Shown here: piece after piece, positions 1 through 63,962 of the stretch
Layout of the letters: the number at the start of each line of letters is the position of its first letter
Position numbering within the stretch: position 1 is the stretch's first letter
Origin: Candidatus Omnitrophota bacterium
GTDB lineage: Bacteria > Omnitrophota > Omnitrophia > Omnitrophales > Aquincolibacteriaceae
Direction: 5' to 3'
Length of the DNA: 63,962 nucleotides
Assembly (NCBI GenBank): GCA_903884815.1
Contig: CAISGE010000065.1
Location: forward strand, 1 to 63,962
The notes under the pieces: model-generated
Databases searched by the model: none
The model's input: the letters and a program-made list of their open reading frames with translations, nothing else
Told to the model about the DNA's origin: nothing
Made by a program: the position numbers and the translations under genes

Positions 1-133
1 GGGCCTTGGTGCGAGAAAACAATAGTTTGGAGTCGTTTTTCGAGGTTTTAAGCGCTCGTTTTTAAAACGACTTAACGCAACGATTCAAAATCAGGACCGT
101 TCTCGTGAAAATAAACCGTTTTTCAGCAGCCTG

Positions 134-499
134 CTAGACAAAGGCTCCGGACGCAGATGTATAAGTATAGGTCGTGCCATTAGGCCCCGTGTAAGTCGTG
201 GCAGAAGCCTTCGTCCAATCCTGGCGAACCCCTCCCTGATCTACCACGGTCGTGAAACAAGCGTTGGCAGCACTGCAGGCGGCTACGCTTGCGGGGTCAA
301 GGGCAGCGGGATACGCTTTGTTCTTGGCGAAATAGGTATAAATCCCACTCCGAACCCCACCCACAACGCCCTTTTCAGCCGCCGCTTTCGCGTCCGACTG
401 CAGATCGTAATATTTAGGGATGGCCACGACCGCTAAAAGTCCCAAAAGCACGATTACCATGATCAGCTCGATAAGCGTAAAACCCGAATGTTTCTTCAT
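134..499 (-). CDS. Type IV pilin / T2SS pseudopilin-like protein (prepilin N-terminal cleavage/methylation domain)
   Basis: 121 aa. Short basic leader MKKHS, then G|FTLIELIMVIVLLGLLAVVAIPKY, a class III signal peptide with hydrophobic alpha1-N helix. ATG at 497-499. Confidence 0.9.
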   Translation of the reverse strand: MKKHSGFTLIELIMVIVLLGLLAVVAIPKYYDLQSDAKAAAEKGVVGGVRSGIYTYFAKNKAYPAALDPASVAACSAANACFTTVVDQGGVRQDWTKASATTYTGPNGTTYTYTSASGAFV

Positions 500-562
500 A
501 CGAACTTTTCCCTATTCTGCTCGGTTGAGTATTAAATGTCCCGAAAGAAAAAACTCAACTTC

Positions 563-931
563 CTAAACAAATGCCCCCGTCGCGGCCGTGTACGTATAAG
601 AAGTCCCGGCAGGCCCCGTATAGACTGATCCCGCAGTTGTGCAGGACCAATCCTGCTGGATGCCGCCCTGATCGATCACCGTTCCAAAACACGGGTTGGC
701 AGCGGAACACGCGCCGACAGCCCCACCCAAACTTGCGGGATAAGCCTTGTTCTTTGCGAAATAAGTGTATATCCCAGAGCGGACTCCGCCCACCACGCCT
801 TTTTCGGCAGCGGTCTTCGCATCGGTCTGGAGATCGTAATACTTCGGAATAGCGACGATCGCCAGAAGGCCCAACAGCACGATTACCATGATCAATTCAA
901 TAAGAGTAAAACCTTTTCGATTCATGAACAT
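563..931 (-). CDS. Type IV pilin / pseudopilin-like protein, tandem paralogue of 134..499
   Basis: 122 aa. MFMNRK-G|FTLIELIMVIVLLGLLAIVAIPKY. About three quarters identical to the neighbouring pilin by eye. AAGGAGA Shine-Dalgarno lies 6 nt upstream of the ATG at 929-931. Confidence 0.9.
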   Translation of the reverse strand: MFMNRKGFTLIELIMVIVLLGLLAIVAIPKYYDLQTDAKTAAEKGVVGGVRSGIYTYFAKNKAYPASLGGAVGACSAANPCFGTVIDQGGIQQDWSCTTAGSVYTGPAGTSYTYTAATGAFV

Positions 932-963
932 TGAGATTCTCCTTTGTTCTTGTTGTAATAAAA

Positions 964-2178
964 TTAATGCCTAAAAAGACTGATCATATTCCACATCGGG
1001 AGGAACATCCCGAGAGCCATCAAAAAAACCATTCCGCCCAGCACCACGATAAGCATCGGCTCGATCAGAACCATGAGATTACTGACCGTGTATTCCACCT
1101 GCATATCATAATAGTCCGAAACCCGTAAAAGCAACTCATCAATTTTCCCGGTTTCTTCCCCGACCCTGACCATCCGGACGACCGATGGCGGAAAAACACC
1201 GCTTTCTTTCATGGGCTGCGTCATACTGGTGCCTTCGGTGACGCTGACGCGGATCTTGTTGATCGCTTGCGCCACCACAACATTATCGGCACTACCCTCC
1301 GCAATCTCAAGTGCTCTTAGCGCCGGAATTCCGCTTTGTATCAAAAGGGCCATAATTCTCGCGAATCGGGACATGTCCGCCTTGAGAACGAGGCCTCCAA
1401 AGACCGGGAGCTTCAGCATGATCTGATCACGCAGGAGTTTCCCCGTCGGCGTCTTCAGAAAACGAACGAAAAAGATAATTCCGGAAACCAACAGGATAGC
1501 CATAAGCCACCAGTAGTGGGTGAAGGCATCATGGATTCCCAAGAGGATCCGGGTTGGAAGAGGCAGCGCGACGCCGCTTTTGGCAAAGAGAGCCGCGAAC
1601 TTCGGGATAATAAAATTCGTGATCACAAGAAACGCAATCGCGATGGCGCTCAGGACGAGCGCGGGATACCGGAGGGCCGATTTAACGCGCATCCTGAGTT
1701 TTTCCTCGGACTCCCCTAAAAAAATAAGACGTTCCAGAATCTGCTCCAGGCGGCCGGAAGCTTCCCCGGCCCGGATCATATTGATGTAGAGCTCGCTGAA
1801 GATCGAAGGGTAACGGGCGAGGCTGTCCGCCACGCTCGCGCCGCCACGAATGTTCTGGATCAGGCCGGCCACAATCTTCTTTAATATCGGGTTGCGGTCC
1901 TGCTCGTCGATGACCTCAAGCGATGCCAAGATCGTCAGTCCTGCCCGGGTCAGCGTATAGAACTCGCGGGTGAAGGCGTTGACGTCGCTCAGCTTAAAGC
2001 GGCGAAAGCGTTCAAATAAATGCATGTCGAGAGACTCTTCGACCGGCTCGATCAGAAAGGGGGTGAGGTCTTTTTCTTTGAGTTTGGCAGCAACTTCCGC
2101 GTCAGAACCGGCGGCCATCTGTCCGTTCACAGGCTTGCCAAATTTGTCACGGGCTTTGTAACGGTAGGTAACTTCCAT
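964..2178 (-). CDS. Type II secretion / type IV pilus platform protein (GspF/PilC family)
   Basis: 404 aa. Two-lobed GspF-like architecture with hydrophobic segments (ALVLSAIAIAFLVITNFIIP, WWLMAILLVSGIIFF, LIEPMLIVVLGGMVFLMALGMFLP). Start overlaps the upstream ATPase stop (TAATG). Confidence 0.9.
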   Translation of the reverse strand: MEVTYRYKARDKFGKPVNGQMAAGSDAEVAAKLKEKDLTPFLIEPVEESLDMHLFERFRRFKLSDVNAFTREFYTLTRAGLTILASLEVIDEQDRNPILKKIVAGLIQNIRGGASVADSLARYPSIFSELYINMIRAGEASGRLEQILERLIFLGESEEKLRMRVKSALRYPALVLSAIAIAFLVITNFIIPKFAALFAKSGVALPLPTRILLGIHDAFTHYWWLMAILLVSGIIFFVRFLKTPTGKLLRDQIMLKLPVFGGLVLKADMSRFARIMALLIQSGIPALRALEIAEGSADNVVVAQAINKIRVSVTEGTSMTQPMKESGVFPPSVVRMVRVGEETGKIDELLLRVSDYYDMQVEYTVSNLMVLIEPMLIVVLGGMVFLMALGMFLPMWNMISLFRH

Positions 2179-3848
2179 TATTCGATCTCGGTAACCCGAA
2201 GCACTTCCTCAAGGGTGGTGACGCCGTGCCGGACCTTTTCAAGTCCGTCTTCGCGGAGGGTTTTCATCCCCTGCTCGATCGCCACCTTACGGATCTCCGC
2301 GGCGGAATGTCGTCCGTCGACCAAAGTCTTAATTTCATCGGAGATGAACATCAGTTCAAAGATCCCGATGCGCCCCATAAAACCGGTTTGATTGCACTTC
2401 GGGCAGCCTTTGCCGCGCATGACCTTGGTGCCTTCCGGAAGACCAAGGGTCTGCATCACCGCGGACGATGGCGCATAAGGCTCACGACACTTGATACAAT
2501 TCATACGGACAAGACGTTGCGCGAGAATGCCGATCACAGAACTCGAGATCAGGAAAGGTTCAGCCCCCATATCGGTCAGGCGGGCCAGGGCGGACGGAGC
2601 GTCATTGGTATGGAGCGTGGAAAACATTAGATGTCCGGTAAGCGCGGACTGGATGGCCATTTCCACGGTCTCCTTGTCGCGGATCTCACCGACCATCATG
2701 ATGTCGGGGTCCTGACGAAGAAAACCACGCAATCCGTTGGCGAACGTAATGCCGGCCCGGGCATTGACCTGGGTCTGGCGCACCCGTGGCAACACATATT
2801 CCACGGGGTCTTCGATGGTCACAATATTCTTTTCCTCGCTGTTGATCTTGGAAAGAGCCGCGTAAAGTGTGGTTGATTTGCCGCTCCCTGTGGGACCGGT
2901 CACAAGGATGATGCCGTGAGACCGCGTGATAAGTTTTGAAAACTGCTCCAGCGTTTCCTTGTTAAATCCAAGGTCGGTCAGATTGGGAAGCATGGCGCGC
3001 TTATCCAGAAGGCGCAGCACGACATTTTCGCCGAAAAGCGTCGGGAAAGTCGAGACGCGGATATCTAAGTCCTTCCCTTCCAACTCAGTGCGGATTTTGC
3101 CATCCTGAGGCTTCCGGTTTTCGGTGATGTCCATCCCGCCCAGGATCTTCACGCGTGAGACGACAGAGCTCAGAATGGTGAGCGGGAAGGTCGTGATGTA
3201 ATGCAAAAGCCCATCGACGCGGAGGCGTACCGAGACGATCGATTCTTCAGGTTCAATGTGGATATCTGAGGCCCTTTGCTGAACCGCCTGAAGGAGAAGG
3301 CTTTCGACCAATTTACTTACGGGAGTCTGTTCGTTGATCTCTCCCAGAAGCGCGTCCTGCATACTCGGCGCTTTTTCCCGCTCAATGGTCTTGACGATAT
3401 CCGACATGGAGCCATAGGAATGATAGTAGGTGTTGAGGGCCGCCTGGAATCCTCCCGGCGAGATCAGGATCGTGTCGACCGTATCAAAATTGGTGAGCTT
3501 TCGAATCTGGTCGATCGCCACAATGTTCTGGGGGTCGACCATCCCCAAGGAAAGCGCATTCCCGGTAGTAAAAAGAGGCATGACGCTGTACTTCTTGGCG
3601 ATCTTTTCAGGAACGAGTTTGATCAGCTCTCGGTCGAGGCGGTAATTATTGAGATCGAGATACGGAATGCCGTAGATCGAGGCTTTGACATTGGTCAGTT
3701 CCTCGTCAGCAATGATGCCGCTCTTGACGAGAACGGTTTCAAGCGGCTGGCCGACACGCGCGGATTCTTTTTGAGCTTGTTCGGCCTGGTCTTTCTGGAT
3801 CAAGCCCTGCTTCAGCAACAATTCAAGTAATTTAGCGCCTGCGATCAT
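2178..3848 (-). CDS. GspE/PilB-family secretion/pilus assembly ATPase
   Basis: 556 aa. N-terminal MshEN/T2SSE_N-like region (LLELLLKQGLIQKDQAEQA...YGIPYLDL). Walker A VTGPTGSGKSTT, Walker B-like DIMMVGEIRD, tetracysteine CIKC...CPKC motif typical of GspE/PilB. Confidence 0.95.
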   Translation of the reverse strand: MIAGAKLLELLLKQGLIQKDQAEQAQKESARVGQPLETVLVKSGIIADEELTNVKASIYGIPYLDLNNYRLDRELIKLVPEKIAKKYSVMPLFTTGNALSLGMVDPQNIVAIDQIRKLTNFDTVDTILISPGGFQAALNTYYHSYGSMSDIVKTIEREKAPSMQDALLGEINEQTPVSKLVESLLLQAVQQRASDIHIEPEESIVSVRLRVDGLLHYITTFPLTILSSVVSRVKILGGMDITENRKPQDGKIRTELEGKDLDIRVSTFPTLFGENVVLRLLDKRAMLPNLTDLGFNKETLEQFSKLITRSHGIILVTGPTGSGKSTTLYAALSKINSEEKNIVTIEDPVEYVLPRVRQTQVNARAGITFANGLRGFLRQDPDIMMVGEIRDKETVEMAIQSALTGHLMFSTLHTNDAPSALARLTDMGAEPFLISSSVIGILAQRLVRMNCIKCREPYAPSSAVMQTLGLPEGTKVMRGKGCPKCNQTGFMGRIGIFELMFISDEIKTLVDGRHSAAEIRKVAIEQGMKTLREDGLEKVRHGVTTLEEVLRVTEIE

Positions 3849-3872
3849 CGCTTCCCCCGAGGGATAATTATA

Positions 3873-4253
3873 TTACGATACCTGAGGCCCGAGCAGTCTC
3901 TGTATCGTTTGAGTGAAGAGATCAAGATTGAAGGGTTTGACGATGTAGGCGCTGGCGCCGACCTGCTCCGCGAGCTTTTTATCGGCATCACTTCCACGCG
4001 CTGAGAAAATGATCACGGGAATATTTTCGAAGGCCTTGTCGAATTTCAGCATGCGGCAGACCTTGAAGCCGTCAATTTTGGGGATCATGAGATCCAACAA
4101 GATCGCATCCGGTGATTCCGAGCGGGCCATATTGAGACCTTCCTGACCGTCCTTGGCGATAATCACCTCAAAACCCGCGGCCGAAAGCCTCGAGCTGATG
4201 ATCAATTGAATCTCCGGCTCATCGTCCACTAAAAGAATTTTTTTCTTCACCAT
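3873..4253 (-). CDS. Single-domain response regulator (CheY-like receiver)
   Basis: 126 aa. KILLVDDEPE acidic pocket, phospho-acceptor context ILLDLMIP, conserved VKPF lysine. GAGGTGA RBS immediately upstream. Confidence 0.9.
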   Translation of the reverse strand: MVKKKILLVDDEPEIQLIISSRLSAAGFEVIIAKDGQEGLNMARSESPDAILLDLMIPKIDGFKVCRMLKFDKAFENIPVIIFSARGSDADKKLAEQVGASAYIVKPFNLDLFTQTIQRLLGPQVS

Positions 4254-4298
4254 TCACCTCAAGCAAGAATTAAATTGTCAGGGCCTGCGACAGGATTC

Positions 4299-4327
4299 AT
4301 TGTATTGATAATATTGTATCGACACAA
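4299..4327 (-). promoter_or_regulatory. Candidate sigma70-type promoter for the receiver-pilB-pilC-pilin operon
   Basis: On the minus strand: TTGTGT (4322-4327), 17-nt spacer, TACAAT (4299-4304). A second TACAAT copy lies at 4313-4318, giving the direct repeat ATACAAT-N7-ATACAAT. Motif match only. Confidence 0.25.
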
Positions 4328-4337
4328 GGCACGAGGA

Positions 4338-4970
4338 CTAAACCGCTAATCCGCTTTTCCCAAGAAGATAGGCGTTTAAAAGTTTGCGCATTTTAAGGAG
4401 GGCTTGGCCGCGATGCGAGACCCGGTGCTTCAGCGCTGCCGGAATCTCTCCAAACGTCTTACCGTAAGGTGGGTAGAAAAAAATGGGATCATACCCGAAG
4501 CCTTCGCACCCCTGAGGGTCCGTGATGATCATTCCGTGAACTTGGCCCTTCTCAACCCCGATCAGTTTTCCGGGCACCGCAAGCGCGATCGAGGATTCAT
4601 AATAGGCGGTTCGCTTTTCAGCCGGGACATTGGACATCAATTCCATAAGCTTCCGGTTATTCGCGTCATCACTGTGGAACTCTCCGCAGAAACGCGCGGA
4701 ATGGACCCCGGGAGCTCCGTCCAGGGCATCACAGCAGATCCCGGAATCTTCCCCGATCGTGAGTTCCCCGGTTTGTCCGGCATAACTCAGCGCCTTGAGT
4801 TTGGCATTCTCTTCAAAAGTGCTTCCGGTCTCCTCGACCGTCGGCACCGAGGGAAAATCGCGCAGACTCAGACACTGTATCGGAAGCTCCGCGAGAAGCT
4901 CTTTTAATTCCCGGAGTTTGCCGAAGTTGGTCGTCGCAAGCAGGAGCCGTATCTTAGGCTTGTTTGGCAT
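4338..4970 (-). CDS. rdgB: RdgB/HAM1-family non-canonical purine NTP pyrophosphatase (dITP/XTP pyrophosphatase)
   Basis: [21 protein letters not shown]-terminus and ...GFGYDPIF...RGQA motifs. I prefer the ATG at 4968-4970 over the GTG at 4995-4997 used by the ORF track. Overlaps the rph 3' end by 17 nt. Confidence 0.85.
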
Positions 4971-5676
4971 ATTTCTTCTGGATCTCCGCGAGTTCACGAA
5001 TTCCTTTTTTCGCGAGCTTGAGCATTTGGATCAGCGTCGCTTCCGAAAAGGGCTCGCCTTCGGCCGTTCCCTGAACTTCCACCAATTTGCCGGAGCCGGT
5101 CATCACCACGTTCATGTCCACTTCCGCCTTGGAGTCTTCGAGATAGCAAAGATCGAGCGCGGGCTTCCCATTGACGACCCCGACACTGATCGCGGCCACA
5201 GAATCCCGAATCGGGCTTTCCTTGATTTTCCCGCTATCGAGAAGCTTGCGAATCGCATGTTCAAGTGCGATATAGCAGCCCGTGATCGAGGCCGTGCGGG
5301 TACCGCCATCGCCCTGGATCACATCCGCGTCGAGCCAAATGGTCCGTTCGGGAAGTTTTTTGAGGTCAACGATCGATCGAATACTGCGGCCGATCAGACG
5401 CTGGATCTCCTGCGTGCGTCCCGAAAGCTTTCCTTTGGCGGCTTCTCGCGCGATGCGCTCATTGCAGGAGGCCGGCAGCATGCCGTACTCGGCCGTGATC
5501 CAACCCTTGCCTTCTGCCTTGCAGAAAAACGGGACTTTCTCCTCGATCGTCGCGGAACACACCACCTTAGTGTCCCCCATTTCGATCAGGCAGGAGCCAT
5601 GGGCGTTCTTCAGATAATTCGTCTGAACGCGAACTTTGCGGAGCTCATCACTTTTTCTTTTATCGATCCTCGACAT
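4954..5676 (-). CDS. rph: Ribonuclease PH
   Basis: [40 protein letters not shown]... is RNase PH-like over its full length. The ORF-track N-terminal extension to 5808 overlaps queE and is rejected. ATG verified at 5674-5676. Confidence 0.9.
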
Positions 5677-5689
5677 AGAAGCCTTTCGT

Positions 5690-6403
5690 TTAACGGACGT
5701 GAAGTATTTTATGGAGCTGGATCCCGACACGAATGTTCGGGGTCCATTTCGCTCCGGTTCGTTGTAATGTCCCGAGAAACCGCATGAGCGCGGGTCCCGG
5801 GATGCCATGCTTGCCGCGGCTCATCGGCTGTAAAAAAACAGGCGTTGCGGGGGCTACGGCCGCAACCATTCGCAAATGTTTTCCATACTCCGTGAGTTCG
5901 ATCCGTGGCGAGACCACGATCTTGATATAAGTTTCCCTACCTTTTGTGAGCCTGAGAAATCTCCGGTGCTCTTCCAGATAATCCGCCTGACGCGTAACGC
6001 TCGGCAACTTCAGATCCATGGCAATAATATCACAGTCCTTGAGAACCTTCGAGAAGCTCTTCCAGAGGATGCCGCTTGTTTCTAGGAGAATGCGATGGCG
6101 CATTTTCTTTAGCGCGGGACAAAGCAATTTCAGAAAATCAACGTGAAGAAGCGGTTCTCCTCCGGTGAGGCAAACACAGGCATGAGGACCGTGCGTCTTT
6201 TCAAGTTTTTCGAGCATCCGAAGAACATCGGGAAGCGACAGGGTCCGACCGATCTTACCCGCCTCGTCACAATAGTCGCATTTCATGTGGCAGGCTTCGA
6301 ATCGGATGAAGATATGGCGCTCGCCCATCCGCGGCCCCTCTCCCTGGATCGAGGAGAAAATTTCAGTGATGCGCGCGCTGACGGGCGCCTTCCGGAAGGT
6401 CAT
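5690..6403 (-). CDS. queE: 7-carboxy-7-deazaguanine synthase (radical SAM)
   Basis: [34 protein letters not shown] is the QueE-type CX14CX2C radical SAM cluster motif. ATGA overlap with queC. Confidence 0.88.
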
Positions 6404-7068
6404 GAAATGAGAGGGTCTGGGATCCCGGCTTCACGGAACCCCTTGGCCCGCAGGATACAGGAGTCACAAGTCCCGCACGGCGCGTCGTCTCCCGCATAAC
6501 AGGACCAGGTCGTTTCAAAAGGGACACCGAGCTTTTGCCCGAGAAGCACAATGTCTTTTTTCGTGAGCTGGATGAGCGGCGCCCGGATCTCGACCTTGCG
6601 CCCTTCGACGCCGGCCTTGGTGCCGCTCCACATGGCGTCGCCTACGGCCTTGAGATAATCTGGACGGCAATCCGGATAGCCGCTGTAATCCATGACATTC
6701 GCGCCGATGAAGATCGCCTCCGCGTTCGCCGTTTCAGCACAGGACATGGCCATGGCGAGAAAAACGCTGTTCCGTCCGGGGACGTAGGTCACAGGGATCT
6801 CCTTCGACATAGTTTCCTCTTCGCGATCTTTCGGAAGAAGGATCTTCGTATCCAACAAGGCGCTCCCCTTCCAAGGCATGCTAAGAGCCGCGAAATAATG
6901 AGGGATGATCAGGACTTTTGTGAGGGCTCGTGCTGCGGAGATCTCCCGGAAATGGCGTTGACCGTATTCGATGGATAAGGCGATAGCCTCATAACCTTCG
7001 GAGCGAGCCACATAAAGAGATACGGTAGAGTCGAGTCCCCCGGACAAAAGGCAAATGGCTTTTTTCAT
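6400..7068 (-). CDS. queC: 7-cyano-7-deazaguanine synthase
   Basis: KKAICLLSGGLDSTV PP-loop. C-terminal CGTCDSCILR zinc-binding cysteines. Confidence 0.92.
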   Translation of the reverse strand: MKKAICLLSGGLDSTVSLYVARSEGYEAIALSIEYGQRHFREISAARALTKVLIIPHYFAALSMPWKGSALLDTKILLPKDREEETMSKEIPVTYVPGRNSVFLAMAMSCAETANAEAIFIGANVMDYSGYPDCRPDYLKAVGDAMWSGTKAGVEGRKVEIRAPLIQLTKKDIVLLGQKLGVPFETTWSCYAGDDAPCGTCDSCILRAKGFREAGIPDPLIS

Positions 7069-7913
7069 GGGATGTGCACGCGCTGGACCGTTTTCAGTCT
7101 TTCCCCAAGAAAAGCTTCTCCGATGCGCTCAAAATTGCGCACACGATCGGTCACAAAGATCCGGAGCGGCGCACGGCGGGATCTCGGATGAAGAAGTTTT
7201 CTTTCTTTAAGCAGGGCTTTCAGCCGAAGCGCCGTAGGCAGCGCGGAGTCCACAAGCCTGACCTTCGGGCCCATGACTTTTCCGATCACTTTTTGAAGTA
7301 GAGGGTAATGCGTGCAACCAAGGATGAGTGTGTCGATATTCTTTTGCTTGATGGGCGTCAGATAGATCTTCGCGGCGCCAAGCGCCACAGGACCGTCCCA
7401 CCAGCCTTCTTCCGCCAATGAAACAAAAAGCGGGCACGGCCTGAGAAAATATTCAGCTTCCGACGATCGGGCGGTTAGACTTTTGCTGTAACTGCCGCTT
7501 TCGATCGTGGCATGCGTCGCGATCACGCCGATCCGGTGATGCCGCGTGACGCGCAAGGCTTCCTCAACGGCGGGCGTGATCACATCCAGAACAGGGATAG
7601 AAAGCGTTTCGGAAAGCAGTTTAAAAGCGACGCTTGAGGCGGAATTGCAGGCGATCACAAGTGCCTTGATCTTTTTCGTCAGCAGAAAATGCGCGCATTT
7701 GAGCGAACGACTGCGGATCTCATCCGTGGATTTAGTGCCATAAGGCAGATGGGCCAGATCCCCGAGGTAGAGGATCTCTTCGGAAGGAAGACGGCGACGG
7801 AGCTGCCGCACAACGGTAAGCCCCCCCAGCCCCGAATCAAAAACTCCGATGGGAGCGTTTGGCGACTGGCGGTGAACGATCGATTTTTTTAGAGAGCTGA
7901 TTTCCATATCCAA
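7065..7913 (-). CDS. murI: Glutamate racemase
   Basis: IGVFDSGLGGLTV...YLGDLAHLPYGTKS...VIACNSAS...LGCTHYPLL, with both catalytic Cys motifs present. Confidence 0.92.
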   Translation of the reverse strand: MDMEISSLKKSIVHRQSPNAPIGVFDSGLGGLTVVRQLRRRLPSEEILYLGDLAHLPYGTKSTDEIRSRSLKCAHFLLTKKIKALVIACNSASSVAFKLLSETLSIPVLDVITPAVEEALRVTRHHRIGVIATHATIESGSYSKSLTARSSEAEYFLRPCPLFVSLAEEGWWDGPVALGAAKIYLTPIKQKNIDTLILGCTHYPLLQKVIGKVMGPKVRLVDSALPTALRLKALLKERKLLHPRSRRAPLRIFVTDRVRNFERIGEAFLGERLKTVQRVHIP

Positions 7914-7973
7914 GGGTAGTCAGTAACGGTGAATGTCGAAGTAGAACTTATTATCCACGCGAGAGGGTCTTTT

Positions 7974-9041
7974 CTAGAGCACCGACACTTTTTGCATAGC
8001 TTGACGGATACGGCCAAGGCCTTCTTCTATCAGAGAGATGTCGAGGGCATAGCTGAGACGGATCCTGTCGGGAGCCCCGAACCATTCTCCGAGATAAGTG
8101 ATCACTTTAAAATCCGTATAAAGCACGGATAAAAACTCCCGCGCGTTCTTGCATTTAGGGAGAACATAGAATGCGCCCTCCGGTTTCCAAAGATCGAATC
8201 CGAGGTCCACCAGGCCTTTGTAGATATAATCGCGCCGCTGGCGCCATACTTGGAGTTGTTTCGCGGTATATTCTTTGGGAGCCTTCATCGCGGAAAGCGC
8301 CATATCCTGTCCCACCAGATTCGTGTTCATCGAAGTGTGCGTCTTCATCTCGCAGACATTCTCAACGATTTTCTTATCTGAACTCCAGAGATAGCCAACC
8401 CTGACGCCGCACATACAATAAGTCTTCGAGAAAGAATTCACCGTGATCACATGATCGCCGTTGATGTTGTAATTCTCGCGCTCATAAATGAGGTCCTTAT
8501 ACACCTCATCCGAGACAACATGCACACCGAGCTTTTGTGTGATCTTTTCGATCTCTTTGAGCGATTCGATAGCCTCGACCCTTCCGGTCGGATTGGAGGG
8601 AGAATTGATTAAAACAGCGCGGCAATCCTTGATTTTTCTCTTAAAATCGTCCATGTCGATCCGGCCATCGACCATGTCCGTAAAAACTGGAACCATACCC
8701 GCCATTTCGATGATCGGAAGATAGGAATAATAATACGGACGGGGAAGCAACACCTTTTCGCCTTTAGACCACCCTCGAAATATCAGGTCCAGCGCCTCAG
8801 AGGCACCGTTCGTGATGACGAAATTCTCCGCTGTGGAGCCGGGGTATTCGCGGGCCAAAGATTCACGCAGTTTCACCTCACCCTGAATGAGCCCGTAGCG
8901 CAGATCGCGGGTAAGATCAATGCCCTGGAAAGCTTCCGGCGGTGGCGGAAGATCGGGCTGTCCGGAACCAAAACTGATGACACCGTTGCCTTGTTTTCCT
9001 ATAAAGTCGGCGGGGCTTTTAAGTCTAAGTATTTCGGTCAT
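7974..9041 (-). CDS. PLP-dependent aminotransferase, class I/II
   Basis: 355 aa. NPTGR and the NSFSKTYCMCGVRVGY PLP-lysine motif. Substrate not inferable. Confidence 0.85.
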   Translation of the reverse strand: MTEILRLKSPADFIGKQGNGVISFGSGQPDLPPPPEAFQGIDLTRDLRYGLIQGEVKLRESLAREYPGSTAENFVITNGASEALDLIFRGWSKGEKVLLPRPYYYSYLPIIEMAGMVPVFTDMVDGRIDMDDFKRKIKDCRAVLINSPSNPTGRVEAIESLKEIEKITQKLGVHVVSDEVYKDLIYERENYNINGDHVITVNSFSKTYCMCGVRVGYLWSSDKKIVENVCEMKTHTSMNTNLVGQDMALSAMKAPKEYTAKQLQVWRQRRDYIYKGLVDLGFDLWKPEGAFYVLPKCKNAREFLSVLYTDFKVITYLGEWFGAPDRIRLSYALDISLIEEGLGRIRQAMQKVSVL

Positions 9042-9086
9042 TGTTGTCTAAATGATGAATTCATCCCTCTTGAATAAAAAGAATCT

Positions 9087-9371
9087 CTACGCGTCCTCAG
9101 AGGAATCTTCATCCGCATCGGCATTTTCATCTTCTTTGCCGTCGTCAATGATACAGAGGACCTCGTCGCGCTGGACCGTATCATCTTCCGCGATGCAAAC
9201 TTCGGCTAAAATTCCGGTCGCGGGCGCGGTAATCGTGACGACAGATTCCTCCGTCGCGAGTTCCACAAGGTCATCCCCCTGAGTCACTTGGTCGCCCTCT
9301 TCAAAAAACCAGGACTTGATGGTCGCCTCGTCCACATTCTTTCCCAATCCCTTCGCAAGGACTTCAAACAT
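9087..9371 (-). CDS. Lipoyl/biotinyl-attachment-domain-like protein lacking the modifiable lysine, with acidic C-terminal tail
   Basis: 94 aa. A gapless by-eye alignment to E2 lipoyl domains (GDxV...L..VE.DKA..E.PSP..GI) gives GDQVTQGDDLVELATEESVVTITAPATGIL, with Glu at the Lys position. Tail is DDGKEDENADADEDSSEDA. Confidence 0.7.
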   Translation of the reverse strand: MFEVLAKGLGKNVDEATIKSWFFEEGDQVTQGDDLVELATEESVVTITAPATGILAEVCIAEDDTVQRDEVLCIIDDGKEDENADADEDSSEDA

Positions 9372-9388
9372 CGCAAATCTCTCCTGTT

Positions 9389-10306
9389 TTAAACTGAGGT
9401 GGAAGTTTCTGAATTGCCGCAGGTCCGCTCTTCCCCAAGTCCGGAAAAAGTTTCCCGCGCGTGATAAGAACTGCGGACGTAGGCACCCGCCAAAACTTTC
9501 TCGAAACCCATCGCCATTAGTTTGCGCGAAAGATCCTGGAATTTTTCGGGGGTGACATATTCCTGGACCTCAAGGCTCTGAGGCGTCGGTTGCAGATATT
9601 GTCCCAAAGTCATCATGCTGACTCCGACGGACAAAAGATGGCGCCCCGTCTCAAGGATCTCCGGAACCGTTTCTCCAAGCCCCAGCATCAACCCGCTCTT
9701 TGTGATACGCTGAGGTGCCAACCGTTTCGCGATCTCAAGCGTTCTGAGCGAGCAATGATAATCGGCTTGAGGCCTGACGACCCGCTGCAGACGTTCCACT
9801 GTTTCAAGATTATGATTAAAAACTTCCGGCCCTGACTCTACCACCCGATGCACCAATTCTTCACGGGAGTGAAAATCCGGTGTCAAAACTTCGACTTCGG
9901 AACCCGGGATCTCCCGCTTCACGGCGCGCACGGTTGAGGCATAATGTCCCGCGCCCTCGTCCGCAAGGTCATCACGAGTGACGGAGGTGACCACCACATA
10001 GCGAAGTCCCAATTCCTTGGCCGCAAACGCCACGCGCTCGGGCTCATCCATGCGCAGATCTTCGCCGATCCCGGTAGGCACGGCGCAGAACCCACAATGG
10101 CGCGTGCAAACGCCGCCGAGGATCATAAAGGTCGCCGTATCTTTCGCGTAACACTCGTGACTGTTGGGACACATGGCAGACCGACAGACGGTATTCAATT
10201 CATATTTATGTAAAATGGCATGGGTGCGCTGGGAGGAATTTTCCGGCAAGGAACGTCTCAACCAATCCGGAAAGCGTCTAAAGGATCGCACGTGAGCCTT
10301 TCTCAT
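9389..10306 (-). CDS. lipA: Lipoyl synthase
   Basis: CPNSHECY... auxiliary-cluster motif plus the radical SAM motif CTRHCGFCAV. 305 aa. Confidence 0.93.
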   Translation of the reverse strand: MRKAHVRSFRRFPDWLRRSLPENSSQRTHAILHKYELNTVCRSAMCPNSHECYAKDTATFMILGGVCTRHCGFCAVPTGIGEDLRMDEPERVAFAAKELGLRYVVVTSVTRDDLADEGAGHYASTVRAVKREIPGSEVEVLTPDFHSREELVHRVVESGPEVFNHNLETVERLQRVVRPQADYHCSLRTLEIAKRLAPQRITKSGLMLGLGETVPEILETGRHLLSVGVSMMTLGQYLQPTPQSLEVQEYVTPEKFQDLSRKLMAMGFEKVLAGAYVRSSYHARETFSGLGEERTCGNSETSTSV

Positions 10307-10341
10307 GAAACGTTCGCGAAAACAGTGACAAATTGTGTGTG

Positions 10342-10370
10342 TTTTTATCAGAAAGCAAGAGCAGTGTCAA
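10342..10370 (-). promoter_or_regulatory. Candidate sigma70-type promoter upstream of lipA
   Basis: On the minus strand: TTGACA (10365-10370), 17-nt spacer, TAAAAA (10342-10347), about 35 nt upstream of the lipA ATG. Lies in a 196-nt intergenic gap. Motif match only. Confidence 0.3.
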
Positions 10371-10502
10371 GCATCAACGCAGGCCAATAAATCCGCCGTT
10401 TTGCAAACACAAGTCATTACAAGGACGGGTGTTAGTTCCCAAGCCACACGACAAGACATCACGTCGATGAAGGCATTAAAAGAACCCATTAAAGGGCATC
10501 TT

Positions 10503-11180
10503 TCATGGGCAGGGAGCACTGAGAAAAGTGGCAATCAATTCTCTCGGAATGCCGAGATCGATGACCTCAATCTCACCCGCATGGGCCGGTCCCTCTCCGA
10601 CGCAGAGCCCGAGCTTCTTGATTGCCAGAGTGAGCGTCATCATCGCCTTCACGGCCACACCGTGAACGTCCCCCGTGTCGGCATCCAATCCTGAGGGAAT
10701 ATCGATGCTGATCACCGGTTTCCCACAATATGTCATGGCTCGTACCGCGCTTTCGTTGACTCCCGTCAGCGGAGAATGGATCCCAACACCGAATAGAGCA
10801 TCGACTACAAGGTCTGCTACCCGGCAATACCCGAGAAGATCATTCTCAGTCGAGGCTTCTGTGACGCGTGTGATAGGCAGAGACATCTTTCGAACGATAC
10901 GGAGGTTCAAAAGCGGGTCCGGCTTGAGCGTGTCGGCATCGGCGAGAAGAAGAATTTGCGTCTGAAAACCTAAATTGGCGAGATATCTTGCGACCACAAG
11001 ACCATCGCCGCCATTGTTCCCCCTTCCGATCATCAGGAGAACCTTACAGGGCTTGAATTTGTCGCGGATCACTTCGCTGACGTTGCGACCCGCATTCTCC
11101 ATCAAGAGAAGACTGGGCATGCCATAATCGCGGATCGCCGACTCCTCGATCTTCCGCATTTCAGCAACCCGGATAAGCAT
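10503..11180 (-). CDS. nnrE: NAD(P)H-hydrate epimerase (YjeF N-terminal domain only)
   Basis: IGRGNNGGDGLVVARYL and DALFGVG motifs. ATG at 11178-11180 preferred over the TTG at 11195 used by the ORF track. Confidence 0.85.
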   Translation of the reverse strand: MLIRVAEMRKIEESAIRDYGMPSLLLMENAGRNVSEVIRDKFKPCKVLLMIGRGNNGGDGLVVARYLANLGFQTQILLLADADTLKPDPLLNLRIVRKMSLPITRVTEASTENDLLGYCRVADLVVDALFGVGIHSPLTGVNESAVRAMTYCGKPVISIDIPSGLDADTGDVHGVAVKAMMTLTLAIKKLGLCVGEGPAHAGEIEVIDLGIPRELIATFLSAPCP

Positions 11181-11197
11181 GGAGCCTGCCGCCAAGA

Positions 11198-13036
11198 TCA
11201 GCTTCGTTCAGGATTGGCCGAAGAAGGACCCCTTGTCAAAGGGGATTTTAACGGAACTTTCTTTTCGCTGTCCAAAACTGCAGAATCGCTTCCCACAAAG
11301 AGGATGAGTTTCTGCAGCCCCTGACGGACGGTATCCACGACGCGTACGGACTCACCCAACTCGCGTGTCGCGGCCGCATTCTTTCGATCCGTGCGGCTCC
11401 GGTAGCGTCGGTGCTCATCCTCAATTCTGGCCAGACGAATCTCCTGGTCATTCAACTTCGCCTCGTACTCTTTGCGTATCGAGTTCCGTTCCTGGACAAG
11501 TTGCGCATGCTCTCTTCGCACCGTTTCATGTTCCGCGACTTTTCCGGCAAGTTCCAAGACCTGCTTTTCAAAGTTCGCGAGAGCTTCGTCGCGCATCTTC
11601 AAAGAAGCTGCCATCTCCTGAGTCGCGGCCTCAAGACTACCCACTTTCTGAAGGAGCTCCTGCTCACGATCGCGGAGGGCCGCTACTTGACCGTCTCTTT
11701 CGGAATGAGTTGCTTCTAGCTCGGAAATTCGGCCACGGAGCGCCTCCAATTCTGCATCTTTGGCGTCAAGGCTTGAATGAAATTCGGTGAATTTCCGGCT
11801 CAGCTCGCCCTCCCGCTCTTGAGTCTCGGAAAGATCGCGGCTGACAGTGGCGAATTTCCCTTCGATTTCCGAGAGGCTCTCTTGCGTACGGGCCAACGTC
11901 TCCAACCCCTCACTTTTCTCCCTGAGAACTTCTTCCAAGGAAGCATTCTTTTGCAAAAGGTCCGCTTCGAGTTCGCGTACTTTTTCCCCCAACTGCACCG
12001 CTTGGGCGCGCCAAGCATCCCCTTCTTTGCTCAATTCCTCATGCTTCTCTGCTTTCTTCTTCAAGTCCTCAAGCGCACGGGCGATTTCCTCACTTTTTTG
12101 TTTTTCTTGCGTGATGCGTTCCTGAAGCTCATTCTTTACTTTTTCAGTTTCTTCAACATGCTGCTCGCGGAGCTGATGCTTCTCCTCCTGAATCCAGCGG
12201 AGCTTTTCATTCAATTCTTTAGCGCGGCGCTCCCAATCCGGATCAATGGCAGACGGCACCGAAGGCGCGGGTGTCACGCTCTCGGGCAGAGCTTGGGGAG
12301 TAACGGGCTCGGAAACTTCGGGCGGAAGTTCCTCGGCAAGTACATCTTCCAGAATTCTTGGCTTATCCAGATCCTCGACGACGGGCGGGACCGCAGGCTT
12401 TATTTCAGCCGGTGGTATTTCTGTGGGCTTAGCGAAATCGGGCTTCGACTCCGCGGGGGGAACTTCCGCGCGATACACAAACGATGGTTTTTCCCGGACG
12501 GGAGGCACTTCCGTGGACTTATCAAAAACGGGATCAATCTCCGCCGGCGCAGCATCCTCGAGTTTTTCAGGTGCTCGTTTCTTATCAAACCGGGGGTCTT
12601 CCCGGTACTCCTGGGGTGCCGGCTTATTCGCGGGCGGCGCAATGGGCTCGGGTTTCATGGGCGCAGTCTTTTCCGAACTAAAAACTTCAGGAGGACGGTC
12701 TTCCTTCCCCTCTTCTTTCTGAAAAAAGGCTAAATCCGGCGCTTTCGGCCAAACAACTTGAAAACAATTTTTCTTGATCATGTCGTGATTGGTCGTCTCA
12801 CTGACAACGCCTAGGTCCAGGAAGTGCTTCTTGATACGGACGGCAAGCCCAAAGGAAAGATCATCGATGAGAATCAGGGGCATATTGGCCAGGACCTGTT
12901 CGGCGCTGCGCTTGTCGAGATGGAAGATCTTCTCAAGCTGCTTCAGGACGTTTTTCTTACTCTTGGCGGGGACGGACTGGATCACCACACCCCAATCTTC
13001 CGGGGACTGGCTGGCTCGGCTCTCGATCATCGACAT
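11198..13036 (-). CDS. Hypothetical protein: small N-terminal globular domain, Pro-rich repeats, long coiled coil
   Basis: 612 aa. N-terminal domain is about 90 aa. Pro-rich repeats include EVPPVREKP, EVPPAESKP, EIPPAEIKP. The E/K/L/Q-rich heptad-like region is about 330 aa. No enzymatic motif recognised. Confidence 0.8.
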   Translation of the reverse strand: MSMIESRASQSPEDWGVVIQSVPAKSKKNVLKQLEKIFHLDKRSAEQVLANMPLILIDDLSFGLAVRIKKHFLDLGVVSETTNHDMIKKNCFQVVWPKAPDLAFFQKEEGKEDRPPEVFSSEKTAPMKPEPIAPPANKPAPQEYREDPRFDKKRAPEKLEDAAPAEIDPVFDKSTEVPPVREKPSFVYRAEVPPAESKPDFAKPTEIPPAEIKPAVPPVVEDLDKPRILEDVLAEELPPEVSEPVTPQALPESVTPAPSVPSAIDPDWERRAKELNEKLRWIQEEKHQLREQHVEETEKVKNELQERITQEKQKSEEIARALEDLKKKAEKHEELSKEGDAWRAQAVQLGEKVRELEADLLQKNASLEEVLREKSEGLETLARTQESLSEIEGKFATVSRDLSETQEREGELSRKFTEFHSSLDAKDAELEALRGRISELEATHSERDGQVAALRDREQELLQKVGSLEAATQEMAASLKMRDEALANFEKQVLELAGKVAEHETVRREHAQLVQERNSIRKEYEAKLNDQEIRLARIEDEHRRYRSRTDRKNAAATRELGESVRVVDTVRQGLQKLILFVGSDSAVLDSEKKVPLKSPLTRGPSSANPERS

Positions 13037-13187
13037 GAATTCGGCCTTTCTCTTTGAAGGATCAATTCATCCCCTTGGGATCCTGGATCCACCTGGAGAA
13101 CCCGCGCGACCCTGAATCGTGCCAAGGAAAATTTCAAGCGGGCGATTTCTAATTCGGGTATTATACCCAGACTCGACAATATTTCTA

Positions 13188-13227
13188 GCACCGTATCACA
13201 TAAATTTTCGACGGTACACGGCACAGT
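13188..13227. repeat. Conserved intergenic element, copy 1 (ACCGT-N16-ACGGTACACGG core)
   Basis: 30 of 38 positions identical, gapless, to 18665-18704. Same 21-nt offset between ACCGT and ACGGTACACGG. A perfect 8-bp hairpin (aatttccg-gaaag-cggaaatt) follows at 13240-13260. Confidence 0.6.
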
Positions 13228-13270
13228 CCAAATCTTATCAATTTCCGGAAAGCGGAAATTGGGGCAGCCC

Positions 13271-14254
13271 ATGATAAAAATCGGAAAACACACATTTAAG
13301 ACCAAAGTATTCCAGTCCCCGATGGCAGACTGCACGGATATTGCCTTTCGTCTGATCGCTCGCGAACTAGGCCTGGCGTTTGCCTTTACGGAAATGATCT
13401 CTGCCGAGGCGCTCGTCCGCTGGAATAAAGGAACCCTTCCCCTGCTCCGGAAGGTCCCCAAGGATAAACCTCTCGGTGCTCAGTTGGTCGGACACAGCCC
13501 CGTCTCGATGGGAAAAGCGGCAGCGATGATCGAGGCCCTGGGTTTCGAGGTACTGGATCTGAACTGTGGCTGTCCGGTGCGAAAGGTCACGGGGCCCGGT
13601 GCGGGATCGGCCCTTCTCCAGAATCCCGAATTAGCTCAAGAGATCTTCAGAAACGTTATGGCCCATATCAAGAAGATCCCCGTCACGGTTAAAATGCGAG
13701 CGGGATTCACCGATCCAAGCGGCAAGGAAGCTCTGCACCTCGCGCGGATCGCCGAAAAAGAAGGACTTTCCGCCGTCACGGTGCATGGGCGGACACGCGC
13801 ACAAGGATACACTGGAAAAGCTGACTGGAAAGTGATACGGCTTGTGAAGAAAGCTCTCAAGATCCCGGTATTCGGCAACGGGGACATCTTCACTCCGGAA
13901 GACGCCCAGCGGATGCTGGAGACGACCGGATGTGACGGCGTGGCCATCGGCCGGGGTGCTCTCGGTAATCCCTGGATCTATGCCGGCATCGAAGCTCTAC
14001 TCTCGGGACATTCGCCCAAAATCCCCTCGTTCGAGGAAAAGAAGCGCGTCGCGCTCGAGCATCTCAGGCTCGAAGTCAAATATGCGGGAGAAAAAATGGG
14101 GGCGCTTCATTCGCGGAGAATTGCCGCCTGGTATTTTAAAGGCTGCCCCAACGTCGCTCAATTCCGTGAGAAGATCAACCGGGCATCGACCTTCAAGGAG
14201 ATGACGGTTCTTATGGAAGATTTTAATGCGGGAGAAACCGGTCAGACTAAGTAG
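13271..14254 (+). CDS. dusB: tRNA-dihydrouridine synthase
   Basis: FQSPMADCTDIAFR...LDLNCGCPVRKV (catalytic Cys)...VHGRTR...GNGDI...GRGALGNPWI. ATG at 13271 preferred over the TTG at 13259. Subfamily (DusB-like) assigned by resemblance only. Confidence 0.88.
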   Translation: MIKIGKHTFKTKVFQSPMADCTDIAFRLIARELGLAFAFTEMISAEALVRWNKGTLPLLRKVPKDKPLGAQLVGHSPVSMGKAAAMIEALGFEVLDLNCGCPVRKVTGPGAGSALLQNPELAQEIFRNVMAHIKKIPVTVKMRAGFTDPSGKEALHLARIAEKEGLSAVTVHGRTRAQGYTGKADWKVIRLVKKALKIPVFGNGDIFTPEDAQRMLETTGCDGVAIGRGALGNPWIYAGIEALLSGHSPKIPSFEEKKRVALEHLRLEVKYAGEKMGALHSRRIAAWYFKGCPNVAQFREKINRASTFKEMTVLMEDFNAGETGQTK

Positions 14255-15546
14255 TTCTGGAAGAGCACGGCAAAACCCAGGAATGCCAGGAACCCCATCA
14301 CATCCGTGATCGTGGTTAGAATAATATTGGAACACTGGGCCGGATCCAGACCAATCGCCTTCATCGCCACAGGAATAGCCGCCCCGGAAAATCCCGCGAT
14401 CGCCAGATTGACCAGCATCGCGAGCCCGACAACCAACCCCAAAAAAGGATTCCCCTGCCAGAGCCATGTGATCCCGGCCGTCACGGCGCCGATCACGATG
14501 CCGTTCACGACCCCGATCACCGTCTCACGGGAGATCAGCTGCCAGGCTTTTTCAAAAGGAATCTCCCGTAAGACCAAACCTCTCATCACAACCGCAAGCG
14601 ACTGGGCACCGGCATTCCCCCCCTGACCCGCGACAACGGGAAGAAATACCGCAAGAACCGTGATCTTCGCAATGAGACCCTGAAAAAGGCCCACGACAAA
14701 AGCCGCAAGAAAGGCGGTCGCGAGATTAACATGAAGCCAGGGCAATCTCTTTCGCAGTGAGAATCCGACGGGAGAGAAAACGCGCTCGTCTCCGCCGGCG
14801 CCCACCATCTTCTGAAAATCTTCGGTCGCGTCCTCCTGGACCCCGTGAAGCAAAAGACCCGTGTCGATCACGCCGACCAGACGGTTCTCGGCATCCACCA
14901 CGGGTAGCGCAAAAAAACGGCGCTGGTTCGAAAGGCGTATCACTTCCTCGCGGTCCGTCAGAGCATTGACGGCAAAAACATCTTTTCGCGCAACATGCGA
15001 GAGCAACGCGCCGGGGTCGGAAAGCAAAAGGTCACGCATGTTAATGACGCCCACCAAATGATTTTTTTTGTCCACAACATAGGCATAGAATGGCGTCTCT
15101 TTTTTATGCGACAGAGTGCGGATACGCTGAACCGCTTCCTCGACCGACAGGTCATCCCAGAACGCGATAAAAGAAACGCTCATCATCCGTCCCGCCGTAT
15201 TCACCGGGAAAGTTAATAACTCGCGGATTCGATCCTTTGTTTTTTGAGGAAGCTTTGCCAGCACAAGATCGCGCGCCTGAACCGGTAAATGGGAAAAGAG
15301 CGCTGCACCGTGAAGCGGGTCCAGATGGGTCACTACTTCTTCGAAGAGCTGAACCGGGAGATCCGCCAGCAGTCCCGCGGCAAAATGCGGCTGAAGATGC
15401 GTAAAAACTTTCGCGGAAAGCCGGGGCGCCAAAACCTTCAGGATCGCAAGCGCGCGGTCCTCGGGCATGGATTCCAGGCTATGGGCCGCCGAAACGGGAT
15501 CTTTCTCAAAATATTTTTCGGCCAGAGGAAGAAGCGTCGTTGGCAT
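14242..15546 (-). CDS. mgtE: Magnesium transporter MgtE
   Basis: N-domain, tandem CBS region, and C-terminal TM domain with GNAGAQS and DVMGF motifs. ATG verified at 15544-15546. The ORF-track extension to 15651 overlaps the upstream gene and is rejected. Confidence 0.9.
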   Translation of the reverse strand: MPTTLLPLAEKYFEKDPVSAAHSLESMPEDRALAILKVLAPRLSAKVFTHLQPHFAAGLLADLPVQLFEEVVTHLDPLHGAALFSHLPVQARDLVLAKLPQKTKDRIRELLTFPVNTAGRMMSVSFIAFWDDLSVEEAVQRIRTLSHKKETPFYAYVVDKKNHLVGVINMRDLLLSDPGALLSHVARKDVFAVNALTDREEVIRLSNQRRFFALPVVDAENRLVGVIDTGLLLHGVQEDATEDFQKMVGAGGDERVFSPVGFSLRKRLPWLHVNLATAFLAAFVVGLFQGLIAKITVLAVFLPVVAGQGGNAGAQSLAVVMRGLVLREIPFEKAWQLISRETVIGVVNGIVIGAVTAGITWLWQGNPFLGLVVGLAMLVNLAIAGFSGAAIPVAMKAIGLDPAQCSNIILTTITDVMGFLAFLGFAVLFQNYLV

Positions 15547-15550
15547 AAAG

Positions 15551-16432
15551 CTACATGTGCCGCCGTACCCAGTCGGAAGACCGGTCGGCGGAGGAGCGGT
15601 ACACAATCGAGGCGATGATCTTTTTGAGCGTCTGGTGCAAGATCTTGACAAGAAGCGATTGGGGTCTGAAATCGGCGGGCGCGAAATGCTCGGCGCGATG
15701 CTCCGCTACCATGGCCTTGACGGCTTGCGGCACGCGACGGGCGGGATCAAAGACCGCGATGGCGTTGCCGCCGGCTTTCTGGATCACGGTCATGGAAGGC
15801 ACGTCGGTGATACCGTCCCCGATATAGATCATATTACGGAACGGGATCCGGCGATCCGCCTCGGGCAAGTGCTCATTGATGCTTTCGCTGAGCTTGAACT
15901 TTCCTTTATTGATGCGGAAAAGGAACTGTGTTTTATTGGTGTCGTTGATAACGAGCTTCGGGAAAACGGGGCGGCCTTTTTGAAAATCGAATTCACACGC
16001 GTAAGTTTTCTTGAAATACTTGCGAATACTGACACCGTCCAGGATCTCCTGAAGACCGCTTGATACGATATAATGTTCGAGCGTGATCCCCGCCTCGCGG
16101 ACCTCGGGAAGAGAATCCATAAAAGTCTTCAGGTGATCGAAATAACCGTCATCGACCCCGGGAAAGTAGGTTACTTGGCTCGCGGATTCTTTGAGCTTTT
16201 TTTTGGAGAGGGGTCGCTTCCTAAAGACCGGATCATCGATTAAAAGCTTGAGATAAGCCAGGGTCTTCTCATAGCCGAAGCGTGTGACGAGCTTCTGCGA
16301 CTTCGCCCAGAATTTATCCTTATCGATCTTGTAAGCCTTGAAGATCGTTTCTTCCTGCATATTGCAGGGGGAAAGGGTCCCGTCAAAATCGTAGACCAGC
16401 GCGATAATATTCTGGGTAATCTTCTTTTTCAT
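15551..16432 (-). CDS. HAD-superfamily hydrolase-like protein
   Basis: Motif I VYDFDGTL, motif II SSG, motif IV IGDGITDVP. 293 aa. Substrate unknown. Confidence 0.8.
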   Translation of the reverse strand: MKKKITQNIIALVYDFDGTLSPCNMQEETIFKAYKIDKDKFWAKSQKLVTRFGYEKTLAYLKLLIDDPVFRKRPLSKKKLKESASQVTYFPGVDDGYFDHLKTFMDSLPEVREAGITLEHYIVSSGLQEILDGVSIRKYFKKTYACEFDFQKGRPVFPKLVINDTNKTQFLFRINKGKFKLSESINEHLPEADRRIPFRNMIYIGDGITDVPSMTVIQKAGGNAIAVFDPARRVPQAVKAMVAEHRAEHFAPADFRPQSLLVKILHQTLKKIIASIVYRSSADRSSDWVRRHM

Positions 16433-16500
16433 AAATACTCCTGATGTCCAAGCGCCCGGAGGAGCTTTTAAGAGGCGATGCAGGCGACGTGGTTCTTCCT

Positions 16501-17046
16501 CTATTTAAAGTAACGCTCCCGGTAGAAACGGAGTTCGGCGATCGATTCGCGGATATCCGAAAGCGCACGATGCGACTTTGCCTTGGCGGGCTCCTTATCC
16601 TTCGGGTACCAACGCGCGACAAGCGCTTTGAGCGAACTCACGTCCACATGCCGGTAGTGCAAATAGTCATCGATCTTCGGCATGTAATTGTGAAGAAACC
16701 TGCGATCATGGTGAACGGAATTGCCACAAAGCGGTGCCTTCTGGGGCTTGCAGAATTCCTGGATGATCTCCAGCGTCAGCTGCTCTGCTTTTTTGACCGT
16801 GATGGTCGAGGCTTTGACCGATTCAATGAGACCCGATTTTGCGTGATGCTCCTGATTCCACTGGTCCATCCTCTTAAGAATCGTCGTGGGCTGATGGATC
16901 ACCAGATCCGGCCCTTCGGCCAGGACATTCAGATTTCCGTCGGTGACGATCGTGGCGATCTCGAGGATCACTTCCTTATCGGGGTCGAGCCCCGACATTT
17001 CCATATCGATCCAGACCATGTTGTAGCGGTGCATTTTAGAGCTCAT
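16501..17046 (-). CDS. orn: Oligoribonuclease
   Basis: MVWIDMEMSGLDP...CGNSVHHDRRFL...HRALSDIRESIAEL (DEDDh exonuclease), collinear with E. coli Orn as I recall it. ATG at 17044-17046 makes an ATGA overlap with the upstream ORF. The TTG at 17079 is rejected. Confidence 0.9.
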   Translation of the reverse strand: MSSKMHRYNMVWIDMEMSGLDPDKEVILEIATIVTDGNLNVLAEGPDLVIHQPTTILKRMDQWNQEHHAKSGLIESVKASTITVKKAEQLTLEIIQEFCKPQKAPLCGNSVHHDRRFLHNYMPKIDDYLHYRHVDVSSLKALVARWYPKDKEPAKAKSHRALSDIRESIAELRFYRERYFK

Positions 17047-17603
17047 GAGACCTTTCTTTTCGCGTTGGGCGCGTTCCAAGTTTCTTGGGAATAATAAAAT
17101 TCGTCAAATTGGTTCTCAAAAACGATCTTCAAAGCTTCACAAACTTGCATCATAAACGTAAACCCGGTATTGAGCTCGCCGGCATCGCTCTCCCCCGGCT
17201 TCACGATCGCTTCAAGGCCCAGCTTATGGAAAAGATGGACGAGCACACCCAAAACCGGGGATTGTTCCTTGTCGGCGTTAGAGGCATAAAGACTTTCGCT
17301 AAACCGCGTCGCATTTTCAAGGGACTTTGGGGAAGTGAAAAGTTCCATGACCTGCTTGAAATAGAGGTTCTTCAGTTCTTTATCTTCAAGCCGATGTTCC
17401 ACACAACAGCCGACCCAATGGACACAGCCCAAGGCCAGCTTCGCCGGCACATATTCCGCTGAGAACTCCTTAAAAGAACGCTGTCTGAGCCGCGGCTCGC
17501 GCGCGCAAAGTTCATCATAAACGACCTCCTGGCCGCTGGCGTCCAACACAAGGTCGATCAATGCCTTTGCCCAAATTATTAATTCAGACTTTTCATTTTT
17601 CAT
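17043..17603 (-). CDS. Hypothetical protein, translationally coupled to orn
   Basis: 186 aa from the ATG at 17601-17603. No recognisable motif. Supported by ORF length, strand context and the ATGA overlap. Confidence 0.6.
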   Translation of the reverse strand: MKNEKSELIIWAKALIDLVLDASGQEVVYDELCAREPRLRQRSFKEFSAEYVPAKLALGCVHWVGCCVEHRLEDKELKNLYFKQVMELFTSPKSLENATRFSESLYASNADKEQSPVLGVLVHLFHKLGLEAIVKPGESDAGELNTGFTFMMQVCEALKIVFENQFDEFYYSQETWNAPNAKRKVS

Positions 17604-17723
17604 GAACAAGCGCTCCGAAAGTTTTGTGCGGGTATCCTATCAAGCGGGAACAAGACTTGCAAGTTGCGAAATGCTCTATTAATACATCCGCAATAATGCC
17701 GTTTTTATGTTATAAAGGAAACC

Positions 17724-18665
17724 ATGGCCCGTCGAAAATTCATAAAATTTAAACTTAACCGAAAACAAAAAAGAACGATCATTGTGTCTCTATCGTTCTT
17801 GCTTTGCGCCGGAGGTCTCTTCTGGCTTCTGGTTCGTCCGGCGCAGTTCAAACCGACGCATCCCTCCGTAAGAAAAACGATAGTTTCCAATCGGCCGGTT
17901 GTTGCACAAACGGTGGCTCCCCGAAGAGTCGCGCCGCGCCCATTGCCCGTGCCACCCTCGCCTCTTCCCGCGAGAAAACCTTGGCGCCTTTCAAAAACAC
18001 CGAAGATCACTATCGTTATTGACGATATTGGCAACAATAACCAATTCAATAATCAATTAAAAGCTCTGGGGGACAAAGTCACCTACGCCGTACTGCCGCT
18101 GCTACCCTATTCGCGCTATTACGGCAATCTGTGCCGGACGACCGGTGCTGAGGTCATCCTTCACCTCCCGCTTGACACCACGTTGGACAAGATCCCCGGC
18201 AGAGGCCTGATCGTCGGAACGATGAGCCCCGCGGACATCCTGGACATGCTGGCGCGTGATCTCGATTCGGTCCCGAACCATGTGGGTGTGAATAATCATA
18301 TGGGATCAAGGGGCACAACGGACACGGAAATGATGACTATCATTTTGAGTGAACTGAAGCGCAGGAGTCTTTTCTTTTTGGATAGTTACACCACCAAGGA
18401 ATCTGTGGTTCCCGCCGTGGGCCGCGCAGTCGGACTTCCCATTCTTGCCCGGGGTGTCTTTTTGGACAACGAAGATTCAAAATCCGCCATCCGCGCCCAA
18501 CTGAACCATTTGCGTGCCGTTGCAAGGGAGAAGGGCAACGCCATCGCGATAGGTCACTACCGCGGGAACACCCTGGAAGTCCTGGCGGATGAAATTCCTC
18601 GTCTCGAGCAGGAAGGTTTTGAGATTATTGATCTCCGGGAAATGCTTCTGGTCCAGCGGGACTAA
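17724..18665 (+). CDS. Divergent polysaccharide deacetylase family protein (YibQ-like)
   Basis: N-terminal TM anchor (IIVSLSFLLCAGGLFWLLV), then ITIVIDDIGNN...YAVLP...HLPLD...NNHMGS motifs typical of the YibQ/divergent polysaccharide deacetylase fold. Confidence 0.8.
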   Translation: MARRKFIKFKLNRKQKRTIIVSLSFLLCAGGLFWLLVRPAQFKPTHPSVRKTIVSNRPVVAQTVAPRRVAPRPLPVPPSPLPARKPWRLSKTPKITIVIDDIGNNNQFNNQLKALGDKVTYAVLPLLPYSRYYGNLCRTTGAEVILHLPLDTTLDKIPGRGLIVGTMSPADILDMLARDLDSVPNHVGVNNHMGSRGTTDTEMMTIILSELKRRSLFFLDSYTTKESVVPAVGRAVGLPILARGVFLDNEDSKSAIRAQLNHLRAVAREKGNAIAIGHYRGNTLEVLADEIPRLEQEGFEIIDLREMLLVQRD

Positions 18666-18704
18666 TACCGTGCCACACAAATTTATAACGGTACACGGTA
18701 TAGT
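18665..18704. repeat. Conserved intergenic element, copy 2
   Basis: ATACCGTG...ACGGTA-C-ACGGTAT. 30/38 identical to 13188-13227. Contains the 8-bp inverted repeat ATACCGTG/CACGGTAT. Sits between convergent gene ends (YibQ-like and miaB). Confidence 0.6.
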
Positions 18705-18739
18705 ACTGCGAACCCATTCAAAACTTATGTAACGCAGTG

Positions 18740-20164
18740 CTAAGCCGGCACGGCCCGAAACGTTTCGTGGTGCAGGCCGGTTAAGCGCACTTTGACAAAC
18801 TTCCCGACACAATCCCCCGCAGATTCTAAGATCACGCGACGGTCTTGGTCCATGCGCCCCACAAATTCGCCAGCATTCCCTTCATGGCGTTTTTCCACAA
18901 ACAGAACACTGAAAGATCCGATAAGCGCCCGGCTCTTCTCTTCCGAGATCTTTTTCTGGAGGGACAAGAGCTCCTGGTTCCGTGCGGCCTTGCTCTCCGG
19001 TGGAACATCATCTGAAAGGCGGGCCGCGGGCGTCCCGGGACGTACGGAATATTTGTAAATAAAAGCGCTATCGAAGCGAATCTCTTCAAGAGCTCTCAAC
19101 GTTTCCTGGTGATCCTTGTCCGTCTCCCCTGAAAATCCGACGATAATATCCGTCGTCATGGAAATCTCCGGCACGAGTTCCCTCAGACGGTCGACTTTAG
19201 CCTTATATTCCGCGTAAGTATGATGCCGCCGCATCTTTTTGAGGACGCTATCGGAACCGGATTGGAGCGGTAAGTGAAAACGACGGCTGATCTTGGGATT
19301 TCGAGCGATCACCTGAAAAAGTTCCTCTGTCGCATCCTGCGGGTGCGAAGTCGTAAACGAAAGTCGCTCGAGTCCCGTGATGCCACAGAGCATCTCGAGA
19401 AGTTGAGGGAATGAGACTTCCACGGAATCTGAACGGCGTACGGCGTACGGCGTACGGGGTATGACTTCTTGGGACTCTGGGCGCCGTACACCGTACTCCT
19501 GAGCGCCGTACGAATTAACATTCTGCCCCAGCAGCGTGATCCATCGGACGCCACTCGCCACAAGCCGCTCGGCTTCTATCATCACTTCGCGTGCCGGCAT
19601 CGACACTTCCGCGCCGCGAGTTATCGGAACGATGCAAAAGGTGCATTCCTTGTTGCAACCCGTCATGATCGGCAGCCAGGCATGATAAGCGCTATCCCTT
19701 TTCGTGAATTCGCTGTATTCGATCGAAAGCCCGTCTTGCTTGATCCTTGCGACGTGACTTCGCTTTTCCAGAACATGGCGGATCATATCGGGGAGTTCTT
19801 TGATGTGACGCGTGCCGACCATCAGATCCAGATACGGGAATCGCTTGAAGAGCTTTTCCCGGTGTTCCTCGACCATGCACCCCATCAGTCCGATCACCAG
19901 ATTAGGCCGCTCCTTTTTTTCCGCGCCTAAAAGCCCCAGGCGCCCCCAAACACGCTCCTCCGCGTGGTCCCGCACGGAGCAGGTATTCATGAGGACGATA
20001 TCGGCCCCTTGAGAGATCGCGGGCCTTCCGGACACGAGCACGGTATCTCCAACGCCCTCGCCTTCAGCAAGCACCTCAAAACCCGCCTGCTCCAGGATGC
20101 CCGCCGCCACCTGACTGTCGTAGGTGTTCATCTGACACCCAAAAGTCTTCAACAAAACTTTCAT
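18740..20164 (-). CDS. miaB: tRNA-2-methylthio-N6-dimethylallyladenosine synthase
   Basis: MKVLLKTFGCQMNTYDS (UPF0004 N-domain), radical SAM CNKECTFCIVP, C-terminal TRAM-like domain. 474 aa. Confidence 0.92.
   Translation of the reverse strand: MKVLLKTFGCQMNTYDSQVAAGILEQAGFEVLAEGEGVGDTVLVSGRPAISQGADIVLMNTCSVRDHAEERVWGRLGLLGAEKKERPNLVIGLMGCMVEEHREKLFKRFPYLDLMVGTRHIKELPDMIRHVLEKRSHVARIKQDGLSIEYSEFTKRDSAYHAWLPIMTGCNKECTFCIVPITRGAEVSMPAREVMIEAERLVASGVRWITLLGQNVNSYGAQEYGVRRPESQEVIPRTPYAVRRSDSVEVSFPQLLEMLCGITGLERLSFTTSHPQDATEELFQVIARNPKISRRFHLPLQSGSDSVLKKMRRHHTYAEYKAKVDRLRELVPEISMTTDIIVGFSGETDKDHQETLRALEEIRFDSAFIYKYSVRPGTPAARLSDDVPPESKAARNQELLSLQKKISEEKSRALIGSFSVLFVEKRHEGNAGEFVGRMDQDRRVILESAGDCVGKFVKVRLTGLHHETFRAVPA
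19433..19512. repeat. Heptamer/palindromic GTACGGC-type micro-repeat inside miaB coding sequence
   Basis: ACGGCGT x3.4 at 19433-19458. Reverse-complement copies GCGCCGTAC at 19481-19489 and 19503-19511. Translated in frame as ...YGVRRPES...YAVRRSDS... Confidence 0.7.
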
Positions 20165-20277
20165 AAAATCGATTGAACCTCTCCTGTTTAAATACAGGCG
20201 TATTTATACTCATTCCCCATCATGAAATAAAGAAAAAAGAAGGCGAAATTCTGGAGAGAGAATTCTGCGGGCACTGC

Positions 20278-23200
20278 TTACGCGGCGACTTCGGTCTGGC
20301 GGGTCGCCATCAGCGCATCCAAGATACGCCGTATCGCCTCGTTGGCCAGGTAGCTGCCGATAGGATAGAAGCCTTCGGGCTTTGGTATACTCGCGTACTG
20401 GAGCATCACGTTATCAAATTGGGTTTTGCCGACCCCCAAGGCATATTGCACGAGCCATGACTCCCGCCCAAGGTCCGCATCCGTCAGTATATCGGCTTCT
20501 TTCACCACGAAGACCATAAAGCCTTGCGACTTGAGAATACCGAGCAACTTCTCCAAGTTCGATCCAGCAGGGATGTCTTGAGCAAGGACTTCGAATGAAA
20601 CGTGCTCCGTCCGTCCAGCTTCGGCCAGCTTCTTAAACTCAGGCATTTCCTTAGCAAGCGCCGTTTCATCGAGAGGCTTCCTGCCGGGCTGATCCCCAAG
20701 CCGTTTAGCCGCGCCGGCAACCACGTAGCGCTCAACGTTGATCCTATTAAGCATCGCCTCGATCCCGACACCGGCAGGGATCATGGCTGTGGCCGTGAGT
20801 TGCGCAAAATGTTCCAGGTCGCTGCGCAGACTTTCATCACGGGTATTAATATCGCCCCGCGCCGCGGCAAGCATGGCAGTCCACGATTCCCTCAAAAGAC
20901 TCTCGTCCATCACTTCTACCATGATGGAGAGCGCCTGCATTTCCGCGTCAAGCCGACGACTTTCGGCAAGGATGCCGCGATTCACTTCTGCCTGAACTCC
21001 GTGAATCGCTTCATGGATCACGAAGTCTTTCAATTGAGAAGGCGTCATGCGCTCGACCACTTCGGAATTGAGCACGATCTCACGCGCGCCACCGGGCAAC
21101 TCTCTCTCAAAGCCGCTCTTGCCTTTCAGCAGTGGCTCCTGTTTGACCGTGAACACCTTAATAGGCAACGTGTTGATCGCCTTGATCAGCAGTTTTGGAT
21201 CAATGCGGTCAAGCTGGCCTGGCGTCAGTCTGCCCACCGCCTCGACCGCCAGACCTTTCCAGGCATTCACTTTCGCCGTAGCTGGATCCGCCACTTTGTC
21301 CGAAGGCTTCAAATCGTGGAGTTCCGAGCGTTTTTCATCTGCGGGCACGGTTTCTTCCTCCGCGACAGACGGTTCGGCCTCTTCCTCGATCATTGCCTCG
21401 GGTTTGACTTCCGGGAGCGCGTCCGGGGCTAGATCCGTGACAAGATCCATCATGACGTCTGCCATCTCATTTAGTTCATTGAGGTTGGTAGATTCAAACC
21501 CGCGCAAGTGGGCGTAATAGCCGGTAAAAATATTCGTCACGACTTCGATCTGATTTCCGGAGGATTTGTCGGCCTCAAACTGACCTGTCTGGGTATTGAA
21601 TCGGCGAATATGGTAAAAATCGCCATTGCTATTCTCGGCTATTTCTCCCTTATGAGACTCATCCTGCGCTCCCGACGTCAATCCATCGATCAGCACGCCC
21701 TTCTCACCTACTACATTTGCAATCGCTCCTTTATAGCGCCCCGTGCGATCAACCGGCGCATCGATGTAATGCTCCACGTTCCTGGAAGGCATCGTCCCTT
21801 CCGCCATCGATGTAACCTCTTTATAGGTAACCGCACCTGTGGCGGCATCCACTGATATTTCCTCGACGGAAGACCCGCGACCGTAATCGTCCTTTGTTTT
21901 TTCGGTCTGGTTCTGGCGATCGGCGGAGTAGATGCGCTCGACACCCGACAGGATCTTTCGTAAGGCCTTGTTGAATGCGCGGTCCTGTTCCGCGTGAAGG
22001 ATCCCAAGCCCCACTTCCTCTCCGGTCGTGATAATCAGGCGTATCTCGTTGGTATGCCCCTCTGCGACCAGTTTTCGGATTGTGTTCAGGATAATCGCCA
22101 GGCCGGACCGGTTATCAGCACCAAGGGCCGAACTCGGGTCCTTGGCGCGGACATTCCCGAAAGAATCGATCGTGGCCGCGAGATCGTCCGCAACTTCGGT
22201 ACGCACGTCGATGTGTCCCAGGAAACCGATCGGTTTTCCGGCGGTGGCGGGATCCTTGGGGGGAATGGTCAAAAACAAACCTTTGCCCGGTACTTGTTCG
22301 AATTTGAATTGATTCGAAGAAAGACCCTCGGCCGCCAAAAGTTTGTTGATTATTTCTCTCATCTGGTCAAGAGCCTTCGCTTCATCCCGGACAGAGACTT
22401 GCTTACCGTCCAGAAGTTGGCTGAGGATCGATTGTACGGAGCCCTTATCATCATCTTCAATCAGGGGTTGCGGCTGATAGTTAGCATCCAGATTGAGCGC
22501 CTTATAGGCCGCGGCGCGCAGCGCATCCAGTGAATTATCCACGACAGCATTCGGAGCATTAGCTGTAAGAAAATTGAGCAGCCGCTGATAACCGTCGCCC
22601 GTATTTTCTCTCAGAACGCGTTCTATGAGGCGGGCTTTGGCGCGCGTAAGCTCGTCCGCTGTCATTTGTTGATCGCCCGGTTTTGCGGCTTCCGATTTCA
22701 AAAGCTCGTCGATAAGTTTCGTGGATTCCTCGGTCACTTTACCGGCAACAGTGGTTCCGTTAGGCATCAATTCGTCTTTAAGAGCTTCAAGGATCACTTG
22801 TGCGGTCAACTCTCTGCTATTCTTGGCCGCGTCCATACGCTGCAACTGCTCGGGTGTCAACGCATCCAACAGGACGAGGTCCGAGGCGTTCGTGATATAT
22901 TTCCCGAACCGGACCGCCTGAGGTCCATGAAGTTGATAGAGCCGGACGAAGGAGCGGAACGAGGCCTTCATGATATCCGGATTGAAATTGTGGCCGCGGG
23001 CGTAGCTTTCGAGCTTCCTGTCGATGCCTTCCCAATTGTATGGATGTCCATGCTCACGATCCTCGAGCTGTTCTACGACCTGCCCGAAGAAGTTAAAAAC
23101 TTCTTCCATCATGATCATACCGCTGGAATCGTTCCGGGAATAAAGGTAAGGGCGCGGGTGCGTGACGTGTTTGTATTCATGCTGGGGCGACTGCTTCCAC

Positions 23201-26200
23201 CAGTAATCGGCTACCAGAACAATGCCGGTCGACGTGATCCAGTTCGGGCGGCCCTTGGCGTCTCTCGCGCTCTTGGCCTCGTGGCTTACCACCGCTTCGG
23301 CACCGGTCGACTGCACCCAGTTGTTCTTCATGAAATCATAATATTCGCCGAGCTCTTCGACGATATCTTCGGCTACGTTAAAGACGGGCACGCCCAAGTT
23401 CGTATAGCCGTGCTGTTCCATCCAGCGATCTTGTCTTCGCTGCTCTGTCTCCCCCGGCATTCCGGGAAAGTTCGACGCGGCGGGGATGTCCATCGACTCC
23501 CCGAGACGTGAGGTCCCTTCGCCTGTGTTGAACTTATCGAAATTCACCACACCGTAGTAGATCTTTCCATCCTTCAAATGCTTTTCGATGAGCTCGACGA
23601 ATTTAGAGCGTCGCGCGGGTTCGATCTGGAGACGGTGACTGCCGTGCTCATTATTCTCCATGCTGAACACGAAATACTCGGCCATCGCGCCGTAATCCCC
23701 CCGTTTCGCGGCATCCCGCAGGAATTCCCCGAGGTTCTGCGCCCCAGAAAGATGCCGAGCCGTGTTGAGGAGATCAAGCGCGGAAAGCTCCCTGGCGATG
23801 GGCACGGTAAAGTCCACCATCGTTGACTCACCTTTAGCATCGATCTGTTTTGCCTGCAGCTTCTTTTTTGTCGCGACATCGATGAAAAGGACATATGCGT
23901 CTTGATAGGTCTGGAGGTCTTTAAACGTATCCGTAGTTTTTGCGAGCGCCGATTTATACACGGCGGCTTTCTCTGTTGAAATGCCGGCTTTCTTCGCCAG
24001 GGCGACCTTCCCCGGCAGCATCTTCAGGATCTTTTCCATGACAGGCACGATATCCTGAAGGTCCGTCACGCGGTCCTTGGTGCGCTTGCTCTCAGAAAGC
24101 GGGTCAAGAAGCTCAGAAAGCTGAGCTCTCAGCGAATTCAGTTCGTGATCACCCACATCGATGTCCTGAAGGGCTTTCAGGAAATCGTGGATCAATTCAT
24201 AGCTTGAATGCTCCAAAAGCATTTCTCTCGCTTTTTTGTCGAAAGAACGGTCCCTTATCAGCTCGGTGGCAGCTCTCGCGAAATCCACCCCTTGAATAAA
24301 ATGATCATTACCGGCCAACCGTGCCGTTTGCATAAGCCGCAGCATGGTCTGGAAACGCTCCGAGGGGGTCATGGCGGCGAGGAAATCCGCCCGCGCTTTT
24401 GAATTGGCGGTCTTGAGTTCCGCCGCGAAGGCCAGTTTTTGTTCATTAATGATGGAGATCAATGCGTCGTCAGTGCCAGGAGTGAGTTTACTCAGAATAT
24501 GATCCAGAATGCTGATGTCATCGACGGGAACGATTCCGGCATTGCGGGTGCTGATCATCGCGTCCATGATCGCCATGAACTGGGCGCCGAGGCTTTCGCT
24601 TTGCTTGCGAGCCTTCAAATAGGCGGGCAACAGGGCCCGTGATGCCGCGAACTCGGTTGAATACGCGGAGATCCTTAGCCAGTTCTCGAGCAATTCTTTC
24701 TTGTCCTGAGCCATCGTACTCTTAGCCGGATCAAAATTCGTGAGCTCCGCCAGCGTAAAAACCTTTCCGTCCAATTTGATCCCGTCCGGGGTCATCCGCG
24801 TGGCGCCGCCGGCCAACATGATCTTGCGCCCGTCCGCCGTCTGAACCGGGACGAAGCTCTTACCGCTGGGCAGTCGGGCATAGAGCACCGGTCCCGCATC
24901 GCGCGTATGTTGATTCACGTTATCAAAGAGAAGGACGTTCTGGACGACGCCTTTCTCCAGGTTAATGTCGGCAAAGCCGCCCTCATGGTTTTCAGCACCG
25001 CTCGAGATCTGAATGACCTGATTGCCTGACGCATCCCCGATGAATTCGACGGAGAGCGCAGAAACCATGCTATGCCGTTGGAACTCCATCGGGCGTCCGT
25101 ATTCATCCACAAGTCCGTTCATGACCACGCGGTTGTCTTCCATGGAAGCTGTGACGCCCGGCGCAGCCTCGACGCGAACTTTATCGCCGCCGAAAAATAC
25201 AGCAACGCCCCGGTCTGTCTTAGCGATCCACTCCCCGCCGTGGAATTCGAGCGTTTCGACCGTTTGCCCCTTGAGCTCCACGAGGGGCGCGCCAGTCAAG
25301 CTTTGGATGATATGACCGTTCTTGACGAACCGCCGCCTCAAGGTGTTTTTTACGTCCAGCGCAAGATTTTTCGGGCCCATATCTGAAATCAAAGACAGTC
25401 CGTTAAGGTTGTTGTAGAGATCATCGGAATGTGTAAAAACAATGCCATTTTCCCTCAAGACAGTCAGGAATCCTTTAACCCGGCTTGTAATTCCAAGATT
25501 CAAGCGAACAAGGAGTTCCGCATCTCTGAGTGACTTGAGTTCGAATTGCGACTGATCGCCAAAGGTGATGGGATTGGCCTTGGCGGCAAGCCACAGATTA
25601 GCCGTAGCCTCGGCCGTCTTGAGAGCTTCAGTCCGTTTCCAGTCCGTCTCACGCCACAGATCCATGATCTGGCTCATGCTGAGGCCGTTCTTCTCAGACA
25701 GTTTTTTGATGAATTGAAGCTGAACCAATAAGGTATTGACCTTGGGGACGAAAAGAGAGGTTCCGATGGCGTCCGTGATCTGTTTTTCAACATTGGCAAG
25801 CGCGGCTTTTCCGGAGCGGCGGGCTGCGGCAACCGCTTGGGCGGATTTCCGCAGTTGTTCTGACGACGGCGTGAGCTCGGATGCCAAGGCAAGGACGCGG
25901 CTCATGACTAGAGATACGGGATTTGAGAACTGCCCGGAAGCACCCGCGACTTTGGAGCAGTCCAGCGCGTCATAGAAAGCGCTCGGATCCTGCCCTAGAA
26001 TACCGGCAGCCTGCGTGATGACCGCCTTCAAATTCGTACGCCGTTCGTCTGAGATCGCGCGACGCGTATCCACCCCGGTCGCCAGCATCGAAAGCGCCAG
26101 AGCTTTTTTAAGGGCCCCTCTGAAGACGCCTTCCGACACCTGCTGATACTTTGCGAGCGGCATTTTCCGGAGGACTTGATAGAACGCCAAAGGATCGATC

Positions 26201-29200
26201 ACGCTGCCCCACTGCGCCGTCTCGGCTGCACTGAAACCGGCCCGGGCAAAAACACTATTGTCGATCTGTGACTGTTCGGCAAGTGTCGCAAGTTTTACGA
26301 ACTTTCCGGGCTCAAGTGAGGCCAAAGCGTTCAGAACAGGACCGCTCACGTCCAGATGTTTGACGATCACTTCCCGTCGAAGAGCCTGCTGAGGCCCCGT
26401 CGCTTCAACTTGCGCAGCAAGTTTGGCCAGGGTCTGGACGGTGTCTTCCCGAGGAATAGCGGCCCGGAGCTCCGCAATTTCCTCGTGCGTTAGCCCTGTG
26501 CCGAGCAATTCGTGATAAAGGGTCAGATAGGACTTCCAGTTCTTGAAACCATCCTCGCCCAAGAGAGTTTTCAGCCAACTTGCCTGTGTTTCGAGGTAGG
26601 ACTTCATCTCGTCTTCATAGTTAACGCTGAAGATCGCGAGCCCGCCCTTGAATGTAACATTCAGAAGTGCATTGTTCGTGAGAAGCTCCTTGAGATTGGC
26701 GTCGCGTATCGCGTTGAGCGCGATCTCGATCCCTGCGATCTTGAGTATCCGTTCTCCCGTTTCGGAATTCTTCGTCACGTTGGCCTTGAAAGGCCCGCCG
26801 CTCAATGTCCCAAGGCGGTCACGCCCGGCTTCATCGCGCGTCGCTTGAGCGAGTTCAGCCACAGGTCGGGCAACTTCGCTCGACTGGCGCCCGGCGTCCA
26901 GACCGGCAGGCTTCTCGGCCCCCTGGAGTTGTGGGGCGAATTCCATCGCGAAGCCGAGAGCGATCGCGATCATGGTGTCCGCGCGCTCCTTCACATCCGT
27001 TTTGAAACCGAGATTTCCGAAAAATTGTCCGTCATAATCGCCCCGGAGCTGATTCTCACGGATCGTCGCAAATTCGGCGCCCGCACGTAATTGGACATGA
27101 CCGGCTGTTTCGACCGCGTCTTTCAGAACTTGCTTGACAGACTCGCTCAGATCTTTTCCGGTCCCTTTAAGGAAGGCGTTCAACTGCTCTTTGGCGGTCT
27201 TCGCTTTCGATCCCACAAGCCCTTGCACGGACCTTGGTCCATTCGCGTAATCCTCCCCGCGCTCCATCTCATAGTTCGTCCCGTAATGCCGCATCAATTC
27301 CAAATTGAATTCGTAGAGAATCGCCCGTTCCTTGATGCCCTGGTCCCCCTCAACGAAATTGGCCATCATCATGGCGTCGCGCATCGGGTTGAACATGAGG
27401 GCGAAGTCCATGAGCTGGCCGGTGAGCGACCTCGCCGTAGCGTCCGCTGCTCGGGCGCTGTTCATGGCGTAGCTGAGGAGCATTTGCTCGGCCTGCGACA
27501 GCTTCTTCCAATCCCCTTCATTCTCTTGGAGGCGGTCAAGGATGCCCACGATGTCTTTCGGTGCCGTAGCGTCTTTGGGGCCGTTGTAAAACTTGGAATT
27601 TTTGAGCGAATCCCCATATTTATAGGCTTCACCCGCAGCGGTATCCATCCGAGGTTGGAAGAAATCCCGCCATGCCGCGATCGCCTTGAAATCAAGACCT
27701 CCCAACAGGCTTTCCAGGAACTCCGTGTTGAGATAGATCCGTATCTCCGCGTCGAAGCGGTCGTGCGACTTACCCCCAGCCTTCAGATTGCCATTCTCAT
27801 CTCTATCCGCGAACTTCTTCGCGGTCTCGTCCTTGAGCACCGTCGTGAAGCCCTCCGAGTCAACGTTGCTGCTAGATTCAGCCTTTGCGAGATAATCGGT
27901 GAACGTCGTGGCCGCATCCACGTTCCACGCTCGTTTCGTTGCGTCGCGGTAATCCGCCCAATAGGTCGAATTAAGAATGGTTTCGAGTTCCGATTGCCTT
28001 GCGGATCGCCATCCGGGCTCTCCATTCAAATGAGCCTGAACCAATTCCAGTTCCCGGCTATATTGCGGCCTCCCCAAAGCCGTCAAGATGGCAGAGGCAT
28101 CAGCATTAAGGATCTCGCTCAAGGATCTCGGATCATTATCTAAACCCGTCGCCTCTTTCACCGTCTTCTCAAAAGCCCTCGCCGAGACTTCACCTTTGGC
28201 GTATTCCCTCACCATTGATTCAAAGATCGAATGCATAGAGATCGTCCGGGCAACACGACCCTGGTTTTGCATGAGCATGACGGAGCTGATCTGCGGCGTG
28301 AACGCGGCGTAAAGCATATTGTCCCGTTGATAATTGAAACCGATCAGCGCGTGCTGGGCGGCGAGCACGATCTTTTCCGTGCTTCCCTCGTTGAATTTCT
28401 GTACATTCTTGAGCACGTTATTCTGGCCCTCGGCACTTCCGTCGATAACCATGATGTCTTTTTCTGTCAACCCCAGTTTCAACAGCTCCAACCTTACCAG
28501 CTTGATCACTGTATCGCTCAAGATTCCCGCCAGAACGGATCTCATAGCGTCACCGTGCCCTCTGGCGTCATACAATTCACGGGCAATGAATGCAGCTTGC
28601 TGCTGATCCGATTTACCCGAAGTGTCCCATTGTTTGAGACTAAGGGCCTTGCGAGCTTCTCCGGGAAGTGCGTCCTCCCCGCCCTTTTCCGCAAGCAATT
28701 CGTGAACATAGGCGTCAGCAAAACCGCCTTTTCCGAAGATCACTTCGGTATTCCGTCCCACGATCATCTTCGCCTGCAGCGCGACCTCGGCGACCGTACC
28801 CGACATTCCGTAGGCGGCAGACGCTCCGCCGCCCATGATGAAGAGATCGAACATGCTCGACGCGGTGAGGGTGTTCGTCTTCTCGATGTTTTTCGCGCTA
28901 TTCCGGATAATGTCAAGGCCCAGTCTTTCGTACCGGTTGGTCTCTCCCACTATGGGTCTGATGCTGAGTGCGCTATCGCCCGTCATGTAACTGCCGTCCG
29001 CACCGACCTCGTCCTTGATCCCGAGACCGGCTAGTTCATGGGACAACCCGGCGTCATTGAGTTTGTAGCTGATCGTGATAAGGCCGACCGTGTCCGAAAT
29101 AATCTGGGAATCCTGCTGCTTGCCGTCGGAGCCTTTGGGACGGTACTGGTCGCCGGCACCTCTCCGTATGCCGTTGATAATACCGGCCTCGACATTTTCC

Positions 29201-32200
29201 GTGCGTATCGATTGATATTTCAGGATGGATTCCAGTTCCGACGTATAAAGCGTGAGGTCGCTCAGAGGCCTGATCTGATCCTCCTCATTCTCAATACCCT
29301 GATTTTCCCGTTCGATAATGCTTTCATAACGCTCTTTCAGGGCTGTTTTCCCGGGGCCACGGCTGAAGAATTCCGCAACCTGGTTCGATTTATTCACCAT
29401 CTCGTAGGTCGCGGTTTGAACCCAAATGACGGCCTTATCGCCCTTATTGCGATCGAAATAATCCTTACTTTCGGTAACGATGAGGTGCTGTGTTTCGTCC
29501 GCAGGTGTTACTTTTGTGCCCCTCCGGTCGAAAAGCTCTCCGTTCCGCTCCCAAAGCATAATGCTATTTTGGCCGACATTATGATCATCCACAAAAAGTT
29601 CGTTGGCGGCGCAATAGAGGAAAAATTGCGGCAATTCGACCGCTTTCATGGCATCGCCGCCCAGAATGAAATAGGTCGGGTCCACCACCCGATGGACTTC
29701 GTCCATGACTCGCATCGAACTCTGGAATACCCTCGAGAATTCGCGATAATGCTGAAGGTCCGTGGAGCGGAAATGCGTCATCAGATGCCCCAGAGTGGTG
29801 AAGCTCACGGCGAGCACCCACCTGAACCCATCCGTATCCGTGAAGCCAGCAAGAATTTTAATCAATTCCGCATAAGCTGTGTCCCGTTCCTCCTGCGTCG
29901 CGCCTCGCGTGATCCGCTCGATCAGCTTTTCACCGTTGATGTATCGCATACGGAGATTATTCGCGAGCTTTTCCTCGTTCGTCCGGTTCTCGGCAGCTGA
30001 TTTCGTCGCAGTAGCTTCCGCGACGATGCGTTCGATGCCTTCCTTGCTTTCCGCGATATGGATGTTCGCGCTGAAAACATAATCATAAGCGACCATCAGA
30101 AAGGTTTTGCCGCTTCCGACGGCCGCGTTCAGGAGATTTCCAACAAGCCCTCCCATGAGACCCTTTTGCTGCTCCATTGAAAGCTTGACGCTTTTCTCCG
30201 AAATGATCACCGCGGTGCGAAGCATCTTCTCATGATTTTTCATCCCGCCCAGGCTGGAGAAGAAATCTCTCAAGGAAGGCGCCGTTTCACCTGTCCGTGG
30301 TCCAACATCCCGGAACGTGAAAATACGTGCGTAGCTTTCGAAGCCACCGCCGCCTTGCGCGGCGCAGGCTTTGGCCAGATAAACCTTAAAAAACTCGTGG
30401 TATGTCAGAGTTGGATGCGTTGTTTTTGCGGCATCAAAAGCATTTTCGATTTCTTCAACCGCACCCTGTCGGATATGAGAATCGTTATCCATGTTTTGAA
30501 GGTGGGCAAACAGATCCGCCGAAGGATTGCTGTAAGCATCATTGGCTTGGTTTTCCATATACGCATTATGAGCGGCGATTATTGCCGTTAAAAGGTGCCC
30601 AGTATCGGCTTTGAAATCGAGGGCGTTAAATTCTTTAGTACCGTGGGTGAGAATAAAATGGAAGGCTCCGAAAGCGGCTCTGTCGATTGCCGCGGATTGC
30701 AGTTCAGGCGGAAGACTCGTGAGCCAGTTCTGAACTTCGATTCGCTCAAGCCACGCGTTCACGTCAGCGAGTTTCTGCTTCAACAGGAATTCGACAAGCT
30801 CCGGATGAGAGACGCGGGCTTTAAGGCTTTTCTGGATTTCCGGGGTAATCTCGATCACCGCCTTGCCGTTCTTGATCTCGAGATTCAGATCCGCGGCGAA
30901 ACGCCGGACCTGGGGAGCAAGCTCGAACGCCATGATCTTTAAAACAAGATCTACAACGCCAGCTTGAGCCAGGAGAGCGTCTTTCTTCGCGTCGGGCGAA
31001 TTATCCAAATACTGCTTGGCCAGTTGGGTCGCCACTTCGGATAAAGCCTCGACCGGACTCATGAAGCGCTTGTCTTTCTGCAATTCTTCCGCCTTCTTGA
31101 AAAGTGCGTTAAAGGCGGCCGTAGTTTCGGGAGTGGCATCGTCGCCGTTCATGACGCGCACAAAAACGGCGAGCCGGACATTGGAATTCCAGTCTACCAT
31201 TTTTGCAATCAGGGTCTCGAGCAATGTCCCCTCGTAAGGGGCACTGACCGCCGCGTCACCAAGGATCTTGGAAAAAGTTCCTTTGAGGTCCAATCCTGAG
31301 ACAAGCCGGCAGAAATCATCAGCCGCATCGGCCGTCAGGTCCAGGAACGCCTGCTTTCCTGAGATCGTCACTACGATCCCGGCGACGGGCTCCGCGGCCT
31401 GGGGTGCGAGGCCTTCTTTTTCCGCGACATTCTGGGTCACTTCAATTTTGGAGAATGCATCATAGATCGAGGTGACTAATTTTTTGAAGTCGTCCACTGT
31501 CTGGAGATTCATGCGCCGCGTAACTTCGCCGAGGAACGTGAAACGGCCGATACCGCCTAACTGTTCAATATTGCGGCCGGAATTTGCGAACGCGTTCAGG
31601 AAACCGGCGAACTCATCGCGCGGGATCGCGGTTAGCAGAGCCTCGGCGATCGACCGCATGAATACATCATTAGCTTCGAGGCGGCCTTCCAAACCCCGGA
31701 GCGCGGGGGGGAGCAACCCGCCTATTCTTTGAGCAATGGAAGCCCGCGCTTCCGCGGGTTTCGGTGCGGTCTCCGTCACTTCAACCTTTGTTTCAGTCGC
31801 GAGGGTCTCCGAGGGCGCGGTGGGCGTTTCAGCTTTCTTTTCAGCACTAAAAAATGTGGCGTAGGCGGACGCTCGCTCCTCGTTCGAGGCCCGGAGAAAG
31901 GTCTGGACGCCTGGCTGTATCCAGTTCTCTAGCAATAGAGCCTGGCACGCTTCAGCCATCCTCTTGAAAAGGTTGGTGACATCCTCGGGCGCGAGTTTCC
32001 CACGCAGGAAGATATCCGCCAGTCCCTCCGCGCCCAGCTTTTGTTCCTTCTTGTTAATGTTGAAATTCTCGAGGTTCAGACGCTTGTTCTGTTCGAGGTC
32101 CTTCATCAGGAACTCAAGGCGGGCTTTGTTGACCTGTCTTAATCCATAGATCGTTTGCTGAGTCGATTTTGCAGATTCTTTTAAAACGTCTTGGGCTGTA

Positions 32201-35200
32201 TCCCAGCGACCAGTTTTGACGGCCTCAATAAGTGCATCGCGTTGAGAGACATTTAAGCTTTTGAGGATACGAGGTAATGCAACGTCGAGTATGCCGAAGG
32301 CGTTTTCTATCGGCGGTTTTCCGCCATTGGATGGACTCCAGGCATCCGTTTCTATGGCTTGTTTCAAGGCGGCATCGAAAGCGGCCCTCTTTGCAGGCTC
32401 CAAACCGGCCAGCGTCTGCTCAAGGCCGCGCGCCAGGGCCGCACATTCGGCGGCACCGATATTCACCATGCTACCGAGGCCGTCCGAAGTTCCGAGGAAT
32501 TTCCAGAGCGAGAACTGACCAAGGAGCATCAGTTCCCGTTCTCCCAGAGCATTGGATGTCGGAACTTCAGTCGGGCGGATCGTTCGCAAAAGCGTCAGGG
32601 CTTCATCCTGTTTGCCGCTTTCCACAAATTCAAAGAATTGCGTCCTGTTCTCCAGAGAAAGGTTCAGCACGAGGTTCTGATCGCGAAGTTCCCCGCTGCG
32701 CCACACATCACTGAACGAAGGGCGAAGGTTGCCGCCCGCTTGTGGGACCAGCAGGATCGAGGCCTTTTCAAGAGAGGATCCGAAGGACAGGAATGCGGCT
32801 TTAAAAGAATCGGAGTTACCGCTCAAGTGAGCACCAAACATTCCAGCGAAGAAACCCGGAATGCTCGCCAGATCCTTCAGAATCGCGCCCACGTCCGCAA
32901 TCCCGGGGACGGAGGACCCCGCTTTAGGCGCAGGTTCGGCAACTCCGGCATTGGCCTGGGCCACAAGGGCAATAGATTTTCCGGTCGCGATCACTGTGTT
33001 AAAAAGAATGAGATTGTCGGCATAAGCGAAGGCTGCGCCAAGATAATCAGCCCCTTCCTTGGTTAACAATTTCGTAAAAAGCGTTCTGACCCAAGCAGAC
33101 CCAGAATCAGGAATAATGGCGCGGAACAGTCCGTTCGTAGCCGAGAAACGTCCAAGAAGACCGGCCGAAAAAGTCGGCGCGAAAAGATGCAGTGCCTGCC
33201 CCAGGATAACGTCATGAAGGATGCGGCTCGGTGCCCAGGCGTTCGGGTCCAGGAACTGTTGCTGAAAGACGGAGCGCACATGTCCCAAATACCCTTCGCT
33301 GCGAGATCTCTCATCCAAGAAATGCCAAGAGGGATTAATTTTGTTCAACATGAACTCGAATACCTGGTCAGTATAGAGCGCCGCCATCGCCACGGGAAGC
33401 ATATGGAACGTAATGACGCTTTTGCCGGCGTCGAGAAGGAGAATCTCAAAGGTGCTAACTTTCAGGAGAGCGCTCTGCTGGACGACACGCGCCACGACGC
33501 GCCCCATGGACCCGAGACCGGCAATGCCGTCAAGAGCCAAGCCGTCGGCCGAGAGCATTCTTGCCAGCACGATCCCCCGGACCGGTATCGCTAAGGCAAT
33601 TCCCCGTCCTGCGAGAAGCACGAGAGACCCGATCAGGAACTTTTGCCCCAAATCTTGCCAGAATTGCTTTCCAGACGCGTACCCGTACATCTCCATGCCG
33701 ATTCCGGCTCCGAAAGCGGCCACGTTGAGCATTCCCGATCCGAGGTGGAAGTATTTCCATCCCTGCATTCCGGCGGCATTAAGTTCACCAAGCTTGCCGA
33801 CAGCGTTCAGCTCGACAAGTGAAGGGCCGAACGCGAACATAAAACGGGCGCCAAAGGCAAAACCCGCAATCGCAATGCCGTGAATGAGAAGTTGCGAGTC
33901 TCCTCCGAATGCCATCCGGATTCCTCCGGCAGCGGCCATCCCGAGTCCGATGGTTATACCAGCCGTGAGAGTTCCCTGGACAAAGTGCGAAATATTCACG
34001 ATCGTGTAAGCTGTCTTACTGATCTGCGAAAAGCTGTTAACGCCCGTAGCGATTTTCCAAAAAGGCGTCGTGGCTTTGACGACAGCTGCTCCGGTCTCAA
34101 CGGCTTTTGCGCCCGCCGCTACTGCCTCGGTGGTTTTTGCAGCCGCGGCCAATTTGGAGGTCGCCGCTCTCATGGAAAATCCGCTGCAGATCGTGCCGAT
34201 CACAAGTCCGCCCACCTCGATCACGGTCAGCGTTTTATAGGCGAGGTCTGTTTCCTTGAGATCGCCGAAGGTCTGCCAGGCCCACTTGACGGCAGTGGCG
34301 GCAAAACCCGCGGCCGTGCAATACGCACCCGCCGTTACAAGCACCGCCGGCATCGCTTCTACCCACATATAGGCCGTTGCAACGACCATAGGGGTGAGCG
34401 AGGCCGCCATAATGATGGTGCTCGGGCTGTAGAGCCGGGTGATTTCCCAGAAATGGATCTCTACTTCCGTAGAAACGCCAGTGTTAAGATCTGTGGAAGT
34501 CCAGCTGCTGCCGCTGTGGAAGGTCCGTAGATCCGCGCCCAATGCGCCGGAGAGTTCGAGAGAAGGCGTCACAATCCAATGGCTGTAAGTACGAGCATCA
34601 TGGAGGATCTCGTAGGCAAATCCGGTGATAGGTCTACCGTACGAAACGAACAGATTAGGCTGGAACCAAAAATTCAAATGTCCTTTCTCTAAGGCAATCG
34701 CCCCGCGCTGGCTGTTAATCTGATCGATAAACACCGCGTCTGCGAAAGCCATCGAACCGTCCTTCCTCATAAAACCGGTCTCCGAGTTCCAGTCCTTATA
34801 ATCTCCGTAGAATCGCCCAGGTTCGCGAAAATATTGGGTCACATCCTGATTCTCATCATGATTCCATTTATCGCCTAAAAGAGTTTCGCGTTTCGTTGTC
34901 ACAACCATTTCCCAAAAACCGCCTATGGCCCATGCGGGATGATAGCTAAGCGAATCCCTGTGCTCCACGCCTTTATCCGTCCCGTCCTTCCCGTACGAAA
35001 TGGACCTGATGGTGCTTATCCGGCCATCTTTAGTGATGTCGGGCAGGAACTTGTAAGTGACAGTGGCTTCCGAACCATACCCAATGTGTGTCCAAACGCT
35101 TCCCCACTCATACGATCGGGCTTCCAGAGAGGCTGTAACGCCTTTCGAATCCACGACCTCAAACTGGGTCAGGCCGAGGCCTATACGGTATTCCGTCAAT

Positions 35201-38200
35201 AGCTTTGAGTCCGGGTCGAATTGCTTCATCAGGCTACTCAGAATCGCGTAGCCTGATTTTCCGTCTTTTGTGTCAAACGGATTTTTTAAATAATCAGAAC
35301 CAAGCCGGATTCCAACTTTATATTCAGCGTCCCCCCCCTCATATGTTTTAAAATATCTTTCAGGTTGGGTACCGGGAACCATCACGCCCGCTTGGCTTTT
35401 GTATAGCTCACGACCATAGACTTTCTGCACCCAGAAGGATGCTCCTTCCACAAACCCGTCGGCATGGCAGCGAAAGGTCTCGGCTCCGTCAATTTGAGAG
35501 ATGATATTCTGGAACTGGGCTATGGGCCCCTTGCCAAGCGCGTTGAGACCCGCGTCGCCGGATAACGGTTTCATATTAAAGAACGCCTCACTCTGCAACA
35601 GGAATCCAGTGACGGTTTTTTCGATACCGTTGACTTTGAAGGTTTCAGAAAAATCCCACTTACAGTCAATGTTCGCAACGGTGGGCCGGACGCCGTCCGG
35701 GTGCTCTTTGTTGTTGTACTGATCCACGACCTTGATCATTTCACCCTTGAATTTGGTTGCTTGCTTGAAATCCATAGCTTGGAATTCAGCTTGAGCGGCC
35801 GACTTAACTTTTTCCAAAACAATAGATCCCACCGTGTTGAACTTGCCCGTACTCCAGTAAGACTCTCCATAAAAAGTCACAGTTGCTTCAAATTCAACCC
35901 CGGCCAATGAACCCCAATCCAAGTTGGTCGGTAAATAACCTCCTTGGAATCGGGTGGCCCCCAAACCTGACAAAAGTTCCATGGAACCACGGACACTGGC
36001 GCTGATATTCCCTGGTATTGCTCCGAAAATTTCGCAGTAATTATGTCCACCGTGTTCGAGGTCAAGGTTTTCCCCAAGGGCACGCAGAACCGACTCTGAT
36101 GTGATCGGGGTTCCGTCTTTTGCGGTAAAACGGATTGACAGGTCGCCGTGAGAAACTGGCCGCGAAGAATCGATCATAAAAATGGCGCCGACGAATTCGT
36201 TCGACACCCACTCACTCCTGATCGGCAACAGCGCATCAATGGCAAGGGCAGAAATGTTCTGGTCTTTCATCGCGGCATGATCATCGGCCCGGAGGCTGGC
36301 CAGAAGCCCCTTCAGGACCTCAACGTCAGAGATCGGCTTGCCGTCCTCGCCTCTCAAGTGACCCTGGACGACCGGATAGGTCCGGCCCGTCGCCGTGTCC
36401 TTCCAGTGGTCCGTCGGAAAAGTCTGGGCCGCATTTTTCGAGGCCGTCCGAATATCCGTCCGCTGCGCAGCCGCGACATCTTCCTTGCTTACCGTCTCTC
36501 CAGGAACCTTCGTCTGGCTGACGGTATAGAGACCCGTTTCTGGGTTCAACGATCCGCCCTTGAGGAGCCATCCGAATGTCGCTTCCTTCCCGTCCCGTGC
36601 GGGGCTTAATTGACCATACTCGGCCGAGAAGAGCAACACGTTTGCCACTGGGTCTAGGATCTGGAACACCATGTCCTTCGAGATCCCTTCAAGTTCCGTA
36701 AAGCCTACGGCCTGACCGCTAATCATAAACATCACTTTGCCCGTTTCCGTCCTCACCGCGGCGGCTGAAAGGGTCGTCGTATTGGTTTGCACTAAGGCGA
36801 TTTTTTCAGCACCAAACGTGTCTCCCTTGACTTGTAAGTGACCGACAGTGTAGAGGCCCGTCTTTTCGTTGTAGGACGTGCTCGTAAGGGTCCAACCATT
36901 CTCCGGGACAACACCGGGCGCACCGTCATTCAATTTTCCGTAAGTGGCCGTCAGGAGAACCGCATTTGTGAGCGTATCGGCAAACTGGAAGCTCATCTCC
37001 TTTGCGTCCCTGACAAGGGCGGATAGCCCGACTTCATTTAGAGTGCCGTTCTCATTCATGGATCCATCCGTAAGGAAAACACGGCCGAAGCCATCAGCTT
37101 TCGGGGCATCCTCGCGCCGCATACTGCCAAAAGCGACTGCCCGGGTATTTGCTTGAACCTTAGCCACGTCCTCAGCTGCAAACTTCTCGGTTTTAACCGC
37201 GAGAGTACCGACAATGGCAACACCGGCAGCTCCGTTGACCGCTTTACTCGTAAGGATCCAGGTGCTCGTCCCGTCGGCCAACTTCCCGAATCCATACGAA
37301 CAGACCATGATGTTTGTTTTCAGATCAACAATCTGAAAGGCGGAGTCCTTCCCGGCGTTAATAATGTCCATCGGAGAAACCACATTCCCGCTCGCGTCTT
37401 TAAAGACTACGCCGCCGGTTTTCACGAGCTCCGAGGATTTAGAGATCTCCTGGCCCTGGGTCTGAACTTTCGCAATATCCTCTGCGCGAACGTTGTCACG
37501 ATTCATGGTAAGAGAGCTAACAACGGCAACACCCTTCTTAGCGTCCAGTGCAGTGCTCGTTAGGATCCAAGATCCGGAAGAGGCCGCACCAGGCGGCGCG
37601 ACTTTCTGCGCATACATCGCGGATAAGAGCATGGCGCCCGTCCTGGTATCAAGAATCTGAAAGCTCATATCTCGGAGATCGTCCAGCCTCATTTTTCCGG
37701 CACCGGCGAGTCCGTCAAAACCAGTTTCTTTTCCGTCGGAATCCTTAAAAAATACGGAGGTGCGGGACCCCGTCTCCTTGCGTGCCGCGAACTCTGAAAT
37801 ATGTTCAACGTCCGCCTGAAGTTTTTCGACCTGAGCAGCGCTCACCTTGCCTTCTGGAACCTTTATGGAACCAGAAGCATAGAGTCCTGTCTTTTCATTC
37901 ACTGAACCTACCGAAATAGACCAACCGAACCCGAAGTCCAGCTTGCCAAAGGTCGCGGCGAAGAGCATCAAATTTGTCTTGGAATCCAGAATCTGGAAAT
38001 TCACATCGGTCCCGATCCCGGGCAATTTATCGAATGGGACGATCACCCCGTTTTGATCCCTGAAGATAACCCCGACTCCGTTTGAAGCTCCTTGCTCCAA
38101 AGACTGGGCCCCTTGCCGCCTCATGGTGATCACCCCGCTTGCGTCAATGTAGCTTCCCCCCACTTCAGCCGTCCGTTTTTCAGCTGCTTGCGCAAAAGTT

Positions 38201-41200
38201 TTGGCTTGGGCCTGAACCCTCGCGATATCTTCCTTACTCGCCGTATCTCCCTTAGTTTTTCCGGAGGCGATCGCGTAAAGCCCCGTCGCGGCGTTCATCG
38301 ATGTAGCTATGTAGGTCCAGCCTTTCCCCTGCGCTCCGCCGGGCCCTTGCTCCAATTCGCCATAGGTGGCGGAAAAGAGCATCAGGTTCGTCGCCGAATC
38401 GATCACTTGGAAACTTGCAAACATTGATTTGCCGAACAGAGACGTCGGATCTACCGGCGATGTGCCGTCTTTTCCATAAAACACGCCGGCTCCCGTAACA
38501 GGGTCAATATGCGTACCTGCCCCGAGGGATAACGTTTGTGAGAAAATATTTTCAAGGGCTCTGGTGCTCGGACTCTGCCGACTGGCGGGTGTCAGAGTCT
38601 CGACATACAGACCGTTTTTCTCGTTGTAAGCCCCGGTCCGGACTCTCCACCCTGAACCGTCGGGAAGTTGCTGGGAGCTCTGGACGCCGATTACAGTGGT
38701 TCCTTTTGCGTCCCAAAAACGGCTGATCGCAAAATCGCCATTGCCATTAGAAAAGAACTGAGACCGAAGGCCTGTCAGCATCGCGTACAGACCGTCGAGT
38801 TCCTGAACCATTGTCGGCAATAGCCCCGTGTTGTCGATCGAGACATCAAGAATTTGAAGACGGGTTGATTGTCCGCCCCAGGAAGATCCCTCTTTGGCTA
38901 TGTCGCCCGTGTGAAAGGTCCGCAACTCCTTGCCGAAACTCCATGAACCGTCAGGATTCGTGAATCGTTCGCGGGTGCTGTTGGCGCCGTTCTTGTTCAC
39001 GCTTTCAATGACCCGGCCTCCTCCGAGGACCAAATAAGTTCCGGCATTCGAACCAAAACCGGTCAACATTTGGGCACTCGCGAGTTTTGAGAGATCCGGC
39101 TTATCGAAACTCACACCGAATCCGTAAGAATCGGTGAAAGAAATGCCCTGAGAAACGCCAACGGTGCCAAGGGCACCCAGGATGAGGGCGAATTGCGCGT
39201 TATCTTTCGGATTGAGGGAGTCGATCACCACATCGCCGGGCCCCAAGAAAGACGCAATGCTGCGTAGGTTTCCCTTTGTCAGCCCCATTCCCTCGAGGGC
39301 CGGCTGGTCCTTCATCGCCTTTTGAAACTCAGCGGAAGTCAGTGCGCGATTTTCAAGATTCTGGACCGTGTAAATGCCATCCGGTACCTTCGCTCCAAAG
39401 CCCATGACGTCAAATTGTCCGCCGTTGGCTTTCCCGGAGCCGACCAATACTGACTTGCCAAGCGTGCTGAGATCGGTCGATCCGAAGAACCAGGTTACAT
39501 CGCCTTTGGTGAAGGTGATTCCTTCTGCGACCCCTGCCTGCTGAAGAACGCTCATCAACTGTCCAAATTCTGTCTTGTTGTCATCTTTGATCACCGTGCC
39601 ATCTCGCAACGTGATCGACCTGACATCGAACACCTCCCCTTTATCAGCACCCTTGAGGGCTGTCCGTGTCGTACCGGCAGCGGCCAGTTGATCCTTGGTC
39701 AGCGTCGATTTGACGGCGCTGATTTTACAGAGACCGTTTTCGGAAGCGTTCCGAAGTCCCTGGAACAGATACTGATCCAGGACTTTGCCCGTCGTAATAT
39801 CCAGAATATTGAGAGCACCGACAGAATCAAACCCGTTTCGTGAGAAGAAAAGGTAGTTGCCGGCCCGGTAAAAGATAAGATCCGCTGTGGCTGGATCAAC
39901 GCCTCGAGTGGCACCGACAATGCTGTAACGATCAGTCCCCTCAGCTTTGTTCAAATAGATGCGCAGAATTTTGCCTTCGGCACCTGTCGCCCCGACCAGA
40001 ACGTCCGTGGCCTTGTTGAGTGTAAAAGCCACGACAGGCTTTCCGTCCTTTAAGGTGGTAAGAGTCCGCTGTGTCTTATCGGTAACGGTCTGCCAGGTCA
40101 TGGCTTGGGGTGCGAAGTGAGCCGTGACATCAAAGCCGGCGATCAGGGCGCCAGATTTAAGATCAGTCACCAGAAGGGCGCCCAACGGACCGCCAACGAT
40201 GCCAGAGCCTCGCTGGAGTAACATGCCGTCCGAGATAAAGAAATTAATCGAGGACGCATCGTTCGACTGGCCCGTGGTCCATCCGATGATCTTGTTATTT
40301 TTGTCAAAGTAGAAGGCTTGGGTCTCTTCGGGAAGCGTTCCCTTCGTGTAATCCACTCTGACGGCGTCTTTATTACAATCAAAATGCGTCGGAGCATTCG
40401 GGTCTACCGACGAAGCCGGGTTCCTTACGAGAGGCAGGGCTTCAGCCTCAGGAAGCGCATGAGCGTCCGCAAGTGCCATCTGCTGATAGCTAGCGGTCTT
40501 ATTGGCCACTTCTGTTGCCATGTCGTTCATCATGCCGGCAACGGTGGCCATCAGTTCACTTCCCGTATCCTGAGCAATGCGGGAATAGCTCTCGGCCATT
40601 TCCTTGAGTGGTTTGGAAATATCTTCGACGGGAGCAATTTCCTCAGGAGTAGAAATATCCTTTGAATTCAACTGATTGTCATTCTCTAACTTGTCGTGTG
40701 CTTTTTGGGCTTCGTCCTGAAAATCTTTGGCGCTCGCGGGACCCCGCACGACCGGCTGGAAGGTTTTGATGTTCATGGCGCCGAGGCGATTGCCGCTGGG
40801 GTCAAAGAAGACGAGGTCGAGGCTCAAAGTGGACGCGACCTGGCGGCAGCTGATGCCGCCCACGAAATCGAAGAAGATAATGGATTTGAAGCTGCTCGGG
40901 TCACCCGTTGTCATACCGACCATCTGATAGTCGCCCTCTTTGCCGTTGAAGAATAGCTTGGTCAGCTTCTCGCCCGAACCGCTTACAAGAACGGTCTCAA
41001 AATGCGCATACTCGAGCGCTTCGCCGGTCTTGGGATTCTTGAGCGCGGGCAGTTCCTTGCGAGCATCGGCCGGCGTCTCGACTTTCATCATCACGGCCTC
41101 AGTCAAGCGAATATCCATCCCGCCCAACACCTCATGGGTCAGCTTGTCGCGAGCGATCAGAAATCCCGACTGTTCCTGGATCAATTCACAGCCCAGGACC

Positions 41201-41751
41201 TGCACGCCCGCGTTAAAGAGCGCGAAAGCGTACCCTACGATGCCAAACGAAAGAGCGGCCTGGGCGACAAAACGGCTGGTCGAAGACGATTCGCCGACCA
41301 CGGTCATTTCCCGGACAGAATTTCCGGTAAATTTGCCGAAGGAAGTCGCGCCTTTCCGGATCTCTTTTTCCGCGAAGACGGCCGTTTTAATGGAACCGCC
41401 GTCGGAGTAACGCAATGTGCCATTAACGTTCACGGCGACGATCGCGGCACCCTTCTCGGAGGCCGCCTGATACATGCATTTCGCGAGAAGCACCGAGCCG
41501 CTAAAGATCGCCTGAGAATAGCTGATCACACCAAGGCCCGCCGCGGCAGAGACAAGAAGTCCGCCGAGCGGATTATCATCATAGCCGACCGCGATCCATT
41601 TCCGGATCTCATTCCCGCCGAAGGCGCTGATCGCGTCATGCCCATTCGACCGGGCTTCGACCCGTTCAAGGAACGAAACCTCGATGACCCTGTCCGCAGA
41701 TATTGCGTAAGCCAGCTTCCCGTTCCCCTTATTGACCGCGACATACTCCAC
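20278..41751 (-). CDS. Giant multi-domain membrane protein, 7,157 aa as an independent ORF; probably the C-terminal half of a single giant gene of at least 14.5 k aa
   Basis: Uninterrupted 21.5-kb ORF. The annotated start is a GTG with no convincing SD, and its frame stays open a further 33 codons upstream of that GTG (back to a TGA at about 41853). Domain content is listed as separate features. Confidence 0.9.
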   Translation of the reverse strand: MEYVAVNKGNGKLAYAISADRVIEVSFLERVEARSNGHDAISAFGGNEIRKWIAVGYDDNPLGGLLVSAAAGLGVISYSQAIFSGSVLLAKCMYQAASEKGAAIVAVNVNGTLRYSDGGSIKTAVFAEKEIRKGATSFGKFTGNSVREMTVVGESSSTSRFVAQAALSFGIVGYAFALFNAGVQVLGCELIQEQSGFLIARDKLTHEVLGGMDIRLTEAVMMKVETPADARKELPALKNPKTGEALEYAHFETVLVSGSGEKLTKLFFNGKEGDYQMVGMTTGDPSSFKSIIFFDFVGGISCRQVASTLSLDLVFFDPSGNRLGAMNIKTFQPVVRGPASAKDFQDEAQKAHDKLENDNQLNSKDISTPEEIAPVEDISKPLKEMAESYSRIAQDTGSELMATVAGMMNDMATEVANKTASYQQMALADAHALPEAEALPLVRNPASSVDPNAPTHFDCNKDAVRVDYTKGTLPEETQAFYFDKNNKIIGWTTGQSNDASSINFFISDGMLLQRGSGIVGGPLGALLVTDLKSGALIAGFDVTAHFAPQAMTWQTVTDKTQRTLTTLKDGKPVVAFTLNKATDVLVGATGAEGKILRIYLNKAEGTDRYSIVGATRGVDPATADLIFYRAGNYLFFSRNGFDSVGALNILDITTGKVLDQYLFQGLRNASENGLCKISAVKSTLTKDQLAAAGTTRTALKGADKGEVFDVRSITLRDGTVIKDDNKTEFGQLMSVLQQAGVAEGITFTKGDVTWFFGSTDLSTLGKSVLVGSGKANGGQFDVMGFGAKVPDGIYTVQNLENRALTSAEFQKAMKDQPALEGMGLTKGNLRSIASFLGPGDVVIDSLNPKDNAQFALILGALGTVGVSQGISFTDSYGFGVSFDKPDLSKLASAQMLTGFGSNAGTYLVLGGGRVIESVNKNGANSTRERFTNPDGSWSFGKELRTFHTGDIAKEGSSWGGQSTRLQILDVSIDNTGLLPTMVQELDGLYAMLTGLRSQFFSNGNGDFAISRFWDAKGTTVIGVQSSQQLPDGSGWRVRTGAYNEKNGLYVETLTPASRQSPSTRALENIFSQTLSLGAGTHIDPVTGAGVFYGKDGTSPVDPTSLFGKSMFASFQVIDSATNLMLFSATYGELEQGPGGAQGKGWTYIATSMNAATGLYAIASGKTKGDTASKEDIARVQAQAKTFAQAAEKRTAEVGGSYIDASGVITMRRQGAQSLEQGASNGVGVIFRDQNGVIVPFDKLPGIGTDVNFQILDSKTNLMLFAATFGKLDFGFGWSISVGSVNEKTGLYASGSIKVPEGKVSAAQVEKLQADVEHISEFAARKETGSRTSVFFKDSDGKETGFDGLAGAGKMRLDDLRDMSFQILDTRTGAMLLSAMYAQKVAPPGAASSGSWILTSTALDAKKGVAVVSSLTMNRDNVRAEDIAKVQTQGQEISKSSELVKTGGVVFKDASGNVVSPMDIINAGKDSAFQIVDLKTNIMVCSYGFGKLADGTSTWILTSKAVNGAAGVAIVGTLAVKTEKFAAEDVAKVQANTRAVAFGSMRREDAPKADGFGRVFLTDGSMNENGTLNEVGLSALVRDAKEMSFQFADTLTNAVLLTATYGKLNDGAPGVVPENGWTLTSTSYNEKTGLYTVGHLQVKGDTFGAEKIALVQTNTTTLSAAAVRTETGKVMFMISGQAVGFTELEGISKDMVFQILDPVANVLLFSAEYGQLSPARDGKEATFGWLLKGGSLNPETGLYTVSQTKVPGETVSKEDVAAAQRTDIRTASKNAAQTFPTDHWKDTATGRTYPVVQGHLRGEDGKPISDVEVLKGLLASLRADDHAAMKDQNISALAIDALLPIRSEWVSNEFVGAIFMIDSSRPVSHGDLSIRFTAKDGTPITSESVLRALGENLDLEHGGHNYCEIFGAIPGNISASVRGSMELLSGLGATRFQGGYLPTNLDWGSLAGVEFEATVTFYGESYWSTGKFNTVGSIVLEKVKSAAQAEFQAMDFKQATKFKGEMIKVVDQYNNKEHPDGVRPTVANIDCKWDFSETFKVNGIEKTVTGFLLQSEAFFNMKPLSGDAGLNALGKGPIAQFQNIISQIDGAETFRCHADGFVEGASFWVQKVYGRELYKSQAGVMVPGTQPERYFKTYEGGDAEYKVGIRLGSDYLKNPFDTKDGKSGYAILSSLMKQFDPDSKLLTEYRIGLGLTQFEVVDSKGVTASLEARSYEWGSVWTHIGYGSEATVTYKFLPDITKDGRISTIRSISYGKDGTDKGVEHRDSLSYHPAWAIGGFWEMVVTTKRETLLGDKWNHDENQDVTQYFREPGRFYGDYKDWNSETGFMRKDGSMAFADAVFIDQINSQRGAIALEKGHLNFWFQPNLFVSYGRPITGFAYEILHDARTYSHWIVTPSLELSGALGADLRTFHSGSSWTSTDLNTGVSTEVEIHFWEITRLYSPSTIIMAASLTPMVVATAYMWVEAMPAVLVTAGAYCTAAGFAATAVKWAWQTFGDLKETDLAYKTLTVIEVGGLVIGTICSGFSMRAATSKLAAAAKTTEAVAAGAKAVETGAAVVKATTPFWKIATGVNSFSQISKTAYTIVNISHFVQGTLTAGITIGLGMAAAGGIRMAFGGDSQLLIHGIAIAGFAFGARFMFAFGPSLVELNAVGKLGELNAAGMQGWKYFHLGSGMLNVAAFGAGIGMEMYGYASGKQFWQDLGQKFLIGSLVLLAGRGIALAIPVRGIVLARMLSADGLALDGIAGLGSMGRVVARVVQQSALLKVSTFEILLLDAGKSVITFHMLPVAMAALYTDQVFEFMLNKINPSWHFLDERSRSEGYLGHVRSVFQQQFLDPNAWAPSRILHDVILGQALHLFAPTFSAGLLGRFSATNGLFRAIIPDSGSAWVRTLFTKLLTKEGADYLGAAFAYADNLILFNTVIATGKSIALVAQANAGVAEPAPKAGSSVPGIADVGAILKDLASIPGFFAGMFGAHLSGNSDSFKAAFLSFGSSLEKASILLVPQAGGNLRPSFSDVWRSGELRDQNLVLNLSLENRTQFFEFVESGKQDEALTLLRTIRPTEVPTSNALGERELMLLGQFSLWKFLGTSDGLGSMVNIGAAECAALARGLEQTLAGLEPAKRAAFDAALKQAIETDAWSPSNGGKPPIENAFGILDVALPRILKSLNVSQRDALIEAVKTGRWDTAQDVLKESAKSTQQTIYGLRQVNKARLEFLMKDLEQNKRLNLENFNINKKEQKLGAEGLADIFLRGKLAPEDVTNLFKRMAEACQALLLENWIQPGVQTFLRASNEERASAYATFFSAEKKAETPTAPSETLATETKVEVTETAPKPAEARASIAQRIGGLLPPALRGLEGRLEANDVFMRSIAEALLTAIPRDEFAGFLNAFANSGRNIEQLGGIGRFTFLGEVTRRMNLQTVDDFKKLVTSIYDAFSKIEVTQNVAEKEGLAPQAAEPVAGIVVTISGKQAFLDLTADAADDFCRLVSGLDLKGTFSKILGDAAVSAPYEGTLLETLIAKMVDWNSNVRLAVFVRVMNGDDATPETTAAFNALFKKAEELQKDKRFMSPVEALSEVATQLAKQYLDNSPDAKKDALLAQAGVVDLVLKIMAFELAPQVRRFAADLNLEIKNGKAVIEITPEIQKSLKARVSHPELVEFLLKQKLADVNAWLERIEVQNWLTSLPPELQSAAIDRAAFGAFHFILTHGTKEFNALDFKADTGHLLTAIIAAHNAYMENQANDAYSNPSADLFAHLQNMDNDSHIRQGAVEEIENAFDAAKTTHPTLTYHEFFKVYLAKACAAQGGGGFESYARIFTFRDVGPRTGETAPSLRDFFSSLGGMKNHEKMLRTAVIISEKSVKLSMEQQKGLMGGLVGNLLNAAVGSGKTFLMVAYDYVFSANIHIAESKEGIERIVAEATATKSAAENRTNEEKLANNLRMRYINGEKLIERITRGATQEERDTAYAELIKILAGFTDTDGFRWVLAVSFTTLGHLMTHFRSTDLQHYREFSRVFQSSMRVMDEVHRVVDPTYFILGGDAMKAVELPQFFLYCAANELFVDDHNVGQNSIMLWERNGELFDRRGTKVTPADETQHLIVTESKDYFDRNKGDKAVIWVQTATYEMVNKSNQVAEFFSRGPGKTALKERYESIIERENQGIENEEDQIRPLSDLTLYTSELESILKYQSIRTENVEAGIINGIRRGAGDQYRPKGSDGKQQDSQIISDTVGLITISYKLNDAGLSHELAGLGIKDEVGADGSYMTGDSALSIRPIVGETNRYERLGLDIIRNSAKNIEKTNTLTASSMFDLFIMGGGASAAYGMSGTVAEVALQAKMIVGRNTEVIFGKGGFADAYVHELLAEKGGEDALPGEARKALSLKQWDTSGKSDQQQAAFIARELYDARGHGDAMRSVLAGILSDTVIKLVRLELLKLGLTEKDIMVIDGSAEGQNNVLKNVQKFNEGSTEKIVLAAQHALIGFNYQRDNMLYAAFTPQISSVMLMQNQGRVARTISMHSIFESMVREYAKGEVSARAFEKTVKEATGLDNDPRSLSEILNADASAILTALGRPQYSRELELVQAHLNGEPGWRSARQSELETILNSTYWADYRDATKRAWNVDAATTFTDYLAKAESSSNVDSEGFTTVLKDETAKKFADRDENGNLKAGGKSHDRFDAEIRIYLNTEFLESLLGGLDFKAIAAWRDFFQPRMDTAAGEAYKYGDSLKNSKFYNGPKDATAPKDIVGILDRLQENEGDWKKLSQAEQMLLSYAMNSARAADATARSLTGQLMDFALMFNPMRDAMMMANFVEGDQGIKERAILYEFNLELMRHYGTNYEMERGEDYANGPRSVQGLVGSKAKTAKEQLNAFLKGTGKDLSESVKQVLKDAVETAGHVQLRAGAEFATIRENQLRGDYDGQFFGNLGFKTDVKERADTMIAIALGFAMEFAPQLQGAEKPAGLDAGRQSSEVARPVAELAQATRDEAGRDRLGTLSGGPFKANVTKNSETGERILKIAGIEIALNAIRDANLKELLTNNALLNVTFKGGLAIFSVNYEDEMKSYLETQASWLKTLLGEDGFKNWKSYLTLYHELLGTGLTHEEIAELRAAIPREDTVQTLAKLAAQVEATGPQQALRREVIVKHLDVSGPVLNALASLEPGKFVKLATLAEQSQIDNSVFARAGFSAAETAQWGSVIDPLAFYQVLRKMPLAKYQQVSEGVFRGALKKALALSMLATGVDTRRAISDERRTNLKAVITQAAGILGQDPSAFYDALDCSKVAGASGQFSNPVSLVMSRVLALASELTPSSEQLRKSAQAVAAARRSGKAALANVEKQITDAIGTSLFVPKVNTLLVQLQFIKKLSEKNGLSMSQIMDLWRETDWKRTEALKTAEATANLWLAAKANPITFGDQSQFELKSLRDAELLVRLNLGITSRVKGFLTVLRENGIVFTHSDDLYNNLNGLSLISDMGPKNLALDVKNTLRRRFVKNGHIIQSLTGAPLVELKGQTVETLEFHGGEWIAKTDRGVAVFFGGDKVRVEAAPGVTASMEDNRVVMNGLVDEYGRPMEFQRHSMVSALSVEFIGDASGNQVIQISSGAENHEGGFADINLEKGVVQNVLLFDNVNQHTRDAGPVLYARLPSGKSFVPVQTADGRKIMLAGGATRMTPDGIKLDGKVFTLAELTNFDPAKSTMAQDKKELLENWLRISAYSTEFAASRALLPAYLKARKQSESLGAQFMAIMDAMISTRNAGIVPVDDISILDHILSKLTPGTDDALISIINEQKLAFAAELKTANSKARADFLAAMTPSERFQTMLRLMQTARLAGNDHFIQGVDFARAATELIRDRSFDKKAREMLLEHSSYELIHDFLKALQDIDVGDHELNSLRAQLSELLDPLSESKRTKDRVTDLQDIVPVMEKILKMLPGKVALAKKAGISTEKAAVYKSALAKTTDTFKDLQTYQDAYVLFIDVATKKKLQAKQIDAKGESTMVDFTVPIARELSALDLLNTARHLSGAQNLGEFLRDAAKRGDYGAMAEYFVFSMENNEHGSHRLQIEPARRSKFVELIEKHLKDGKIYYGVVNFDKFNTGEGTSRLGESMDIPAASNFPGMPGETEQRRQDRWMEQHGYTNLGVPVFNVAEDIVEELGEYYDFMKNNWVQSTGAEAVVSHEAKSARDAKGRPNWITSTGIVLVADYWWKQSPQHEYKHVTHPRPYLYSRNDSSGMIMMEEVFNFFGQVVEQLEDREHGHPYNWEGIDRKLESYARGHNFNPDIMKASFRSFVRLYQLHGPQAVRFGKYITNASDLVLLDALTPEQLQRMDAAKNSRELTAQVILEALKDELMPNGTTVAGKVTEESTKLIDELLKSEAAKPGDQQMTADELTRAKARLIERVLRENTGDGYQRLLNFLTANAPNAVVDNSLDALRAAAYKALNLDANYQPQPLIEDDDKGSVQSILSQLLDGKQVSVRDEAKALDQMREIINKLLAAEGLSSNQFKFEQVPGKGLFLTIPPKDPATAGKPIGFLGHIDVRTEVADDLAATIDSFGNVRAKDPSSALGADNRSGLAIILNTIRKLVAEGHTNEIRLIITTGEEVGLGILHAEQDRAFNKALRKILSGVERIYSADRQNQTEKTKDDYGRGSSVEEISVDAATGAVTYKEVTSMAEGTMPSRNVEHYIDAPVDRTGRYKGAIANVVGEKGVLIDGLTSGAQDESHKGEIAENSNGDFYHIRRFNTQTGQFEADKSSGNQIEVVTNIFTGYYAHLRGFESTNLNELNEMADVMMDLVTDLAPDALPEVKPEAMIEEEAEPSVAEEETVPADEKRSELHDLKPSDKVADPATAKVNAWKGLAVEAVGRLTPGQLDRIDPKLLIKAINTLPIKVFTVKQEPLLKGKSGFERELPGGAREIVLNSEVVERMTPSQLKDFVIHEAIHGVQAEVNRGILAESRRLDAEMQALSIMVEVMDESLLRESWTAMLAAARGDINTRDESLRSDLEHFAQLTATAMIPAGVGIEAMLNRINVERYVVAGAAKRLGDQPGRKPLDETALAKEMPEFKKLAEAGRTEHVSFEVLAQDIPAGSNLEKLLGILKSQGFMVFVVKEADILTDADLGRESWLVQYALGVGKTQFDNVMLQYASIPKPEGFYPIGSYLANEAIRRILDALMATRQTEVAA
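20900..21250 (-). other. Zincin-like HExxH motif region near the C-terminus of the giant protein
   Basis: ...GGAREIVLNSEVVERMTPSQLKDFVIHEAIHGVQAEV... HEAIH is encoded at 21001-21015. The HExxH-x-Q pattern resembles DUF4157-type zincin signatures. Motif-level only. Confidence 0.45.
21490..22260 (-). other. Clan MH (M42/M28/M20-like) metallopeptidase-like domain in giant protein
   Basis: Ordered motifs: GFLGHID (H-I-D at 22207-22215), LGADNRSGLAII (22102-22122), ITTGEEVGLGI (EE at 22015-22020), later ...YYAHLRG. Spacing and order match co-catalytic aminopeptidase ligands. Confidence 0.6.
28240..30200 (-). other. Divergent SecA-like DEAD motor / SF2 ATPase domain in giant protein
   Basis: QQKGLMGGLVGNLLNAAVGSGKTFL (Walker A at 30103-30126; compare SecA QLLGGMVL..IAEMRTGEGKT). 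VMDEVHRVVDPTYFILGG (DEVH at 29692-29703; compare [20 protein letters not shown]). TLTASSMFDLF...AYGMSGTVAE (28795-28809; compare LASITFQNYF..LAGMTGTA). MQNQGRVAR (28246-28269; motif VI QxxGRxxR). Confidence 0.65.
32800..34420 (-). other. Transmembrane-helix cluster 2 (giant protein, downstream ORF)
   Basis: Runs of hydrophobic 18-25 aa segments, roughly 8-12 helices by eye. Examples: IIMAASLTPMVVATAYMWVEAMPAVLVTAGAY (34321-34400), LLIHGIAIAGFAFGARFMFAFGP, FLIGSLVLLAGRGIALAIPV (33541-33600). Confidence 0.7.
36400..38500 (-). repeat. Six tandem protein repeats of about 110-140 aa ('FQILD' repeats) in giant protein
   Basis: Recurring pattern: GV.F.D..G......(S/M)FQ(I/V/F)(L/I/A)D..TN.(M/V)L(F/L)SA.YG.L....GW.L.S...N..TGLY........G......ED(I/V)A.VQ. 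FQ anchors at about 38410, 37995, 37660, 37335, 36990 and 36668. Confidence 0.8.
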
Positions 41752-44730
41752 ATTCTGCCCGAGCTTCTTGTCGTAATATTTGATGAGCTGGACCGCGCCG
41801 AGATTCTTCCCCCCCGCCGAAAAGAGCGGTGTCGTAGAACTGGGTCAGGCCGAACTGGTTGGCTGCAGTGAGAATGAAATTCCTCAACGCCTCTTCCACC
41901 AATGTCCCGCCGAGCGTGAAGTTCATCTTTCGGATCTCGTCGCCGAGGATTGGATTCTCCTTGGTGCCTAGGAGATTGGCGCCGACCGCCCCGAGCTCCT
42001 TCACGGTCTTCAGGACTTCCTCCGAGGTTCCGACCGACTGGAACTTCCCGCCACCCACGGAAACTTTCAGCGAACTTCCGTCCGCGATAGCCGCGAAGGA
42101 ATTCTTCAAAAGCGACCCGTTCTTCGCAAACGTCGCGGGCACATAGATCACATCGACGATGGGTTTCAGAGCATCACCGAGAAAGATGCCCTGCTTGTAT
42201 TTGATGATCCCGAGGCCCATCGCGGTGTTGAGGAGCAGGTTCAGGAGCTCCGGGGAATCTTTCAGCGAGGTGATCGTATTTTCTTTGATCTGATCGCCGC
42301 CATATTGTTTCGCGGTATTAACCGCATTGATATCCTTGAGAACCTGATCACGCTCGATCGTTTTTGTTTGCCAGCCTTTACCATCCCGATACTGAAAGAT
42401 CTCGCTCCCCGGTTTATCCAGGTTGAGCACACAGAAGGGCAGTGCCGCCCCATTCGCCTGGCGGATAAAACCCGTCTTGCCAATCACTTGCCCAGCACTG
42501 TTGAGGACGTCTAACAAGACATTTCCGGGAAGTGCGCTTAACAGCCGCGTCGTAGCCTCCGCGATCTGTTGGTTACTGGCCCCTGCGTTGAGCATATCCC
42601 TGAAGAGCACCAGATTCTCCGAGAGATTCCCGGTCTTATGAGTCGCGGCGGCGGCTTTCAGTGTGTTGATCTCGGAGACGGCTTCGGGCACGGAATCCGC
42701 CTTTCCGCTCCAGGGGATCTTGCCCCCGTCCGCGGCCACCAGGGTCACATCCATAAATTCGATGACTTTATCTCCGAGCGCCTCCTTGAAAACCGCGAAA
42801 ACTTCTTTCGAGTTCGCGTAAAAACCAGGCGCGAGATGCGTCATGAGGGCGAACTGTCCGCTCTGGAAAGCATCCGCGAGGGCTTTGCCGAATGCAACGG
42901 CGCCGTCCGGCGGGAAAGCAAAGGATCCGTCCTTATTCACGCTCACCGAATAATTGAATAGGTTGAATTTTGAGGCGATATTCCGGACAGTGTCAATATT
43001 CGCGAACGCCGCCCCCATGAGCGTAGCGCCCGAATCTTCTCCGGCCATTTCCTGGCGCATCGTCCCGCCGAACTTCATGCTCGAGCCGTTCTTCCCCATG
43101 ACCGAGACATTCGACATCCGGAGTTCCTGGAAATATTTTCCGCCTTCCTGTTTCAGAAGCAGTTCAAAATCACCCAGCAGATTACCGTTCTTTTCGAAGA
43201 TGCTGATCCCGATCACGCCCCGGCCGACATTTTCCGCTTCCGTAGTGACCAGGCCCTCAGCCCCTGCCAATTCGGGCATCAGAATATTTTTGAATATAAA
43301 ACTACTGAGTTTGGACACGTCCTTGCGATCACCCAGGTCGTAATTCCCGCTCGCGACCTCTTTCTGGATTTTATCGACTTTGGAGAACACGCCCGCGACC
43401 CCCTGCTCGTTCATCGCGAACGCCCCATTCAAATTCAGGAAGGATCCGTTCTTGCCGGCGATCTTGACGTCCTTGAAGGTTCCGCCTTCCGGATCGAACT
43501 GGAAGGAGCCGAAAAGACTGCCGTCAGCTAGGTAAAACTTGATGGCGAGTTGAGAGAGATTGAGAGAAGCGAAGTTCTGCACCACAAACTGCGAGAGCTT
43601 CTGCATATCCCCGACATTCGTCAGATCGAGCCGGCTTGCGAACTGTTCGAGCGTCTGGATACTCGCGAGAGCGTTTTTCATCCCGTCTGTTTTACCGGCG
43701 ATGTCGATAAAACCTTTTGCGCCCGCCAGGCGGACACCCTGGAAGCTGACGGAATTACTGGTAAAAGTGAAATCGCCGAATTTTACGCCGTTGCGGTAGA
43801 ACGTGATCGTTACTTCCTTGGCGTAAAGGCCGTTCTCGCCTTTCCCCAGCATGCTTTGAAGCGCGTCGCCGAAGCCGATGAGGTCTTTGGCGTTCGCGGC
43901 GATGAAATTCAAATTAAAATCGAGCGCGAGGTCGGCGATCGCCTTGATGTCGTGCAGCGCTTCCCGCGTGTTGCCGACAATCCCCTTGACATCGATCTGA
44001 GCACCGTCCTTGCCGAAGGCAGTGAATTCATAAGTCACATCCTTCGCCGTCCAAGTCAATCTTACGTTCAGGTCACGGTCACCCTTTTCATGATACATCT
44101 TGAAATTCGCGGAAACGCTTTGGCCGGCCTTGAGCATGGACTGCAGCCTGTCCCCGAAAAGAATGAGCAACGCGGCGCCTTTGCTTGTAGGATCAAGGGC
44201 GTCCCGGAACTGTGTCATGAAATTCGTAATCCCGAGTTCTTTGGCCAGGTCCCGTATCCCGACCATGAGATCCAGCAAAGAGCCCATATCGCCTGACTTG
44301 ACGATCCAGTCGGTGCCGAGATCCTTGTAAAACGACGTCACCGAGTCCGAGGTCACCTCAAACGCAACATTCGTGAAAGTCTCGCCCTTATAGGAAAATT
44401 CAGCCACATTGAAACGAATCATTTTTGCGTCAAAACTGACCTGATCTCCGAGCAACCCCGCGAGACCTTGCTGAAGCATGTTCCCGAACGCCACCAGATG
44501 ATCGCCAATCGAGAGATCCACCGAGGCACCGAGTTTCGCAGAAAGCTCGCGGCCAATCTCATTTAAAGCCGCGATATCCTTTTGAGAGAGAAGATCGACT
44601 TTGCTGCCATCCTCGCGGACCCCGCGCATTCCGAGGGAGATCTCGTCCTTAAACCCGTCCAATCTGACATTTTCATATTCGATGCTGGCAAAATCCTCCC
44701 GGCTTTGGTCGACACGCACGTTCGTAATAT
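40750..44730 (-). repeat. Array of degenerate beta-rich modules of about 90-110 aa spanning the junction of the two giant ORFs
   Basis: Upstream ORF modules include VTITFYRNGVKFGDFTFTSNSVSFQGVRLAGAKGFIDIAGK, IKFYLADGSLFGSFQFDPEGGTFKDVKIAGKNGSFLNLNG and ISIFEKNGNLLGDFELLLKQEGGKYFQELRMSNVSVMGKNGSSMKFGG. Downstream ORF modules include VEYVAVNKGNGKLAYAISADRVIEVSF and IVAVNVNGTLRYSDGGSIKTAVF. Confidence 0.6.
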
Positions 44731-47700
44731 TCTTGGGCTCCTTATCCGCTTTTGTCGCCTCTCGGTCGATCAATTGATTGAGCACAGAAGGCGCGGCCTC
44801 GCCGATGAGCCCTATCTGCGTAACAAGCATGGCAAAAGCTTCCATGGTTATAACCGGATTAATGCTGAGATTCGTGCTGATTATGGTCTGCATCCAACCG
44901 TGCTGCTCGTCATAAGAGAGACGAACCTGAACGCCATCCCGGAGCGTGACGACCCGGTTGTTCTTATAATCCTCTTCCGTGATCCCATGTTCTTTGAGCT
45001 CCTTTGCTCCCTTCTGAGCGTCGAAGGACTTACTAGGCGTCGTCAGGGACTGAATGAGTGTCTGGATCGGCGTCAGGAGAAGTCCGGCAAGCGCCTGTCC
45101 CCATTTTTCTCCGCCAATCGTAATAAGAGATTCACTGTAGAAAGCGGACTGCGCGCCACTGGCGAATCCGCTAAGAAATGCTGCCGCAAAGTCGATGGCC
45201 CCAAAACTAGCACCACCGAACTGAGCGTCATACATACCGCCAAAAGCAGCGCTAAAGCCGCCCTTGAGACCATCGCTCAAGACGGTATCCCACAGTGATT
45301 TTTCAGTCAGGCCGGCATCGTTGGGACTTTTTTTGAGCGCTGCGTCGATCACTTGGGGGATGAGTACATCCGTGAGCAGCCTGCGGCCGATGCCCTGCAT
45401 AATAGCGCCCCAACCGCCCTTTTCCGAAATGTCGCTAAAAGAACCGAATCCCAGATTTTTTTGCGCCGGCGTTGGCTCAAGGTTCGTCGGAGTCTTGCCA
45501 ACGGTTCCAAGTTGTTTGAGAGAACCCGCGATCGCCCCGATCACGGCCCCCACGGCAGCCATGACAATGCCTCCCAGCATTCCCGCAAAGAAACTCTTGC
45601 CTTGCACCACGGCCGCAATGCCGCCGAGGATACCGCCGACGATCGCATTAGGAACGAAAGACTGAACCATCGCCCCAAAGAAGGAGTAGTTGGTAGGAGT
45701 CGAGAGACTGCCCAGCCACTTTCCAAAATCTGTATTGGAGAGAAAGTCATTAAGATTTGCGGTAGCCCAAGTGCTCACGATACTCGTCAGAACACCCACA
45801 CCGAGGGTCGTGAGGGCAGCGCTGAGACTTCCGGTGGAAAGATAGGTCCCAATCGCCCGAACAACAGCTCCCATGATACCGCCGACAATGGTGGCAGCCA
45901 TAGGCATCGAGACCCCCAACACGGTAGATATCGCTGTGGCAAACGCGGACATGGCTGCGCCGTACGTGCCAAACATTGCTGCCATAGCGGGTGTGGCAGC
46001 TCCCCAGGAGATCACAGAAACGATGATGGCGATAATCGCCATGATGATCTGCCCCAATATCCCACCGCTTACTTTTGTTTTTTCGGAGGTGACGTGCTCG
46101 CCGCCTTCAAAAACGCCGTTCTTGAAGCCAACTTTGTCGAGGGTCAGGTTGTTGGCCGCAGCGTAACTCCGCGCGTAATCTTCATTGAAGAAAACAACGC
46201 TCTTGCGCGTATAGGTGCTGGTGGACCCGAATATCCCCGAGCCGGATTTTGTCTTTACCTTGATCTGCCTATCGACCGACAGGAGCTTGTCTCCGTCGTA
46301 GTTGTAGTGACGGGTTTCAACGCTCGTCTGTCTTTTCTGCGTGACCTGGAGACCCCAGATCGTCTCCGTTATGACGCGAGACGGATCAGCCCTGGAAAAA
46401 GTGCGGAGCATCGTCGCATAATTGCTGCGAGTTTCGGGGGCATAGCCGATATAAGTGCGCTGGAGAACGCCTTGAGCGTTAAGCTGGGTGCTGCTTGTGG
46501 CAACAAAGATCAGGACCGTGCCCCCTTCGAGATTGGTCCCGAATTGATCGATCACGAGCGCCGTCTGGTCGCCTCTTGCAAAATTCCCGAGGGCATCCAG
46601 GACACTCATCGTGAAGCCCTTTTTAATATTCGAAGAGTCGAGATACACGGCGACCGCTTTTAACATATAGGCCGCATTCGTGCCAACATCGACTCCGAGG
46701 CGTTCGGCCCGGGACGAGAGCCGGCGGAGCTGGGTGGACAGGTCGGAGTAGATCTTGCTGATCGCAGCAGCATCGGTGGTTCCCGCCAAAGCCGCATCGG
46801 CGTTCTTGACGAGGCTTTCGACCTGCTTACTGATCTTCTTCAACTCCTTCATCCGGACCTGGGCGCTGCGGGCAGCTTCCTGCTGGGCCTTGATCTGGCG
46901 ATCCGAAGCCCAGGCGGAAGTCGTTCCGGCCGACCAACCCGAAGTCGTGGTGCCCGTGACGGACCTATATTTTGAAACGCTCGACATACGGTTATTGGCA
47001 AGAGTCAGGCGTGTCTGATACGACGTATGCGACCCGGCAGCCGTGTCCGTCCAGCCGACAATATCGTCTGTTCCATTGTAGACATAGTCCGTGGCGTAAT
47101 AGGTGGTATAGGTCGCGCCGTTGGAGGAGGGCTCGCGTTTGGTGGAGCTCATCACCCGGCCGTAAGAATCGGTAACATAATTGAATTCAGTGTGAGCAGC
47201 CCCTATTCGTGCCTCATAAGCGGACCAGGAATATTGAAGAACGCGGTTCCCCAGCAGATCGGTATAGATCACCACCGTCGACTGAGTCAGATCGTTTGCG
47301 GAGCTGACCGTGAGATGATTCTGAACCGTGGTGGTGATAGCCCCCCATTCGTTCGTATCGATCAGTGTCGTTGCCCAAACATTCCCCGAACGATCATATT
47401 CCGTGAATCCCGTGCGGTACTCCAAACCTTTCGCCCCCGCAAGATCGGCAACGACCGTATGCAGGGTCGAAAAATCCGTCATGGTGGTGCTTCGCAGAGC
47501 TCCGTAACGGTCATATTTGTAGACCGTGGTCTGCACATGCGATTGATCAAGACCGTAGTGGAATGTCTCGAAACGCTTCCCGTCGGCAAAGAAGGTCCGA
47601 CTCAGGATCTGTCCGTTGCGGTGGACATCCGTGATCGAAACAAGAACGCCATGCGGGTCAAAAGCGTAAGTGCTCCGAATCCCAGAGGGTTGCTGAACTG

Positions 47701-50700
47701 TAGCGACCTGCCGGGCACTTCCCGATGCGGAATAATCGTAATAAGCCCGATTAGTCACCACCCAGACCGCAGCGCCGTAAGTGACCGGAGGAGTTTGCGC
47801 CAGATGCGCAGGGTCTACCGTTTCTGTGAAATTCAGTGATTGAGTCTCAACATAAAGAATCCGGTCGCTCAGAAGCCCCGTTCCGTACACATAGGTCTCG
47901 ATGGTCGCAAGCCGGTTGTACTCATCCTGGCGCTCGATCCGTGAGATCGACACCCCATCCGCTTTGTAGAAGGTCGAAGAATCGAGCTGTTTGCCTTCCG
48001 ACTGCGAGAAAGAATAACGGTCCGTACGGTCCAGTATCCCGTCGGTGCCGTAATGGAGCTCGCTTACCGTGGCCCCCAACATCGCTGTTTCGAACTTATC
48101 GCTATGCAAGTCTTTCCCGACATCAAGGCTCTGGACCGCGAGGACTCCGTACTTACCGCTTGGGGGTGTATCCGTCTGAAGATCGATCCACGGCAGTGAT
48201 ACCCGTCCGGCGCGGGCCAGTTCAATGCCCGTGTTAAAGTAAACAGCACTGGTGATATAGCCATTCGCGCGACTGACCTGATGCGTAATGATGGGCGGTT
48301 GCACTCCGTCCTCGTAATAGTAGCTCTGAGTCCGTGTCACTTCGCTTTGGATGTCGTAGGGACTTGTAGATCCCGGCGTCTGGACATAATCGATCCGTTC
48401 GGTGTAATCGACATTGCCGTCGGGACGGTAGAAGGTTTGCTGGGAGAGGTACTCCTGGGATCCCGTGTATGTGGGCCCCACCGATTCCGGCGTTGCGCCC
48501 CATAATCTCACGCTATTGATCCCTAACCAATTCTCAAGGTCATTACCACTACCCCTTACATAATAAGGAGCCTGACCCGCCCATGAGAGGGTGACTTGAT
48601 GCGTGCCCGATAAAGCTTTTGAAAAAGAAAGGGTCGCTTCATCCGTGGCTGTGGCGGAAGTTGAAATATCTCCCACTTTGACGCCATCGACAAGAACGGA
48701 AATCCCGAAGGGAGCCCACCAGACAGGCTTGTCATGATAATTTGAAGTACTGATCTGAAGAGCCCAATCCGAGGCTTGGGCGCCAAAATCCATGGTATAG
48801 CTGACCGCACCGCCCCAACTGGACCAAATGCTTGTCCCATTCGCTGTCCATGGTCCCCCTGATGTCGTACTCACCGAAGAGCCCATGACGGTCCCCCGCA
48901 ATCCAACTGGCGGAGCGCCGGGAGTAGTTGCCGTTACGGTTGAAGTCGGGGTCGCAAATGTCGTGCTATAAAGGTCGCTTCGCTTGAGGGCCTGGGTCCT
49001 GCTGTCATAGACCTGAAAGGTCCGGCCATAGGCCGCGACCATAAGCCCGTTATTGATCAGGGAACTGTTGATGAGATCCTGCGAGAGCAAAAGACCGCTT
49101 TCCGGGCTCGGTGTGACAACGAGCTTGTAATCCTGAACAACCACCGCTTTCGCCCCGTAAACGGCAGGATCGTAATAATCCTGGCCGAGCCGCTGGAGCT
49201 CGGTTTTGCCGTCGGAACCAACGACGTTCATCGCCGCGTATTCCGCGCTTGTGTTAAAAAACGTCGTATGGATGAGCACATCGCGGTCATTCATCGCAAC
49301 AGGCGGCCCGCGGATCGCATTCACGACATCGATCTCGCCGCTCGCCGTGTATTCATCGATCCGGGTAAGCGCCGTCGAAGAGCCGTTCAAGCCCGCACGC
49401 TCGTCGTAGACGTAAACCGAATAGGTATCAGGGACCCTTGTACCCGGAACGGTACCGTCTTTGTAATTCACGATATACGAAATACGATCCCCGCCGTCCC
49501 GGTAATAGGTCACGCGCTCTTTCTGAAAGACAAATCCCTCGGTCGAACCCGTCGCCTGCCATACACTCTTGAAATCCTCCGTTCGCTGCATCGCGCCCGT
49601 TGCCGAATCGTAGTAATTGTAGGACCGCGTCGAAAGCCGCTCCTCAAAAATAGGAGAAGCCTGAAACGCGAGAGGCGAATCGATACGAACCTCTGAGATC
49701 GTCACTTTCCCGTGCGCGTCAGCGAAGGCTCCAAAGCGAATATTTTCCCAGGTATCATCCCCGACCTCGACAGAGTAAACATTCCTAAACGAGCTGGGCT
49801 TGCCTTTTTCGCCAAATGAGATCATGAGCATGCCGTCCTTGACTTTGGCCTGAAGGGTATAGGTCTTGGCCGGATCCATGGCAAATTGATTATCCTTCGG
49901 GATCCACGTCGGCGTAGTCGCAGCTCCTGAATATTGCATAAAACCCACCATCCCCGTGGCGTTGAGTCCATTGTAGATATTGCCGTCGGTGGCCACATCC
50001 CCCTGCCGGAGAACGAACGCCTGGTAATTCTTATCTTGAGGATTAAGTCCGTTATCGAATCCGATCCAGTCGTTTTTTCCTAGCGCGTCCATCGTGAAAT
50101 CGAGAGACATCGAAAGATCATTCACAAGAGACTGAACGTTACCCAAGATCAATTCCGGCACCACCGCGGAACCTTGAACCACGGCCACGCCTCCACCGAA
50201 TGCGACGCCTACGGCTGTCGCAACGCCCGCGGGCGGCGTGTAACCAGTCACATTCTGAATATTACCGGGCCCGGCGAATGGCAACGACGACACTCCGAAA
50301 TATTGCGCGGTTACACTCATGAGCCCCAGCGGAACGTCATAGTCATTTGGTGCGGCCGAAACCCGAATATATTTAACTTGCTGGGCTGAAAAACTAATGC
50401 TAACGGGAACTCCTGGCGCATAAGGGAAATTCGACGGAGTCACGTCCCGGTAATTACCGTCACTTCCCGCAATGGCAATAATGGGCGTCCCCGAATAATC
50501 GCCGCGTAATGTGACCGTCACGGTATCGATCACTTGAGGTGTCGCCAGCGTGCTCTCAACCAAAGTGGCATAATTCGCACCATTATTGATATAGTCATTG
50601 GTTTCAGAACCAAGCTCCACAGGTATCAGCGGAGCCGTAGGAAGAGGGGCCAAGCTGAGAGCTCCATCGAATGTCGAGACTGTGGAACCCGAGGGAACAC

Positions 50701-53700
50701 TGGTCCTCAGCTCCGTGATCGTGATCGTTCCCGAGGTCGTTGTCCCAGAGACGGAGCCCTTGGCGGAAAATGCGCCCCAGCGGAGCTCGCTCCAGCTATC
50801 ATCCTTAACTTCCGCGGTATAAAGGGTATGGAATGTTTCCGGCTTGCCTTTTTCGCCAAAGGAGATCATGAGCCAGCCGTGCACTACCTCGGCCTTCAGG
50901 GTATACGTCTTGTTCTTATCGACAGTAAAAAGATCCCCCACTGCGTTCCAACGCGAGGTCGTGTCGCTGCCGGTATAGTCGTAAAAACCCGCCGTGGTCC
51001 TCGCGGAATAAGTATCTGCGGAATTCCCGTCCAGAGGCAGATCTCCCTGACGGAGAATGAACGCACGGTAATGCTCATCCGAGGGATTAAGCCCGTTATC
51101 AAAACCTATCCAGTCATCCCGTCCACTCGCGCTCATCGTAAAATCAAGTTCTGTCGAAAAACCGTTCTTAAGCGTTTGGATATCCCCAAGGATCAGATCC
51201 GGCTGGGTCGCAGTGCCCTGAACCACGACCGCGCCGCTCCCAAACTGAACACCTTGGGCAACGCTGACATCCGGAGCATAATTTGTCTGTCCCGAAGCGG
51301 GGGCCGGAAAGGGGCCGCTCGAAACGCCCATGAGCTTCGCGGTGACCGACTGAATAAGCACGCGGCTATGACTGGTTCCGACCCTCGCGGCCCAGATTTC
51401 GATGTACTTGACCTCCCTCGCAGCAAAGCTAATGTTCTCGGCGGTGCCGTTTCCCGTAGCGCCTGCCGGAGAAACTTCAGTAAAAACGCCGTCGGTCCCC
51501 GCAACCATAATCTTGTATCCATAACTCAGATTCGGCTGAGGGCCAAACTCGACGCCGACCGTATCCATCATACGAGCGGCATTAAGCGTAATCCGCGCAA
51601 CAGGTACCGGTTCGCCAACCGCATCGAGATAGGTGTATGAATCAGGGTCATAGCCAAGAGCCAAGATATCCCATACAGAGGAGTTCGTTGTAGCGGCACC
51701 CCCGATCATCACACTAGGATTCATCACGCTAGAATCAATGGGCGTCACCGTGGCGTTCGCAGGGGTTAGAAAATTGACGTTGTAAAGAAGGGGCGTTACG
51801 GGCGCAATCCCGGCCAGAGTATCAAAAGTTTGCGTCTGGGAATCCGTCAAAACCGTCGCGGGAGGCAGACTGCGCGTGACATCCGCCGAGGCAAGGATCT
51901 GCATGCCGAACTTCGCAACCTGGTTATTGCTCGTCGCGTTCGTCAAAAGCTGCTGAAACGTGGCGTCTGTCGCAAGCTGCGTCACAAGGGGTTGTTCCTT
52001 GGCGGAGAGTCCCATAGCCTGGCCCACTCCCGCGTAAACGTTCGTCAACTGGATCTTCGCAAGAAGATCATCCGGTTGGGTCCCGACCGCCTGCGCGTCG
52101 ATCGCACCATCGGGATAGTAGTGGAGGAAGGCACAGATACTGTCGTTGGTCGCGAACTGAGTCCCGACGAGATACACCGCCTTCTGGTAGGTTTTGACGG
52201 AACCGTCAGTGTCGTAATAGACCGTGTAATCCTGCCCCTGACCGTTCCCGCGAAAATACTGTCTTTGGATAAGAGCGCCGTTATTGAATTTCGTTTGAGC
52301 ATACGCGGTCTGGGAAGCATCGCTCCACCCCGTCGCAACACCCACGTGGGTGACGTTAAGAAGTCCCGAAAGAGCGCTGTTTTCCGTAACGATGCGCACC
52401 TGATGTTCTCCGGCCAGCGCTGCCAGATCTCCCGAAAGCGTAAACGATTGCGTCGTTTCTTTGCCGGCATCGAGACTGATCGTGCCGATCTGTTTCCAGT
52501 CGCTGGAGTTGGCCGAGCAGGAGATCGTCGCGCAAACCTCAACATTGAAAGTAGCCGCCGCAACTGCGCTGATATTGGACACCGTAATATCAAACTTGCG
52601 CGCATAGAGCGTATTGCCAAAATTAAGATTCAGAGGTTCAAAGGACTGCTGATACGCCGTTGCTTCAATGTCCCCCAAGAGTATCGTGCCGGTACCCAGA
52701 TCACCCACGAATTGGGCTTTGGACCAGCCGGCGTTCGATCCGCGGTAAACATCCCGGTCCCCGATCTTGAGCACCAGCTCACCGGGATGCGACAGATCGA
52801 AGCTGACGTTCTCCGGTTTATCATCAAAGGGATCATAGTAATAGTAATCATATTCCGGATGGCCGGGGGTATTCTCGATTGGCTTACCGTCCACAAGGAT
52901 CTTGTAATAATAGCCGTTGCTATCGTGAAAACGTGAAAGCGCGATATCGTGGTAACCGGCCGCCGAAGAGTCATCCCCATTCCGGATACGCATCGGGACC
53001 CCGAGATTGTAGGTCACCGTAGGCGTCGTCACCGTGACAGTGGCGGGATCCACAATTTTCGGTTCCACGGTTTTTCCGTCAGTTTTCTGGAGGAAATTCG
53101 AGAGCGTGACTGCCGCGCCGCTCGTGAGCTTGGACTGAACAACGATCGCATTCCAATTCAAGCCTGTTATGGTTTTTGTGGCAGTCAGAGGTTTTGTAGT
53201 CCCCTTTTCATAAAGAAAGATCTGCAGCGTATCGGTTGTTCCGGAGACCAAAGAGAACTCCACGGTATAATCTTTTCCGACGGTTGGCGTCAGTCCGGTG
53301 ACAAGGACGTCGCTATTATTGGTGAGTCCCGGAACGTTATATCCCTGGATATAAAATTTTCCATTTTTAAGAGCAATTCCGACGCGATCAACCAAAGAGC
53401 CTCCCGACCCAAATGCGGCATATTGATTCGCCACAGCCATCTGCCAATTCGTACTCGTTGCGGTATAAGAAAAATCCGCGGAATACACGATAGAGCTGCC
53501 TGTGAGGATCGGCGTCGCCTCGGAAACCGTGGAAAAGTTTGAGCCGGCCGCGGACATCGCGATAGTCCGCACCGAATTACCACTTAAAGTAAAATCCAGG
53601 ACGGGCTCATCGACCAGATTGACCCAATCCGAAAAAAGAGATCGAGAAACCGCAGAGCTAGCGCCGGACACCCCAACACCAAAAACATCTTTGTAAACCG

Positions 53701-56700
53701 TGAACGCAGTGCCGGTCTGGGACTCACCGTTCAGCATAACGGCCTGAGAGGAAGAAAAGCTTGCGTGATTAGCCCAAGAGATCTCGACCTTATGTATTCC
53801 CTTAAGCCCCGCAGCCATATTGATCAATTGACCCGGTGAGGTCATGGTGTAGGACTTGAAAGTTGTTAAGGTGGCCCCTGTGCTCGACGTGTCATACACC
53901 TTGATCAAAAGCTGGGCCCCGGCGGGTGCCTCGTACTCAAGCGAGAGCAGTTTTGCGTCCGTCGTTGCTCCAAAATCAACCGAATACGCAACAACACCCG
54001 GATCCGCGCTGCCTCCATAAGCCCGGAGATCATAGGTATTTGTTTCCCACTCGTTCGTTACCCAGTTGTTCGCCGTGTACGCGTCGGCCATGACCACAGT
54101 CACAACACTTCTCTCGGAGGTATCCAACCCAAGCGGCTGCGTGGAACGTTCAGCGATCCAGGATGACAGAGCGCTGCCGGTAAGCGTACCGACGGGGATC
54201 ATGCCGCGCTGCTCATAGCCCGAAAGGTCCCGCATCTCGCTCATACGGAGCTGCCAATGCTGGCCAATGGCTTCTTGAGCGTTCTTGAGATTCCCGGCGT
54301 TATCTTCGTAAAAGTATTCCGAGGCGGTGTCCACCACTTCGACGCCGTTCACCTTGATGACGTTCAATTGCACGAGCTGAAGCTCAAAGCCGCGGCCCCC
54401 GACATAAAGAGCCTTCTGTGTGAGGTATTGATGCCCGGTCTCGCCCCACGTCGCGAGCGCGGTGCTTACCGTCGAGGGTGGCGTGACGCCTGCGACAGGC
54501 GCGCGGTAAAGCTCGGCTTCCTGAAGGAAAAGAGGCGCCGGATAACCGGATAAAACAACCCGCATCCTCTGATTTCCCGACATCGTTGCCGGTAACTGAA
54601 ATACAGGGATCTGGAACCTTTCCCCGGCCTTGACCGTCGCGGCACTGCCCACCGTCTCCCAAATTTCTGTTGTCGTTCCCGGCTGATACCCTTTAAAAAC
54701 CTGGAGACTCACGGGAAAAGTTTCTTCAGTGAGCTGACGCGTGGCCGTGATCCCGGTAAGCCAGGTCCTGGGTGAGGTCGCTGTGGTTGGCGCGTTATTT
54801 TTCACAGAGATACGAATATGTTGGGTGGTTGTCGTCTCAAAATTTATAACTAATTTCCCTTTGTAATCCGCGGCAGAAACAACCGGCGTAGTGAGCGTGA
54901 CCCAAGAACCATCTGATTTCATCACCTCGACCTGGAAATCCTGATGTTGGAGACCGTCTGGAGTATAGATATCAAGCGTGATCTGATTAATCGGTTGCGC
55001 GGAACTAAGGTTCACTATTCCGAGCTGGGTGAAACTTTGCGGAGTTTGGTCTGCTAGATTGAATACATACGTATCCGGATTATTATCACAAAGAGCCTCT
55101 TCTGTAAGGCCCGTAACATTCGTAAGCCCGACACGCGTAAAATTCGCGCCATTTGCCAGTGTTGCGAAATTCACACCGAAAGATCCCGTGTCCTCTAAAA
55201 GAAGCGATAGCACCTGATCCTGCGTGGGGGTTCCAAGATTGATGTTGAACTCTGCACCGCTGGGAACGGTGGGTCCTGCCGTAGCCACCGATTCATAGCC
55301 GACGGGAATGTCCTGCGCCCGGGGCGGGAATCCGTAAGTCGACTTGTCGCGAATGGATCCATCCACGTTGTAGGCCGTCACTGTGAGTGAATCGCCGACA
55401 AAATTAGAAGCCGCCAGCGTCGGCAGTTGAGCATACGTCACATTCGAGAACATCGAGGCGTCGTACTGAATCACGCGGATATCCGCCATTCCACGATTGA
55501 TGACTGCCCCGGAAAGAGCGTCCGAGACACCGACGATACGGGTGTGCGCGGCATCCGCGAAGACGATCGTTCTCGTGACATTACGCCCCAGATCGATCGT
55601 CGTGGTGTAAGAAGCCTCCGAGCCTTTGACCTTCCACAAAGTTGTCGCGTCCGTGCTGTGTATCCAAACTTTGTTTGTGGCGTAGGTAGAACCCGAAAGG
55701 GCGTTCTCGTCCTTCGACGTCAGCGTATGCACATGATTGTCCGCGTCAGTCCAACTGAATTGAGTGTTAAAATCATCGGTGAGCTTCGTGATTACGCCCA
55801 CAGCAGGATTCGCGGCAAGCGCAGCTTGCAAAGCCGCCTTCGCGTCGCCTTCAGGCATTGCATTCACCTGGGCAAGCGTGAGCGTGGAAATGTTCCGGAT
55901 ATAATAGGACGTGGTGGAGGTATTCCCGTCCGAGAGCTTTTCCTGAAGGATAATGCTTTCGATCGAAGTGAAGGTCAGGTCGGCATAGCCTGTGATCTCG
56001 TGCTTCTTTCCCTGCGAGCCGGGGATCACTTTGCTGATGGTGACTCCGTTCTTCGTTGCCTGCTCATGGAATCCCCAGACCAGCCGTTGAGATCCTGTCG
56101 TGCCATCAGGATTGGGAACGAAGCTCGAGTAGAGCGAGTAGATTTTGGCGGCGGATCCGGTCCCTACTGTAAATTGATAGCCCGTTTCAGTGCCGGCCGC
56201 CGTGGCTCGCGTTATCTTGGAGATATCGCCGGTGATATTGCTATTGTTCAGGCCGCGAAGCGAATCTAAAAAGGCCCGCACGTCGGGATCGAGCGTCACC
56301 GTCCCTAAAAACGCGAGAGCGTCGGTCCTTGCCGCACCTGTGAGCACCTGCGTTCCGGGCGCATCCATAAAATAGCTGGCACTGATCATATAGGAGCCGT
56401 CGCCTTTTACCGAAACGTCCAGCTGATCGGAATAGGAAAGAACATTCGCCTGATAATTCGTGAAGGCGTTTTCGACATTGTCGATCGACCAGATCCGGGT
56501 TGCCTGCCGCCCTGCGATCACCGCCGCCGACGCCGACGAAGGATCGTTCAGGTTATTCAAATTCGCGGCCAGGCCTTCGTTCGTGGGTCGCTTCATCGAG
56601 ACACTAAGCGAAAGTTTATCGATCGGATCGTTATACGCGAGCGACGTATACCCGCTGACGTTATACGTAAGCTCCTCCCGGGTCAATTGAAGGCCGAAAT

Positions 56701-59700
56701 CGGTCGAGGTCCGAACCGTCCAGTTACTTGCAAGACTCGAGATCGATTGAACCCAGTCGCCCGTCAGGCCGCGCACCGTACCGTTATAAGTCTGGATCTG
56801 CATCCCGTAGTCGTAATCGCTGGAGCCGTTCACAAAGGTTTGAGCGCTGTAAGAATTGCCGTAATTGCTGATCATGTAGGTCGTATCGCCCTGACTCATA
56901 CGCAGCATCGGGTTCGGCGAATTCGCGAGGGTCGCCAAATCCTGCGGCAAATTGCTGTAGATCTCGGTCCAGTCTCCCAAGAGACCGTTGATGGTGATTT
57001 CGCCGAGCAGCCGCTCCAGCTGCGTTTCCGAGGCAGCGACGTACTCAAAATTCCCGCCCAGTTTCGAGCGGACCAGGTTCCAGTCGCCCGTGATCCCGAA
57101 ATGGTCGGTGGCAAATTGTTCCTGGCGCGTGGACCGTTCGAGACCAACCCAGTGATAGTATTTCCCGGTGCCGGCCTCGTACCGGTAATCGGTTTGGATC
57201 ACGCCCCCTTTGAGCACATTATGGTTCGCATCGATCGTGTATCCCGCTTGAGCCAGAATAGCGTCCGTGGAGATCTCTGTATCCGTGAAATCCACGTTAT
57301 ACCCGGAGATAATATAGGTCGTGCCGTCCTTTTCGATCTGACGGCTGAATTGCGAACGCTCGATTGCCTGGAAATTCGAATCCAGATTGCTGTAGGATTG
57401 CGTCCAGATTCCGGTGATTCCCCCGATGGTGAGCTCCTTATCGATCTGGAGGGAGTATTGGGTCTCTGCCGTTACATTGAAGGTCGAGTCCAGATTGCCT
57501 TTGACCTCAGTCCACTTTCCGGTCACCGTAAAGGTCGTTCCGTCGCCCCTCGTAAAAGTCCGTGTTTTGAACGATACGACCTGCGTGGAATATTTCAGGC
57601 GCGTATTAGCGGCGGCCGTGAACTGGCTGTTGTAACCGGAGATCGAATAGGTGGTGCGGCCGACGGTGAGCGTCCGGCTGTGTGTCGATCCCGAACGGGA
57701 AGTAAAGTCCGAGTTGAGGTTACTGCTCGAACGCGTCCACCCTGTGCCGACCTCTCGTATCGAACTGCTGTATTTCAGACGGTCCTTCGCAAGATTTAAG
57801 GGATCCTTCATCGCTGCGGCGCTGCTGTAACCGCTAATGGTGACCGTGAGTCCCGTCGCAAGGCCGGCGGCATTCCGGACCTCGAGGCTGCGGCTGAATT
57901 CCGAACCAACGATGGCGCCGAAATTCGCCCCCAAATTACTCCAGGTTTGCGTCCCGTTGCCGCGATAAGCGGTTCCCCGCGCCGGAGCATCGCCATAGAA
58001 GTTCGGCTTCGCCACAGAGTCAAATTCCCGGACGCTAACGCTGAACTCGAGCTGTTGGTCAGCCCCTTGTCCCGAAAAAGTGCTGTTATAGCCAGAGATG
58101 GAATAGGTCACGTCCCCGTCCGTGAAAGACTGGCTGAAGTCGGAATCCCCGGTGATCGCGAAACTCGCATCAAGGCCGCCGTAGTTGCGCGTCCACGTGC
58201 CGCTGAGCGTTCGCAGTTGGTGGGTCAGGGGGTCGATCACCTGGCGAGGCAAGTTGTCGTCGCCCAGGAGGGTCATCGGGACATCCTCCTTGATCGAACG
58301 AAGCGTCAGGTCGGGATTCGTTTCTTGAAAAGCCGCATTGAGACCCGAGGTGATATAGGTTTTCCCGGTTTCAAATCCTGACGCGTCCACAGCAGAAAAA
58401 TTAGTCGAGTATTGAGTCCAGTCAGTCACTTCAAAATTCAGCCCGAGACCGGAAGCGATCTTGGAGAGGCTCCCCTGATACGTGTGATAGCCGCTGGGAT
58501 CGACGCTCAAAGGCACTTGAACCTGCAGGCTTCCCCACTTCCGCTCGGTGACGGATAACTCCAGGTCCCCGCGCGTGTATGACGCGTCCGCGTAACCGCT
58601 GATCGAATAGGTGAATTCGGAAAGGCCGGCGCTACGGGTGAGTTGGAGCGCATAATCCGTCCGGTGACTTGCGTCGTTCAAGACGACAAATCCGGAGCCA
58701 AGATCCGTGGCCATCTTAAGCCAATCGCCGCGCATCCCTTGGTGGATCGTGTTGTGTTCCTGTTCCTGGATCGTCAGTTTGTAATCAAGCGCGGTCTTGT
58801 TAAAAATGCTGTCGTGTTTGGCGTTAATAATGAAGGTGCGACCCGTGAGAGCGCCCGCCGCGTTGCGTTCCTGCATTCGCAGCGAATAAGTCGTGGCAGG
58901 CACGGGCTCGAAACTCGCGCTCAGATTATCCCGCGTTTCGATCCAGTCCCCCTGATGCCCCTCAAAGTCGAAAAAGGCACCTCCCGGAGTAAAGCTCACC
59001 GGGTGATTCTTAGTATCACGGTGCGTGATCGCCTCTGATTGTGTCCAGGCCGTCGCGCCGTTTTCGCGGCTTGCACTACGGGTCGTCAACCCGTCGCGGG
59101 ACGTAACGCTGTAAGATTCGGACGCCAGGGTGCTCCCCGCGATCGTGGAGTTGTAGGTGCGGGTGTAACTCAGATCCTGCCCAGCCCAGGCGGGATCATT
59201 CCAGGTAACCGCCATCGGATGAGCGCTCTGAGCCACCGTCCGGTCGTCCGTCCAGGTGAAACCCTGTCCCGTCACAGATCTCAACGTATTACTGACGGAG
59301 GTCCAAATCCCGGCACCGATCGAAACAAAACTGGACCAGCTAAAAGAGGCTTCCCCGTCCGTCACTGACCGGTAGAACGTCGCTCCCGCAAAAGCCACGA
59401 GCGCGAGCACCAGCTCCGCCGTTTGCGCGGCCGTCAGATCGCCTTGCCGGGCGGTTTCGCGCGCGGCAGTTTCGGCTGAAACTTGGGTTTGGGAACGGTA
59501 AGTGAAGCGATTCGGATCTCCGGCCGCGTCATCCTGCACCGTATGCGACGTCAGACCGTCCATGGACGACCAGGAATAACTGGTCCTGCCTTCTTGGGAT
59601 TCCTGGAAAAATGCAGTTCCGGCAGAAACCGTCACGAGAGCCTGGTGGAGGCTGTCGCGCTGCTCGCCGTCAAAGATCCTGTTGAAATTGCCCGCGCTGG

Positions 59701-62700
59701 CATTAGCCGGAGTCGTCGCAAGATTTTGCTCCATCGCCGCCTGGCTCACGCGTGACTGAACGCTATAGCTTGCCGTCGCGCCATTCGGGTTCGTCAGATC
59801 CACAGAAACCGTATGCCGCGTCGAAGTATTCGGGACGGTCCAGTTGTAACTCTGGTTGGTCATGCTAGAGTTCATATAAAAGTCCGTTTGAGTCGTGTCG
59901 GCGTTAAGCGCGGCTTCGAGAAGGTCGCGCTCCGAGCTCACGGCATCCGCGGGCAAGAGCGCGAGTATCGACCTCACTTCCGCGGCGCTTGCGGTACGAC
60001 GGACGCTATAGGAGGCAGTTCCCAAGGAGCCATTGACCGATAGCGAGTGATCAAAGCGGCCGTTTTCGGTGGTCCAGGTGATCGAACGGTCGCGCCCGTT
60101 CGCGGACATAAAGAATTCTTTGCCGGCAGTGATTGCCGCAGTGAAGGCGCTCCTCTGATTGGCCGGCAGTGACACGCTATAACTTAGCGCGACGGCTTTT
60201 GTGACACGGATCTTTGCATCGAACGACGCTTCCATCACCGGCACCGTCGATCCGTCAATATAGGTCGGCGAAATACTCAGATTGAAGGAAGTCGTTTTGT
60301 CCGAACTGGTCCAGGCAAAGGAGGTCGTTTTGCCGCTCACCATCATCGTGATCTCGGTGTTCGTTCCCTGCAGGCTGACGAGGGCGGCCTTATAACTTTG
60401 CCATTGATACATATCGGCAATATAGGGCTTCCCGGCCGCAACGCGTGAGGCCACATAACGGCTGTGATCGGCTTCAAGCTGAAGCTGAGCCTGTTGCGAG
60501 GCAGGCAGGACAGCGCCATATCCGGCATAGACCGGGGCTGAGGGCAATGCGTAGTTGTTATGCGCCGCATCCACGAAAGGCGCCGAAGATTCAAGAGTGA
60601 CATTGGTTGTGCCGAGCCAGTTTTGGCCTGAGAGGATGGAGATCGTCCCGGAAGTCGGATGGGCTGATGCAATGTCAAAGATAACATTGTCCGCGATATT
60701 CGAAAGCGCGCGGTTCGTGAAAGGCGCTGCTTTCGGCACCGTGAAAGAAGCGTTGGTTTGCTCTTTGTAAAGCTGGCCAGCATTGGAAATATACCCAGCC
60801 GCAAGGCCATCCGCATTCAGAGCGTAATGGGCTGCGCGGCCGACCCAGCTAGTGGAAGCCATCAGATCACTCCCCCAGTCGACCTTCATAAATCGGTTAT
60901 TTTGAGCGAAGGTGAAACTCTTGGCCGTCGTACCGGAATTGCGAAAATTAAACGTGACGCTTCCGTCGGTCAGATTCGTATAAATCGTAAAAGTATCACT
61001 CGAATCCAGAAGCGAAGTTGCACCATCCATCGTCGCCGCTTGATAACGCGCGAGAGCATCACCCGTCAGTCCTCCGGCATAGGCCACAAAATCAGCCATG
61101 GAGATGATCGTTTCGGTCCGCGCGACGCCGGCGGTATTATCCCCCGAGAAACCGGCGGCAGTTCCCGCGGCCGTCAGTGTTCCGTCCGCATTTTTGTAGG
61201 TTGAGGGCAGATCCGCCCAAGCATAGCTGATTTGGGCGGTATGCGTTGCCGGAGCCGCGACGTCAAAACTGAAAGTGGCCGAGGAGTCTTTGTCTCTGTA
61301 AACATAACTCATGCCCCCGGTGGCCTGATTCACCCATACCGAGAAGCTGTCGCCTCCTCCGACCATTGCATTGAGAATGGTTTGTGGAATTGTGACGCCT
61401 GCGGCGGTAGCGTTATTGCGGAACTGAGCTTCCGTGAGCGCCGCCTCGATCCGATAAGCACTCCCGCTGTAGACAATGTATCCCGCATCGATTCCGGAGG
61501 TGGTGAGGCTGTAGGTCGCTGCGCCGGTTTCATAGAAGCCGATCGTTTCATCGTACCCGTAGCCGCTCACCGTAGTCCCCGCGGCGTTCGTAACGGCATG
61601 AGTCGTGGAATTCACTGTAAAACCGGCCGCCGTAATAGCATCCGCCGTAACGGGAGTTTTCACGAGCAAGTTCTGAGGGATAGTCGCCCAGTTGAAATAG
61701 GTACGAGCCACGGAAACGCTCAGGCTGTAAGTTTGCCCGGTCTGGCGGTCCGTGAAACCGTAGCGGAGATTCTCGCCGCTCCCGGTCTTTGTGAAGATGT
61801 CTTGGTCATCGATCAAAGATGCCCTCTGCGGAAGATGCGTCGTCAAATTAATGCTATATCCCGCCTGCTGGCCCGCAGAAGTCAATGCGTAGGTATCGGC
61901 AGCTCCGCCGGTTCCGGGGGTTACGGTATAGAAGCTCGCGTCAAGGTCGGCCCAGGTATAATTCCCGAGAAGGCGCTGATAGGCGGCATAGCCCGGCGAC
62001 CCCGCACCCAAATGCCCGGCAGCCGTCGTAAAATCGGTCATCGAAGAAGGCGTCACCGCCGAAAAATCCCAATCTTCCAGGCGATACACTTGGTCGCCGA
62101 CAAGAAAGAACCCATCGGTGAGCGCCGAAGCGATCAGAACATAATTCCCGGCCGTCCCTGTCCGAAGGGTGCGGTAGTAAGTGCCGGCGCCGGTGGCATC
62201 ATAACGGTAATCCGTCTGCTTCACCCCGGCCGAATTCGTCACGTCGTGCGTCGCGCTATCAATGATCAACCCGGAAGCGAGAATACCCGCCGCGGAAACG
62301 GCGATCTCCCCGGCATAGGCGACGCGGCCCGGCGACTGGCTCAGGCTATAGTTGAGACCGGTCGACGCATCGTGAAAAACATAGCTGAGCGCGTCCCCGT
62401 TCATGGTAAGAGAGAATGTATCATTCGCGTCGTTCATGTCCCCCACAAGCGAGTCGTACAGCGTACGGGAGATCGAACCCGCCGTGAGAAGGCGCTGCGC
62501 GTAAGCTTTGAAATTGTCCGCGGTCATCGGATCCGTGTACACGGGGGCGCCGGTGGTGGCGCTGAAAATATTGTGACTGATCGCGGGTGCCTGGCCGGGC
62601 TGGAGATAAATGCCGTTCGTGTTTCCATCGAATGTATTGAAGCGGACGCTCGTATTATCGTTGGCGCTTAGGATGGCGTTCGCGTAGCCGCGGATCACAT

Positions 62701-63962
62701 TCCCTTCGATCTGGACATTCGAGGGAACCGCGTTCCCTGTCGTGACGATCGAGATGCCGGTGTCGTTCGCGGCGGTCCCACCCGCAATGATGTTATTACG
62801 GACGTAGACATTGTTGCCGGTGACGGTGATCGCCACAGGAGTACCTGTGTCACCGCTATTAAGCGTCAGATTCTGGATCGTGTTGCCACCCAGCGCGAGG
62901 ATCGTCCCATTAAGCGTCACGGTTTCATTGTCCATCCCGAACAGGTCAACGCCCGACTTCAGAGTAAGCGTTCCGGTACTGTAAGTGCCCTCATGGATCA
63001 CGATCCTGTCGCCCGCCGCCGAGGCATTGATCATGTCCTGCAACGTCGTGGCCCCCATGTCCGTGGCATAAAAGTGGCGGATCGTCGTGCCGTCCGAAAG
63101 ATGCTCCGCCGCCACGCGATTCGACGCATCCGTGTCGGTTGACTCCACCGGCAGCGTGGGATCCAAATAACTCGACAAAAAGCCCGAGGTGACCCTCGTC
63201 GATTCGCTGAAGCTCCATCTCACAATGTTGTCGTAGAGGATGTCGCCTGTGGTTGGATTGGCCGCACACAGCACGCCGGTCTGAGGGGCCAGAAAATATC
63301 CCGCAGCCACCAATGCCGCTGCGGTTATCACCGCGCCGGTCGCGTCATGGGCTTCATAAACAGTCCCATTCTTCACCACAGCTGCAACAATCCCCGCTGG
63401 CACCGCTATCACTTGGGGGACTTCATTTACGACACGATTGAGGCCGAAACTTCGCCCCGTTTGCTCATCCTTGTAGCTATAATTGACATCTTCGCCTCGG
63501 ATCGTCATGGAGTAGGTGTCGCCAGTATCCATCATCCCGGTCGCCTCATCGTACAGATCATAATAGTCAGAATCCTCACCAATATTTCCTCCAACCGACC
63601 GGAATGCCGCCATCGTCATCTCGACCGACTCCGAAAAGCTCAAACCCTGTTGGTGATACAATTTCCCGTCGACAACAGAATACCCGGCAGCTCTTCCAGA
63701 ATCCGTCAGTTCATAGCTTCCTTCCGTACCGCTGCGGTAGGAAGCATTAATTTCCGTCCACGCCGTTTGCGTTAGTTGAGAAACAGGGCTGAGGCTAAAC
63801 CGGCGGCCGGATTCTTTATCCGTCCAGCTGTAGCTTGTCTCGGTGCCCGTCGTCGTCATTGAGAACGAATCGGTCGCGTTCAGTTTGGAACTCACCGCGT
63901 CATACGCCGCCTGTTCCGCGGGAGAAAGAGAGCCCGCCGCAACCCTGGACTGGAAGGCCGCA
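41729..63962 (-). CDS. Giant multi-domain surface/membrane protein, 5'-partial (at least 7,410 aa in window)
   Basis: The ORF-track start (63895) is an internal GTG. I translated 63896-63961 in the same frame and found no stop (...AAFQSRVAAGSLSPAEQAAYDAV-SSKLNATDSF...), so the gene continues beyond the window edge. Confidence 0.9.
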   Translation of the reverse strand, partial: AAFQSRVAAGSLSPAEQAAYDAVSSKLNATDSFSMTTTGTETSYSWTDKESGRRFSLSPVSQLTQTAWTEINASYRSGTEGSYELTDSGRAAGYSVVDGKLYHQQGLSFSESVEMTMAAFRSVGGNIGEDSDYYDLYDEATGMMDTGDTYSMTIRGEDVNYSYKDEQTGRSFGLNRVVNEVPQVIAVPAGIVAAVVKNGTVYEAHDATGAVITAAALVAAGYFLAPQTGVLCAANPTTGDILYDNIVRWSFSESTRVTSGFLSSYLDPTLPVESTDTDASNRVAAEHLSDGTTIRHFYATDMGATTLQDMINASAAGDRIVIHEGTYSTGTLTLKSGVDLFGMDNETVTLNGTILALGGNTIQNLTLNSGDTGTPVAITVTGNNVYVRNNIIAGGTAANDTGISIVTTGNAVPSNVQIEGNVIRGYANAILSANDNTSVRFNTFDGNTNGIYLQPGQAPAISHNIFSATTGAPVYTDPMTADNFKAYAQRLLTAGSISRTLYDSLVGDMNDANDTFSLTMNGDALSYVFHDASTGLNYSLSQSPGRVAYAGEIAVSAAGILASGLIIDSATHDVTNSAGVKQTDYRYDATGAGTYYRTLRTGTAGNYVLIASALTDGFFLVGDQVYRLEDWDFSAVTPSSMTDFTTAAGHLGAGSPGYAAYQRLLGNYTWADLDASFYTVTPGTGGAADTYALTSAGQQAGYSINLTTHLPQRASLIDDQDIFTKTGSGENLRYGFTDRQTGQTYSLSVSVARTYFNWATIPQNLLVKTPVTADAITAAGFTVNSTTHAVTNAAGTTVSGYGYDETIGFYETGAATYSLTTSGIDAGYIVYSGSAYRIEAALTEAQFRNNATAAGVTIPQTILNAMVGGGDSFSVWVNQATGGMSYVYRDKDSSATFSFDVAAPATHTAQISYAWADLPSTYKNADGTLTAAGTAAGFSGDNTAGVARTETIISMADFVAYAGGLTGDALARYQAATMDGATSLLDSSDTFTIYTNLTDGSVTFNFRNSGTTAKSFTFAQNNRFMKVDWGSDLMASTSWVGRAAHYALNADGLAAGYISNAGQLYKEQTNASFTVPKAAPFTNRALSNIADNVIFDIASAHPTSGTISILSGQNWLGTTNVTLESSAPFVDAAHNNYALPSAPVYAGYGAVLPASQQAQLQLEADHSRYVASRVAAGKPYIADMYQWQSYKAALVSLQGTNTEITMMVSGKTTSFAWTSSDKTTSFNLSISPTYIDGSTVPVMEASFDAKIRVTKAVALSYSVSLPANQRSAFTAAITAGKEFFMSANGRDRSITWTTENGRFDHSLSVNGSLGTASYSVRRTASAAEVRSILALLPADAVSSERDLLEAALNADTTQTDFYMNSSMTNQSYNWTVPNTSTRHTVSVDLTNPNGATASYSVQSRVSQAAMEQNLATTPANASAGNFNRIFDGEQRDSLHQALVTVSAGTAFFQESQEGRTSYSWSSMDGLTSHTVQDDAAGDPNRFTYRSQTQVSAETAARETARQGDLTAAQTAELVLALVAFAGATFYRSVTDGEASFSWSSFVSIGAGIWTSVSNTLRSVTGQGFTWTDDRTVAQSAHPMAVTWNDPAWAGQDLSYTRTYNSTIAGSTLASESYSVTSRDGLTTRSASRENGATAWTQSEAITHRDTKNHPVSFTPGGAFFDFEGHQGDWIETRDNLSASFEPVPATTYSLRMQERNAAGALTGRTFIINAKHDSIFNKTALDYKLTIQEQEHNTIHQGMRGDWLKMATDLGSGFVVLNDASHRTDYALQLTRSAGLSEFTYSISGYADASYTRGDLELSVTERKWGSLQVQVPLSVDPSGYHTYQGSLSKIASGLGLNFEVTDWTQYSTNFSAVDASGFETGKTYITSGLNAAFQETNPDLTLRSIKEDVPMTLLGDDNLPRQVIDPLTHQLRTLSGTWTRNYGGLDASFAITGDSDFSQSFTDGDVTYSISGYNSTFSGQGADQQLEFSVSVREFDSVAKPNFYGDAPARGTAYRGNGTQTWSNLGANFGAIVGSEFSRSLEVRNAAGLATGLTVTISGYSSAAAMKDPLNLAKDRLKYSSSIREVGTGWTRSSSNLNSDFTSRSGSTHSRTLTVGRTTYSISGYNSQFTAAANTRLKYSTQVVSFKTRTFTRGDGTTFTVTGKWTEVKGNLDSTFNVTAETQYSLQIDKELTIGGITGIWTQSYSNLDSNFQAIERSQFSRQIEKDGTTYIISGYNVDFTDTEISTDAILAQAGYTIDANHNVLKGGVIQTDYRYEAGTGKYYHWVGLERSTRQEQFATDHFGITGDWNLVRSKLGGNFEYVAASETQLERLLGEITINGLLGDWTEIYSNLPQDLATLANSPNPMLRMSQGDTTYMISNYGNSYSAQTFVNGSSDYDYGMQIQTYNGTVRGLTGDWVQSISSLASNWTVRTSTDFGLQLTREELTYNVSGYTSLAYNDPIDKLSLSVSMKRPTNEGLAANLNNLNDPSSASAAVIAGRQATRIWSIDNVENAFTNYQANVLSYSDQLDVSVKGDGSYMISASYFMDAPGTQVLTGAARTDALAFLGTVTLDPDVRAFLDSLRGLNNSNITGDISKITRATAAGTETGYQFTVGTGSAAKIYSLYSSFVPNPDGTTGSQRLVWGFHEQATKNGVTISKVIPGSQGKKHEITGYADLTFTSIESIILQEKLSDGNTSTTSYYIRNISTLTLAQVNAMPEGDAKAALQAALAANPAVGVITKLTDDFNTQFSWTDADNHVHTLTSKDENALSGSTYATNKVWIHSTDATTLWKVKGSEASYTTTIDLGRNVTRTIVFADAAHTRIVGVSDALSGAVINRGMADIRVIQYDASMFSNVTYAQLPTLAASNFVGDSLTVTAYNVDGSIRDKSTYGFPPRAQDIPVGYESVATAGPTVPSGAEFNINLGTPTQDQVLSLLLEDTGSFGVNFATLANGANFTRVGLTNVTGLTEEALCDNNPDTYVFNLADQTPQSFTQLGIVNLSSAQPINQITLDIYTPDGLQHQDFQVEVMKSDGSWVTLTTPVVSAADYKGKLVINFETTTTQHIRISVKNNAPTTATSPRTWLTGITATRQLTEETFPVSLQVFKGYQPGTTTEIWETVGSAATVKAGERFQIPVFQLPATMSGNQRMRVVLSGYPAPLFLQEAELYRAPVAGVTPPSTVSTALATWGETGHQYLTQKALYVGGRGFELQLVQLNVIKVNGVEVVDTASEYFYEDNAGNLKNAQEAIGQHWQLRMSEMRDLSGYEQRGMIPVGTLTGSALSSWIAERSTQPLGLDTSERSVVTVVMADAYTANNWVTNEWETNTYDLRAYGGSADPGVVAYSVDFGATTDAKLLSLEYEAPAGAQLLIKVYDTSSTGATLTTFKSYTMTSPGQLINMAAGLKGIHKVEISWANHASFSSSQAVMLNGESQTGTAFTVYKDVFGVGVSGASSAVSRSLFSDWVNLVDEPVLDFTLSGNSVRTIAMSAAGSNFSTVSEATPILTGSSIVYSADFSYTATSTNWQMAVANQYAAFGSGGSLVDRVGIALKNGKFYIQGYNVPGLTNNSDVLVTGLTPTVGKDYTVEFSLVSGTTDTLQIFLYEKGTTKPLTATKTITGLNWNAIVVQSKLTSGAAVTLSNFLQKTDGKTVEPKIVDPATVTVTTPTVTYNLGVPMRIRNGDDSSAAGYHDIALSRFHDSNGYYYKILVDGKPIENTPGHPEYDYYYYDPFDDKPENVSFDLSHPGELVLKIGDRDVYRGSNAGWSKAQFVGDLGTGTILLGDIEATAYQQSFEPLNLNFGNTLYARKFDITVSNISAVAAATFNVEVCATISCSANSSDWKQIGTISLDAGKETTQSFTLSGDLAALAGEHQVRIVTENSALSGLLNVTHVGVATGWSDASQTAYAQTKFNNGALIQRQYFRGNGQGQDYTVYYDTDGSVKTYQKAVYLVGTQFATNDSICAFLHYYPDGAIDAQAVGTQPDDLLAKIQLTNVYAGVGQAMGLSAKEQPLVTQLATDATFQQLLTNATSNNQVAKFGMQILASADVTRSLPPATVLTDSQTQTFDTLAGIAPVTPLLYNVNFLTPANATVTPIDSSVMNPSVMIGGAATTNSSVWDILALGYDPDSYTYLDAVGEPVPVARITLNAARMMDTVGVEFGPQPNLSYGYKIMVAGTDGVFTEVSPAGATGNGTAENISFAAREVKYIEIWAARVGTSHSRVLIQSVTAKLMGVSSGPFPAPASGQTNYAPDVSVAQGVQFGSGAVVVQGTATQPDLILGDIQTLKNGFSTELDFTMSASGRDDWIGFDNGLNPSDEHYRAFILRQGDLPLDGNSADTYSARTTAGFYDYTGSDTTSRWNAVGDLFTVDKNKTYTLKAEVVHGWLMISFGEKGKPETFHTLYTAEVKDDSWSELRWGAFSAKGSVSGTTTSGTITITELRTSVPSGSTVSTFDGALSLAPLPTAPLIPVELGSETNDYINNGANYATLVESTLATPQVIDTVTVTLRGDYSGTPIIAIAGSDGNYRDVTPSNFPYAPGVPVSISFSAQQVKYIRVSAAPNDYDVPLGLMSVTAQYFGVSSLPFAGPGNIQNVTGYTPPAGVATAVGVAFGGGVAVVQGSAVVPELILGNVQSLVNDLSMSLDFTMDALGKNDWIGFDNGLNPQDKNYQAFVLRQGDVATDGNIYNGLNATGMVGFMQYSGAATTPTWIPKDNQFAMDPAKTYTLQAKVKDGMLMISFGEKGKPSSFRNVYSVEVGDDTWENIRFGAFADAHGKVTISEVRIDSPLAFQASPIFEERLSTRSYNYYDSATGAMQRTEDFKSVWQATGSTEGFVFQKERVTYYRDGGDRISYIVNYKDGTVPGTRVPDTYSVYVYDERAGLNGSSTALTRIDEYTASGEIDVVNAIRGPPVAMNDRDVLIHTTFFNTSAEYAAMNVVGSDGKTELQRLGQDYYDPAVYGAKAVVVQDYKLVVTPSPESGLLLSQDLINSSLINNGLMVAAYGRTFQVYDSRTQALKRSDLYSTTFATPTSTVTATTPGAPPVGLRGTVMGSSVSTTSGGPWTANGTSIWSSWGGAVSYTMDFGAQASDWALQISTSNYHDKPVWWAPFGISVLVDGVKVGDISTSATATDEATLSFSKALSGTHQVTLSWAGQAPYYVRGSGNDLENWLGINSVRLWGATPESVGPTYTGSQEYLSQQTFYRPDGNVDYTERIDYVQTPGSTSPYDIQSEVTRTQSYYYEDGVQPPIITHQVSRANGYITSAVYFNTGIELARAGRVSLPWIDLQTDTPPSGKYGVLAVQSLDVGKDLHSDKFETAMLGATVSELHYGTDGILDRTDRYSFSQSEGKQLDSSTFYKADGVSISRIERQDEYNRLATIETYVYGTGLLSDRILYVETQSLNFTETVDPAHLAQTPPVTYGAAVWVVTNRAYYDYSASGSARQVATVQQPSGIRSTYAFDPHGVLVSITDVHRNGQILSRTFFADGKRFETFHYGLDQSHVQTTVYKYDRYGALRSTTMTDFSTLHTVVADLAGAKGLEYRTGFTEYDRSGNVWATTLIDTNEWGAITTTVQNHLTVSSANDLTQSTVVIYTDLLGNRVLQYSWSAYEARIGAAHTEFNYVTDSYGRVMSSTKREPSSNGATYTTYYATDYVYNGTDDIVGWTDTAAGSHTSYQTRLTLANNRMSSVSKYRSVTGTTTSGWSAGTTSAWASDRQIKAQQEAARSAQVRMKELKKISKQVESLVKNADAALAGTTDAAAISKIYSDLSTQLRRLSSRAERLGVDVGTNAAYMLKAVAVYLDSSNIKKGFTMSVLDALGNFARGDQTALVIDQFGTNLEGGTVLIFVATSSTQLNAQGVLQRTYIGYAPETRSNYATMLRTFSRADPSRVITETIWGLQVTQKRQTSVETRHYNYDGDKLLSVDRQIKVKTKSGSGIFGSTSTYTRKSVVFFNEDYARSYAAANNLTLDKVGFKNGVFEGGEHVTSEKTKVSGGILGQIIMAIIAIIVSVISWGAATPAMAAMFGTYGAAMSAFATAISTVLGVSMPMAATIVGGIMGAVVRAIGTYLSTGSLSAALTTLGVGVLTSIVSTWATANLNDFLSNTDFGKWLGSLSTPTNYSFFGAMVQSFVPNAIVGGILGGIAAVVQGKSFFAGMLGGIVMAAVGAVIGAIAGSLKQLGTVGKTPTNLEPTPAQKNLGFGSFSDISEKGGWGAIMQGIGRRLLTDVLIPQVIDAALKKSPNDAGLTEKSLWDTVLSDGLKGGFSAAFGGMYDAQFGGASFGAIDFAAAFLSGFASGAQSAFYSESLITIGGEKWGQALAGLLLTPIQTLIQSLTTPSKSFDAQKGAKELKEHGITEEDYKNNRVVTLRDGVQVRLSYDEQHGWMQTIISTNLSINPVITMEAFAMLVTQIGLIGEAAPSVLNQLIDREATKADKEPKNITNVRVDQSREDFASIEYENVRLDGFKDEISLGMRGVREDGSKVDLLSQKDIAALNEIGRELSAKLGASVDLSIGDHLVAFGNMLQQGLAGLLGDQVSFDAKMIRFNVAEFSYKGETFTNVAFEVTSDSVTSFYKDLGTDWIVKSGDMGSLLDLMVGIRDLAKELGITNFMTQFRDALDPTSKGAALLILFGDRLQSMLKAGQSVSANFKMYHEKGDRDLNVRLTWTAKDVTYEFTAFGKDGAQIDVKGIVGNTREALHDIKAIADLALDFNLNFIAANAKDLIGFGDALQSMLGKGENGLYAKEVTITFYRNGVKFGDFTFTSNSVSFQGVRLAGAKGFIDIAGKTDGMKNALASIQTLEQFASRLDLTNVGDMQKLSQFVVQNFASLNLSQLAIKFYLADGSLFGSFQFDPEGGTFKDVKIAGKNGSFLNLNGAFAMNEQGVAGVFSKVDKIQKEVASGNYDLGDRKDVSKLSSFIFKNILMPELAGAEGLVTTEAENVGRGVIGISIFEKNGNLLGDFELLLKQEGGKYFQELRMSNVSVMGKNGSSMKFGGTMRQEMAGEDSGATLMGAAFANIDTVRNIASKFNLFNYSVSVNKDGSFAFPPDGAVAFGKALADAFQSGQFALMTHLAPGFYANSKEVFAVFKEALGDKVIEFMDVTLVAADGGKIPWSGKADSVPEAVSEINTLKAAAATHKTGNLSENLVLFRDMLNAGASNQQIAEATTRLLSALPGNVLLDVLNSAGQVIGKTGFIRQANGAALPFCVLNLDKPGSEIFQYRDGKGWQTKTIERDQVLKDINAVNTAKQYGGDQIKENTITSLKDSPELLNLLLNTAMGLGIIKYKQGIFLGDALKPIVDVIYVPATFAKNGSLLKNSFAAIADGSSLKVSVGGGKFQSVGTSEEVLKTVKELGAVGANLLGTKENPILGDEIRKMNFTLGGTLVEEALRNFILTAANQFGLTQFYDTALFGGGEESRRGPAHQILRQEARAECGVCRGQ
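41809..41815 (-). other. G7 (plus-strand C7) homopolymer at which the two giant ORFs change frame
   Basis: Coding strand as given: ...ctt ttc ggc ggg ggg gaa gaa tct cgg..., running to a TAA 26 codons later with an Arg-rich tail. With one G fewer it reads ...ttc ggc ggg ggg aag aat ctc ggc gcg gtc cag ctc atc aaa tat tac gac aag aag ctc ggg cag aat GTG gag tat..., directly into the downstream ORF. Confidence 0.85.
45500..46080 (-). other. Transmembrane-helix cluster 1 (giant protein, upstream ORF)
   Basis: GGILGQIIMAIIAIIVSVISWGAA (about 46000-46075), AMFGTYGAAMSAFATAISTVLGV, MAATIVGGIMGAVVRAIG, LTTLGVGVLTSIVSTWA, AIVGGILGGIAAVV, FFAGMLGGIVMAAVGAVIGAIAG (45541-45600). About 5-6 helices by eye. 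Confidence 0.7.
46250..49650 (-). repeat. YD/RHS-like repeat region
   Basis: Many matches to the YD pattern (Y.YD..G.(L/V)): YKYDRYGALRS (47461-47520), TEYDRSGNVWA, YVTDSYGRVMS, YNYDGDKLLS, YAFDPHGVLVS, FYRPDGNVDYTERIDY, FYKADGVSISRIE, YYRDGGDRISYIVNY. Confidence 0.55.
49680..51810 (-). repeat. Tandem duplication of a supermodule of about 340 aa (discoidin/CBM-like beta-sandwich plus concanavalin/LamG-like domain)
   Basis: Copy A: ...VKYIEIWAARVG...VQFGSGAVVVQGTATQPDLILGDIQTLKNGFSTELDFTMSASGRDDWIGFDNGLNPSDEHYRAFILRQGD...GWLMISFGEKGKPETF. Copy B: ...VKYIRVSAAPND...VAFGGGVAVVQGSAVVPELILGNVQSLVNDLSMSLDFTMDALGKNDWIGFDNGLNPQDKNYQAFVLRQGD...GMLMISFGEKGKPSSF. DNA similarity is still visible (gcctttttcgccaaa.gagatcatgagc at about 49805 and about 50850). 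Confidence 0.8.
52300..55230 (-). other. Series of beta-sandwich, carbohydrate-binding-module-like domains (discoidin/F5-8 type C-like, CBM6/35-like, ConA-like)
   Basis: Examples: ...INQITLDIYTPDGLQHQDFQVEVMKSDGSWVTL...QHIRISVKNN (54740-55230), AYSVDFGATTDAKLLSLEYEAPAGAQLLIKVYD...HKVEISWANH, and FSYTATSTNWQMAVAN...GKFYIQGYN...DYTVEFSL. Fold class assigned by sequence pattern only. Confidence 0.5.
56560..58700 (-). repeat. 'TY.ISGY' repeat region
   Basis: Recurrent T(Y).(I/V)SGY(N/A/S/T)S...(L)(K/E)(Y/F)S..(V) blocks alternating with G(D/I)W(T)..(Y/K)(S/G)NL.S.F........S(R).L blocks. EFTYSISGYADASY at 58561-58620, RTTYSISGYNSQFTAAANTR at 57601-57660, LTYNVSGYTS at 56641-56690. Confidence 0.7.
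59300..63962 (-). repeat. Degenerate N-terminal repeat array with signature (S/T)(Y/F).(W/F/Y)(T/S/R/K)D....G..(F/Y/H)(S/T)(L/F)(S)
   Basis: SYSWTDKESGRRFSLS, NYSYKDEQTGRSFGLN, SYVFHDASTGLNYSLS, RYGFTDRQTGQTYSLS, SYVYRDKDSSATFSFD, TFNFRNSGTTAKSFTF, SFAWTSSDKTTSFNLS, SITWTTENGRFDHSLS, SYNWTVPNTSTRHTVS, SYSWSSMDGLTSHTVQ (59521-59580). Spacing is about 100-150 aa. Confidence 0.7.
62540..63070 (-). other. Right-handed parallel beta-helix (PbH1 / pectin-lyase-fold-like) domain
   Basis: TTLQDMINASAAGDRIVIHEGTYSTGTLTLKSGVDLFG...GNTIQNLTLNSG...GNNVYVRNNIIAGG...SNVQIEGNVIRGY...SVRFNTFDGNTNGIYL...ISHNIFSA. Periodic N.(I/V)..N coils. Confidence 0.7.

Follow-up and report, generated by a model that had tools for sequence, protein, structure and literature searches.

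A 16,347-codon giant gene of an uncultured Omnitrophota bacterium and the predicted layout of its product

Giant membrane proteins encoded by Omnitrophota have been described in two studies (West-Roberts et al. 2023, bioRxiv 10.1101/2023.11.21.568195; Nielsen & Lui 2026, bioRxiv 10.64898/2026.06.07.730766), for which the giant protein of Velamenicoccus archaeovorus serves as the type example. The size criteria differ, at least 10,000 aa being used by Nielsen & Lui and more than 30,000 aa for 'giant' by West-Roberts et al., and sizes of up to 85,804 and 147,155 aa are on record. Among the proteins of at least 10 kAA, 15% are Pfam-dark and 80% are singletons at 30% identity. The class is described as containing RHS-like β-structure, divergent SecA_DEAD (PF07517) and SecA preprotein-binding domains, with pilZ directly downstream of the giant genes and a secretion-type system of more than 10 subunits upstream of them. 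Cis-acting SecA-like domains were proposed by West-Roberts et al. (10.1101/2023.11.21.568195) to serve self-export. A mechanism has been demonstrated for no member of this recognised class.

The window analysed here, a stretch of 63,962 nucleotides, carries on its minus strand the visible part of a giant gene with the following landmarks.

20278..63962, minus strand: visible part of the giant gene, at least 14,560 codons after frame correction
41809..41815, minus strand: G7 run, site of the frame change (C7 on the plus strand)
41749–41751, minus strand: apparent GTG of ORF1
41729–41731, minus strand: apparent stop of ORF2

One gene, split in the source assembly at a G7 run

The source assembly presents the locus as two long frames. 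ORF1 (20278–41751) is an open frame of 7,157 codons with a GTG start; ORF2 ends at the stop at 41731–41729 and is stop-free up to base 63961 (7,410 codons), open at the end of the window, the first GTG of its frame lying at 63895, where the ORF listing begins it. The frame of ORF1 is +1 relative to that of ORF2, and the switch falls at the G7 run. A G6 in its place fuses the two frames (...QFYDTALFGGG/KNLGAVQLIKYYDKK...); the junction peptide of the fused reading is ...ALFGGGKNLGAVQ.... In other assemblies a single product is called upstream of miaB; one call is complete at 16,347 aa, the other two measure no less than 14,509 aa and 8,417 aa, and because the junction sits 7,157 codons before the stop, all three called products reach past it, their intactness being read from the lengths of these calls and not from the sequence of their G runs. 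The locus is one gene, whose frames are split in the source assembly by one extra G; the two consecutive ORFs of the original prediction retain their lengths as frames but form one gene, a single ORF in other assemblies. The intact gene has 16,347 codons (49 kb), which places about 1,787 codons (5.4 kb) of its 5′ end beyond the window. The N-terminus of the giant protein, and hence any signal peptide, falls outside the window.

The coding region is real and native to an uncultured freshwater Omnitrophota bacterium. At a stop frequency of 0.042 per codon, one stop is expected per 24 codons and the probability of 7,157 open codons is about 1e-133, which rules out chance. The codon usage of both frames (RSCU, correlated across codons) matches that of 18 housekeeping genes of the window with r = 0.91–0.92, out-of-frame correlations with housekeeping genes being 0.03–0.20, and three other public assemblies, one of them a Finnish lake metagenome, are 100% identical to the window over the comparable 16–21 kb. 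Stop statistics, codon usage and matching assemblies together confirm a giant open minus-strand locus beyond chance, as originally proposed. Collapsed repeats had been named at that stage as a possible source of the long frames; the 43.7-kb coding stretch contains no tandem repeats and no dispersed DNA repeats of at least 30 nt, so that there is nothing to collapse and such an artefact is unlikely. The host phylum follows from MiaB, encoded beside the giant gene, for which 8 of 8 relatives with an NCBI organism name are Candidatus Omnitrophota/Omnitrophica MAGs (61–71% identity), and from 11 related loci with the family ATPase, all taxon-named ones of which are Omnitrophota.

A biological origin of the extra base would make the G7 run a slippage switch, acting by phase variation, transcriptional slippage or programmed +1 frameshifting, with either the full-length protein or an N-terminal product of about 9,200 aa, without TM cluster 2 and the ATPase/peptidase part, as output. 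The frame breaks exactly within the homopolymer, the remainder of the 43.7 kb is all open, and both forms are public, the split 7,157-aa product as a database entry (P0121) and the intact form as calls in other assemblies. However, all three other assemblies are intact, further G/C runs of 7–8 within the gene stay in frame (31705, 35331), and a one-base gain in a homopolymer is a common sequencing or assembly error; we regard a switch as unlikely.

It is very unlikely that the locus holds two true neighbouring genes, one for an exported giant adhesin and a separate one for a membrane ATPase/peptidase protein, with translational coupling through a 23-nt overlap. The source assembly as it stands reads so, and one relative, L010, is a 4,536-aa ORF that begins just upstream of the helical region, with stops before it and without the TM cluster; P0124 and P0125 resemble it, and the starts of the three suggest that split architectures may exist in the family. 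Other assemblies from the same population nevertheless carry one ORF. The GTG start of ORF1 has no Shine–Dalgarno-like sequence visible by eye, its frame is stop-free for 31 codons further upstream, and the tail of ORF2 appears out of frame, the 26 residues after the G7 run containing 2 Cys and the remaining 7,384 aa of ORF2 containing 6. Two-ORF splits in the relatives L009 and L015 were rejected as support for two genes, the breaks being runs of N. A protein repeat pair has its members on both sides of the junction. Promoter and terminator consensus scans of the junction and of the region before miaB gave nothing above chance, and neither the junction protein, searched in genome contigs, nor the junction DNA pattern with a variable G run, searched in metagenome contigs, returned a match. 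A misassembly (chimeric join or collapsed repeat) as the source of the long frames, or a pseudogene in decay, is close to refuted: one frameshift exists, but it is the single disruption in 43.7 kb against a stop expected every 24 codons, repeats available for collapse are absent, independent assemblies are 100% identical over the compared span, codon usage is even and host-like, and the C-terminal blocks are kept in distant relatives.

Predicted architecture of the giant protein

The giant protein shows a composition gradient. Its N-terminal region, of which about 5,900 aa are visible before TM cluster 1 and about 1,800 aa lie outside the window, is β-rich and nearly Cys-free, and includes the following features up to the first hydrophobic cluster.

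62546..62926, minus strand: NosD-like right-handed β-helix (ORF2 aa 346–472; Pfam PF05048, E 4.5e-6, 26.7 bits, cut-off 23.6)
56519..59002, minus strand: repA array of a divergent module of about 120 aa (fused aa 1654–2481, extra copy at 548–651; no family match)
54809..55045, minus strand: F5/8 type C (discoidin, galactose-binding-like) module 1 (Pfam PF22633, E 1.4e-6, above cut-off)
50360..50575, minus strand: F5/8 type C module 2 (Pfam E 7.2e-6, 27.0 bits, just below the cut-off of 27.8)
46082..48364, minus strand: YD/RHS-like stretch directly before TM cluster 1 (by eye: TYAFDPHGVLVSI, VYKYDRYGALRST, HYNYDGDKLLSV)
45512..46066, minus strand: TM cluster 1, about 5–6 Gly/Ala-rich hydrophobic segments (fused aa 5966–6150; Kyte–Doolittle)

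The second F5/8 type C module sits in a duplication of about 270 aa with 46–50% identity (fused aa 4151–4763). Of the many CBM-like β-sandwiches originally predicted, two are supported by F5/8 type C matches; Pfam recognises none of the other repeat families, and two internal ones (A4 and A5), run as profiles against the PDB, gave no match. The predicted YD-like repeats are visible by eye as degenerate motifs at aa 5200–5960, and motifs of the Y.YD..G type number 5 against 0.9 expected, but Pfam returns a single RHS_repeat match at E 0.35, located at fused aa 6338–6361 and thus past TM cluster 1; the motifs lend the stretch at 46082..48364 weak support as YD/RHS-like. A Pfam scan found no dockerin or TSP3 repeats, and GGxGxD motifs are absent from the protein. 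The N-terminal part probably forms a binding arm exposed outside the cell; three modest Pfam matches suggest an adhesive role, the bulk of the sequence having no family match.

About 3,700 aa with repeats separate the two hydrophobic clusters.

36511..38790, minus strand: repB, seven tandem modules of about 95 aa (ORF1 aa 988–1747; no family match)
32596..34434, minus strand: TM cluster 2 and membrane-adjacent module (ORF1 aa 2440–3052; about 6–9 hydrophobic segments, Kyte–Doolittle)

Both of the anticipated hydrophobic-helix clusters were found by Kyte–Doolittle scans, a hydropathy-based topology in which the number of helices per cluster is approximate. The membrane-adjacent module that follows TM cluster 2 is kept in relatives (R..HD..LGQ.L, DN..F and LVPQ), and the same type of scan detected no hydrophobic segments C-terminal to that cluster. 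From its composition, domains and hydrophobic segments, the product is predicted to be a multi-pass membrane protein anchored by the two clusters.

The C-terminal helical region of about 4,200 aa contains an SF2 ATPase, two conserved HExxH modules and an M28/M42-like peptidase.

28207..30204, minus strand: SF2-type ATPase (ORF1 aa 3850–4515)
26692..27819, minus strand: conserved helical module (ORF1 aa 4645–5020), colinear in all long relatives
22732..23814, minus strand: gluzincin-like module (ORF1 aa 5980–6340), QS..HE..H (HEYKH 6191) with EE about 21 residues on
21472..22239, minus strand: M28/M42-like aminopeptidase module (GHID 6512, GADNRSG 6544, TGEEVG 6576, YAHLRG 6746)
20281..21153, minus strand: C-terminal module with the second HExxH (HEAIH 6913, weak SprT-like match), an α/β region and a conserved ...VAA end

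The predicted ATPase was found and is of the P-loop type, with its motifs in place (ORF1 numbering: GSGKT 3879, DEVH 4017, an insert of about 300 aa, GMSGT 4315 and QNQGRVAR 4495). GSGKT, DEVH and QxxGRxxR are invariant in the family alignment, giving the Walker A, DExH and motif VI signatures of SF2. Among ten relatives, the ATPase matches the Pfam families Helicase_C in five (best E 3.6e-6) and ResIII in four (2.3e-5), with DEAD also matched (4e-7); that of the giant protein itself matches only ResIII, at E 0.05.

The qualifier 'SecA-like' in the original prediction stands for the motif layout seen by eye and for no more than that. As in SecA, GxGKT is followed by DEV(D/H) and P..φIφ(S/G)G, an extensive insertion where SecA has its preprotein cross-linking domain, GM(T/S)GT and QxxGRxGR. 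Unlike in SecA, the insert measures about 300 aa and not about 150 aa, helical scaffold and wing domains are not recognised, and the best HMM matches of the ATPase family are ResIII, DEAD and Helicase_C. Pfam SecA_DEAD (PF07517) gave no match at E ≤ 10 in the giant protein, and at E ≤ 1 it matched none of 10 family members; when the family profile was compared by hhalign with E. coli SecA (SecA sequence verified against PDB 2fsf), the probability was 1.6% and the P-loop alone was aligned. An AlphaFold2 model of the ATPase from the shallow family alignment was poor (pLDDT 60), and Foldseek found nothing for it in the PDB at E ≤ 1e-3; SecA chains rank 4–6 (E 0.04–0.08, TM 0.13) behind SWR1, FANCM and Dicer, so that this result does not discriminate. 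The specific assignment to SecA is thus supported by none of Pfam, hhalign and Foldseek. In phmmer searches of PDB sequences the ATPase and C-terminal segments had no matches, and the family profile gave only weak XPB, Sth1 and AAA matches there. A homologous-protein search with the ATPase segment and then with the family alignment retrieved none, the giant family apparently not being retrievable from that index. By HMM the ATPase comes closest to families that translocate nucleic acids (ResIII, type I restriction R subunit), and it might accordingly act on nucleic acid and not on polypeptide.

Two metallopeptidase-like motifs had been noted originally, and both HExxH motifs are kept in relatives. 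In the gluzincin-like module, H, E, H and EE do not vary across 9 sequences. Pfam and PDB sequences gave no match to it, a search of metagenome contigs with the HExxH-module alignment found no relatives, and Foldseek of its model (AF2 pLDDT 65, poor) against the PDB found none at E ≤ 1e-3, the best fold being the peptidase domain of collagenase T (E 0.13, TM 0.30). The neighbouring module matches Pfam M42 (E 1.7e-5, 24.5 bits, cut-off 23.2) and M28 (E 1.7e-3) with partial profile coverage, and this family match, together with the co-catalytic ligands H, D, E, D/E and H in order, identifies it as a putative M28/M42 metallo-aminopeptidase. An HNHP motif resembling JAB/MPN was noticed by eye in four relatives and discarded; it had no Pfam support in the two scanned and does not occur in that form in the giant protein. 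The last 4,200 aa or so are probably cytoplasmic, because ATP must be at hand for the ATPase, GNAT acetyltransferase cassettes occupy the same position in relatives, and no hydrophobic segment lies beyond TM cluster 2.

Relatives, neighbouring genes and proposed function

Relatives match the C-terminal core only, with 9 found among 1.84 billion representative proteins and the 11 loci found in genome assemblies. The core is colinear with eight long relatives and one ATPase fragment, at 24–31% identity over BLAST blocks and up to 38% by phmmer, and the shared blocks comprise TM cluster 2, the ATPase, the middle module, both HExxH modules and the C-terminus. The C-terminal third forms a small conserved family and, judged by this conservation, the core is under selection; the N-terminal two thirds have no detectable relatives. 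The C-terminal enzymatic cassette differs among relatives (M28-like, GNAT or other).

18740..20164, minus strand: miaB, 113 nt downstream of the giant gene
134..4253, minus strand: T4P/T2SS-like operon
3873–4253, minus strand: CheY-like receiver of this operon
2178–3848, minus strand: PilB/GspE ATPase with MshEN domain, same operon
964–2178, minus strand: GspF/PilC, same operon
563–931 and 134–499, minus strand: two paralogous pilins with G/FTLIE, same operon

The position of miaB, 113 nt away on the same strand, holds as predicted, and rph and lipA are present in the window. The gene order common with close relatives begins at miaB and continues downstream, whereas the DNA upstream of miaB differs, relatives with close MiaB proteins having no giant gene at the corresponding site. 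A nearby T2SS/T4P-like operon had also been proposed; a PilB/GspE–GspF–pilin operon is present downstream, but 16 kb and 17 housekeeping genes separate it from the giant gene, to which it may have no relation. Directly downstream of the giant gene, miaB takes the place of pilZ, which is absent there, and no ABC/MFP (T1SS) genes occur in the 20 kb downstream.

With moderate confidence we favour a reading in which this one native Omnitrophota gene encodes a membrane-anchored mosaic with its binding arm outside the cell and its ATPase/peptidase part inside. The very long, Cys-poor and β-rich N-terminal arm would serve binding outside the cell, the two hydrophobic-helix clusters would anchor it in the membrane, and the SF2 ATPase, the HExxH modules and the M28/M42-like peptidase would lie in the cytoplasm. 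By analogy with published proposals for the Omnitrophota giant-protein class, the cis-encoded ATPase might supply the energy for threading or remodelling the protein's own exported part, the peptidase modules might process the polyprotein or its partners, and the protein as a whole might mediate attachment to a host or prey cell, possibly in concert with machinery resembling type IV pili. A direct part in an attack on the prey cell envelope, an activity suggested earlier, is doubtful, because no hydrophobic segment separates the peptidase motifs from the ATPase and they would share its side of the membrane.

A bolder version, possible but rather unlikely, would make the conserved C-terminus of about 4,500 aa an undescribed, Omnitrophota-restricted machine, fused in cis to fast-evolving giant ectodomains whose export it would power or process, with the ssrA-like ...VAA tail coupling turnover to an AAA+ protease and the G7 run switching the engine on or off. 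Its parts would be the TM cluster with the R..HD..LGQ module, an SF2 ATPase that is not demonstrably SecA, the helical module, the QS..HE..H gluzincin-like module, a swappable enzymatic cassette, the second HExxH and the invariant ...AA carboxy terminus.

We consider it quite unlikely that the core of about 4,500 aa is instead a delivered effector, for which the N-terminal part and the TM clusters would bind the target and form a conduit, the ATPase, the peptidase and the relatives' acetyltransferase then acting inside prey or host as in MARTX or in Rhs/polymorphic toxins with variable C-terminal cassettes. The variable enzymatic cassettes of the relatives, the YD-like motifs before TM cluster 1 and a conserved core behind non-conserved N-terminal parts are consistent with delivery. 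Polymorphic toxins, however, conserve the N-terminal delivery part and vary the C-terminal tip, whereas here about 4,000 aa including the ATPase are conserved; no known toxin domain, autoprocessing domain (CPD or Rhs aspartyl protease) or immunity gene was found, and miaB is directly next downstream.

Comparison with known systems

Returning to the favoured membrane-anchored mosaic, the giant protein shares with the type I-secreted RTX adhesins (LapA, SiiE, MpIBP) great length, richness in repeats, a low Cys content and lectin-type modules. It differs from them in having no GGxGxD repeats, Big/cadherin arrays or adjacent ABC/MFP/TolC genes, and in possessing internal multi-pass TM clusters and a large ATPase/peptidase part, both of which RTX adhesins lack. 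With Rhs/YD-repeat and Tc toxins it has in common degenerate YxYDxxG motifs, as read by eye, in a β-rich stretch of about 700 aa and a modular giant layout with enzymatic modules downstream; in contrast to these toxins, it has no Rhs core or aspartyl-protease motif, VgrG/PAAR, Tc partner or toxin–immunity pair, its RHS_repeat match stays at E 0.35, and its YD-like region is followed by hydrophobic helices and not by a toxin tip. Neither the Archaeovorin nor the dockerin subtype of giant protein applies: 1,000-aa tiles gave no match at E ≤ 1 to the Archaeovorin domain set (HEAT, glycosyltransferases, methyltransferases, glycosyl hydrolases, NUDIX), and dockerin/TSP3 repeats are lacking.

Relative to the Omnitrophota giant class as a whole, the protein is modest in size, its 16,347 aa (at least 14,560 visible) passing the threshold of 10 kAA and falling short of that of 30 kAA; Pfam SecA_DEAD finds no match in it, miaB stands downstream instead of pilZ, and the operon found is a small PilB–PilC–pilin operon 16 kb downstream, whereas the secretion locus of the class lies upstream, on the side outside the window. 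In common with the class, the gene belongs to an Omnitrophota genome and is one ORF longer than 10,000 codons, and its product combines many TM helices, an internal ATPase of the P-loop helicase type, binding modules of an extracellular kind and a mostly unannotated and unique sequence. The T2SS/T4P genes that neighbour giant genes of the class have a possible counterpart in the small operon. The original match to Omnitrophota giant genes is borne out, the host phylum being supported by MiaB and the related loci and the locus fitting the class of West-Roberts et al. 2023 and Nielsen & Lui 2026.

The locus also illustrates how one homopolymer error or variant can disguise a giant gene as two 'merely huge' ones. 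The main question for the class concerns the export route of such proteins and the role of the internal ATPase; the conserved core bears on both, and offers defined targets of 300–700 aa in the membrane module, the SF2 ATPase, the two HExxH modules and the AA tail. Judged from its sequence, with function assigned by inference, the giant protein is a mostly Pfam-dark addition to the already described Omnitrophota giant-protein class, to which it contributes a well-delimited example that is free of DNA repeats and of tractable size (16 kAA).

A single giant gene divided at a seven-G run

The giant minus-strand coding was originally predicted to comprise two consecutive open reading frames, recovered here as follows.

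20278–41751 (−): ORF1, 7,157 aa, from the ORF listing of the window
41729–63961 (−): ORF2, stop at 41731–41729, then stop-free to base 63961; 7,410 codons, open at the window end, from direct reading and translation

The frames overlap by 23 nt. ORF1 is shifted to +1 with respect to ORF2 and remains open for a further 31 codons 5′ of its GTG. The switch between them falls in a coding-strand G7 run (41809–41815, C7 on the plus strand); with six G instead of seven, the protein reads ...QFYDTALFGGGKNLGAVQLIKYYDKKLGQNVEYVAV... The ORF2 tail beyond the run is 26 residues long and holds two of the eight cysteines of ORF2. At the junction there is no Shine–Dalgarno sequence by eye and no promoter-like site, and terminator-like signals occur no more than chance would give. 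The two members of a protein repeat pair lie on either side of the junction, at residues 7212–7348 and 7439–7564 of the fused protein (the frame-corrected visible product of ORF2 and ORF1).

A MiaB look-up located the giant-gene locus in three further public assemblies; where these can be set against the window (16–21 kb), identity is 100%. Upstream of miaB, a single product is called in each: 16,347 aa in the first, internal to a 90-kb contig, and at least 14,509 aa and at least 8,417 aa in the others, both running off the contig end. With the junction 7,157 codons short of the stop, all three products extend beyond it; the gene is therefore about 49 kb long, with about 1,787 codons outside the window. 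The G7 run may be an error of the assembly or a genuine variant, and its junction DNA pattern gave no match in the JGI collection. A phase-variable switch would agree with the second option, and has to be set beside three assemblies that all carry the uninterrupted product. A genuine two-gene arrangement would account for the stop of ORF2 and the GTG of ORF1, but we regard the single-product assemblies as decisive: ORF1 and ORF2 are one native gene, and the split is not real. Two other in-frame homopolymers within the giant gene, G7 at 31705 and C8 at 35331 (both on the plus strand), are further candidate sites of frameshift error or variation in other assemblies.

That the coding is giant and continuous was confirmed by stop statistics and codon usage. 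At 0.042 stops per codon, the probability that 7,157 codons stay open by chance is approximately 1e-133. Correlated across codons, the synonymous codon usage (RSCU) of ORF1 and ORF2 agrees with that of the window's 18 housekeeping genes (r = 0.91 and 0.92), compared with r = 0.20 and 0.03 for an out-of-frame control on the same DNA, and such a host-like pattern makes it less likely that the gene is a recent foreign arrival. GC content is level along the window. The 43.7 kb of giant gene contain no tandem repeats and no direct or inverted repeats of at least 30 nt, so the concern about collapsed repeats raised with the original prediction does not apply. An artefact or pseudogene could be read into the frame crossing, and is opposed by these open-frame and codon-usage results.

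Protein anatomy and the conserved core

Pfam was run on the fused protein in 1,000-aa tiles, and repeat families repA, repB and repC were delineated by local HMM iteration.

Modules of the fused visible protein (14,560 aa; fused coordinates unless marked ORF1)
28–1112 and 2201–2337: repC, ~150 aa, seven copies
346–472: NosD-like β-helix (Pfam)
1670–2440 (mainly): repA, ~120 aa, eight copies
2973–3051: F5/8-type-C discoidin module 1 (Pfam)
4151–4763: duplication, 46–50% identity
4463–4534: F5/8-type-C discoidin module 2 (Pfam, slightly below curated cut-off)
5966–6150: TM cluster 1, ~5–6 hydrophobic segments
8391–9150: repB, ~95 aa, seven tandem copies
9843–10330: TM cluster 2, ~6–9 hydrophobic segments
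ORF1 6529–6631: M42/M28-like peptidase (Pfam)
Weak Pfam matches: ResIII (E 0.05), SprT-like (E 0.04)

Pfam gave nothing beyond these matches in the tiles. The predicted architecture was broadly right in outline, although its ‘many CBM-like sandwiches’ and ‘adhesin-like repeats’ are repeats without family assignment; neither the repA nor the repB profile found a relative in the PDB. YD-like motifs seen by eye at 5200–5960 have negligible HMM support, and the single weak RHS_repeat match falls downstream of them. The first ~5,700 residues are high in Thr, Ser, Gly, Asn and Tyr, and the last ~4,000 in Ala, Leu, Glu and Lys; only five cysteines occur in the first 7,177 residues.

A full HMMER pass of ORF1 residues 3701–4900 over 1.84 billion representative proteins matched ORF1 itself and nine others at 27–38% identity, comprising eight proteins of 4,454–6,210 aa and a 609-aa ATPase fragment. 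BLASTP blocks are colinear with these relatives at 24–31% identity, with no similarity upstream of TM cluster 2.

Conserved BLASTP blocks (ORF1 residues)
2575–3050: end of TM cluster 2
3770–4505: ATPase
4645–5020: helical module
5980–6340: first HExxH module
6867–7157: C-terminus

Both ATPase and metal-site motifs are conserved over these distant relatives. Walker A (GSGKT at ORF1 residue 3879), DEVH (4017) and QNQGRVAR (4495) are invariant; R..HD..LGQ.L, DN..F and L(V/I)PQ are retained in the module next to the membrane; and in the first HExxH module QS..HE..H is invariant, as is an EE pair 21 residues on. Eight of the nine long proteins, the window's included, have a second HExxH. The cassette between the two varies: in the window and P0122 it is M28/M42-like, whereas P0126 and P0129 have a GNAT acetyltransferase. 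Approximately 400 residues past the first HExxH module, P0124, P0125, P0126 and P0128 carry a conserved H-N-H-P-(P/A)-H...S..D motif that recalls JAB/MPN metalloproteases; two of these four were scanned with Pfam, and neither gave a match. The window's protein has the M28-like module there instead. The chain ends in ...AA in 8/9 long proteins, again including the window's, and in ...SA in the other. These termini (...TEVAA in the window, 20281–20310; DIAA, ASAA, QVAA, VAIAA and EASA among relatives P0122–P0129), kept despite just 24–38% identity, resemble an ssrA/ClpX-type C-terminal degron (...LAA).

Among species-representative genomes, 11 loci were found, and all those with taxon-naming titles are Omnitrophota. 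Their ORFs, of at least 5,700–6,800 aa, extend past the fetched 10-kb flanks. Apparent two-ORF splits in two GTDB representative MAGs were rejected as false boundaries made by ~100-N runs within the giant genes (L009, ~2050–2150; L015, ~1680–1780). The database entries therefore probably understate the length of the relatives too, and entries of ~6,000 aa, such as P0127, are probably truncated at N runs.

The predicted SecA-like ATPase stands as a motif layout recognized by eye: DEVHxxVDPxYFIVGG resembles SecA DEVDSILIDEARTPLIISG, an insert of ~300 aa occupies the position of SecA's preprotein cross-linking domain, and ...SMFDLF...GMSGTA compares with SecA ...FQNYFRLY.KLAGMTGTA. Profile and structure searches did not extend the likeness. 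Pfam matched Helicase_C in 5/10 family members, ResIII in 4/10, T1R_D3-like in 3/10, DEAD in 1/10 and SecA_DEAD in 0/10. Aligned by hhalign with E. coli SecA (sequence confirmed against PDB 2fsf), the family profile matched at the P-loop only, with a probability of 1.6%. A weak AlphaFold2 model (pLDDT 60) gave no Foldseek match at E<=1e-3, SecA chains ranking 4–6 (TM ~0.13) after SWR1, FANCM and Dicer-2. These sequence and model comparisons do not support membership of the SecA family, and we classify the domain as an SF2 ATPase whose motif layout resembles that of SecA.

Gene neighbourhood

One run with this locus, ERR4195937, is a metagenome from Finland's Lake Alinen Mustajarvi (PMC10244341). 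MiaB has its best relatives at 77–78% identity, and all those with an NCBI organism name are Candidatus Omnitrophota/Omnitrophica MAGs.

Genes downstream of the giant gene, in order
miaB, first gene after the giant gene
polysaccharide deacetylase-like gene
orn
HAD phosphatase
mgtE
dusB
11198–13036 (−): coiled-coil protein, 612 aa
NAD(P)HX epimerase
lipA
aminotransferase
glutamate racemase-type gene
queC
5690–6403 (−): radical-SAM gene
4954–5808 as listed (−): rph (RNase PH), 284 aa
Ham1 NTPase
small pilus/secretion operon: CheY-like receiver, PilB/GspE with MshEN domain, GspF/PilC, two paralogous pilins

The 612-aa protein matches no Pfam family, has only coiled-coil (SMC/Rad50-like) similarity, and keeps its position in all close relatives (526–612 aa there). 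As listed, rph overlaps the upstream radical-SAM gene by ~120 nt; its Pfam domain begins at residue 55, and the true start is probably an internal codon. Downstream of GspF/PilC, PilB/GspE (MshEN being c-di-GMP-binding) and the receiver lie the tandem type IV pilin/pseudopilin genes, 134–499 and 563–931 (−), encoding 121 and 122 aa. Both carry a G|FTLIE signal, and their N-terminal halves are nearly identical (KGFTLIELIMVIVLLGLLA...), with diverged C-terminal halves.

We compared window positions 20165–20400 with the loci of the closest MiaB relatives (75–78% identity; L004 1–5896, L005 1–7385, L006 1–11383). Shared gene order begins at miaB and extends downstream, with no giant gene 5′ of it. 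That site is occupied in one lineage by a Fic-like gene, RhuM and a large serine recombinase that overlaps the start of miaB; in the other, PFOR, NrdD/G and a gene with a Cache domain are found there. The site resembles a variable region or integration hotspot. GCA_964482725.1, a close MiaB relative, has two distant giant-gene paralogues elsewhere (L008 and L013, 26–27% identity). With paralogues elsewhere and none beside miaB in the closest relatives, the miaB-adjacent position is lineage-specific.

Proposed mechanism and known giant genes

The last ~4,200 residues, including all three peptidase-like modules, are most likely cytoplasmic, because the ATPase must face ATP, the relatives' GNAT cassettes depend on acetyl-CoA and the sequence after TM cluster 2 lacks hydrophobic segments. 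The N-terminal part, β-rich, poor in Cys and lectin-bearing, is most likely extracellular. In the most economical model, following the class proposal of West-Roberts et al., the latter would be a binding arm on the cell surface; the internal ATPase may drive its export or remodelling in cis, and the peptidase modules may process it. The placement of these modules on the ATPase side argues against the suggestion that the metallopeptidase motifs attack the prey envelope. A less likely rival reading makes the C-terminal core a delivered effector.

As predicted, the gene fits the known class of Omnitrophota giant genes, which combine numerous TM helices with divergent SecA_DEAD domains and have T2SS-like genes as neighbours (West-Roberts et al. 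2023, bioRxiv 10.1101/2023.11.21.568195). Among proteins of at least 10 kAA, 5,761 have been counted, 80% of them sequence singletons, and a 916-protein catalog is 15% Pfam-dark and 94% membrane-targeted (Nielsen & Lui 2026, bioRxiv 10.64898/2026.06.07.730766). Unlike the class as described in 2023, the present gene has no detectable SecA_DEAD, and it fits neither named subtype, Archaeovorin or Dockerin-type. It is modestly new that a small conserved C-terminal core family, with its ...AA terminus, has been delineated, and that the window's assembly is shown to split the gene at a homopolymer.

Follow-up and report, generated by a model that had tools for sequence, protein, structure and literature searches.

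What kind of motor sits inside one of the giant proteins of this Omnitrophota contig, and is it a relative of SecA, as the initial annotation proposed from four collinear motifs? The DNA stretch analyzed here (the window, 63,962 nt) contains two tandem giant ORFs on the minus strand, A (41729–63895, 7,388 aa) and B (20278–41751, 7,157 aa), B overlapping the stop of the upstream ORF A by 23 nt. ORF B is identical to representative P0001 in a library of 1.84 billion proteins. T2SS E and F genes are found within the same window, and pseudopilin genes lie on the source contig just outside the window, beyond its start.

A conserved ATPase domain inside giant protein B

20278–41751, minus strand: giant ORF B, GTG start, 7,157 aa, carrier of the ATPase (ORF list)
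28072–30351, minus strand: SF2 ATPase domain (N-lobe, insert and C-lobe), B residues 3801–4560, family-conserved
30103–30177, minus strand: helicase-type Q/R-Q element MEQQKGL (3859–3865) and Walker A/motif I AVGSGKT (3877–3883)
29656–29706, minus strand: Walker B/motif II of the DExH type, MDEVHR (4016–4021), and strand DPTYFILGG (4024–4032)
28888–29655, minus strand: family-specific insert of about 255 aa, residues 4033–4288 (conserved alignment blocks)
28795–28872, minus strand: helix TLTASSMFDLF (4294–4304) and motif III GMSGT (4315–4319)
28246–28542, minus strand: C-lobe motifs IV-like, V and VI (alignments)

The four motifs on which the annotation was built are indeed present, all of them in the downstream ORF B (AVGSGKT, nt 30103–30123; MDEVHR, nt 29689–29706; GMSGT, nt 28795–28809; motif VI QNQGRVAR, residues 4495–4502, nt 28246–28269), and together the motifs from Q-like to VI occupy B residues 3859–4502, including a motif IV-like strand, RSVLAG (4404–4409), and motif V, VLAAQHALIGFNYQ (4462–4475). 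The gap of about 297 aa given for the third motif is correct when counted from DEVH to GMSGT (298 aa), whereas the distance from DEVH to TLTASS is 277 aa. Motif V is degenerate, as had been suspected: the family consensus LTNQRGLTGxDYQ is replaced by LAAQ[HY]ALIG[FV][ND]YQ in B and its two closest relatives, and in the same three-member subclade motif Ia reads IAES where the family has LVPS.

Scanned in full with HMMER, the 1.84 billion representative proteins yielded nine relatives besides B itself (E 2.5e-70 to 1.7e-11), namely eight giant proteins and one 609-aa fragment, with phmmer matches spanning query positions 1–760 of the ATPase domain; all complete homologues measure 4.4–7.2 kaa. 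Eleven loci are in GTDB genomes, 7 of these 11 records naming Omnitrophota, Omnitrophica or Ca. Taenariivivens, and four further loci are in JGI metagenomes; every relative with a taxon named in its genome record belongs to Omnitrophota. Conservation was assessed over 22 aligned rows (20 non-redundant), with invariance counted where a row was not truncated. The Walker A residues G, K and [TS] were invariant in 22/22 rows, as were D, E and H of Walker B together with P, G and G of the strand after motif II; motif III kept G, G and T, with S (17 rows) or T (4 rows) at the [ST] position, and motif VI kept Q, R and R. Catalytic residues are thus conserved, Walker A as GxGK[TS] and Walker B as DE[VIA]H in the 20 non-redundant homologues. 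The motif matches go far beyond chance, and the ATPase domain is real and family-conserved. That low-information sequence might produce such matches by chance, or that they are a coding artefact, the true genes being plus-strand ORFs at 27091–30000, has a negligible probability. Three such ORFs of 267–350 aa do overlap the ATPase region, but all lie in the classic antisense shadow frame and their sole similarity to related loci is one 15-bit match, on the antisense strand of that conserved region, while the minus-strand protein is conserved in other genomes with E-values down to 1e-70; homologue scan, residue conservation and the comparison of the plus-strand ORFs together refute this reading.

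The ATPase is one of four modules that are collinear in the family, in the order polytopic membrane module, ATPase, module 3 and HExxH module:

32959–34416, minus strand: hydrophobic, presumed TM, helix cluster, B residues 2446–2931 (Kyte-Doolittle scan)
26692–27819, minus strand: module 3, directly after the ATPase, B residues about 4645–5020, collinear in all full-length relatives
22732–23814, minus strand: module 4, HExxH-bearing, B residues about 5980–6340, collinear conservation

The TM cluster, some 900 aa ahead of the ATPase, overlaps family module 1 (residues 2575–3011, jackhmmer), and this region shows collinear BLASTP conservation with 6 of the 8 full-length relatives; in each full-length member that retains the membrane module, the cluster precedes the ATPase. 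To this extent the annotation is borne out: an SF2-type ATPase of two lobes, its Walker A, Walker B and motif VI intact, lies C-terminal to a conserved TM cluster. Module 3 matched nothing in Pfam and showed no resemblance to the scaffold or wing region of SecA. Module 4 carries HEYKH (6191–6195, nt 23167–23181) with a conserved EE downstream, which makes it a candidate zinc metallopeptidase, and matched nothing in PDB or Pfam.

Class of the ATPase and relation to SecA

Among ten individual members, Pfam profiles recognized Helicase_C in five, ResIII in four, T1R_D3-like in three and DEAD in one; with insert-excised constructs, the yield was 12/16 for ResIII (best E 5.6e-6) and 6/16 for DEAD (best E 6.9e-8). 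The family consensus exceeded the Pfam cut-offs for Helicase_C (29.1 bits, cut-off 23.5) and ResIII (26.3 bits, cut-off 22.5), and relative P0005 did so for Helicase_C (24.5 bits); the sequence of B itself stayed below the thresholds (ResIII 13–17 bits). NCBIfam and PADLOC returned weak Cas3-helicase matches only, and the family profile gave weak matches to XPB/Rad25, SNF2-like and Cas3 proteins among PDB sequences, SecA being absent from these. SecA_DEAD, SecA_PP_bind and SecA_SW yielded no match in ten full domains, 16 excised cores, the consensus, two whole relatives and the entire ORF B, and the SecA models of NCBIfam did not match the family either. Profile searches thus assign the region to ResIII, Helicase_C, DEAD and T1R_D3-like, or to Cas3 outside Pfam, and not to SecA.

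For finer ranking, we used hhalign with purpose-built control alignments of HsdR (type I restriction R subunit), SNF2, DEAD-box and SecA proteins. The family reached 86–88% with HsdR, 84% with SNF2, 50–70% with DEAD-box and 11–36% with SecA: the N-lobe aligned to HsdR at 85.7% (P=5.5e-6), the insert-excised core to HsdR at 87.9% and to SNF2 at 83.9% (the latter alignment covering motifs Q to III), and the C-lobe to SNF2 at 83.6% and to DEAD-box at 69.8%. In these alignments motif I of B was paired with motif I of HsdR, SNF2 and SecA, and motif II with DE[AC]HR of HsdR and DExH of SNF2. Such probabilities suggest membership of the SF2 class with moderate strength, short of decisive. The predicted ATPase structure was poor (mean pLDDT 54) and matched no fold class significantly in Foldseek, so that the two-lobe fold is deduced from the motifs and the secondary-structure pattern only.

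The claim that the motifs resemble SecA more than generic SF2 helicases did not hold, as hhalign placed SecA below HsdR, SNF2 and DEAD-box in most comparisons. SecA was the lowest of the four controls for the N-lobe, the excised core and the whole domain, even though the same method scored SecA against DEAD-box at 96%; only for motif III plus C-lobe did it outrank a control, HsdR. The segment TLTASSMFDLF..GMSGT, taken as a SecA mark, gives as good an alignment with the ordinary helix and motif III of SNF2 enzymes, namely the segment ahead of LTGTP, as with TLASITFQNYF..GMTGT of SecA. The insert is a conserved domain, with the elements SEL.SILKA, QYRP (4202–4205) and IISDT (4217–4221), it directly follows the strand DPTYFILGG, and AF2 pLDDT values are about 70–87 across domain residues 240–385. 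Its position, exactly that of the SecA PPXD, agrees with the proposed PPXD-like insertion, but sequence similarity does not: no resemblance to PPXD was detectable by hhalign (P=0.5), nor did the insert match HsdR, SNF2 or DEAD-box (P>0.1) or, as a consensus, any Pfam entry. The insert of about 255 aa is a novel, lineage-specific addition to the ordinary SF2 DExH class.

A SecA-like polypeptide motor, by descent or functional convergence, would use the insert to clamp a polypeptide as PPXD does, and the tethered motor might, by analogy, thread or export the giant protein, or push or anchor the extracytoplasmic part of its own or the neighbouring one. We consider this rather unlikely. It is favored by the placement of the insert, which comes behind the strand following motif II and ahead of the helix that precedes motif III, by the ATPase lying behind the TM cluster in full-length members that keep the membrane module, by T2SS E/F genes in the window and pseudopilin genes just outside, and by SecA_DEAD-like domains published for other giant Omnitrophota proteins. 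In addition, motif III plus C-lobe aligned to SecA at 36–58% over 112–142 columns, and a sub-optimal hhalign path of 510 columns (sum of probabilities 219, P about 0.01) is collinear and keeps the order Q, I, II, insert/PPXD, III, V, VI; yet the whole-domain path that scores best, with 13% probability, does not keep the register. Against it also stand the unmatched SecA profiles, the rank of SecA among the controls, the dissimilarity of insert and PPXD, a Walker B of DExH rather than DEVD, a motif VI with GRVGRT rather than GRxGRQGD, and the fact that hhalign found no counterpart of SecA's helical scaffold or of its wing domain downstream of the ATPase. Specific kinship with SecA is not supported by any of these comparisons of sequence and profile.

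Proposed function of the domain

The explanation we favor, which carries about half of our confidence, is that B residues 3801–4560 constitute a membrane-tethered cytoplasmic SF2 DExH NTPase of the ResIII plus Helicase_C type in a rare Omnitrophota giant-protein family, with two RecA-like lobes and the full set of motifs for binding and hydrolyzing nucleotide. The analysis shows which kind of domain this is, the conservation of its motifs, how the family is distributed, the order of its modules and the lack of a signal specific to SecA; the domain's cytoplasmic location, catalytic activity and substrate are what we infer. Anchored by the upstream TM cluster, the motor would sit on the cytoplasmic side of the membrane and would bind and hydrolyze ATP at the lobe interface (Walker A K3882, Walker B D4017/E4018, motif VI R4499/R4502), and the resulting opening and closing of the lobes could move or remodel a polymer. 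Since the nearest profile relatives (HsdR, SNF2, Cas3/XPB-like, DEAD-box) all act on nucleic acids, DNA or RNA would be the most likely substrate, in which case the insert may bind the substrate or a partner. Counting against the favored explanation are the membrane tether and the insert position, both as expected of a SecA-like polypeptide motor. Pfam scans found no nuclease, methylase or other DNA/RNA-related domain anywhere along giant protein B.

In SF2 enzymes, motifs Ia and V contact nucleic acid and couple hydrolysis to substrate movement, so their divergence in the three-member subclade weakens the nucleic-acid reading for B itself. The domain of this subclade might instead bind nucleotide without translocating, acting as an ATP-dependent switch or scaffold for downstream modules such as the HExxH module. 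The failure of B to reach any Pfam threshold and the missing nucleic-acid partner domain would fit this proposal as well, but in B the Walker A, Walker B and III motifs are intact, as are the motif VI glutamine and arginines. The variant motif V of B is itself shared by the whole three-member subclade, a pattern suggestive of constraint and not of decay. We regard this pseudo-motor reading, regulatory or structural, as even less probable than a SecA-like motor.

Comparison with known systems

The family shares with the generic SF2 DExH core (PF04851 plus PF00271; HsdR, XPB/Rad25, Cas3) the same motif order and chemistry (Q-like, I, Ia, II, III, V, VI), including a DExH motif II, a G-x-[ST]-G-T motif III and a QxxGRxxR motif VI. 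It differs from this core in the 255-aa insert after motif II, in residing inside a membrane protein of 4–7 kaa, and in the altered motifs Ia and V of the B subclade. HsdR is the best hhalign partner of the N-lobe (86–88%), yet unlike HsdR and Cas3 systems the family was found without a nuclease (PD-(D/E)xK or HD), methylase or specificity partners. SNF2 dsDNA translocases score 84% both with the C-lobe and with the insert-excised core, the core alignment extending from the Q-like element to motif III, whereas the family lacks their signatures DExHxxKN and QxxxRxxRxGQ, its motif VI ending in GRVGRT; the inter-lobe inserts of SNF2 enzymes are located elsewhere than that of the family.

With SecA, the family has in common the two-lobe SF2 motor, a large domain between motifs II and III, presumed work at the membrane, a GM[ST]GT motif III after a T-x-[TA]-x-[IS]-[TS]...F helix, and the ‘TN’ that opens motif V in the family consensus. 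In contrast, it has DExH where SecA has DEVD, and lacks helical scaffold, wing domain and C-terminal zinc tail. The statement in the initial annotation that divergent SecA domains occur in giant Omnitrophota proteins is borne out by the literature: SecA_DEAD-like domains were described in proteins of more than 30 kaa (West-Roberts et al. 2023, bioRxiv 10.1101/2023.11.21.568195), and a PF07517 cluster of such domains has been reported (bioRxiv 10.64898/2026.06.07.730766). Going by the descriptions only, these carry the Pfam SecA_DEAD and SecA preprotein-binding profiles, whereas the present family carries neither and has ResIII/Helicase_C instead. What the two share is the phylum, judged from the relatives’ genomes, an ATPase placed after TM segments in a giant protein, the absence of scaffold and wing, and T2SS genes nearby.

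Position of the ATPase in a pair of giant ORFs

Two giant minus-strand ORFs lie in tandem in the window with a 23-nt overlap at 41729-41751. All motifs from which the initial annotation had proposed a divergent SecA-like DEAD motor at 28240-30200 were found in the downstream one, ORF B, their core running from window position 30177 down to 28246, which bears out the range given there.

Table. Giant ORFs, ATPase motifs (residues of ORF B) and overlapping ORFs
41729-63895, minus strand: ORF A, the upstream giant ORF, 7,388 aa
20278-41751, minus strand: ORF B, the giant ORF carrying the ATPase, 7,157 aa
Residues 3859-3865: MEQQKGL
Residues 3877-3883: AVGSGKT (Walker A)
Residues 4016-4021: MDEVHR (Walker B), followed by DPTYFILGG (4024-4032)
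Residues 4294-4304: TLTASSMFDLF
Residues 4315-4319: GMSGT (motif III)
Residues 4462-4475: VLAAQHALIGFNYQ (motif V)
Residues 4495-4502: QNQGRVAR (motif VI)
27091-28143, 28231-29034 and 29038-30000, plus strand: three overlapping ORFs of 267-350 aa, antisense to the ATPase region

The three plus-strand ORFs all occupy the one antisense shadow frame of the giant gene, and their high GC1 mirrors the sense GC3. Against related loci their one match, of 15 bits, was to the antisense of this conserved region; that any of them is a gene is most unlikely, and they were treated as non-coding. When HMMs of the family, that is, ORF B and its homologues with the same SF2-type ATPase domain, were run against ORF A, neither the ATPase nor the other family modules were found there. 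The sole confident Pfam domain of the 7,388-aa ORF A is a NedA-like galactose-binding domain (F5_F8_type_C_2, around 54809-55045, minus strand, E=1.9e-11), and its C-terminus (residues 7198-7362) shares 28% identity with the ORF B N-terminus (residues 44-182).

A rare family with conserved catalytic residues

The family is rare: HMMER, run exhaustively over 1.84 billion representative proteins, returned 10 clusters, namely ORF B and nine relatives (E 2.5e-70 to 1.7e-11), the latter 4,454-6,210 aa long save for one 609-aa fragment. Scanning GTDB with one genome per species gave 11 loci, and the seven with a named taxon all belong to Omnitrophota, Omnitrophica or Candidatus Taenariivivens baikalensis; JGI metagenomes contributed four further loci, two of them new. 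No relatives of the domain turned up in plasmid or phage collections (tblastn), and hence there is no sign of an origin in mobile elements or defence islands. A word-indexed search of 5.8 billion proteins yielded no match for the domain or for the alignment A1, the window's own protein included, and an exact-sequence gene index held no record of ORF B; both resources appear to under-represent giant proteins.

Conservation was assessed on 20 non-redundant sequences (22 rows), with invariance judged wherever a sequence was not truncated. Motifs I, Ia, II, III, V and VI are collinear throughout the family and the catalytic residues are kept: G, K and [TS] of Walker A, D, E and H of Walker B, G, G and T of motif III and Q, R and R of motif VI are invariant, as are P, G and G in the strand after motif II, while the [ST] position of motif III is S in 17 of the 22 rows and T in four. 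Invariance of these residues among homologues indicates that the ATPase domain is real and under selection, and as judged from its motif residues the domain of the window protein is catalytically intact. Together with its two nearest relatives (37-39% identity), the window protein forms a subclade in which motif Ia reads IAES, IVES or CVES where the family has LVPS, and motif V reads LAAQ[HY]ALIG where the family has LTNQRGLTG, both forms being kept among the three members. The earlier impression of a degenerate motif V is borne out by the window's LAAQHALIGFNYQ as compared with LTNQRGLTGxDYQ in the family. Such altered motifs would be in line with a nucleotide-dependent switch that does not translocate, confined to the subclade of the window protein, a reading to which we give little credence. 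The reading we favor is that of an SF2 DExH motor ATPase.

Profile and structure comparisons with SecA and other SF2 enzymes

Taken alone, the window sequence matched a single Pfam family, ResIII (E=0.096, 13 bits), and nothing in NCBIfam, PADLOC or PDB sequences; with ResIII scores of 13-17 bits, under the Pfam cut-off, SF2 membership of the window protein rests on its family, not on the single sequence. Among ten family domains, Helicase_C was matched by five, ResIII by four, a T1R_D3-like model by three and DEAD by one. We also scanned 16 constructs from which the insert, a domain of about 255 aa between motifs II and III, had been excised, because the Pfam SecA_DEAD model omits the nested preprotein cross-linking domain (PPXD) of SecA; these matched ResIII in 12 of 16 cases (best E 5.6e-6) and DEAD in six (best E 6.9e-8). 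For the family consensus, Helicase_C scored 29.1 bits and ResIII 26.3 bits, above their Pfam cut-offs of 23.5 and 22.5, and a T1R_D3-like match was weak (24.6 bits against a 27-bit cut-off); the relative P0005 from the representative-protein library reached 24.5 bits with Helicase_C. In NCBIfam and PADLOC the consensus found weak Cas3-helicase matches only, and among PDB sequences the family profile gave weak XPB/Rad25, SNF2-like and Cas3 matches plus AAA matches at the P-loop.

The SecA profiles that the proposed assignment would lead one to expect never matched, ResIII, Helicase_C and DEAD being hit instead. SecA_DEAD (PF07517) was without a match at E<=10 in the window domain, the ten family domains, the 16 excised cores and the consensus, and at cut-offs of 0.01-0.1 in the whole of ORF B and two whole relatives, bearing in mind that HMMER filters let such blanks bound E only to above about 0.1-0.3. 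Likewise, the NCBIfam SecA models gave no match, Pfam did not assign SecA_PP_bind (PF01043) to the insert or SecA_SW (PF07516) to the region after the second lobe, whole ORF B and two relatives included, and SecA was absent from the family-profile matches in PDB sequences despite the many SecA chains there.

For a controlled profile-profile comparison, control alignments were assembled from IMG/VR; a homologue search with E. coli SecA had returned only sequences at least 90% identical, unsuited to profile building. A degenerate TNMAGRGTDI (motif V) pattern located 75 loci, reduced to a diverse set of 19 SecA sequences sharing 34-52% identity with the E. coli protein; 22 type I restriction R subunits (HsdR), eight SNF2 enzymes and 15 DEAD-box helicases were found in the same way. 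Family identity was verified by signature motifs, with SecA signatures seen in 14-19 of the 19 SecA controls and the SNF2 motif VI signature in all eight SNF2 controls. In hhalign, the N-lobe of the family aligned with HsdR at 85.7% probability (P=5.5e-6), DEAD-box at 61.7%, SNF2 at 50.6% and SecA at 13.4%; motif III plus the C-lobe gave 83.6% for SNF2, 69.8% for DEAD-box, 35.8% for SecA and 4.0% for HsdR; and the insert-excised core gave 87.9% for HsdR, 83.9% for SNF2, 50.5% for DEAD-box and 11.2% for SecA. These probabilities are all moderate, short motifs served as seeds for the control sets, and SecA as a tightly conserved family yields a less permissive profile than the broad helicase families. 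Positive controls scored 94.4% (HsdR against SNF2), 94.9% (SNF2 against DEAD-box) and 96.4% (SecA against DEAD-box), the last showing that the method is able to detect SecA kinship where present. With the single E. coli SecA sequence, the Walker A region alone was aligned. A sub-optimal path does run collinear with SecA through motifs Q, I, II, insert/PPXD, III, V and VI, with a probability of 4% and P about 0.01; the best-scoring one is out of register.

The claim that the motifs resemble SecA more closely than generic SF2 enzymes is therefore not sustained, SecA ranking below HsdR, SNF2 and DEAD-box in both N-lobe and core, and the supposedly SecA-like TLTASSMFDLF..GMSGT element aligns equally with the stretch of SNF2 enzymes made up of the ordinary helix and motif III. 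As far as homology can be detected, the SecA assignment, which the initial annotation had agreed to give up should profile or structure searches place the region in another SF2 family, is refuted. Structure prediction with AlphaFold2 gave a pLDDT of 37 from the single sequence and a mean of 54.2 with a 10-sequence alignment, the latter model showing an alternating beta/alpha pattern around the motifs; a Foldseek search of this low-confidence model found no PDB match at E<=0.001, with SecA ranked 44th-45th (E about 1.1).

The suggestion of a PPXD-like insertion holds as to size and position and fails as to similarity. The insert (ORF B residues 4033-4288) is set between the strand after motif II and the helix before motif III and has invariant SEL.SILKA, QYRP and II[ES]DT elements. 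Its flanks, DPTYFILGG and TLTASSMFDLF, align to TPLIISG and TLASITFQNYF of SecA, and also to SNF2, where the stretch from motif II to motif III is uninterrupted. Its alignment to the PPXD of the 19 SecA sequences was at chance level (hhalign P=0.5 over 14 columns). A resemblance by eye of ILKARAIDFRD to ALRAHALFTRD in the SecA PPXD was rejected on the same profile comparison. The module following the ATPase showed no scaffold/wing likeness when compared with full-length SecA (hhalign P=0.41).

Module order, possible function and known systems

BLASTP and jackhmmer delineated four collinear modules common to the family.

Table. Conserved modules of ORF B
Residues 2575-3011: module 1, within a cluster of hydrophobic helices (residues 2446-2931; window 32959-34416, minus strand)
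Residues 3770-4508: module 2, the ATPase
Residues 4645-5020; window 26692-27819, minus strand: module 3, about 375 aa, helix-rich, directly after the ATPase
Residues 5980-6340; window 22732-23814, minus strand: module 4, with HExxH

The hydrophobic cluster comprises some 8-10 helices, and its conserved part, which most members have, invariably precedes the ATPase by about 900-1,300 aa; the module 1 consensus had no Pfam match. Module 3, present in all full-length relatives, matched neither Pfam nor the SecA scaffold/wing. Module 4 has an invariant HExxH (HEYKH, residues 6191-6195, nt 23167-23181) in 13 of 14 members, followed by PRP and, about 25 aa downstream, a conserved EE; without a sequence match in Pfam or PDB, it is a candidate zinc metallopeptidase active site. 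Near the C-terminus of ORF B (residues 6545-6631; window 21859-22119, minus strand) there is a weak M42/M28 aminopeptidase-like match (E=5.9e-5, 22.7 bits), just under the 23.2-bit cut-off. P0005 carries N-terminal TPR repeats and P0006, a second library relative, a C-terminal GNAT acetyltransferase domain (residues 3916-3995); as the two differ outside the four modules, the latter represent a conserved core with variable additions.

Genes for T2SS E and F, radical SAM enzymes, MgtE, Dus and a polysaccharide deacetylase neighbor the giant ORFs. The T2SS/T4P-type ATPase (T2SSE plus MshEN) and platform protein (T2SSF) are encoded at window 964-3848 (minus strand), and the source contig past the window start (L267; ENA ERZ1426827, 72,037 bp) adds three pseudopilin-like genes (N_methyl) and a Laminin_G_3 protein. 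The T2SS genes match the reported location of giant Omnitrophota genes near T2SS-like loci (bioRxiv 10.1101/2023.11.21.568195; 10.64898/2026.06.07.730766). Canonical secA, secYEG and secDF are absent from the window. Related loci are taken up by the giant gene itself, leaving no neighbor genes to compare.

These data show an SF2 DExH ATPase with its catalytic residues intact, kept in a fixed module order within a rare giant-protein family whose taxonomically labelled members are all Omnitrophota. Because of its need for ATP, the ATPase would lie in the cytoplasm, anchored to the membrane through the upstream helices; hydrolysis at the interface of its two predicted lobes would power movement on a polymer, with the insert as a putative substrate- or partner-binding domain. 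Nucleic acid is what all profile-level relatives act on, which makes DNA or RNA the most probable substrate, a choice in which our confidence is about evenly balanced. A polypeptide motor of SecA type, by descent or convergence, is favored by the membrane tether and by where the insert sits, yet we regard it as unlikely. Rather less likely still is the specific case of a DExH helicase-type motor that independently gained a SecA-like architecture (membrane tether plus clamping insert at the PPXD position) and works on polypeptide; if true, it would be a built-in translocation or anchoring engine of a giant Omnitrophota surface protein, and SF2 protein translocases would have arisen a second time by convergence.

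The SF2 ATPase fold is among the best known, and giant Omnitrophota proteins are almost wholly without annotation. SecA_DEAD-like ATPase domains in such proteins, mentioned in the initial annotation, have indeed been reported (bioRxiv 10.1101/2023.11.21.568195; 10.64898/2026.06.07.730766), and embedded SecA-like domains have been credited in the literature with export of these proteins. What is new here is a family that is not recognizably SecA, with a previously undescribed insert and linked membrane and HExxH modules. At least one giant-protein family thus has a motor of this kind, and caution is advised in labelling every giant-protein ATPase a 'SecA-like self-export motor'. The favored SF2 DExH motor forms a compact, testable module, some 760 aa in length and with K3882 and E4018 as evident catalytic residues; its substrate, nucleic acid or polypeptide, would reveal the role of the cytoplasmic half of these giant proteins.

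Compared with known systems, HsdR combines an N-terminal PD-(D/E)xK nuclease and a C-terminal helical domain with HsdM/HsdS partners, whereas no nuclease or methylase profile was found anywhere in ORF B or two relatives, and a scan of the ten largest ORFs flanking it showed no restriction-modification genes. Where SNF2 enzymes have DExHxxKN and QxxxRxxRxGQ, the family has DEVHQCADP and Q..GRVGRT. XPD/DinG enzymes have an insertion in the first lobe, the Arch domain; the Fe-S cysteines of this type are absent from the family. SecA differs in Walker B (DEVD versus DE[VIA]H, hence DExH, in the family), in motif V (TNMAGRGTDI versus LTNQRGLTGxDYQ) and in motif VI (GRxGRQGD versus Q..GRVGRT, QNQGRVAR in the window). 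The architectural parallel to SecA is nevertheless real, as the insert occupies the very site of the PPXD, which in canonical SF2 enzymes is a short connector.

Follow-up and report, generated by a model that had tools for sequence, protein, structure and literature searches.

A giant gene of an uncultured lake Omnitrophota bacterium, probably split into two open reading frames by a private indel in a G homopolymer

The window, which is the whole stretch of 63,962 nt analysed here, carries on its minus strand two giant open reading frames (ORFs), one at 41729-63895 and continuing beyond its GTG at 63895, the other at 20278-41751, and ORF finders report them as separate ORFs sharing a 23-nt overlap. 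They are parted by a G7 homopolymer (plus-strand C7, 41809..41815), and the frame of the downstream ORF is +1 relative to the upstream one. The minus-strand sequence at the break is ...TTC GGC GGG GGG GAA GAA TCT..., and a single frame is regained by removing one G or adding two. Deletion of one G gives ...ALFGGGKNLGAVQLIKYYDKKLGQNVEYVAVNKGNGKLAYAIS... in a single stop-free frame of 14,538 aa counted from the GTG at 63895, or of 14,560 codons counted to the end of the window, the upstream frame being free of stops up to base 63962. This fusion had been proposed in an earlier note made from the letters alone, and the sequence bears it out.

The two ORFs are very probably the halves of one giant gene of approximately 16,300 residues. 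Its 5' part (41816..63962) contains no stop between 63895 and 63962 and stays open as far as the contig end, which puts the expected true start about 5.4 kb past the window; the complete gene known from another assembly (16,347 aa) exceeds the 14,560 codons held here by 1,787 aa. The 3' part (20278..41814), as delimited by ORF calls and same-strain assemblies, comprises the downstream ORF and the 21 codons before its GTG, and its stop adjoins miaB.

The product probably acts as a surface or predation protein. Two hydrophobic, transmembrane-like clusters were found by a crude Kyte-Doolittle scan (19-residue windows, >= 1.6): cluster 1 at fused residues 5940-6130 (45506..46078), about 1,230 aa upstream of the break, and cluster 2 at fused residues 9827-10106 (33577..34416). 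Further towards the C-terminus, a P-loop/helicase-like region (28243..30123) carries the motifs GSGKT, DEVH, GMSGT and QGRVAR. It had been labelled SecA-like, a label that neither Pfam nor PDB sequence searches confirmed: its resemblance to the SecA motor is at the level of motifs only, Pfam returned ResIII alone (E 0.097), PDB sequences gave zero matches, and the AF2 model, with a pLDDT of 37, was too poor to use. The peptidase-like domain is a Peptidase M42/M28-like segment near the C-terminus (21859..22119; Peptidase_M42, E 2.2e-5), for which the match is marginal: in a 1,000-aa excerpt it scored 24.1 bits, just above the 23.2-bit cut-off, but in a longer segment it fell below the cut-off, to 22.0 bits.

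At the junction, the upstream ORF reads ...QFYDTALFGGG and then passes into a 26-codon tail, EESRRGPAHQILRQEARAECGVCRGQ, which with its TAA/TGA-type stop (41731-41729) occupies 41729..41808. The downstream frame is also open ahead of its nominal start, the GTG at 41749..41751, for 31 codons back to a TGA at 41845..41847, slightly less than the 33 codons and the TGA at about 41853 given earlier. This TGA closes the +1 frame on its 5' side and narrows the interval in which the frame could change to 41731-41844. Nineteen of the codons that precede the GTG (41752..41808) encode KNLGAVQLIKYYDKKLGQN.

Codon usage, measured as a log-likelihood ratio (LLR) per codon, points to a frame change within this interval. 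The tail, which had been described as out of character, scores -0.98, as is typical of off-frame sequence: 26-codon windows read off frame have means of -0.78 and -0.83, and the lowest in-frame value is -0.15. Read in the +1 frame, this stretch of DNA scores from +0.92 to +1.04, with +0.92 for the 19 codons of KNLGAVQLIKYYDKKLGQN; ahead of the G7 run, the values are +0.60 for the upstream frame and -0.68 for the downstream one. Thus, the coding frame indicated by codon usage flips exactly at the G7 run. The repeat modules agree with this, since the +1-frame residues match the neighbouring module (YVAVNKGNGKLAY against IVAVNVNGTLRY), as had been suggested for a junction with six Gs, and the tail fits none of the neighbouring modules.

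Three other public assemblies contain an identical MiaB, and the adjoining gene is called there at 16,347 aa (ENA ERZ27313102 k141_1313222, 90,437 bp, complete within the contig), 14,509 aa (Logan ERR4195937_53224) and 8,417 aa (ENA ERZ27245625 k141_1091131), the latter two being incomplete only where their contigs end. All three genes exceed the 7,178 codons that separate the junction from the stop and, therefore, cross the junction in one frame. Over 21,024, 16,460 and 16,176 nt the contigs match the window at 100.000% identity with zero gaps, and positions 20278-30164 are identical in all three; this comparison covers 16-21 kb per contig, and the G count elsewhere follows from ORF continuity only, for which six Gs at the junction would be the simplest explanation. 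Among approximately 15 billion proteins, the 7,157-aa downstream product occurs on one contig only, that of the window, and stands alone in its 90% identity cluster, while the neighbouring MiaB is found on 30 contigs.

Among 1.84 billion representatives searched exhaustively with HMMER there was a sole true homologue, HCM43306.1 (P0002) of Ca. Omnitrophica, which matches query residues 134-835 in a single stretch (28% identity, E 7e-38) that spans the junction at query residue 600. A longer copy lies inside a 14,076-nt stop-free frame of UBA2337 contig DDUN01000054.1 and aligns with fused residues 6763-7598 as one domain (E 4.8e-64). The homologue alignment takes upstream-frame residues as far as ...ALFGGG and then +1-frame residues from ...LGAVQLIKY, the KNLGAVQLIKYYDKKLGQN region aligning with GAVSNIQH... 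in P0002/L004; the 26-codon tail has no match in the homologue, and the G run is absent from the equivalent site in UBA2337. Codon usage and this alignment across the junction both set the frame break above a chance occurrence. The comparison with related loci, which the earlier note had called for, thus finds the gene unbroken in both the three same-strain assemblies and the UBA2337 homologue.

The uninterrupted same-strain genes, the distant homologue and the codon usage all lead us to regard the two ORFs as one gene. The 19 codons of KNLGAVQLIKYYDKKLGQN would then be a native coding part of the giant gene, the GTG at 41749..41751 an internal valine codon mistaken for a start, as its translation, the same-strain assemblies and the homologue alignment suggest, and the tail a product of the extra G and not native coding in its frame. 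One gene carrying a non-programmed private indel at the G run is, with a probability of roughly 0.9, the reading that we prefer.

Of the mechanisms that had been put forward for the break, these data agree only with an error in the homopolymer or with the equivalent biological event, a private slippage mutation; a phase switch is unsupported and programmed +1 frameshifting is contradicted. If the G tract were a contingency locus, reversible slipped-strand mispairing would toggle the protein between its complete form (ON) and one that breaks off after hydrophobic cluster 1 (OFF), the contig being OFF. Surface and predation proteins, to which this one probably belongs, are often phase-variable; the truncation falls after a hydrophobic cluster, and assemblies that are otherwise 100% identical appear to differ in G homopolymer length. 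A reversible switch working at a low rate would also leave a single OFF contig beside three or more ON contigs of otherwise identical sequence. However, that single OFF contig stands against at least three ON contigs and 30 with MiaB, and the ON tract would have six Gs, whereas known homopolymer switches are usually at least 8 nt long. The tract also lies about 56% into the gene, away from the 5' end, and the run is missing from the homologue at this site. G/C runs of at least 6 are rarer in the gene than codon shuffles predict (7 against an expected 18.5 +/- 4.2), and the two other runs of at least 7 that had been reported as in frame are so, at 31705-31711 and 35331-35338, the latter being a longer G8 run. 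Adaptive phase variation is, consequently, very improbable.

Programmed recoding, in which a real genomic G7 is compensated by +1 ribosomal frameshifting at GGG GGG G or by transcriptional slippage that restores the full-length protein, is effectively excluded. In principle, GGG_GGG_G would permit re-pairing of tRNA-Gly in the +1 frame, and the G-rich run might serve as an internal Shine-Dalgarno-like element, but in identical strains no frameshift is needed to encode the protein, and the homologue does not share the site. In contrast to the prfB frameshift site, where a stop or hungry codon comes next, the run is followed in the 0 frame by the common GAA, with no stop, rare or slow codon, and the surrounding RNA is no more stably folded than shuffled sequence (z = +1.42). 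Productive transcriptional slippage is known chiefly from A/T runs at least about 9 long. Least probable, and likewise effectively excluded, are two genuine adjacent giant genes that really meet here, the start at the GTG of 41751 overlapping the stop at 41729. ORF finders do separate the two frames, and the 7,157-aa product has been deposited as a protein, but the unbroken gene of three same-strain assemblies and of the sole homologue, native-looking +1-frame coding ahead of the GTG and the off-frame statistics of the tail argue against such a boundary, which moreover would sit within a repeat module. No promoter-like site was found within 41400-42200 and, as had been noted, no Shine-Dalgarno sequence precedes the GTG, although the latter is a weak point, since many real genes on the contig also have none.

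With one gene and a private indel, an extra G in a mid-gene run would make the frame slip by +1 and continue through 26 junk codons to a stop, after which an ORF finder would wrongly choose the next in-frame GTG to begin an ORF. Most likely, the extra G is an ordinary frameshift or assembly discrepancy, a homopolymer difference private to this assembly and not a genetic switch. We infer that it arose by homopolymer slippage, either in silico or in sequencing, through a miscount in the consensus or assembly of NovaSeq/MEGAHIT-type data, or in vivo, as a private loss-of-function allele in the population of the sample. Giant genes of Omnitrophota are reported to have been split into adjacent ORFs by single-base indels and by a local Illumina assembly error (West-Roberts et al. 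2023, bioRxiv 10.1101/2023.11.21.568195). The two origins are roughly evenly balanced, with about an even chance for the artefact and a little under even for the real private allele; a miscount of G7 is atypical of Illumina/MEGAHIT consensus errors, which weakens the case for a pure artefact and favours a real allele.

A run of seven guanines (G7, window 41809-41815) divides the giant gene on the minus strand of the window into two ORFs that stand in a +1 relation to each other. The junction reads ...ACC GCT CTT TTC GGC GGG GGG GAA GAA TCT CGG..., and the upstream ORF (41729-63895) ends in ...QFYDTALFGGG followed by EESRRGPAHQILRQEARAECGVCRGQ and a stop codon. Its frame contains no stop from 63895 to the window end at 63962, so its 5' end is truncated by the end of the sequence; the window is the entire 63,962-bp contig as deposited at NCBI and ENA, which ends inside the giant gene. 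The downstream ORF (20278-41751) encodes 7,157 aa from a GTG start in the +1 frame. With one G deleted, the two become a single frame without stops, with the junction ...ALFGGGKNLGAVQLIKYYDKKLGQNVEYVAVNKGNGKLAYAIS...; counted from the GTG at 63895 it comprises 14,538 aa, and up to the window end 14,560 codons. Translation thus bears out the earlier note, which had described two ORFs separated at the G7 run and fused by the loss of one G, and the reading frame is kept at two other G/C runs of at least 7 nt in the gene (31705-31711 and 35331-35338), as it had stated. The +1 frame is also open 5' of the downstream GTG, but over 31 codons and not 33, to a TGA at 41847-41845 and not at about 41853. 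A Shine-Dalgarno sequence is indeed missing before this GTG; this is uninformative because many genes on the contig lack one (about half of the well-supported ones), and it was dropped as an argument against the start. The full-length protein would carry the junction peptide FGGGKNLGAVQLIK, and the truncated form would end in EESRRGPAH....

Codon usage was scored as a log-likelihood ratio (LLR) trained on the remainder of the two ORFs. Before the run, the upstream frame scores +0.60 per codon and the +1 (downstream) frame -0.68; after the run, the 26-codon tail in the upstream frame scores -0.98 and the same DNA in the +1 frame +0.92 to +1.04. Reference windows of 26 codons have an in-frame mean of +0.48 +/- 0.19, with a minimum of -0.15, and off-frame means of -0.78 and -0.83. 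It follows that the frame used for native coding switches at the run. Degenerate modules, each about 95-115 aa long, follow one another around the junction, which falls within this series (window 41095-42253, minus strand); they start with a motif of the type A-x-x-[LF]-G-[LIV]-x-x-Y-x-x-[AG]-[LI]-F-x-G. Examples of these hydrophobic module starts are AMGLGIIKYKQGIFLGD, ANQFGLTQFYDTALFGGG, AAGLGVISYSQAIFSGS and ALSFGIVGYAFALFNAG, and the motif is also kept in the distant homologue from UBA2337 (see below). Past the motif, the fused reading (YVAVNKGNGKLAY) resembles the neighbouring module (IVAVNVNGTLRY), and the Arg-rich tail is unlike it. Two of the module-start motifs were flagged as transmembrane-like by a crude hydropathy scan.

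Other assemblies of the locus were found by exact sequence look-up of MiaB, which is encoded directly downstream of the giant gene (18740-20164). On ENA contig ERZ27313102 k141_1313222 (90,437 bp) the gene upstream of miaB encodes 16,347 aa and lies wholly within the contig, while on Logan ERR4195937_53224 (50,103 bp; 14,509 aa) and ENA ERZ27245625 k141_1091131 (31,543 bp; 8,417 aa) it begins at the contig end. The distance from the junction to the stop is 7,178 codons; all three products are longer, and each therefore crosses the junction in one frame. The three contigs are 100.000% identical to the window, gapless, over 21,024, 16,460 and 16,176 nt, respectively; the DNA compared around miaB reaches window position 30164, short of the junction, whose continuity follows from the gene-call lengths. 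To judge from this identity, they are of the same strain as the window, and from the continuity of the frame we infer that the difference at the junction would be a single base. The split 7,157-aa product is found on exactly one contig, the window itself, among about 15 billion proteins, and is alone in its 90% identity cluster, whereas MiaB is present on 30 contigs; together with the uninterrupted contigs this indicates that the frame break is private to this assembly. The complete gene of 16,347 aa extends 1,787 aa (about 5.4 kb) beyond the content of the window, the missing part being the 5' end. Run ERR4195937 sampled Lake Alinen Mustajarvi, Finland (PMC10244341, Table 1), a lake with 42 samples in StratFreshDB, which is based on Illumina NovaSeq 2x150 reads with MEGAHIT single-sample and lake-wise co-assemblies (PMC8121793). 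The contig of the window is presumably another assembly from this data set.

An uninterrupted frame is also seen in the only distant homologue. The 1,200 fused residues with the junction at their centre (window 39964-43563, minus strand) were searched exhaustively with HMMER against 1.84 billion representative proteins and gave two matches, the 7,157-aa ORF of the window and a partial protein of Ca. Omnitrophica (HCM43306.1), leaving a single non-self homologue lineage for this region in an extreme degree of isolation. The match to HCM43306.1 (28% identity, E 7e-38) is one stretch over query residues 134-835, with the junction at 600, and it takes in upstream-frame residues to ...ALFGGG and +1-frame residues from ...LGAVQLIKY on. 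The same protein on a longer contig of Ca. Omnitrophica UBA2337 (DDUN01000054.1) has a stop-free frame of 14,076 nt and aligns to fused residues 6763-7598 as one domain (E 4.8e-64). The comparison of loci in relatives that the earlier note had proposed thus gives a homologue with no split at the junction, and its homologous site reads TTC TGG GGC GAT, without a long G-run. No close relative of the locus was detected with the fused protein as the query in GTDB species representatives or JGI metagenomes; in alignment-based scans UBA2337 was the sole match among genomes, and JGI metagenomes gave none. Word-indexed protein searches with two queries, the helicase-like region and 810 aa across the junction, likewise returned no match, their index evidently being without such very long or cut products.

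The explanation that we consider best, with a probability of roughly 0.9, is that this is one giant gene in which the extra G is a private, non-programmed discrepancy in homopolymer length. A length difference from otherwise identical sequences is combined here with coding signal in the shifted frame, although the base count in the other contigs is deduced. Single-base indels are known to put giant genes of Omnitrophota out of frame, and in one Illumina-only case two adjacent giant ORFs merged into a single gene once a local error in the assembly was corrected (West-Roberts et al. 2023, bioRxiv 10.1101/2023.11.21.568195). As to its origin, the chances would be about even that the extra G arose in the sequencer or assembler, and a little lower that it arose in a subpopulation of cells as a real private allele. 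A G7 run is short for an Illumina consensus error, which speaks against a pure artefact, while a real allele is disfavoured by the extra G being in no other assembly and by the 21 kb compared, which are otherwise identical. Were the allele real, the truncated product would end about 1,230 aa past hydrophobic cluster 1, and the 21.5-kb untranslated remainder would probably not be expressed, because it has no promoter and no real start and transcriptional polarity is expected. The case resembles homopolymer frameshift pseudogenes and consensus errors in its single-base difference at a G/C run, its short out-of-frame tail, the false downstream start from ORF callers and its restriction to one assembly; the only unusual feature is the size of the split gene. 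Such a break of a giant gene by a homopolymer frameshift in a single metagenomic assembly is an ordinary event of a kind already described, with no new mechanism.

Contingency loci, as in surface genes of Campylobacter, Neisseria and Haemophilus, switch by slipped-strand changes in poly-G tracts that are unusually long or over-represented and typically lie near the 5' end of the gene. The junction is similar in that a change in the length of a G-tract switches the frame of a probable surface-associated gene. If, in the lake population, the tract really did switch the gene reversibly ON and OFF, cells with G7 would make only the N-terminal surface-exposed part with transmembrane cluster 1 (about 9,150 aa), with the motor and peptidase half off, and the tract would be the first reported contingency locus in a giant gene of Omnitrophota with a putative role in predation or attachment. 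Both the adaptive switch and this partition of the product are improbable. The OFF product is found on one contig, in a single-member cluster, and at least three same-strain contigs are ON, so that at the contig level no recurrent length polymorphism is seen; the ON tract would be just G6 and lies about 56% into the gene, not near the 5' end. Nor are such tracts over-represented: the gene has 7 G/C runs of at least 6 nt against 18.5 +/- 4.2 expected from codon shuffles, and 3 of at least 7 nt against 4.9 expected. The run is also absent from the homologous UBA2337 site. Thus, unlike known contingency loci, the tract is short, mid-gene, neither enriched nor conserved, and OFF once. The depletion of G/C homopolymers of at least 6 nt (20278-63895, minus strand) could itself be due to selection, in an ORF of 49 kb, against tracts prone to slippage.

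Programmed recoding that restores the frame at G7 is very improbable. As in prfB-type frameshifting, read-through would need a +1 frame change; however, the same-strain genomes require no frameshift, and the run is not kept in the distant homologue, so that relatives provide no conserved requirement. The shift site has no stop or slow A-site codon: the 0-frame codon after GGG GGG is the common GAA, and the stop follows 26 codons on. A conserved stimulatory element, which prfB-type sites carry, is also lacking, and shuffled controls fold at least as well as the RNA at the site (z = +1.42). That the two ORFs are real adjacent genes can hardly be credited, and no promoter-like site lies between the halves; scans for promoters and terminators around the junction were empty or at chance level, and Rfam and tRNA scans of the window gave no matches.

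Read as a single gene, the locus fits the class of giant genes of Omnitrophota, a membership that follows from size and host, not from domains. The single ORF called on ERZ27313102 k141_1313222 encodes 16,347 aa, and the window alone holds 14,560 fused codons, both above 10,000 aa; as to the host, the 90% identity cluster of LipA is named 'Candidatus Omnitrophota bacterium', and the homologue of the giant protein comes from Ca. Omnitrophica. Pfam detects almost no domains in the protein. The only confident one of the N-terminal half is F5_F8_type_C_2 (NedA-like galactose-binding, discoidin; 54809-55045, minus strand, E 4.2e-8), in keeping with an extracellular part that binds carbohydrates or a surface. 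A Peptidase_M42-like segment is marginal: the cut-off is 23.2 bits, and it scores 24.1 bits in a 1,000-aa excerpt and 22.0, below the cut-off, in a longer segment. Two hydrophobic clusters were located by a crude Kyte-Doolittle scan at fused residues 5940-6130 and 9827-10106. A P-loop motor-like region (28243-30123, minus strand) carries GSGKT, DEVH, GMSGT and QGRVAR in SecA-like order, a resemblance seen by eye, DEVH and GMSGT being separated by a long insert. Its best Pfam match is ResIII (E 0.097); SecA_DEAD gave no Pfam match even at E <= 1, PDB sequence searches with the region returned none, and a single-sequence AlphaFold2 model (pLDDT 37) offered no support for SecA. The label 'SecA-like' used in the earlier note is accordingly not confirmed by any of the three and describes a resemblance of motifs.

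Giant proteins of Omnitrophota have numerous transmembrane regions and a divergent SecA_DEAD helicase domain (bioRxiv 10.1101/2023.11.21.568195). The gene shares with that group its Omnitrophota host, a length above 10,000 aa, few Pfam domains, the presence of hydrophobic clusters and of a discoidin (F5_F8_type_C) domain, and a motor-like P-loop region that follows a transmembrane-like cluster. It differs in its size, 16,347 aa being modest for the group, and in having no Pfam match to SecA_DEAD, dockerin, glycosyl hydrolase or C39. By eye, the N-terminal region (about 60300-63895, minus strand; fused residues 1-1200) contains a recurring T-x-S-Y-S-W-T-D-x-x-S/T-G-R-x-F-S-L-S motif, as in SYSWTDKESGRRFSLS, NYSYKDEQTGRSFGLN, LSYVFHDASTGLNYSLS, LRYGFTDRQTGQTYSLS and MSYVYRDKDSSATFSF, which suggests a repeated module of unknown fold.

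For annotation, the deposited 'proteins' of 7,157 aa and about 7,410 aa (cut) should be merged as one protein of 16,347 aa or flagged as frameshifted, as such splits distort giant-gene counts and size distributions in Omnitrophota. If reads showed heterogeneity between G6 and G7, loss-of-function alleles of a 49-kb gene would be segregating in a clonal lake population; such alleles would be relevant to the costs and benefits that giant genes bring, although no finding here demands them.

Elsewhere in the window, a type IV pilus or type II secretion-like cluster is located at 134-3848 on the minus strand, with a PilB/GspE ATPase (2178-3848), PilC/GspF (964-2178) and two small N_methyl prepilin-like ORFs (563-931 and 134-499), all on that strand. 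On a longer contig the cluster goes on, with a further pilin-like gene and one for a Laminin_G_3 protein. The lipoyl synthase ORF (9389-10306, minus strand) encodes 305 aa from its first ATG and 261 or 300 aa in other assemblies or records, and its start codon is therefore ambiguous.
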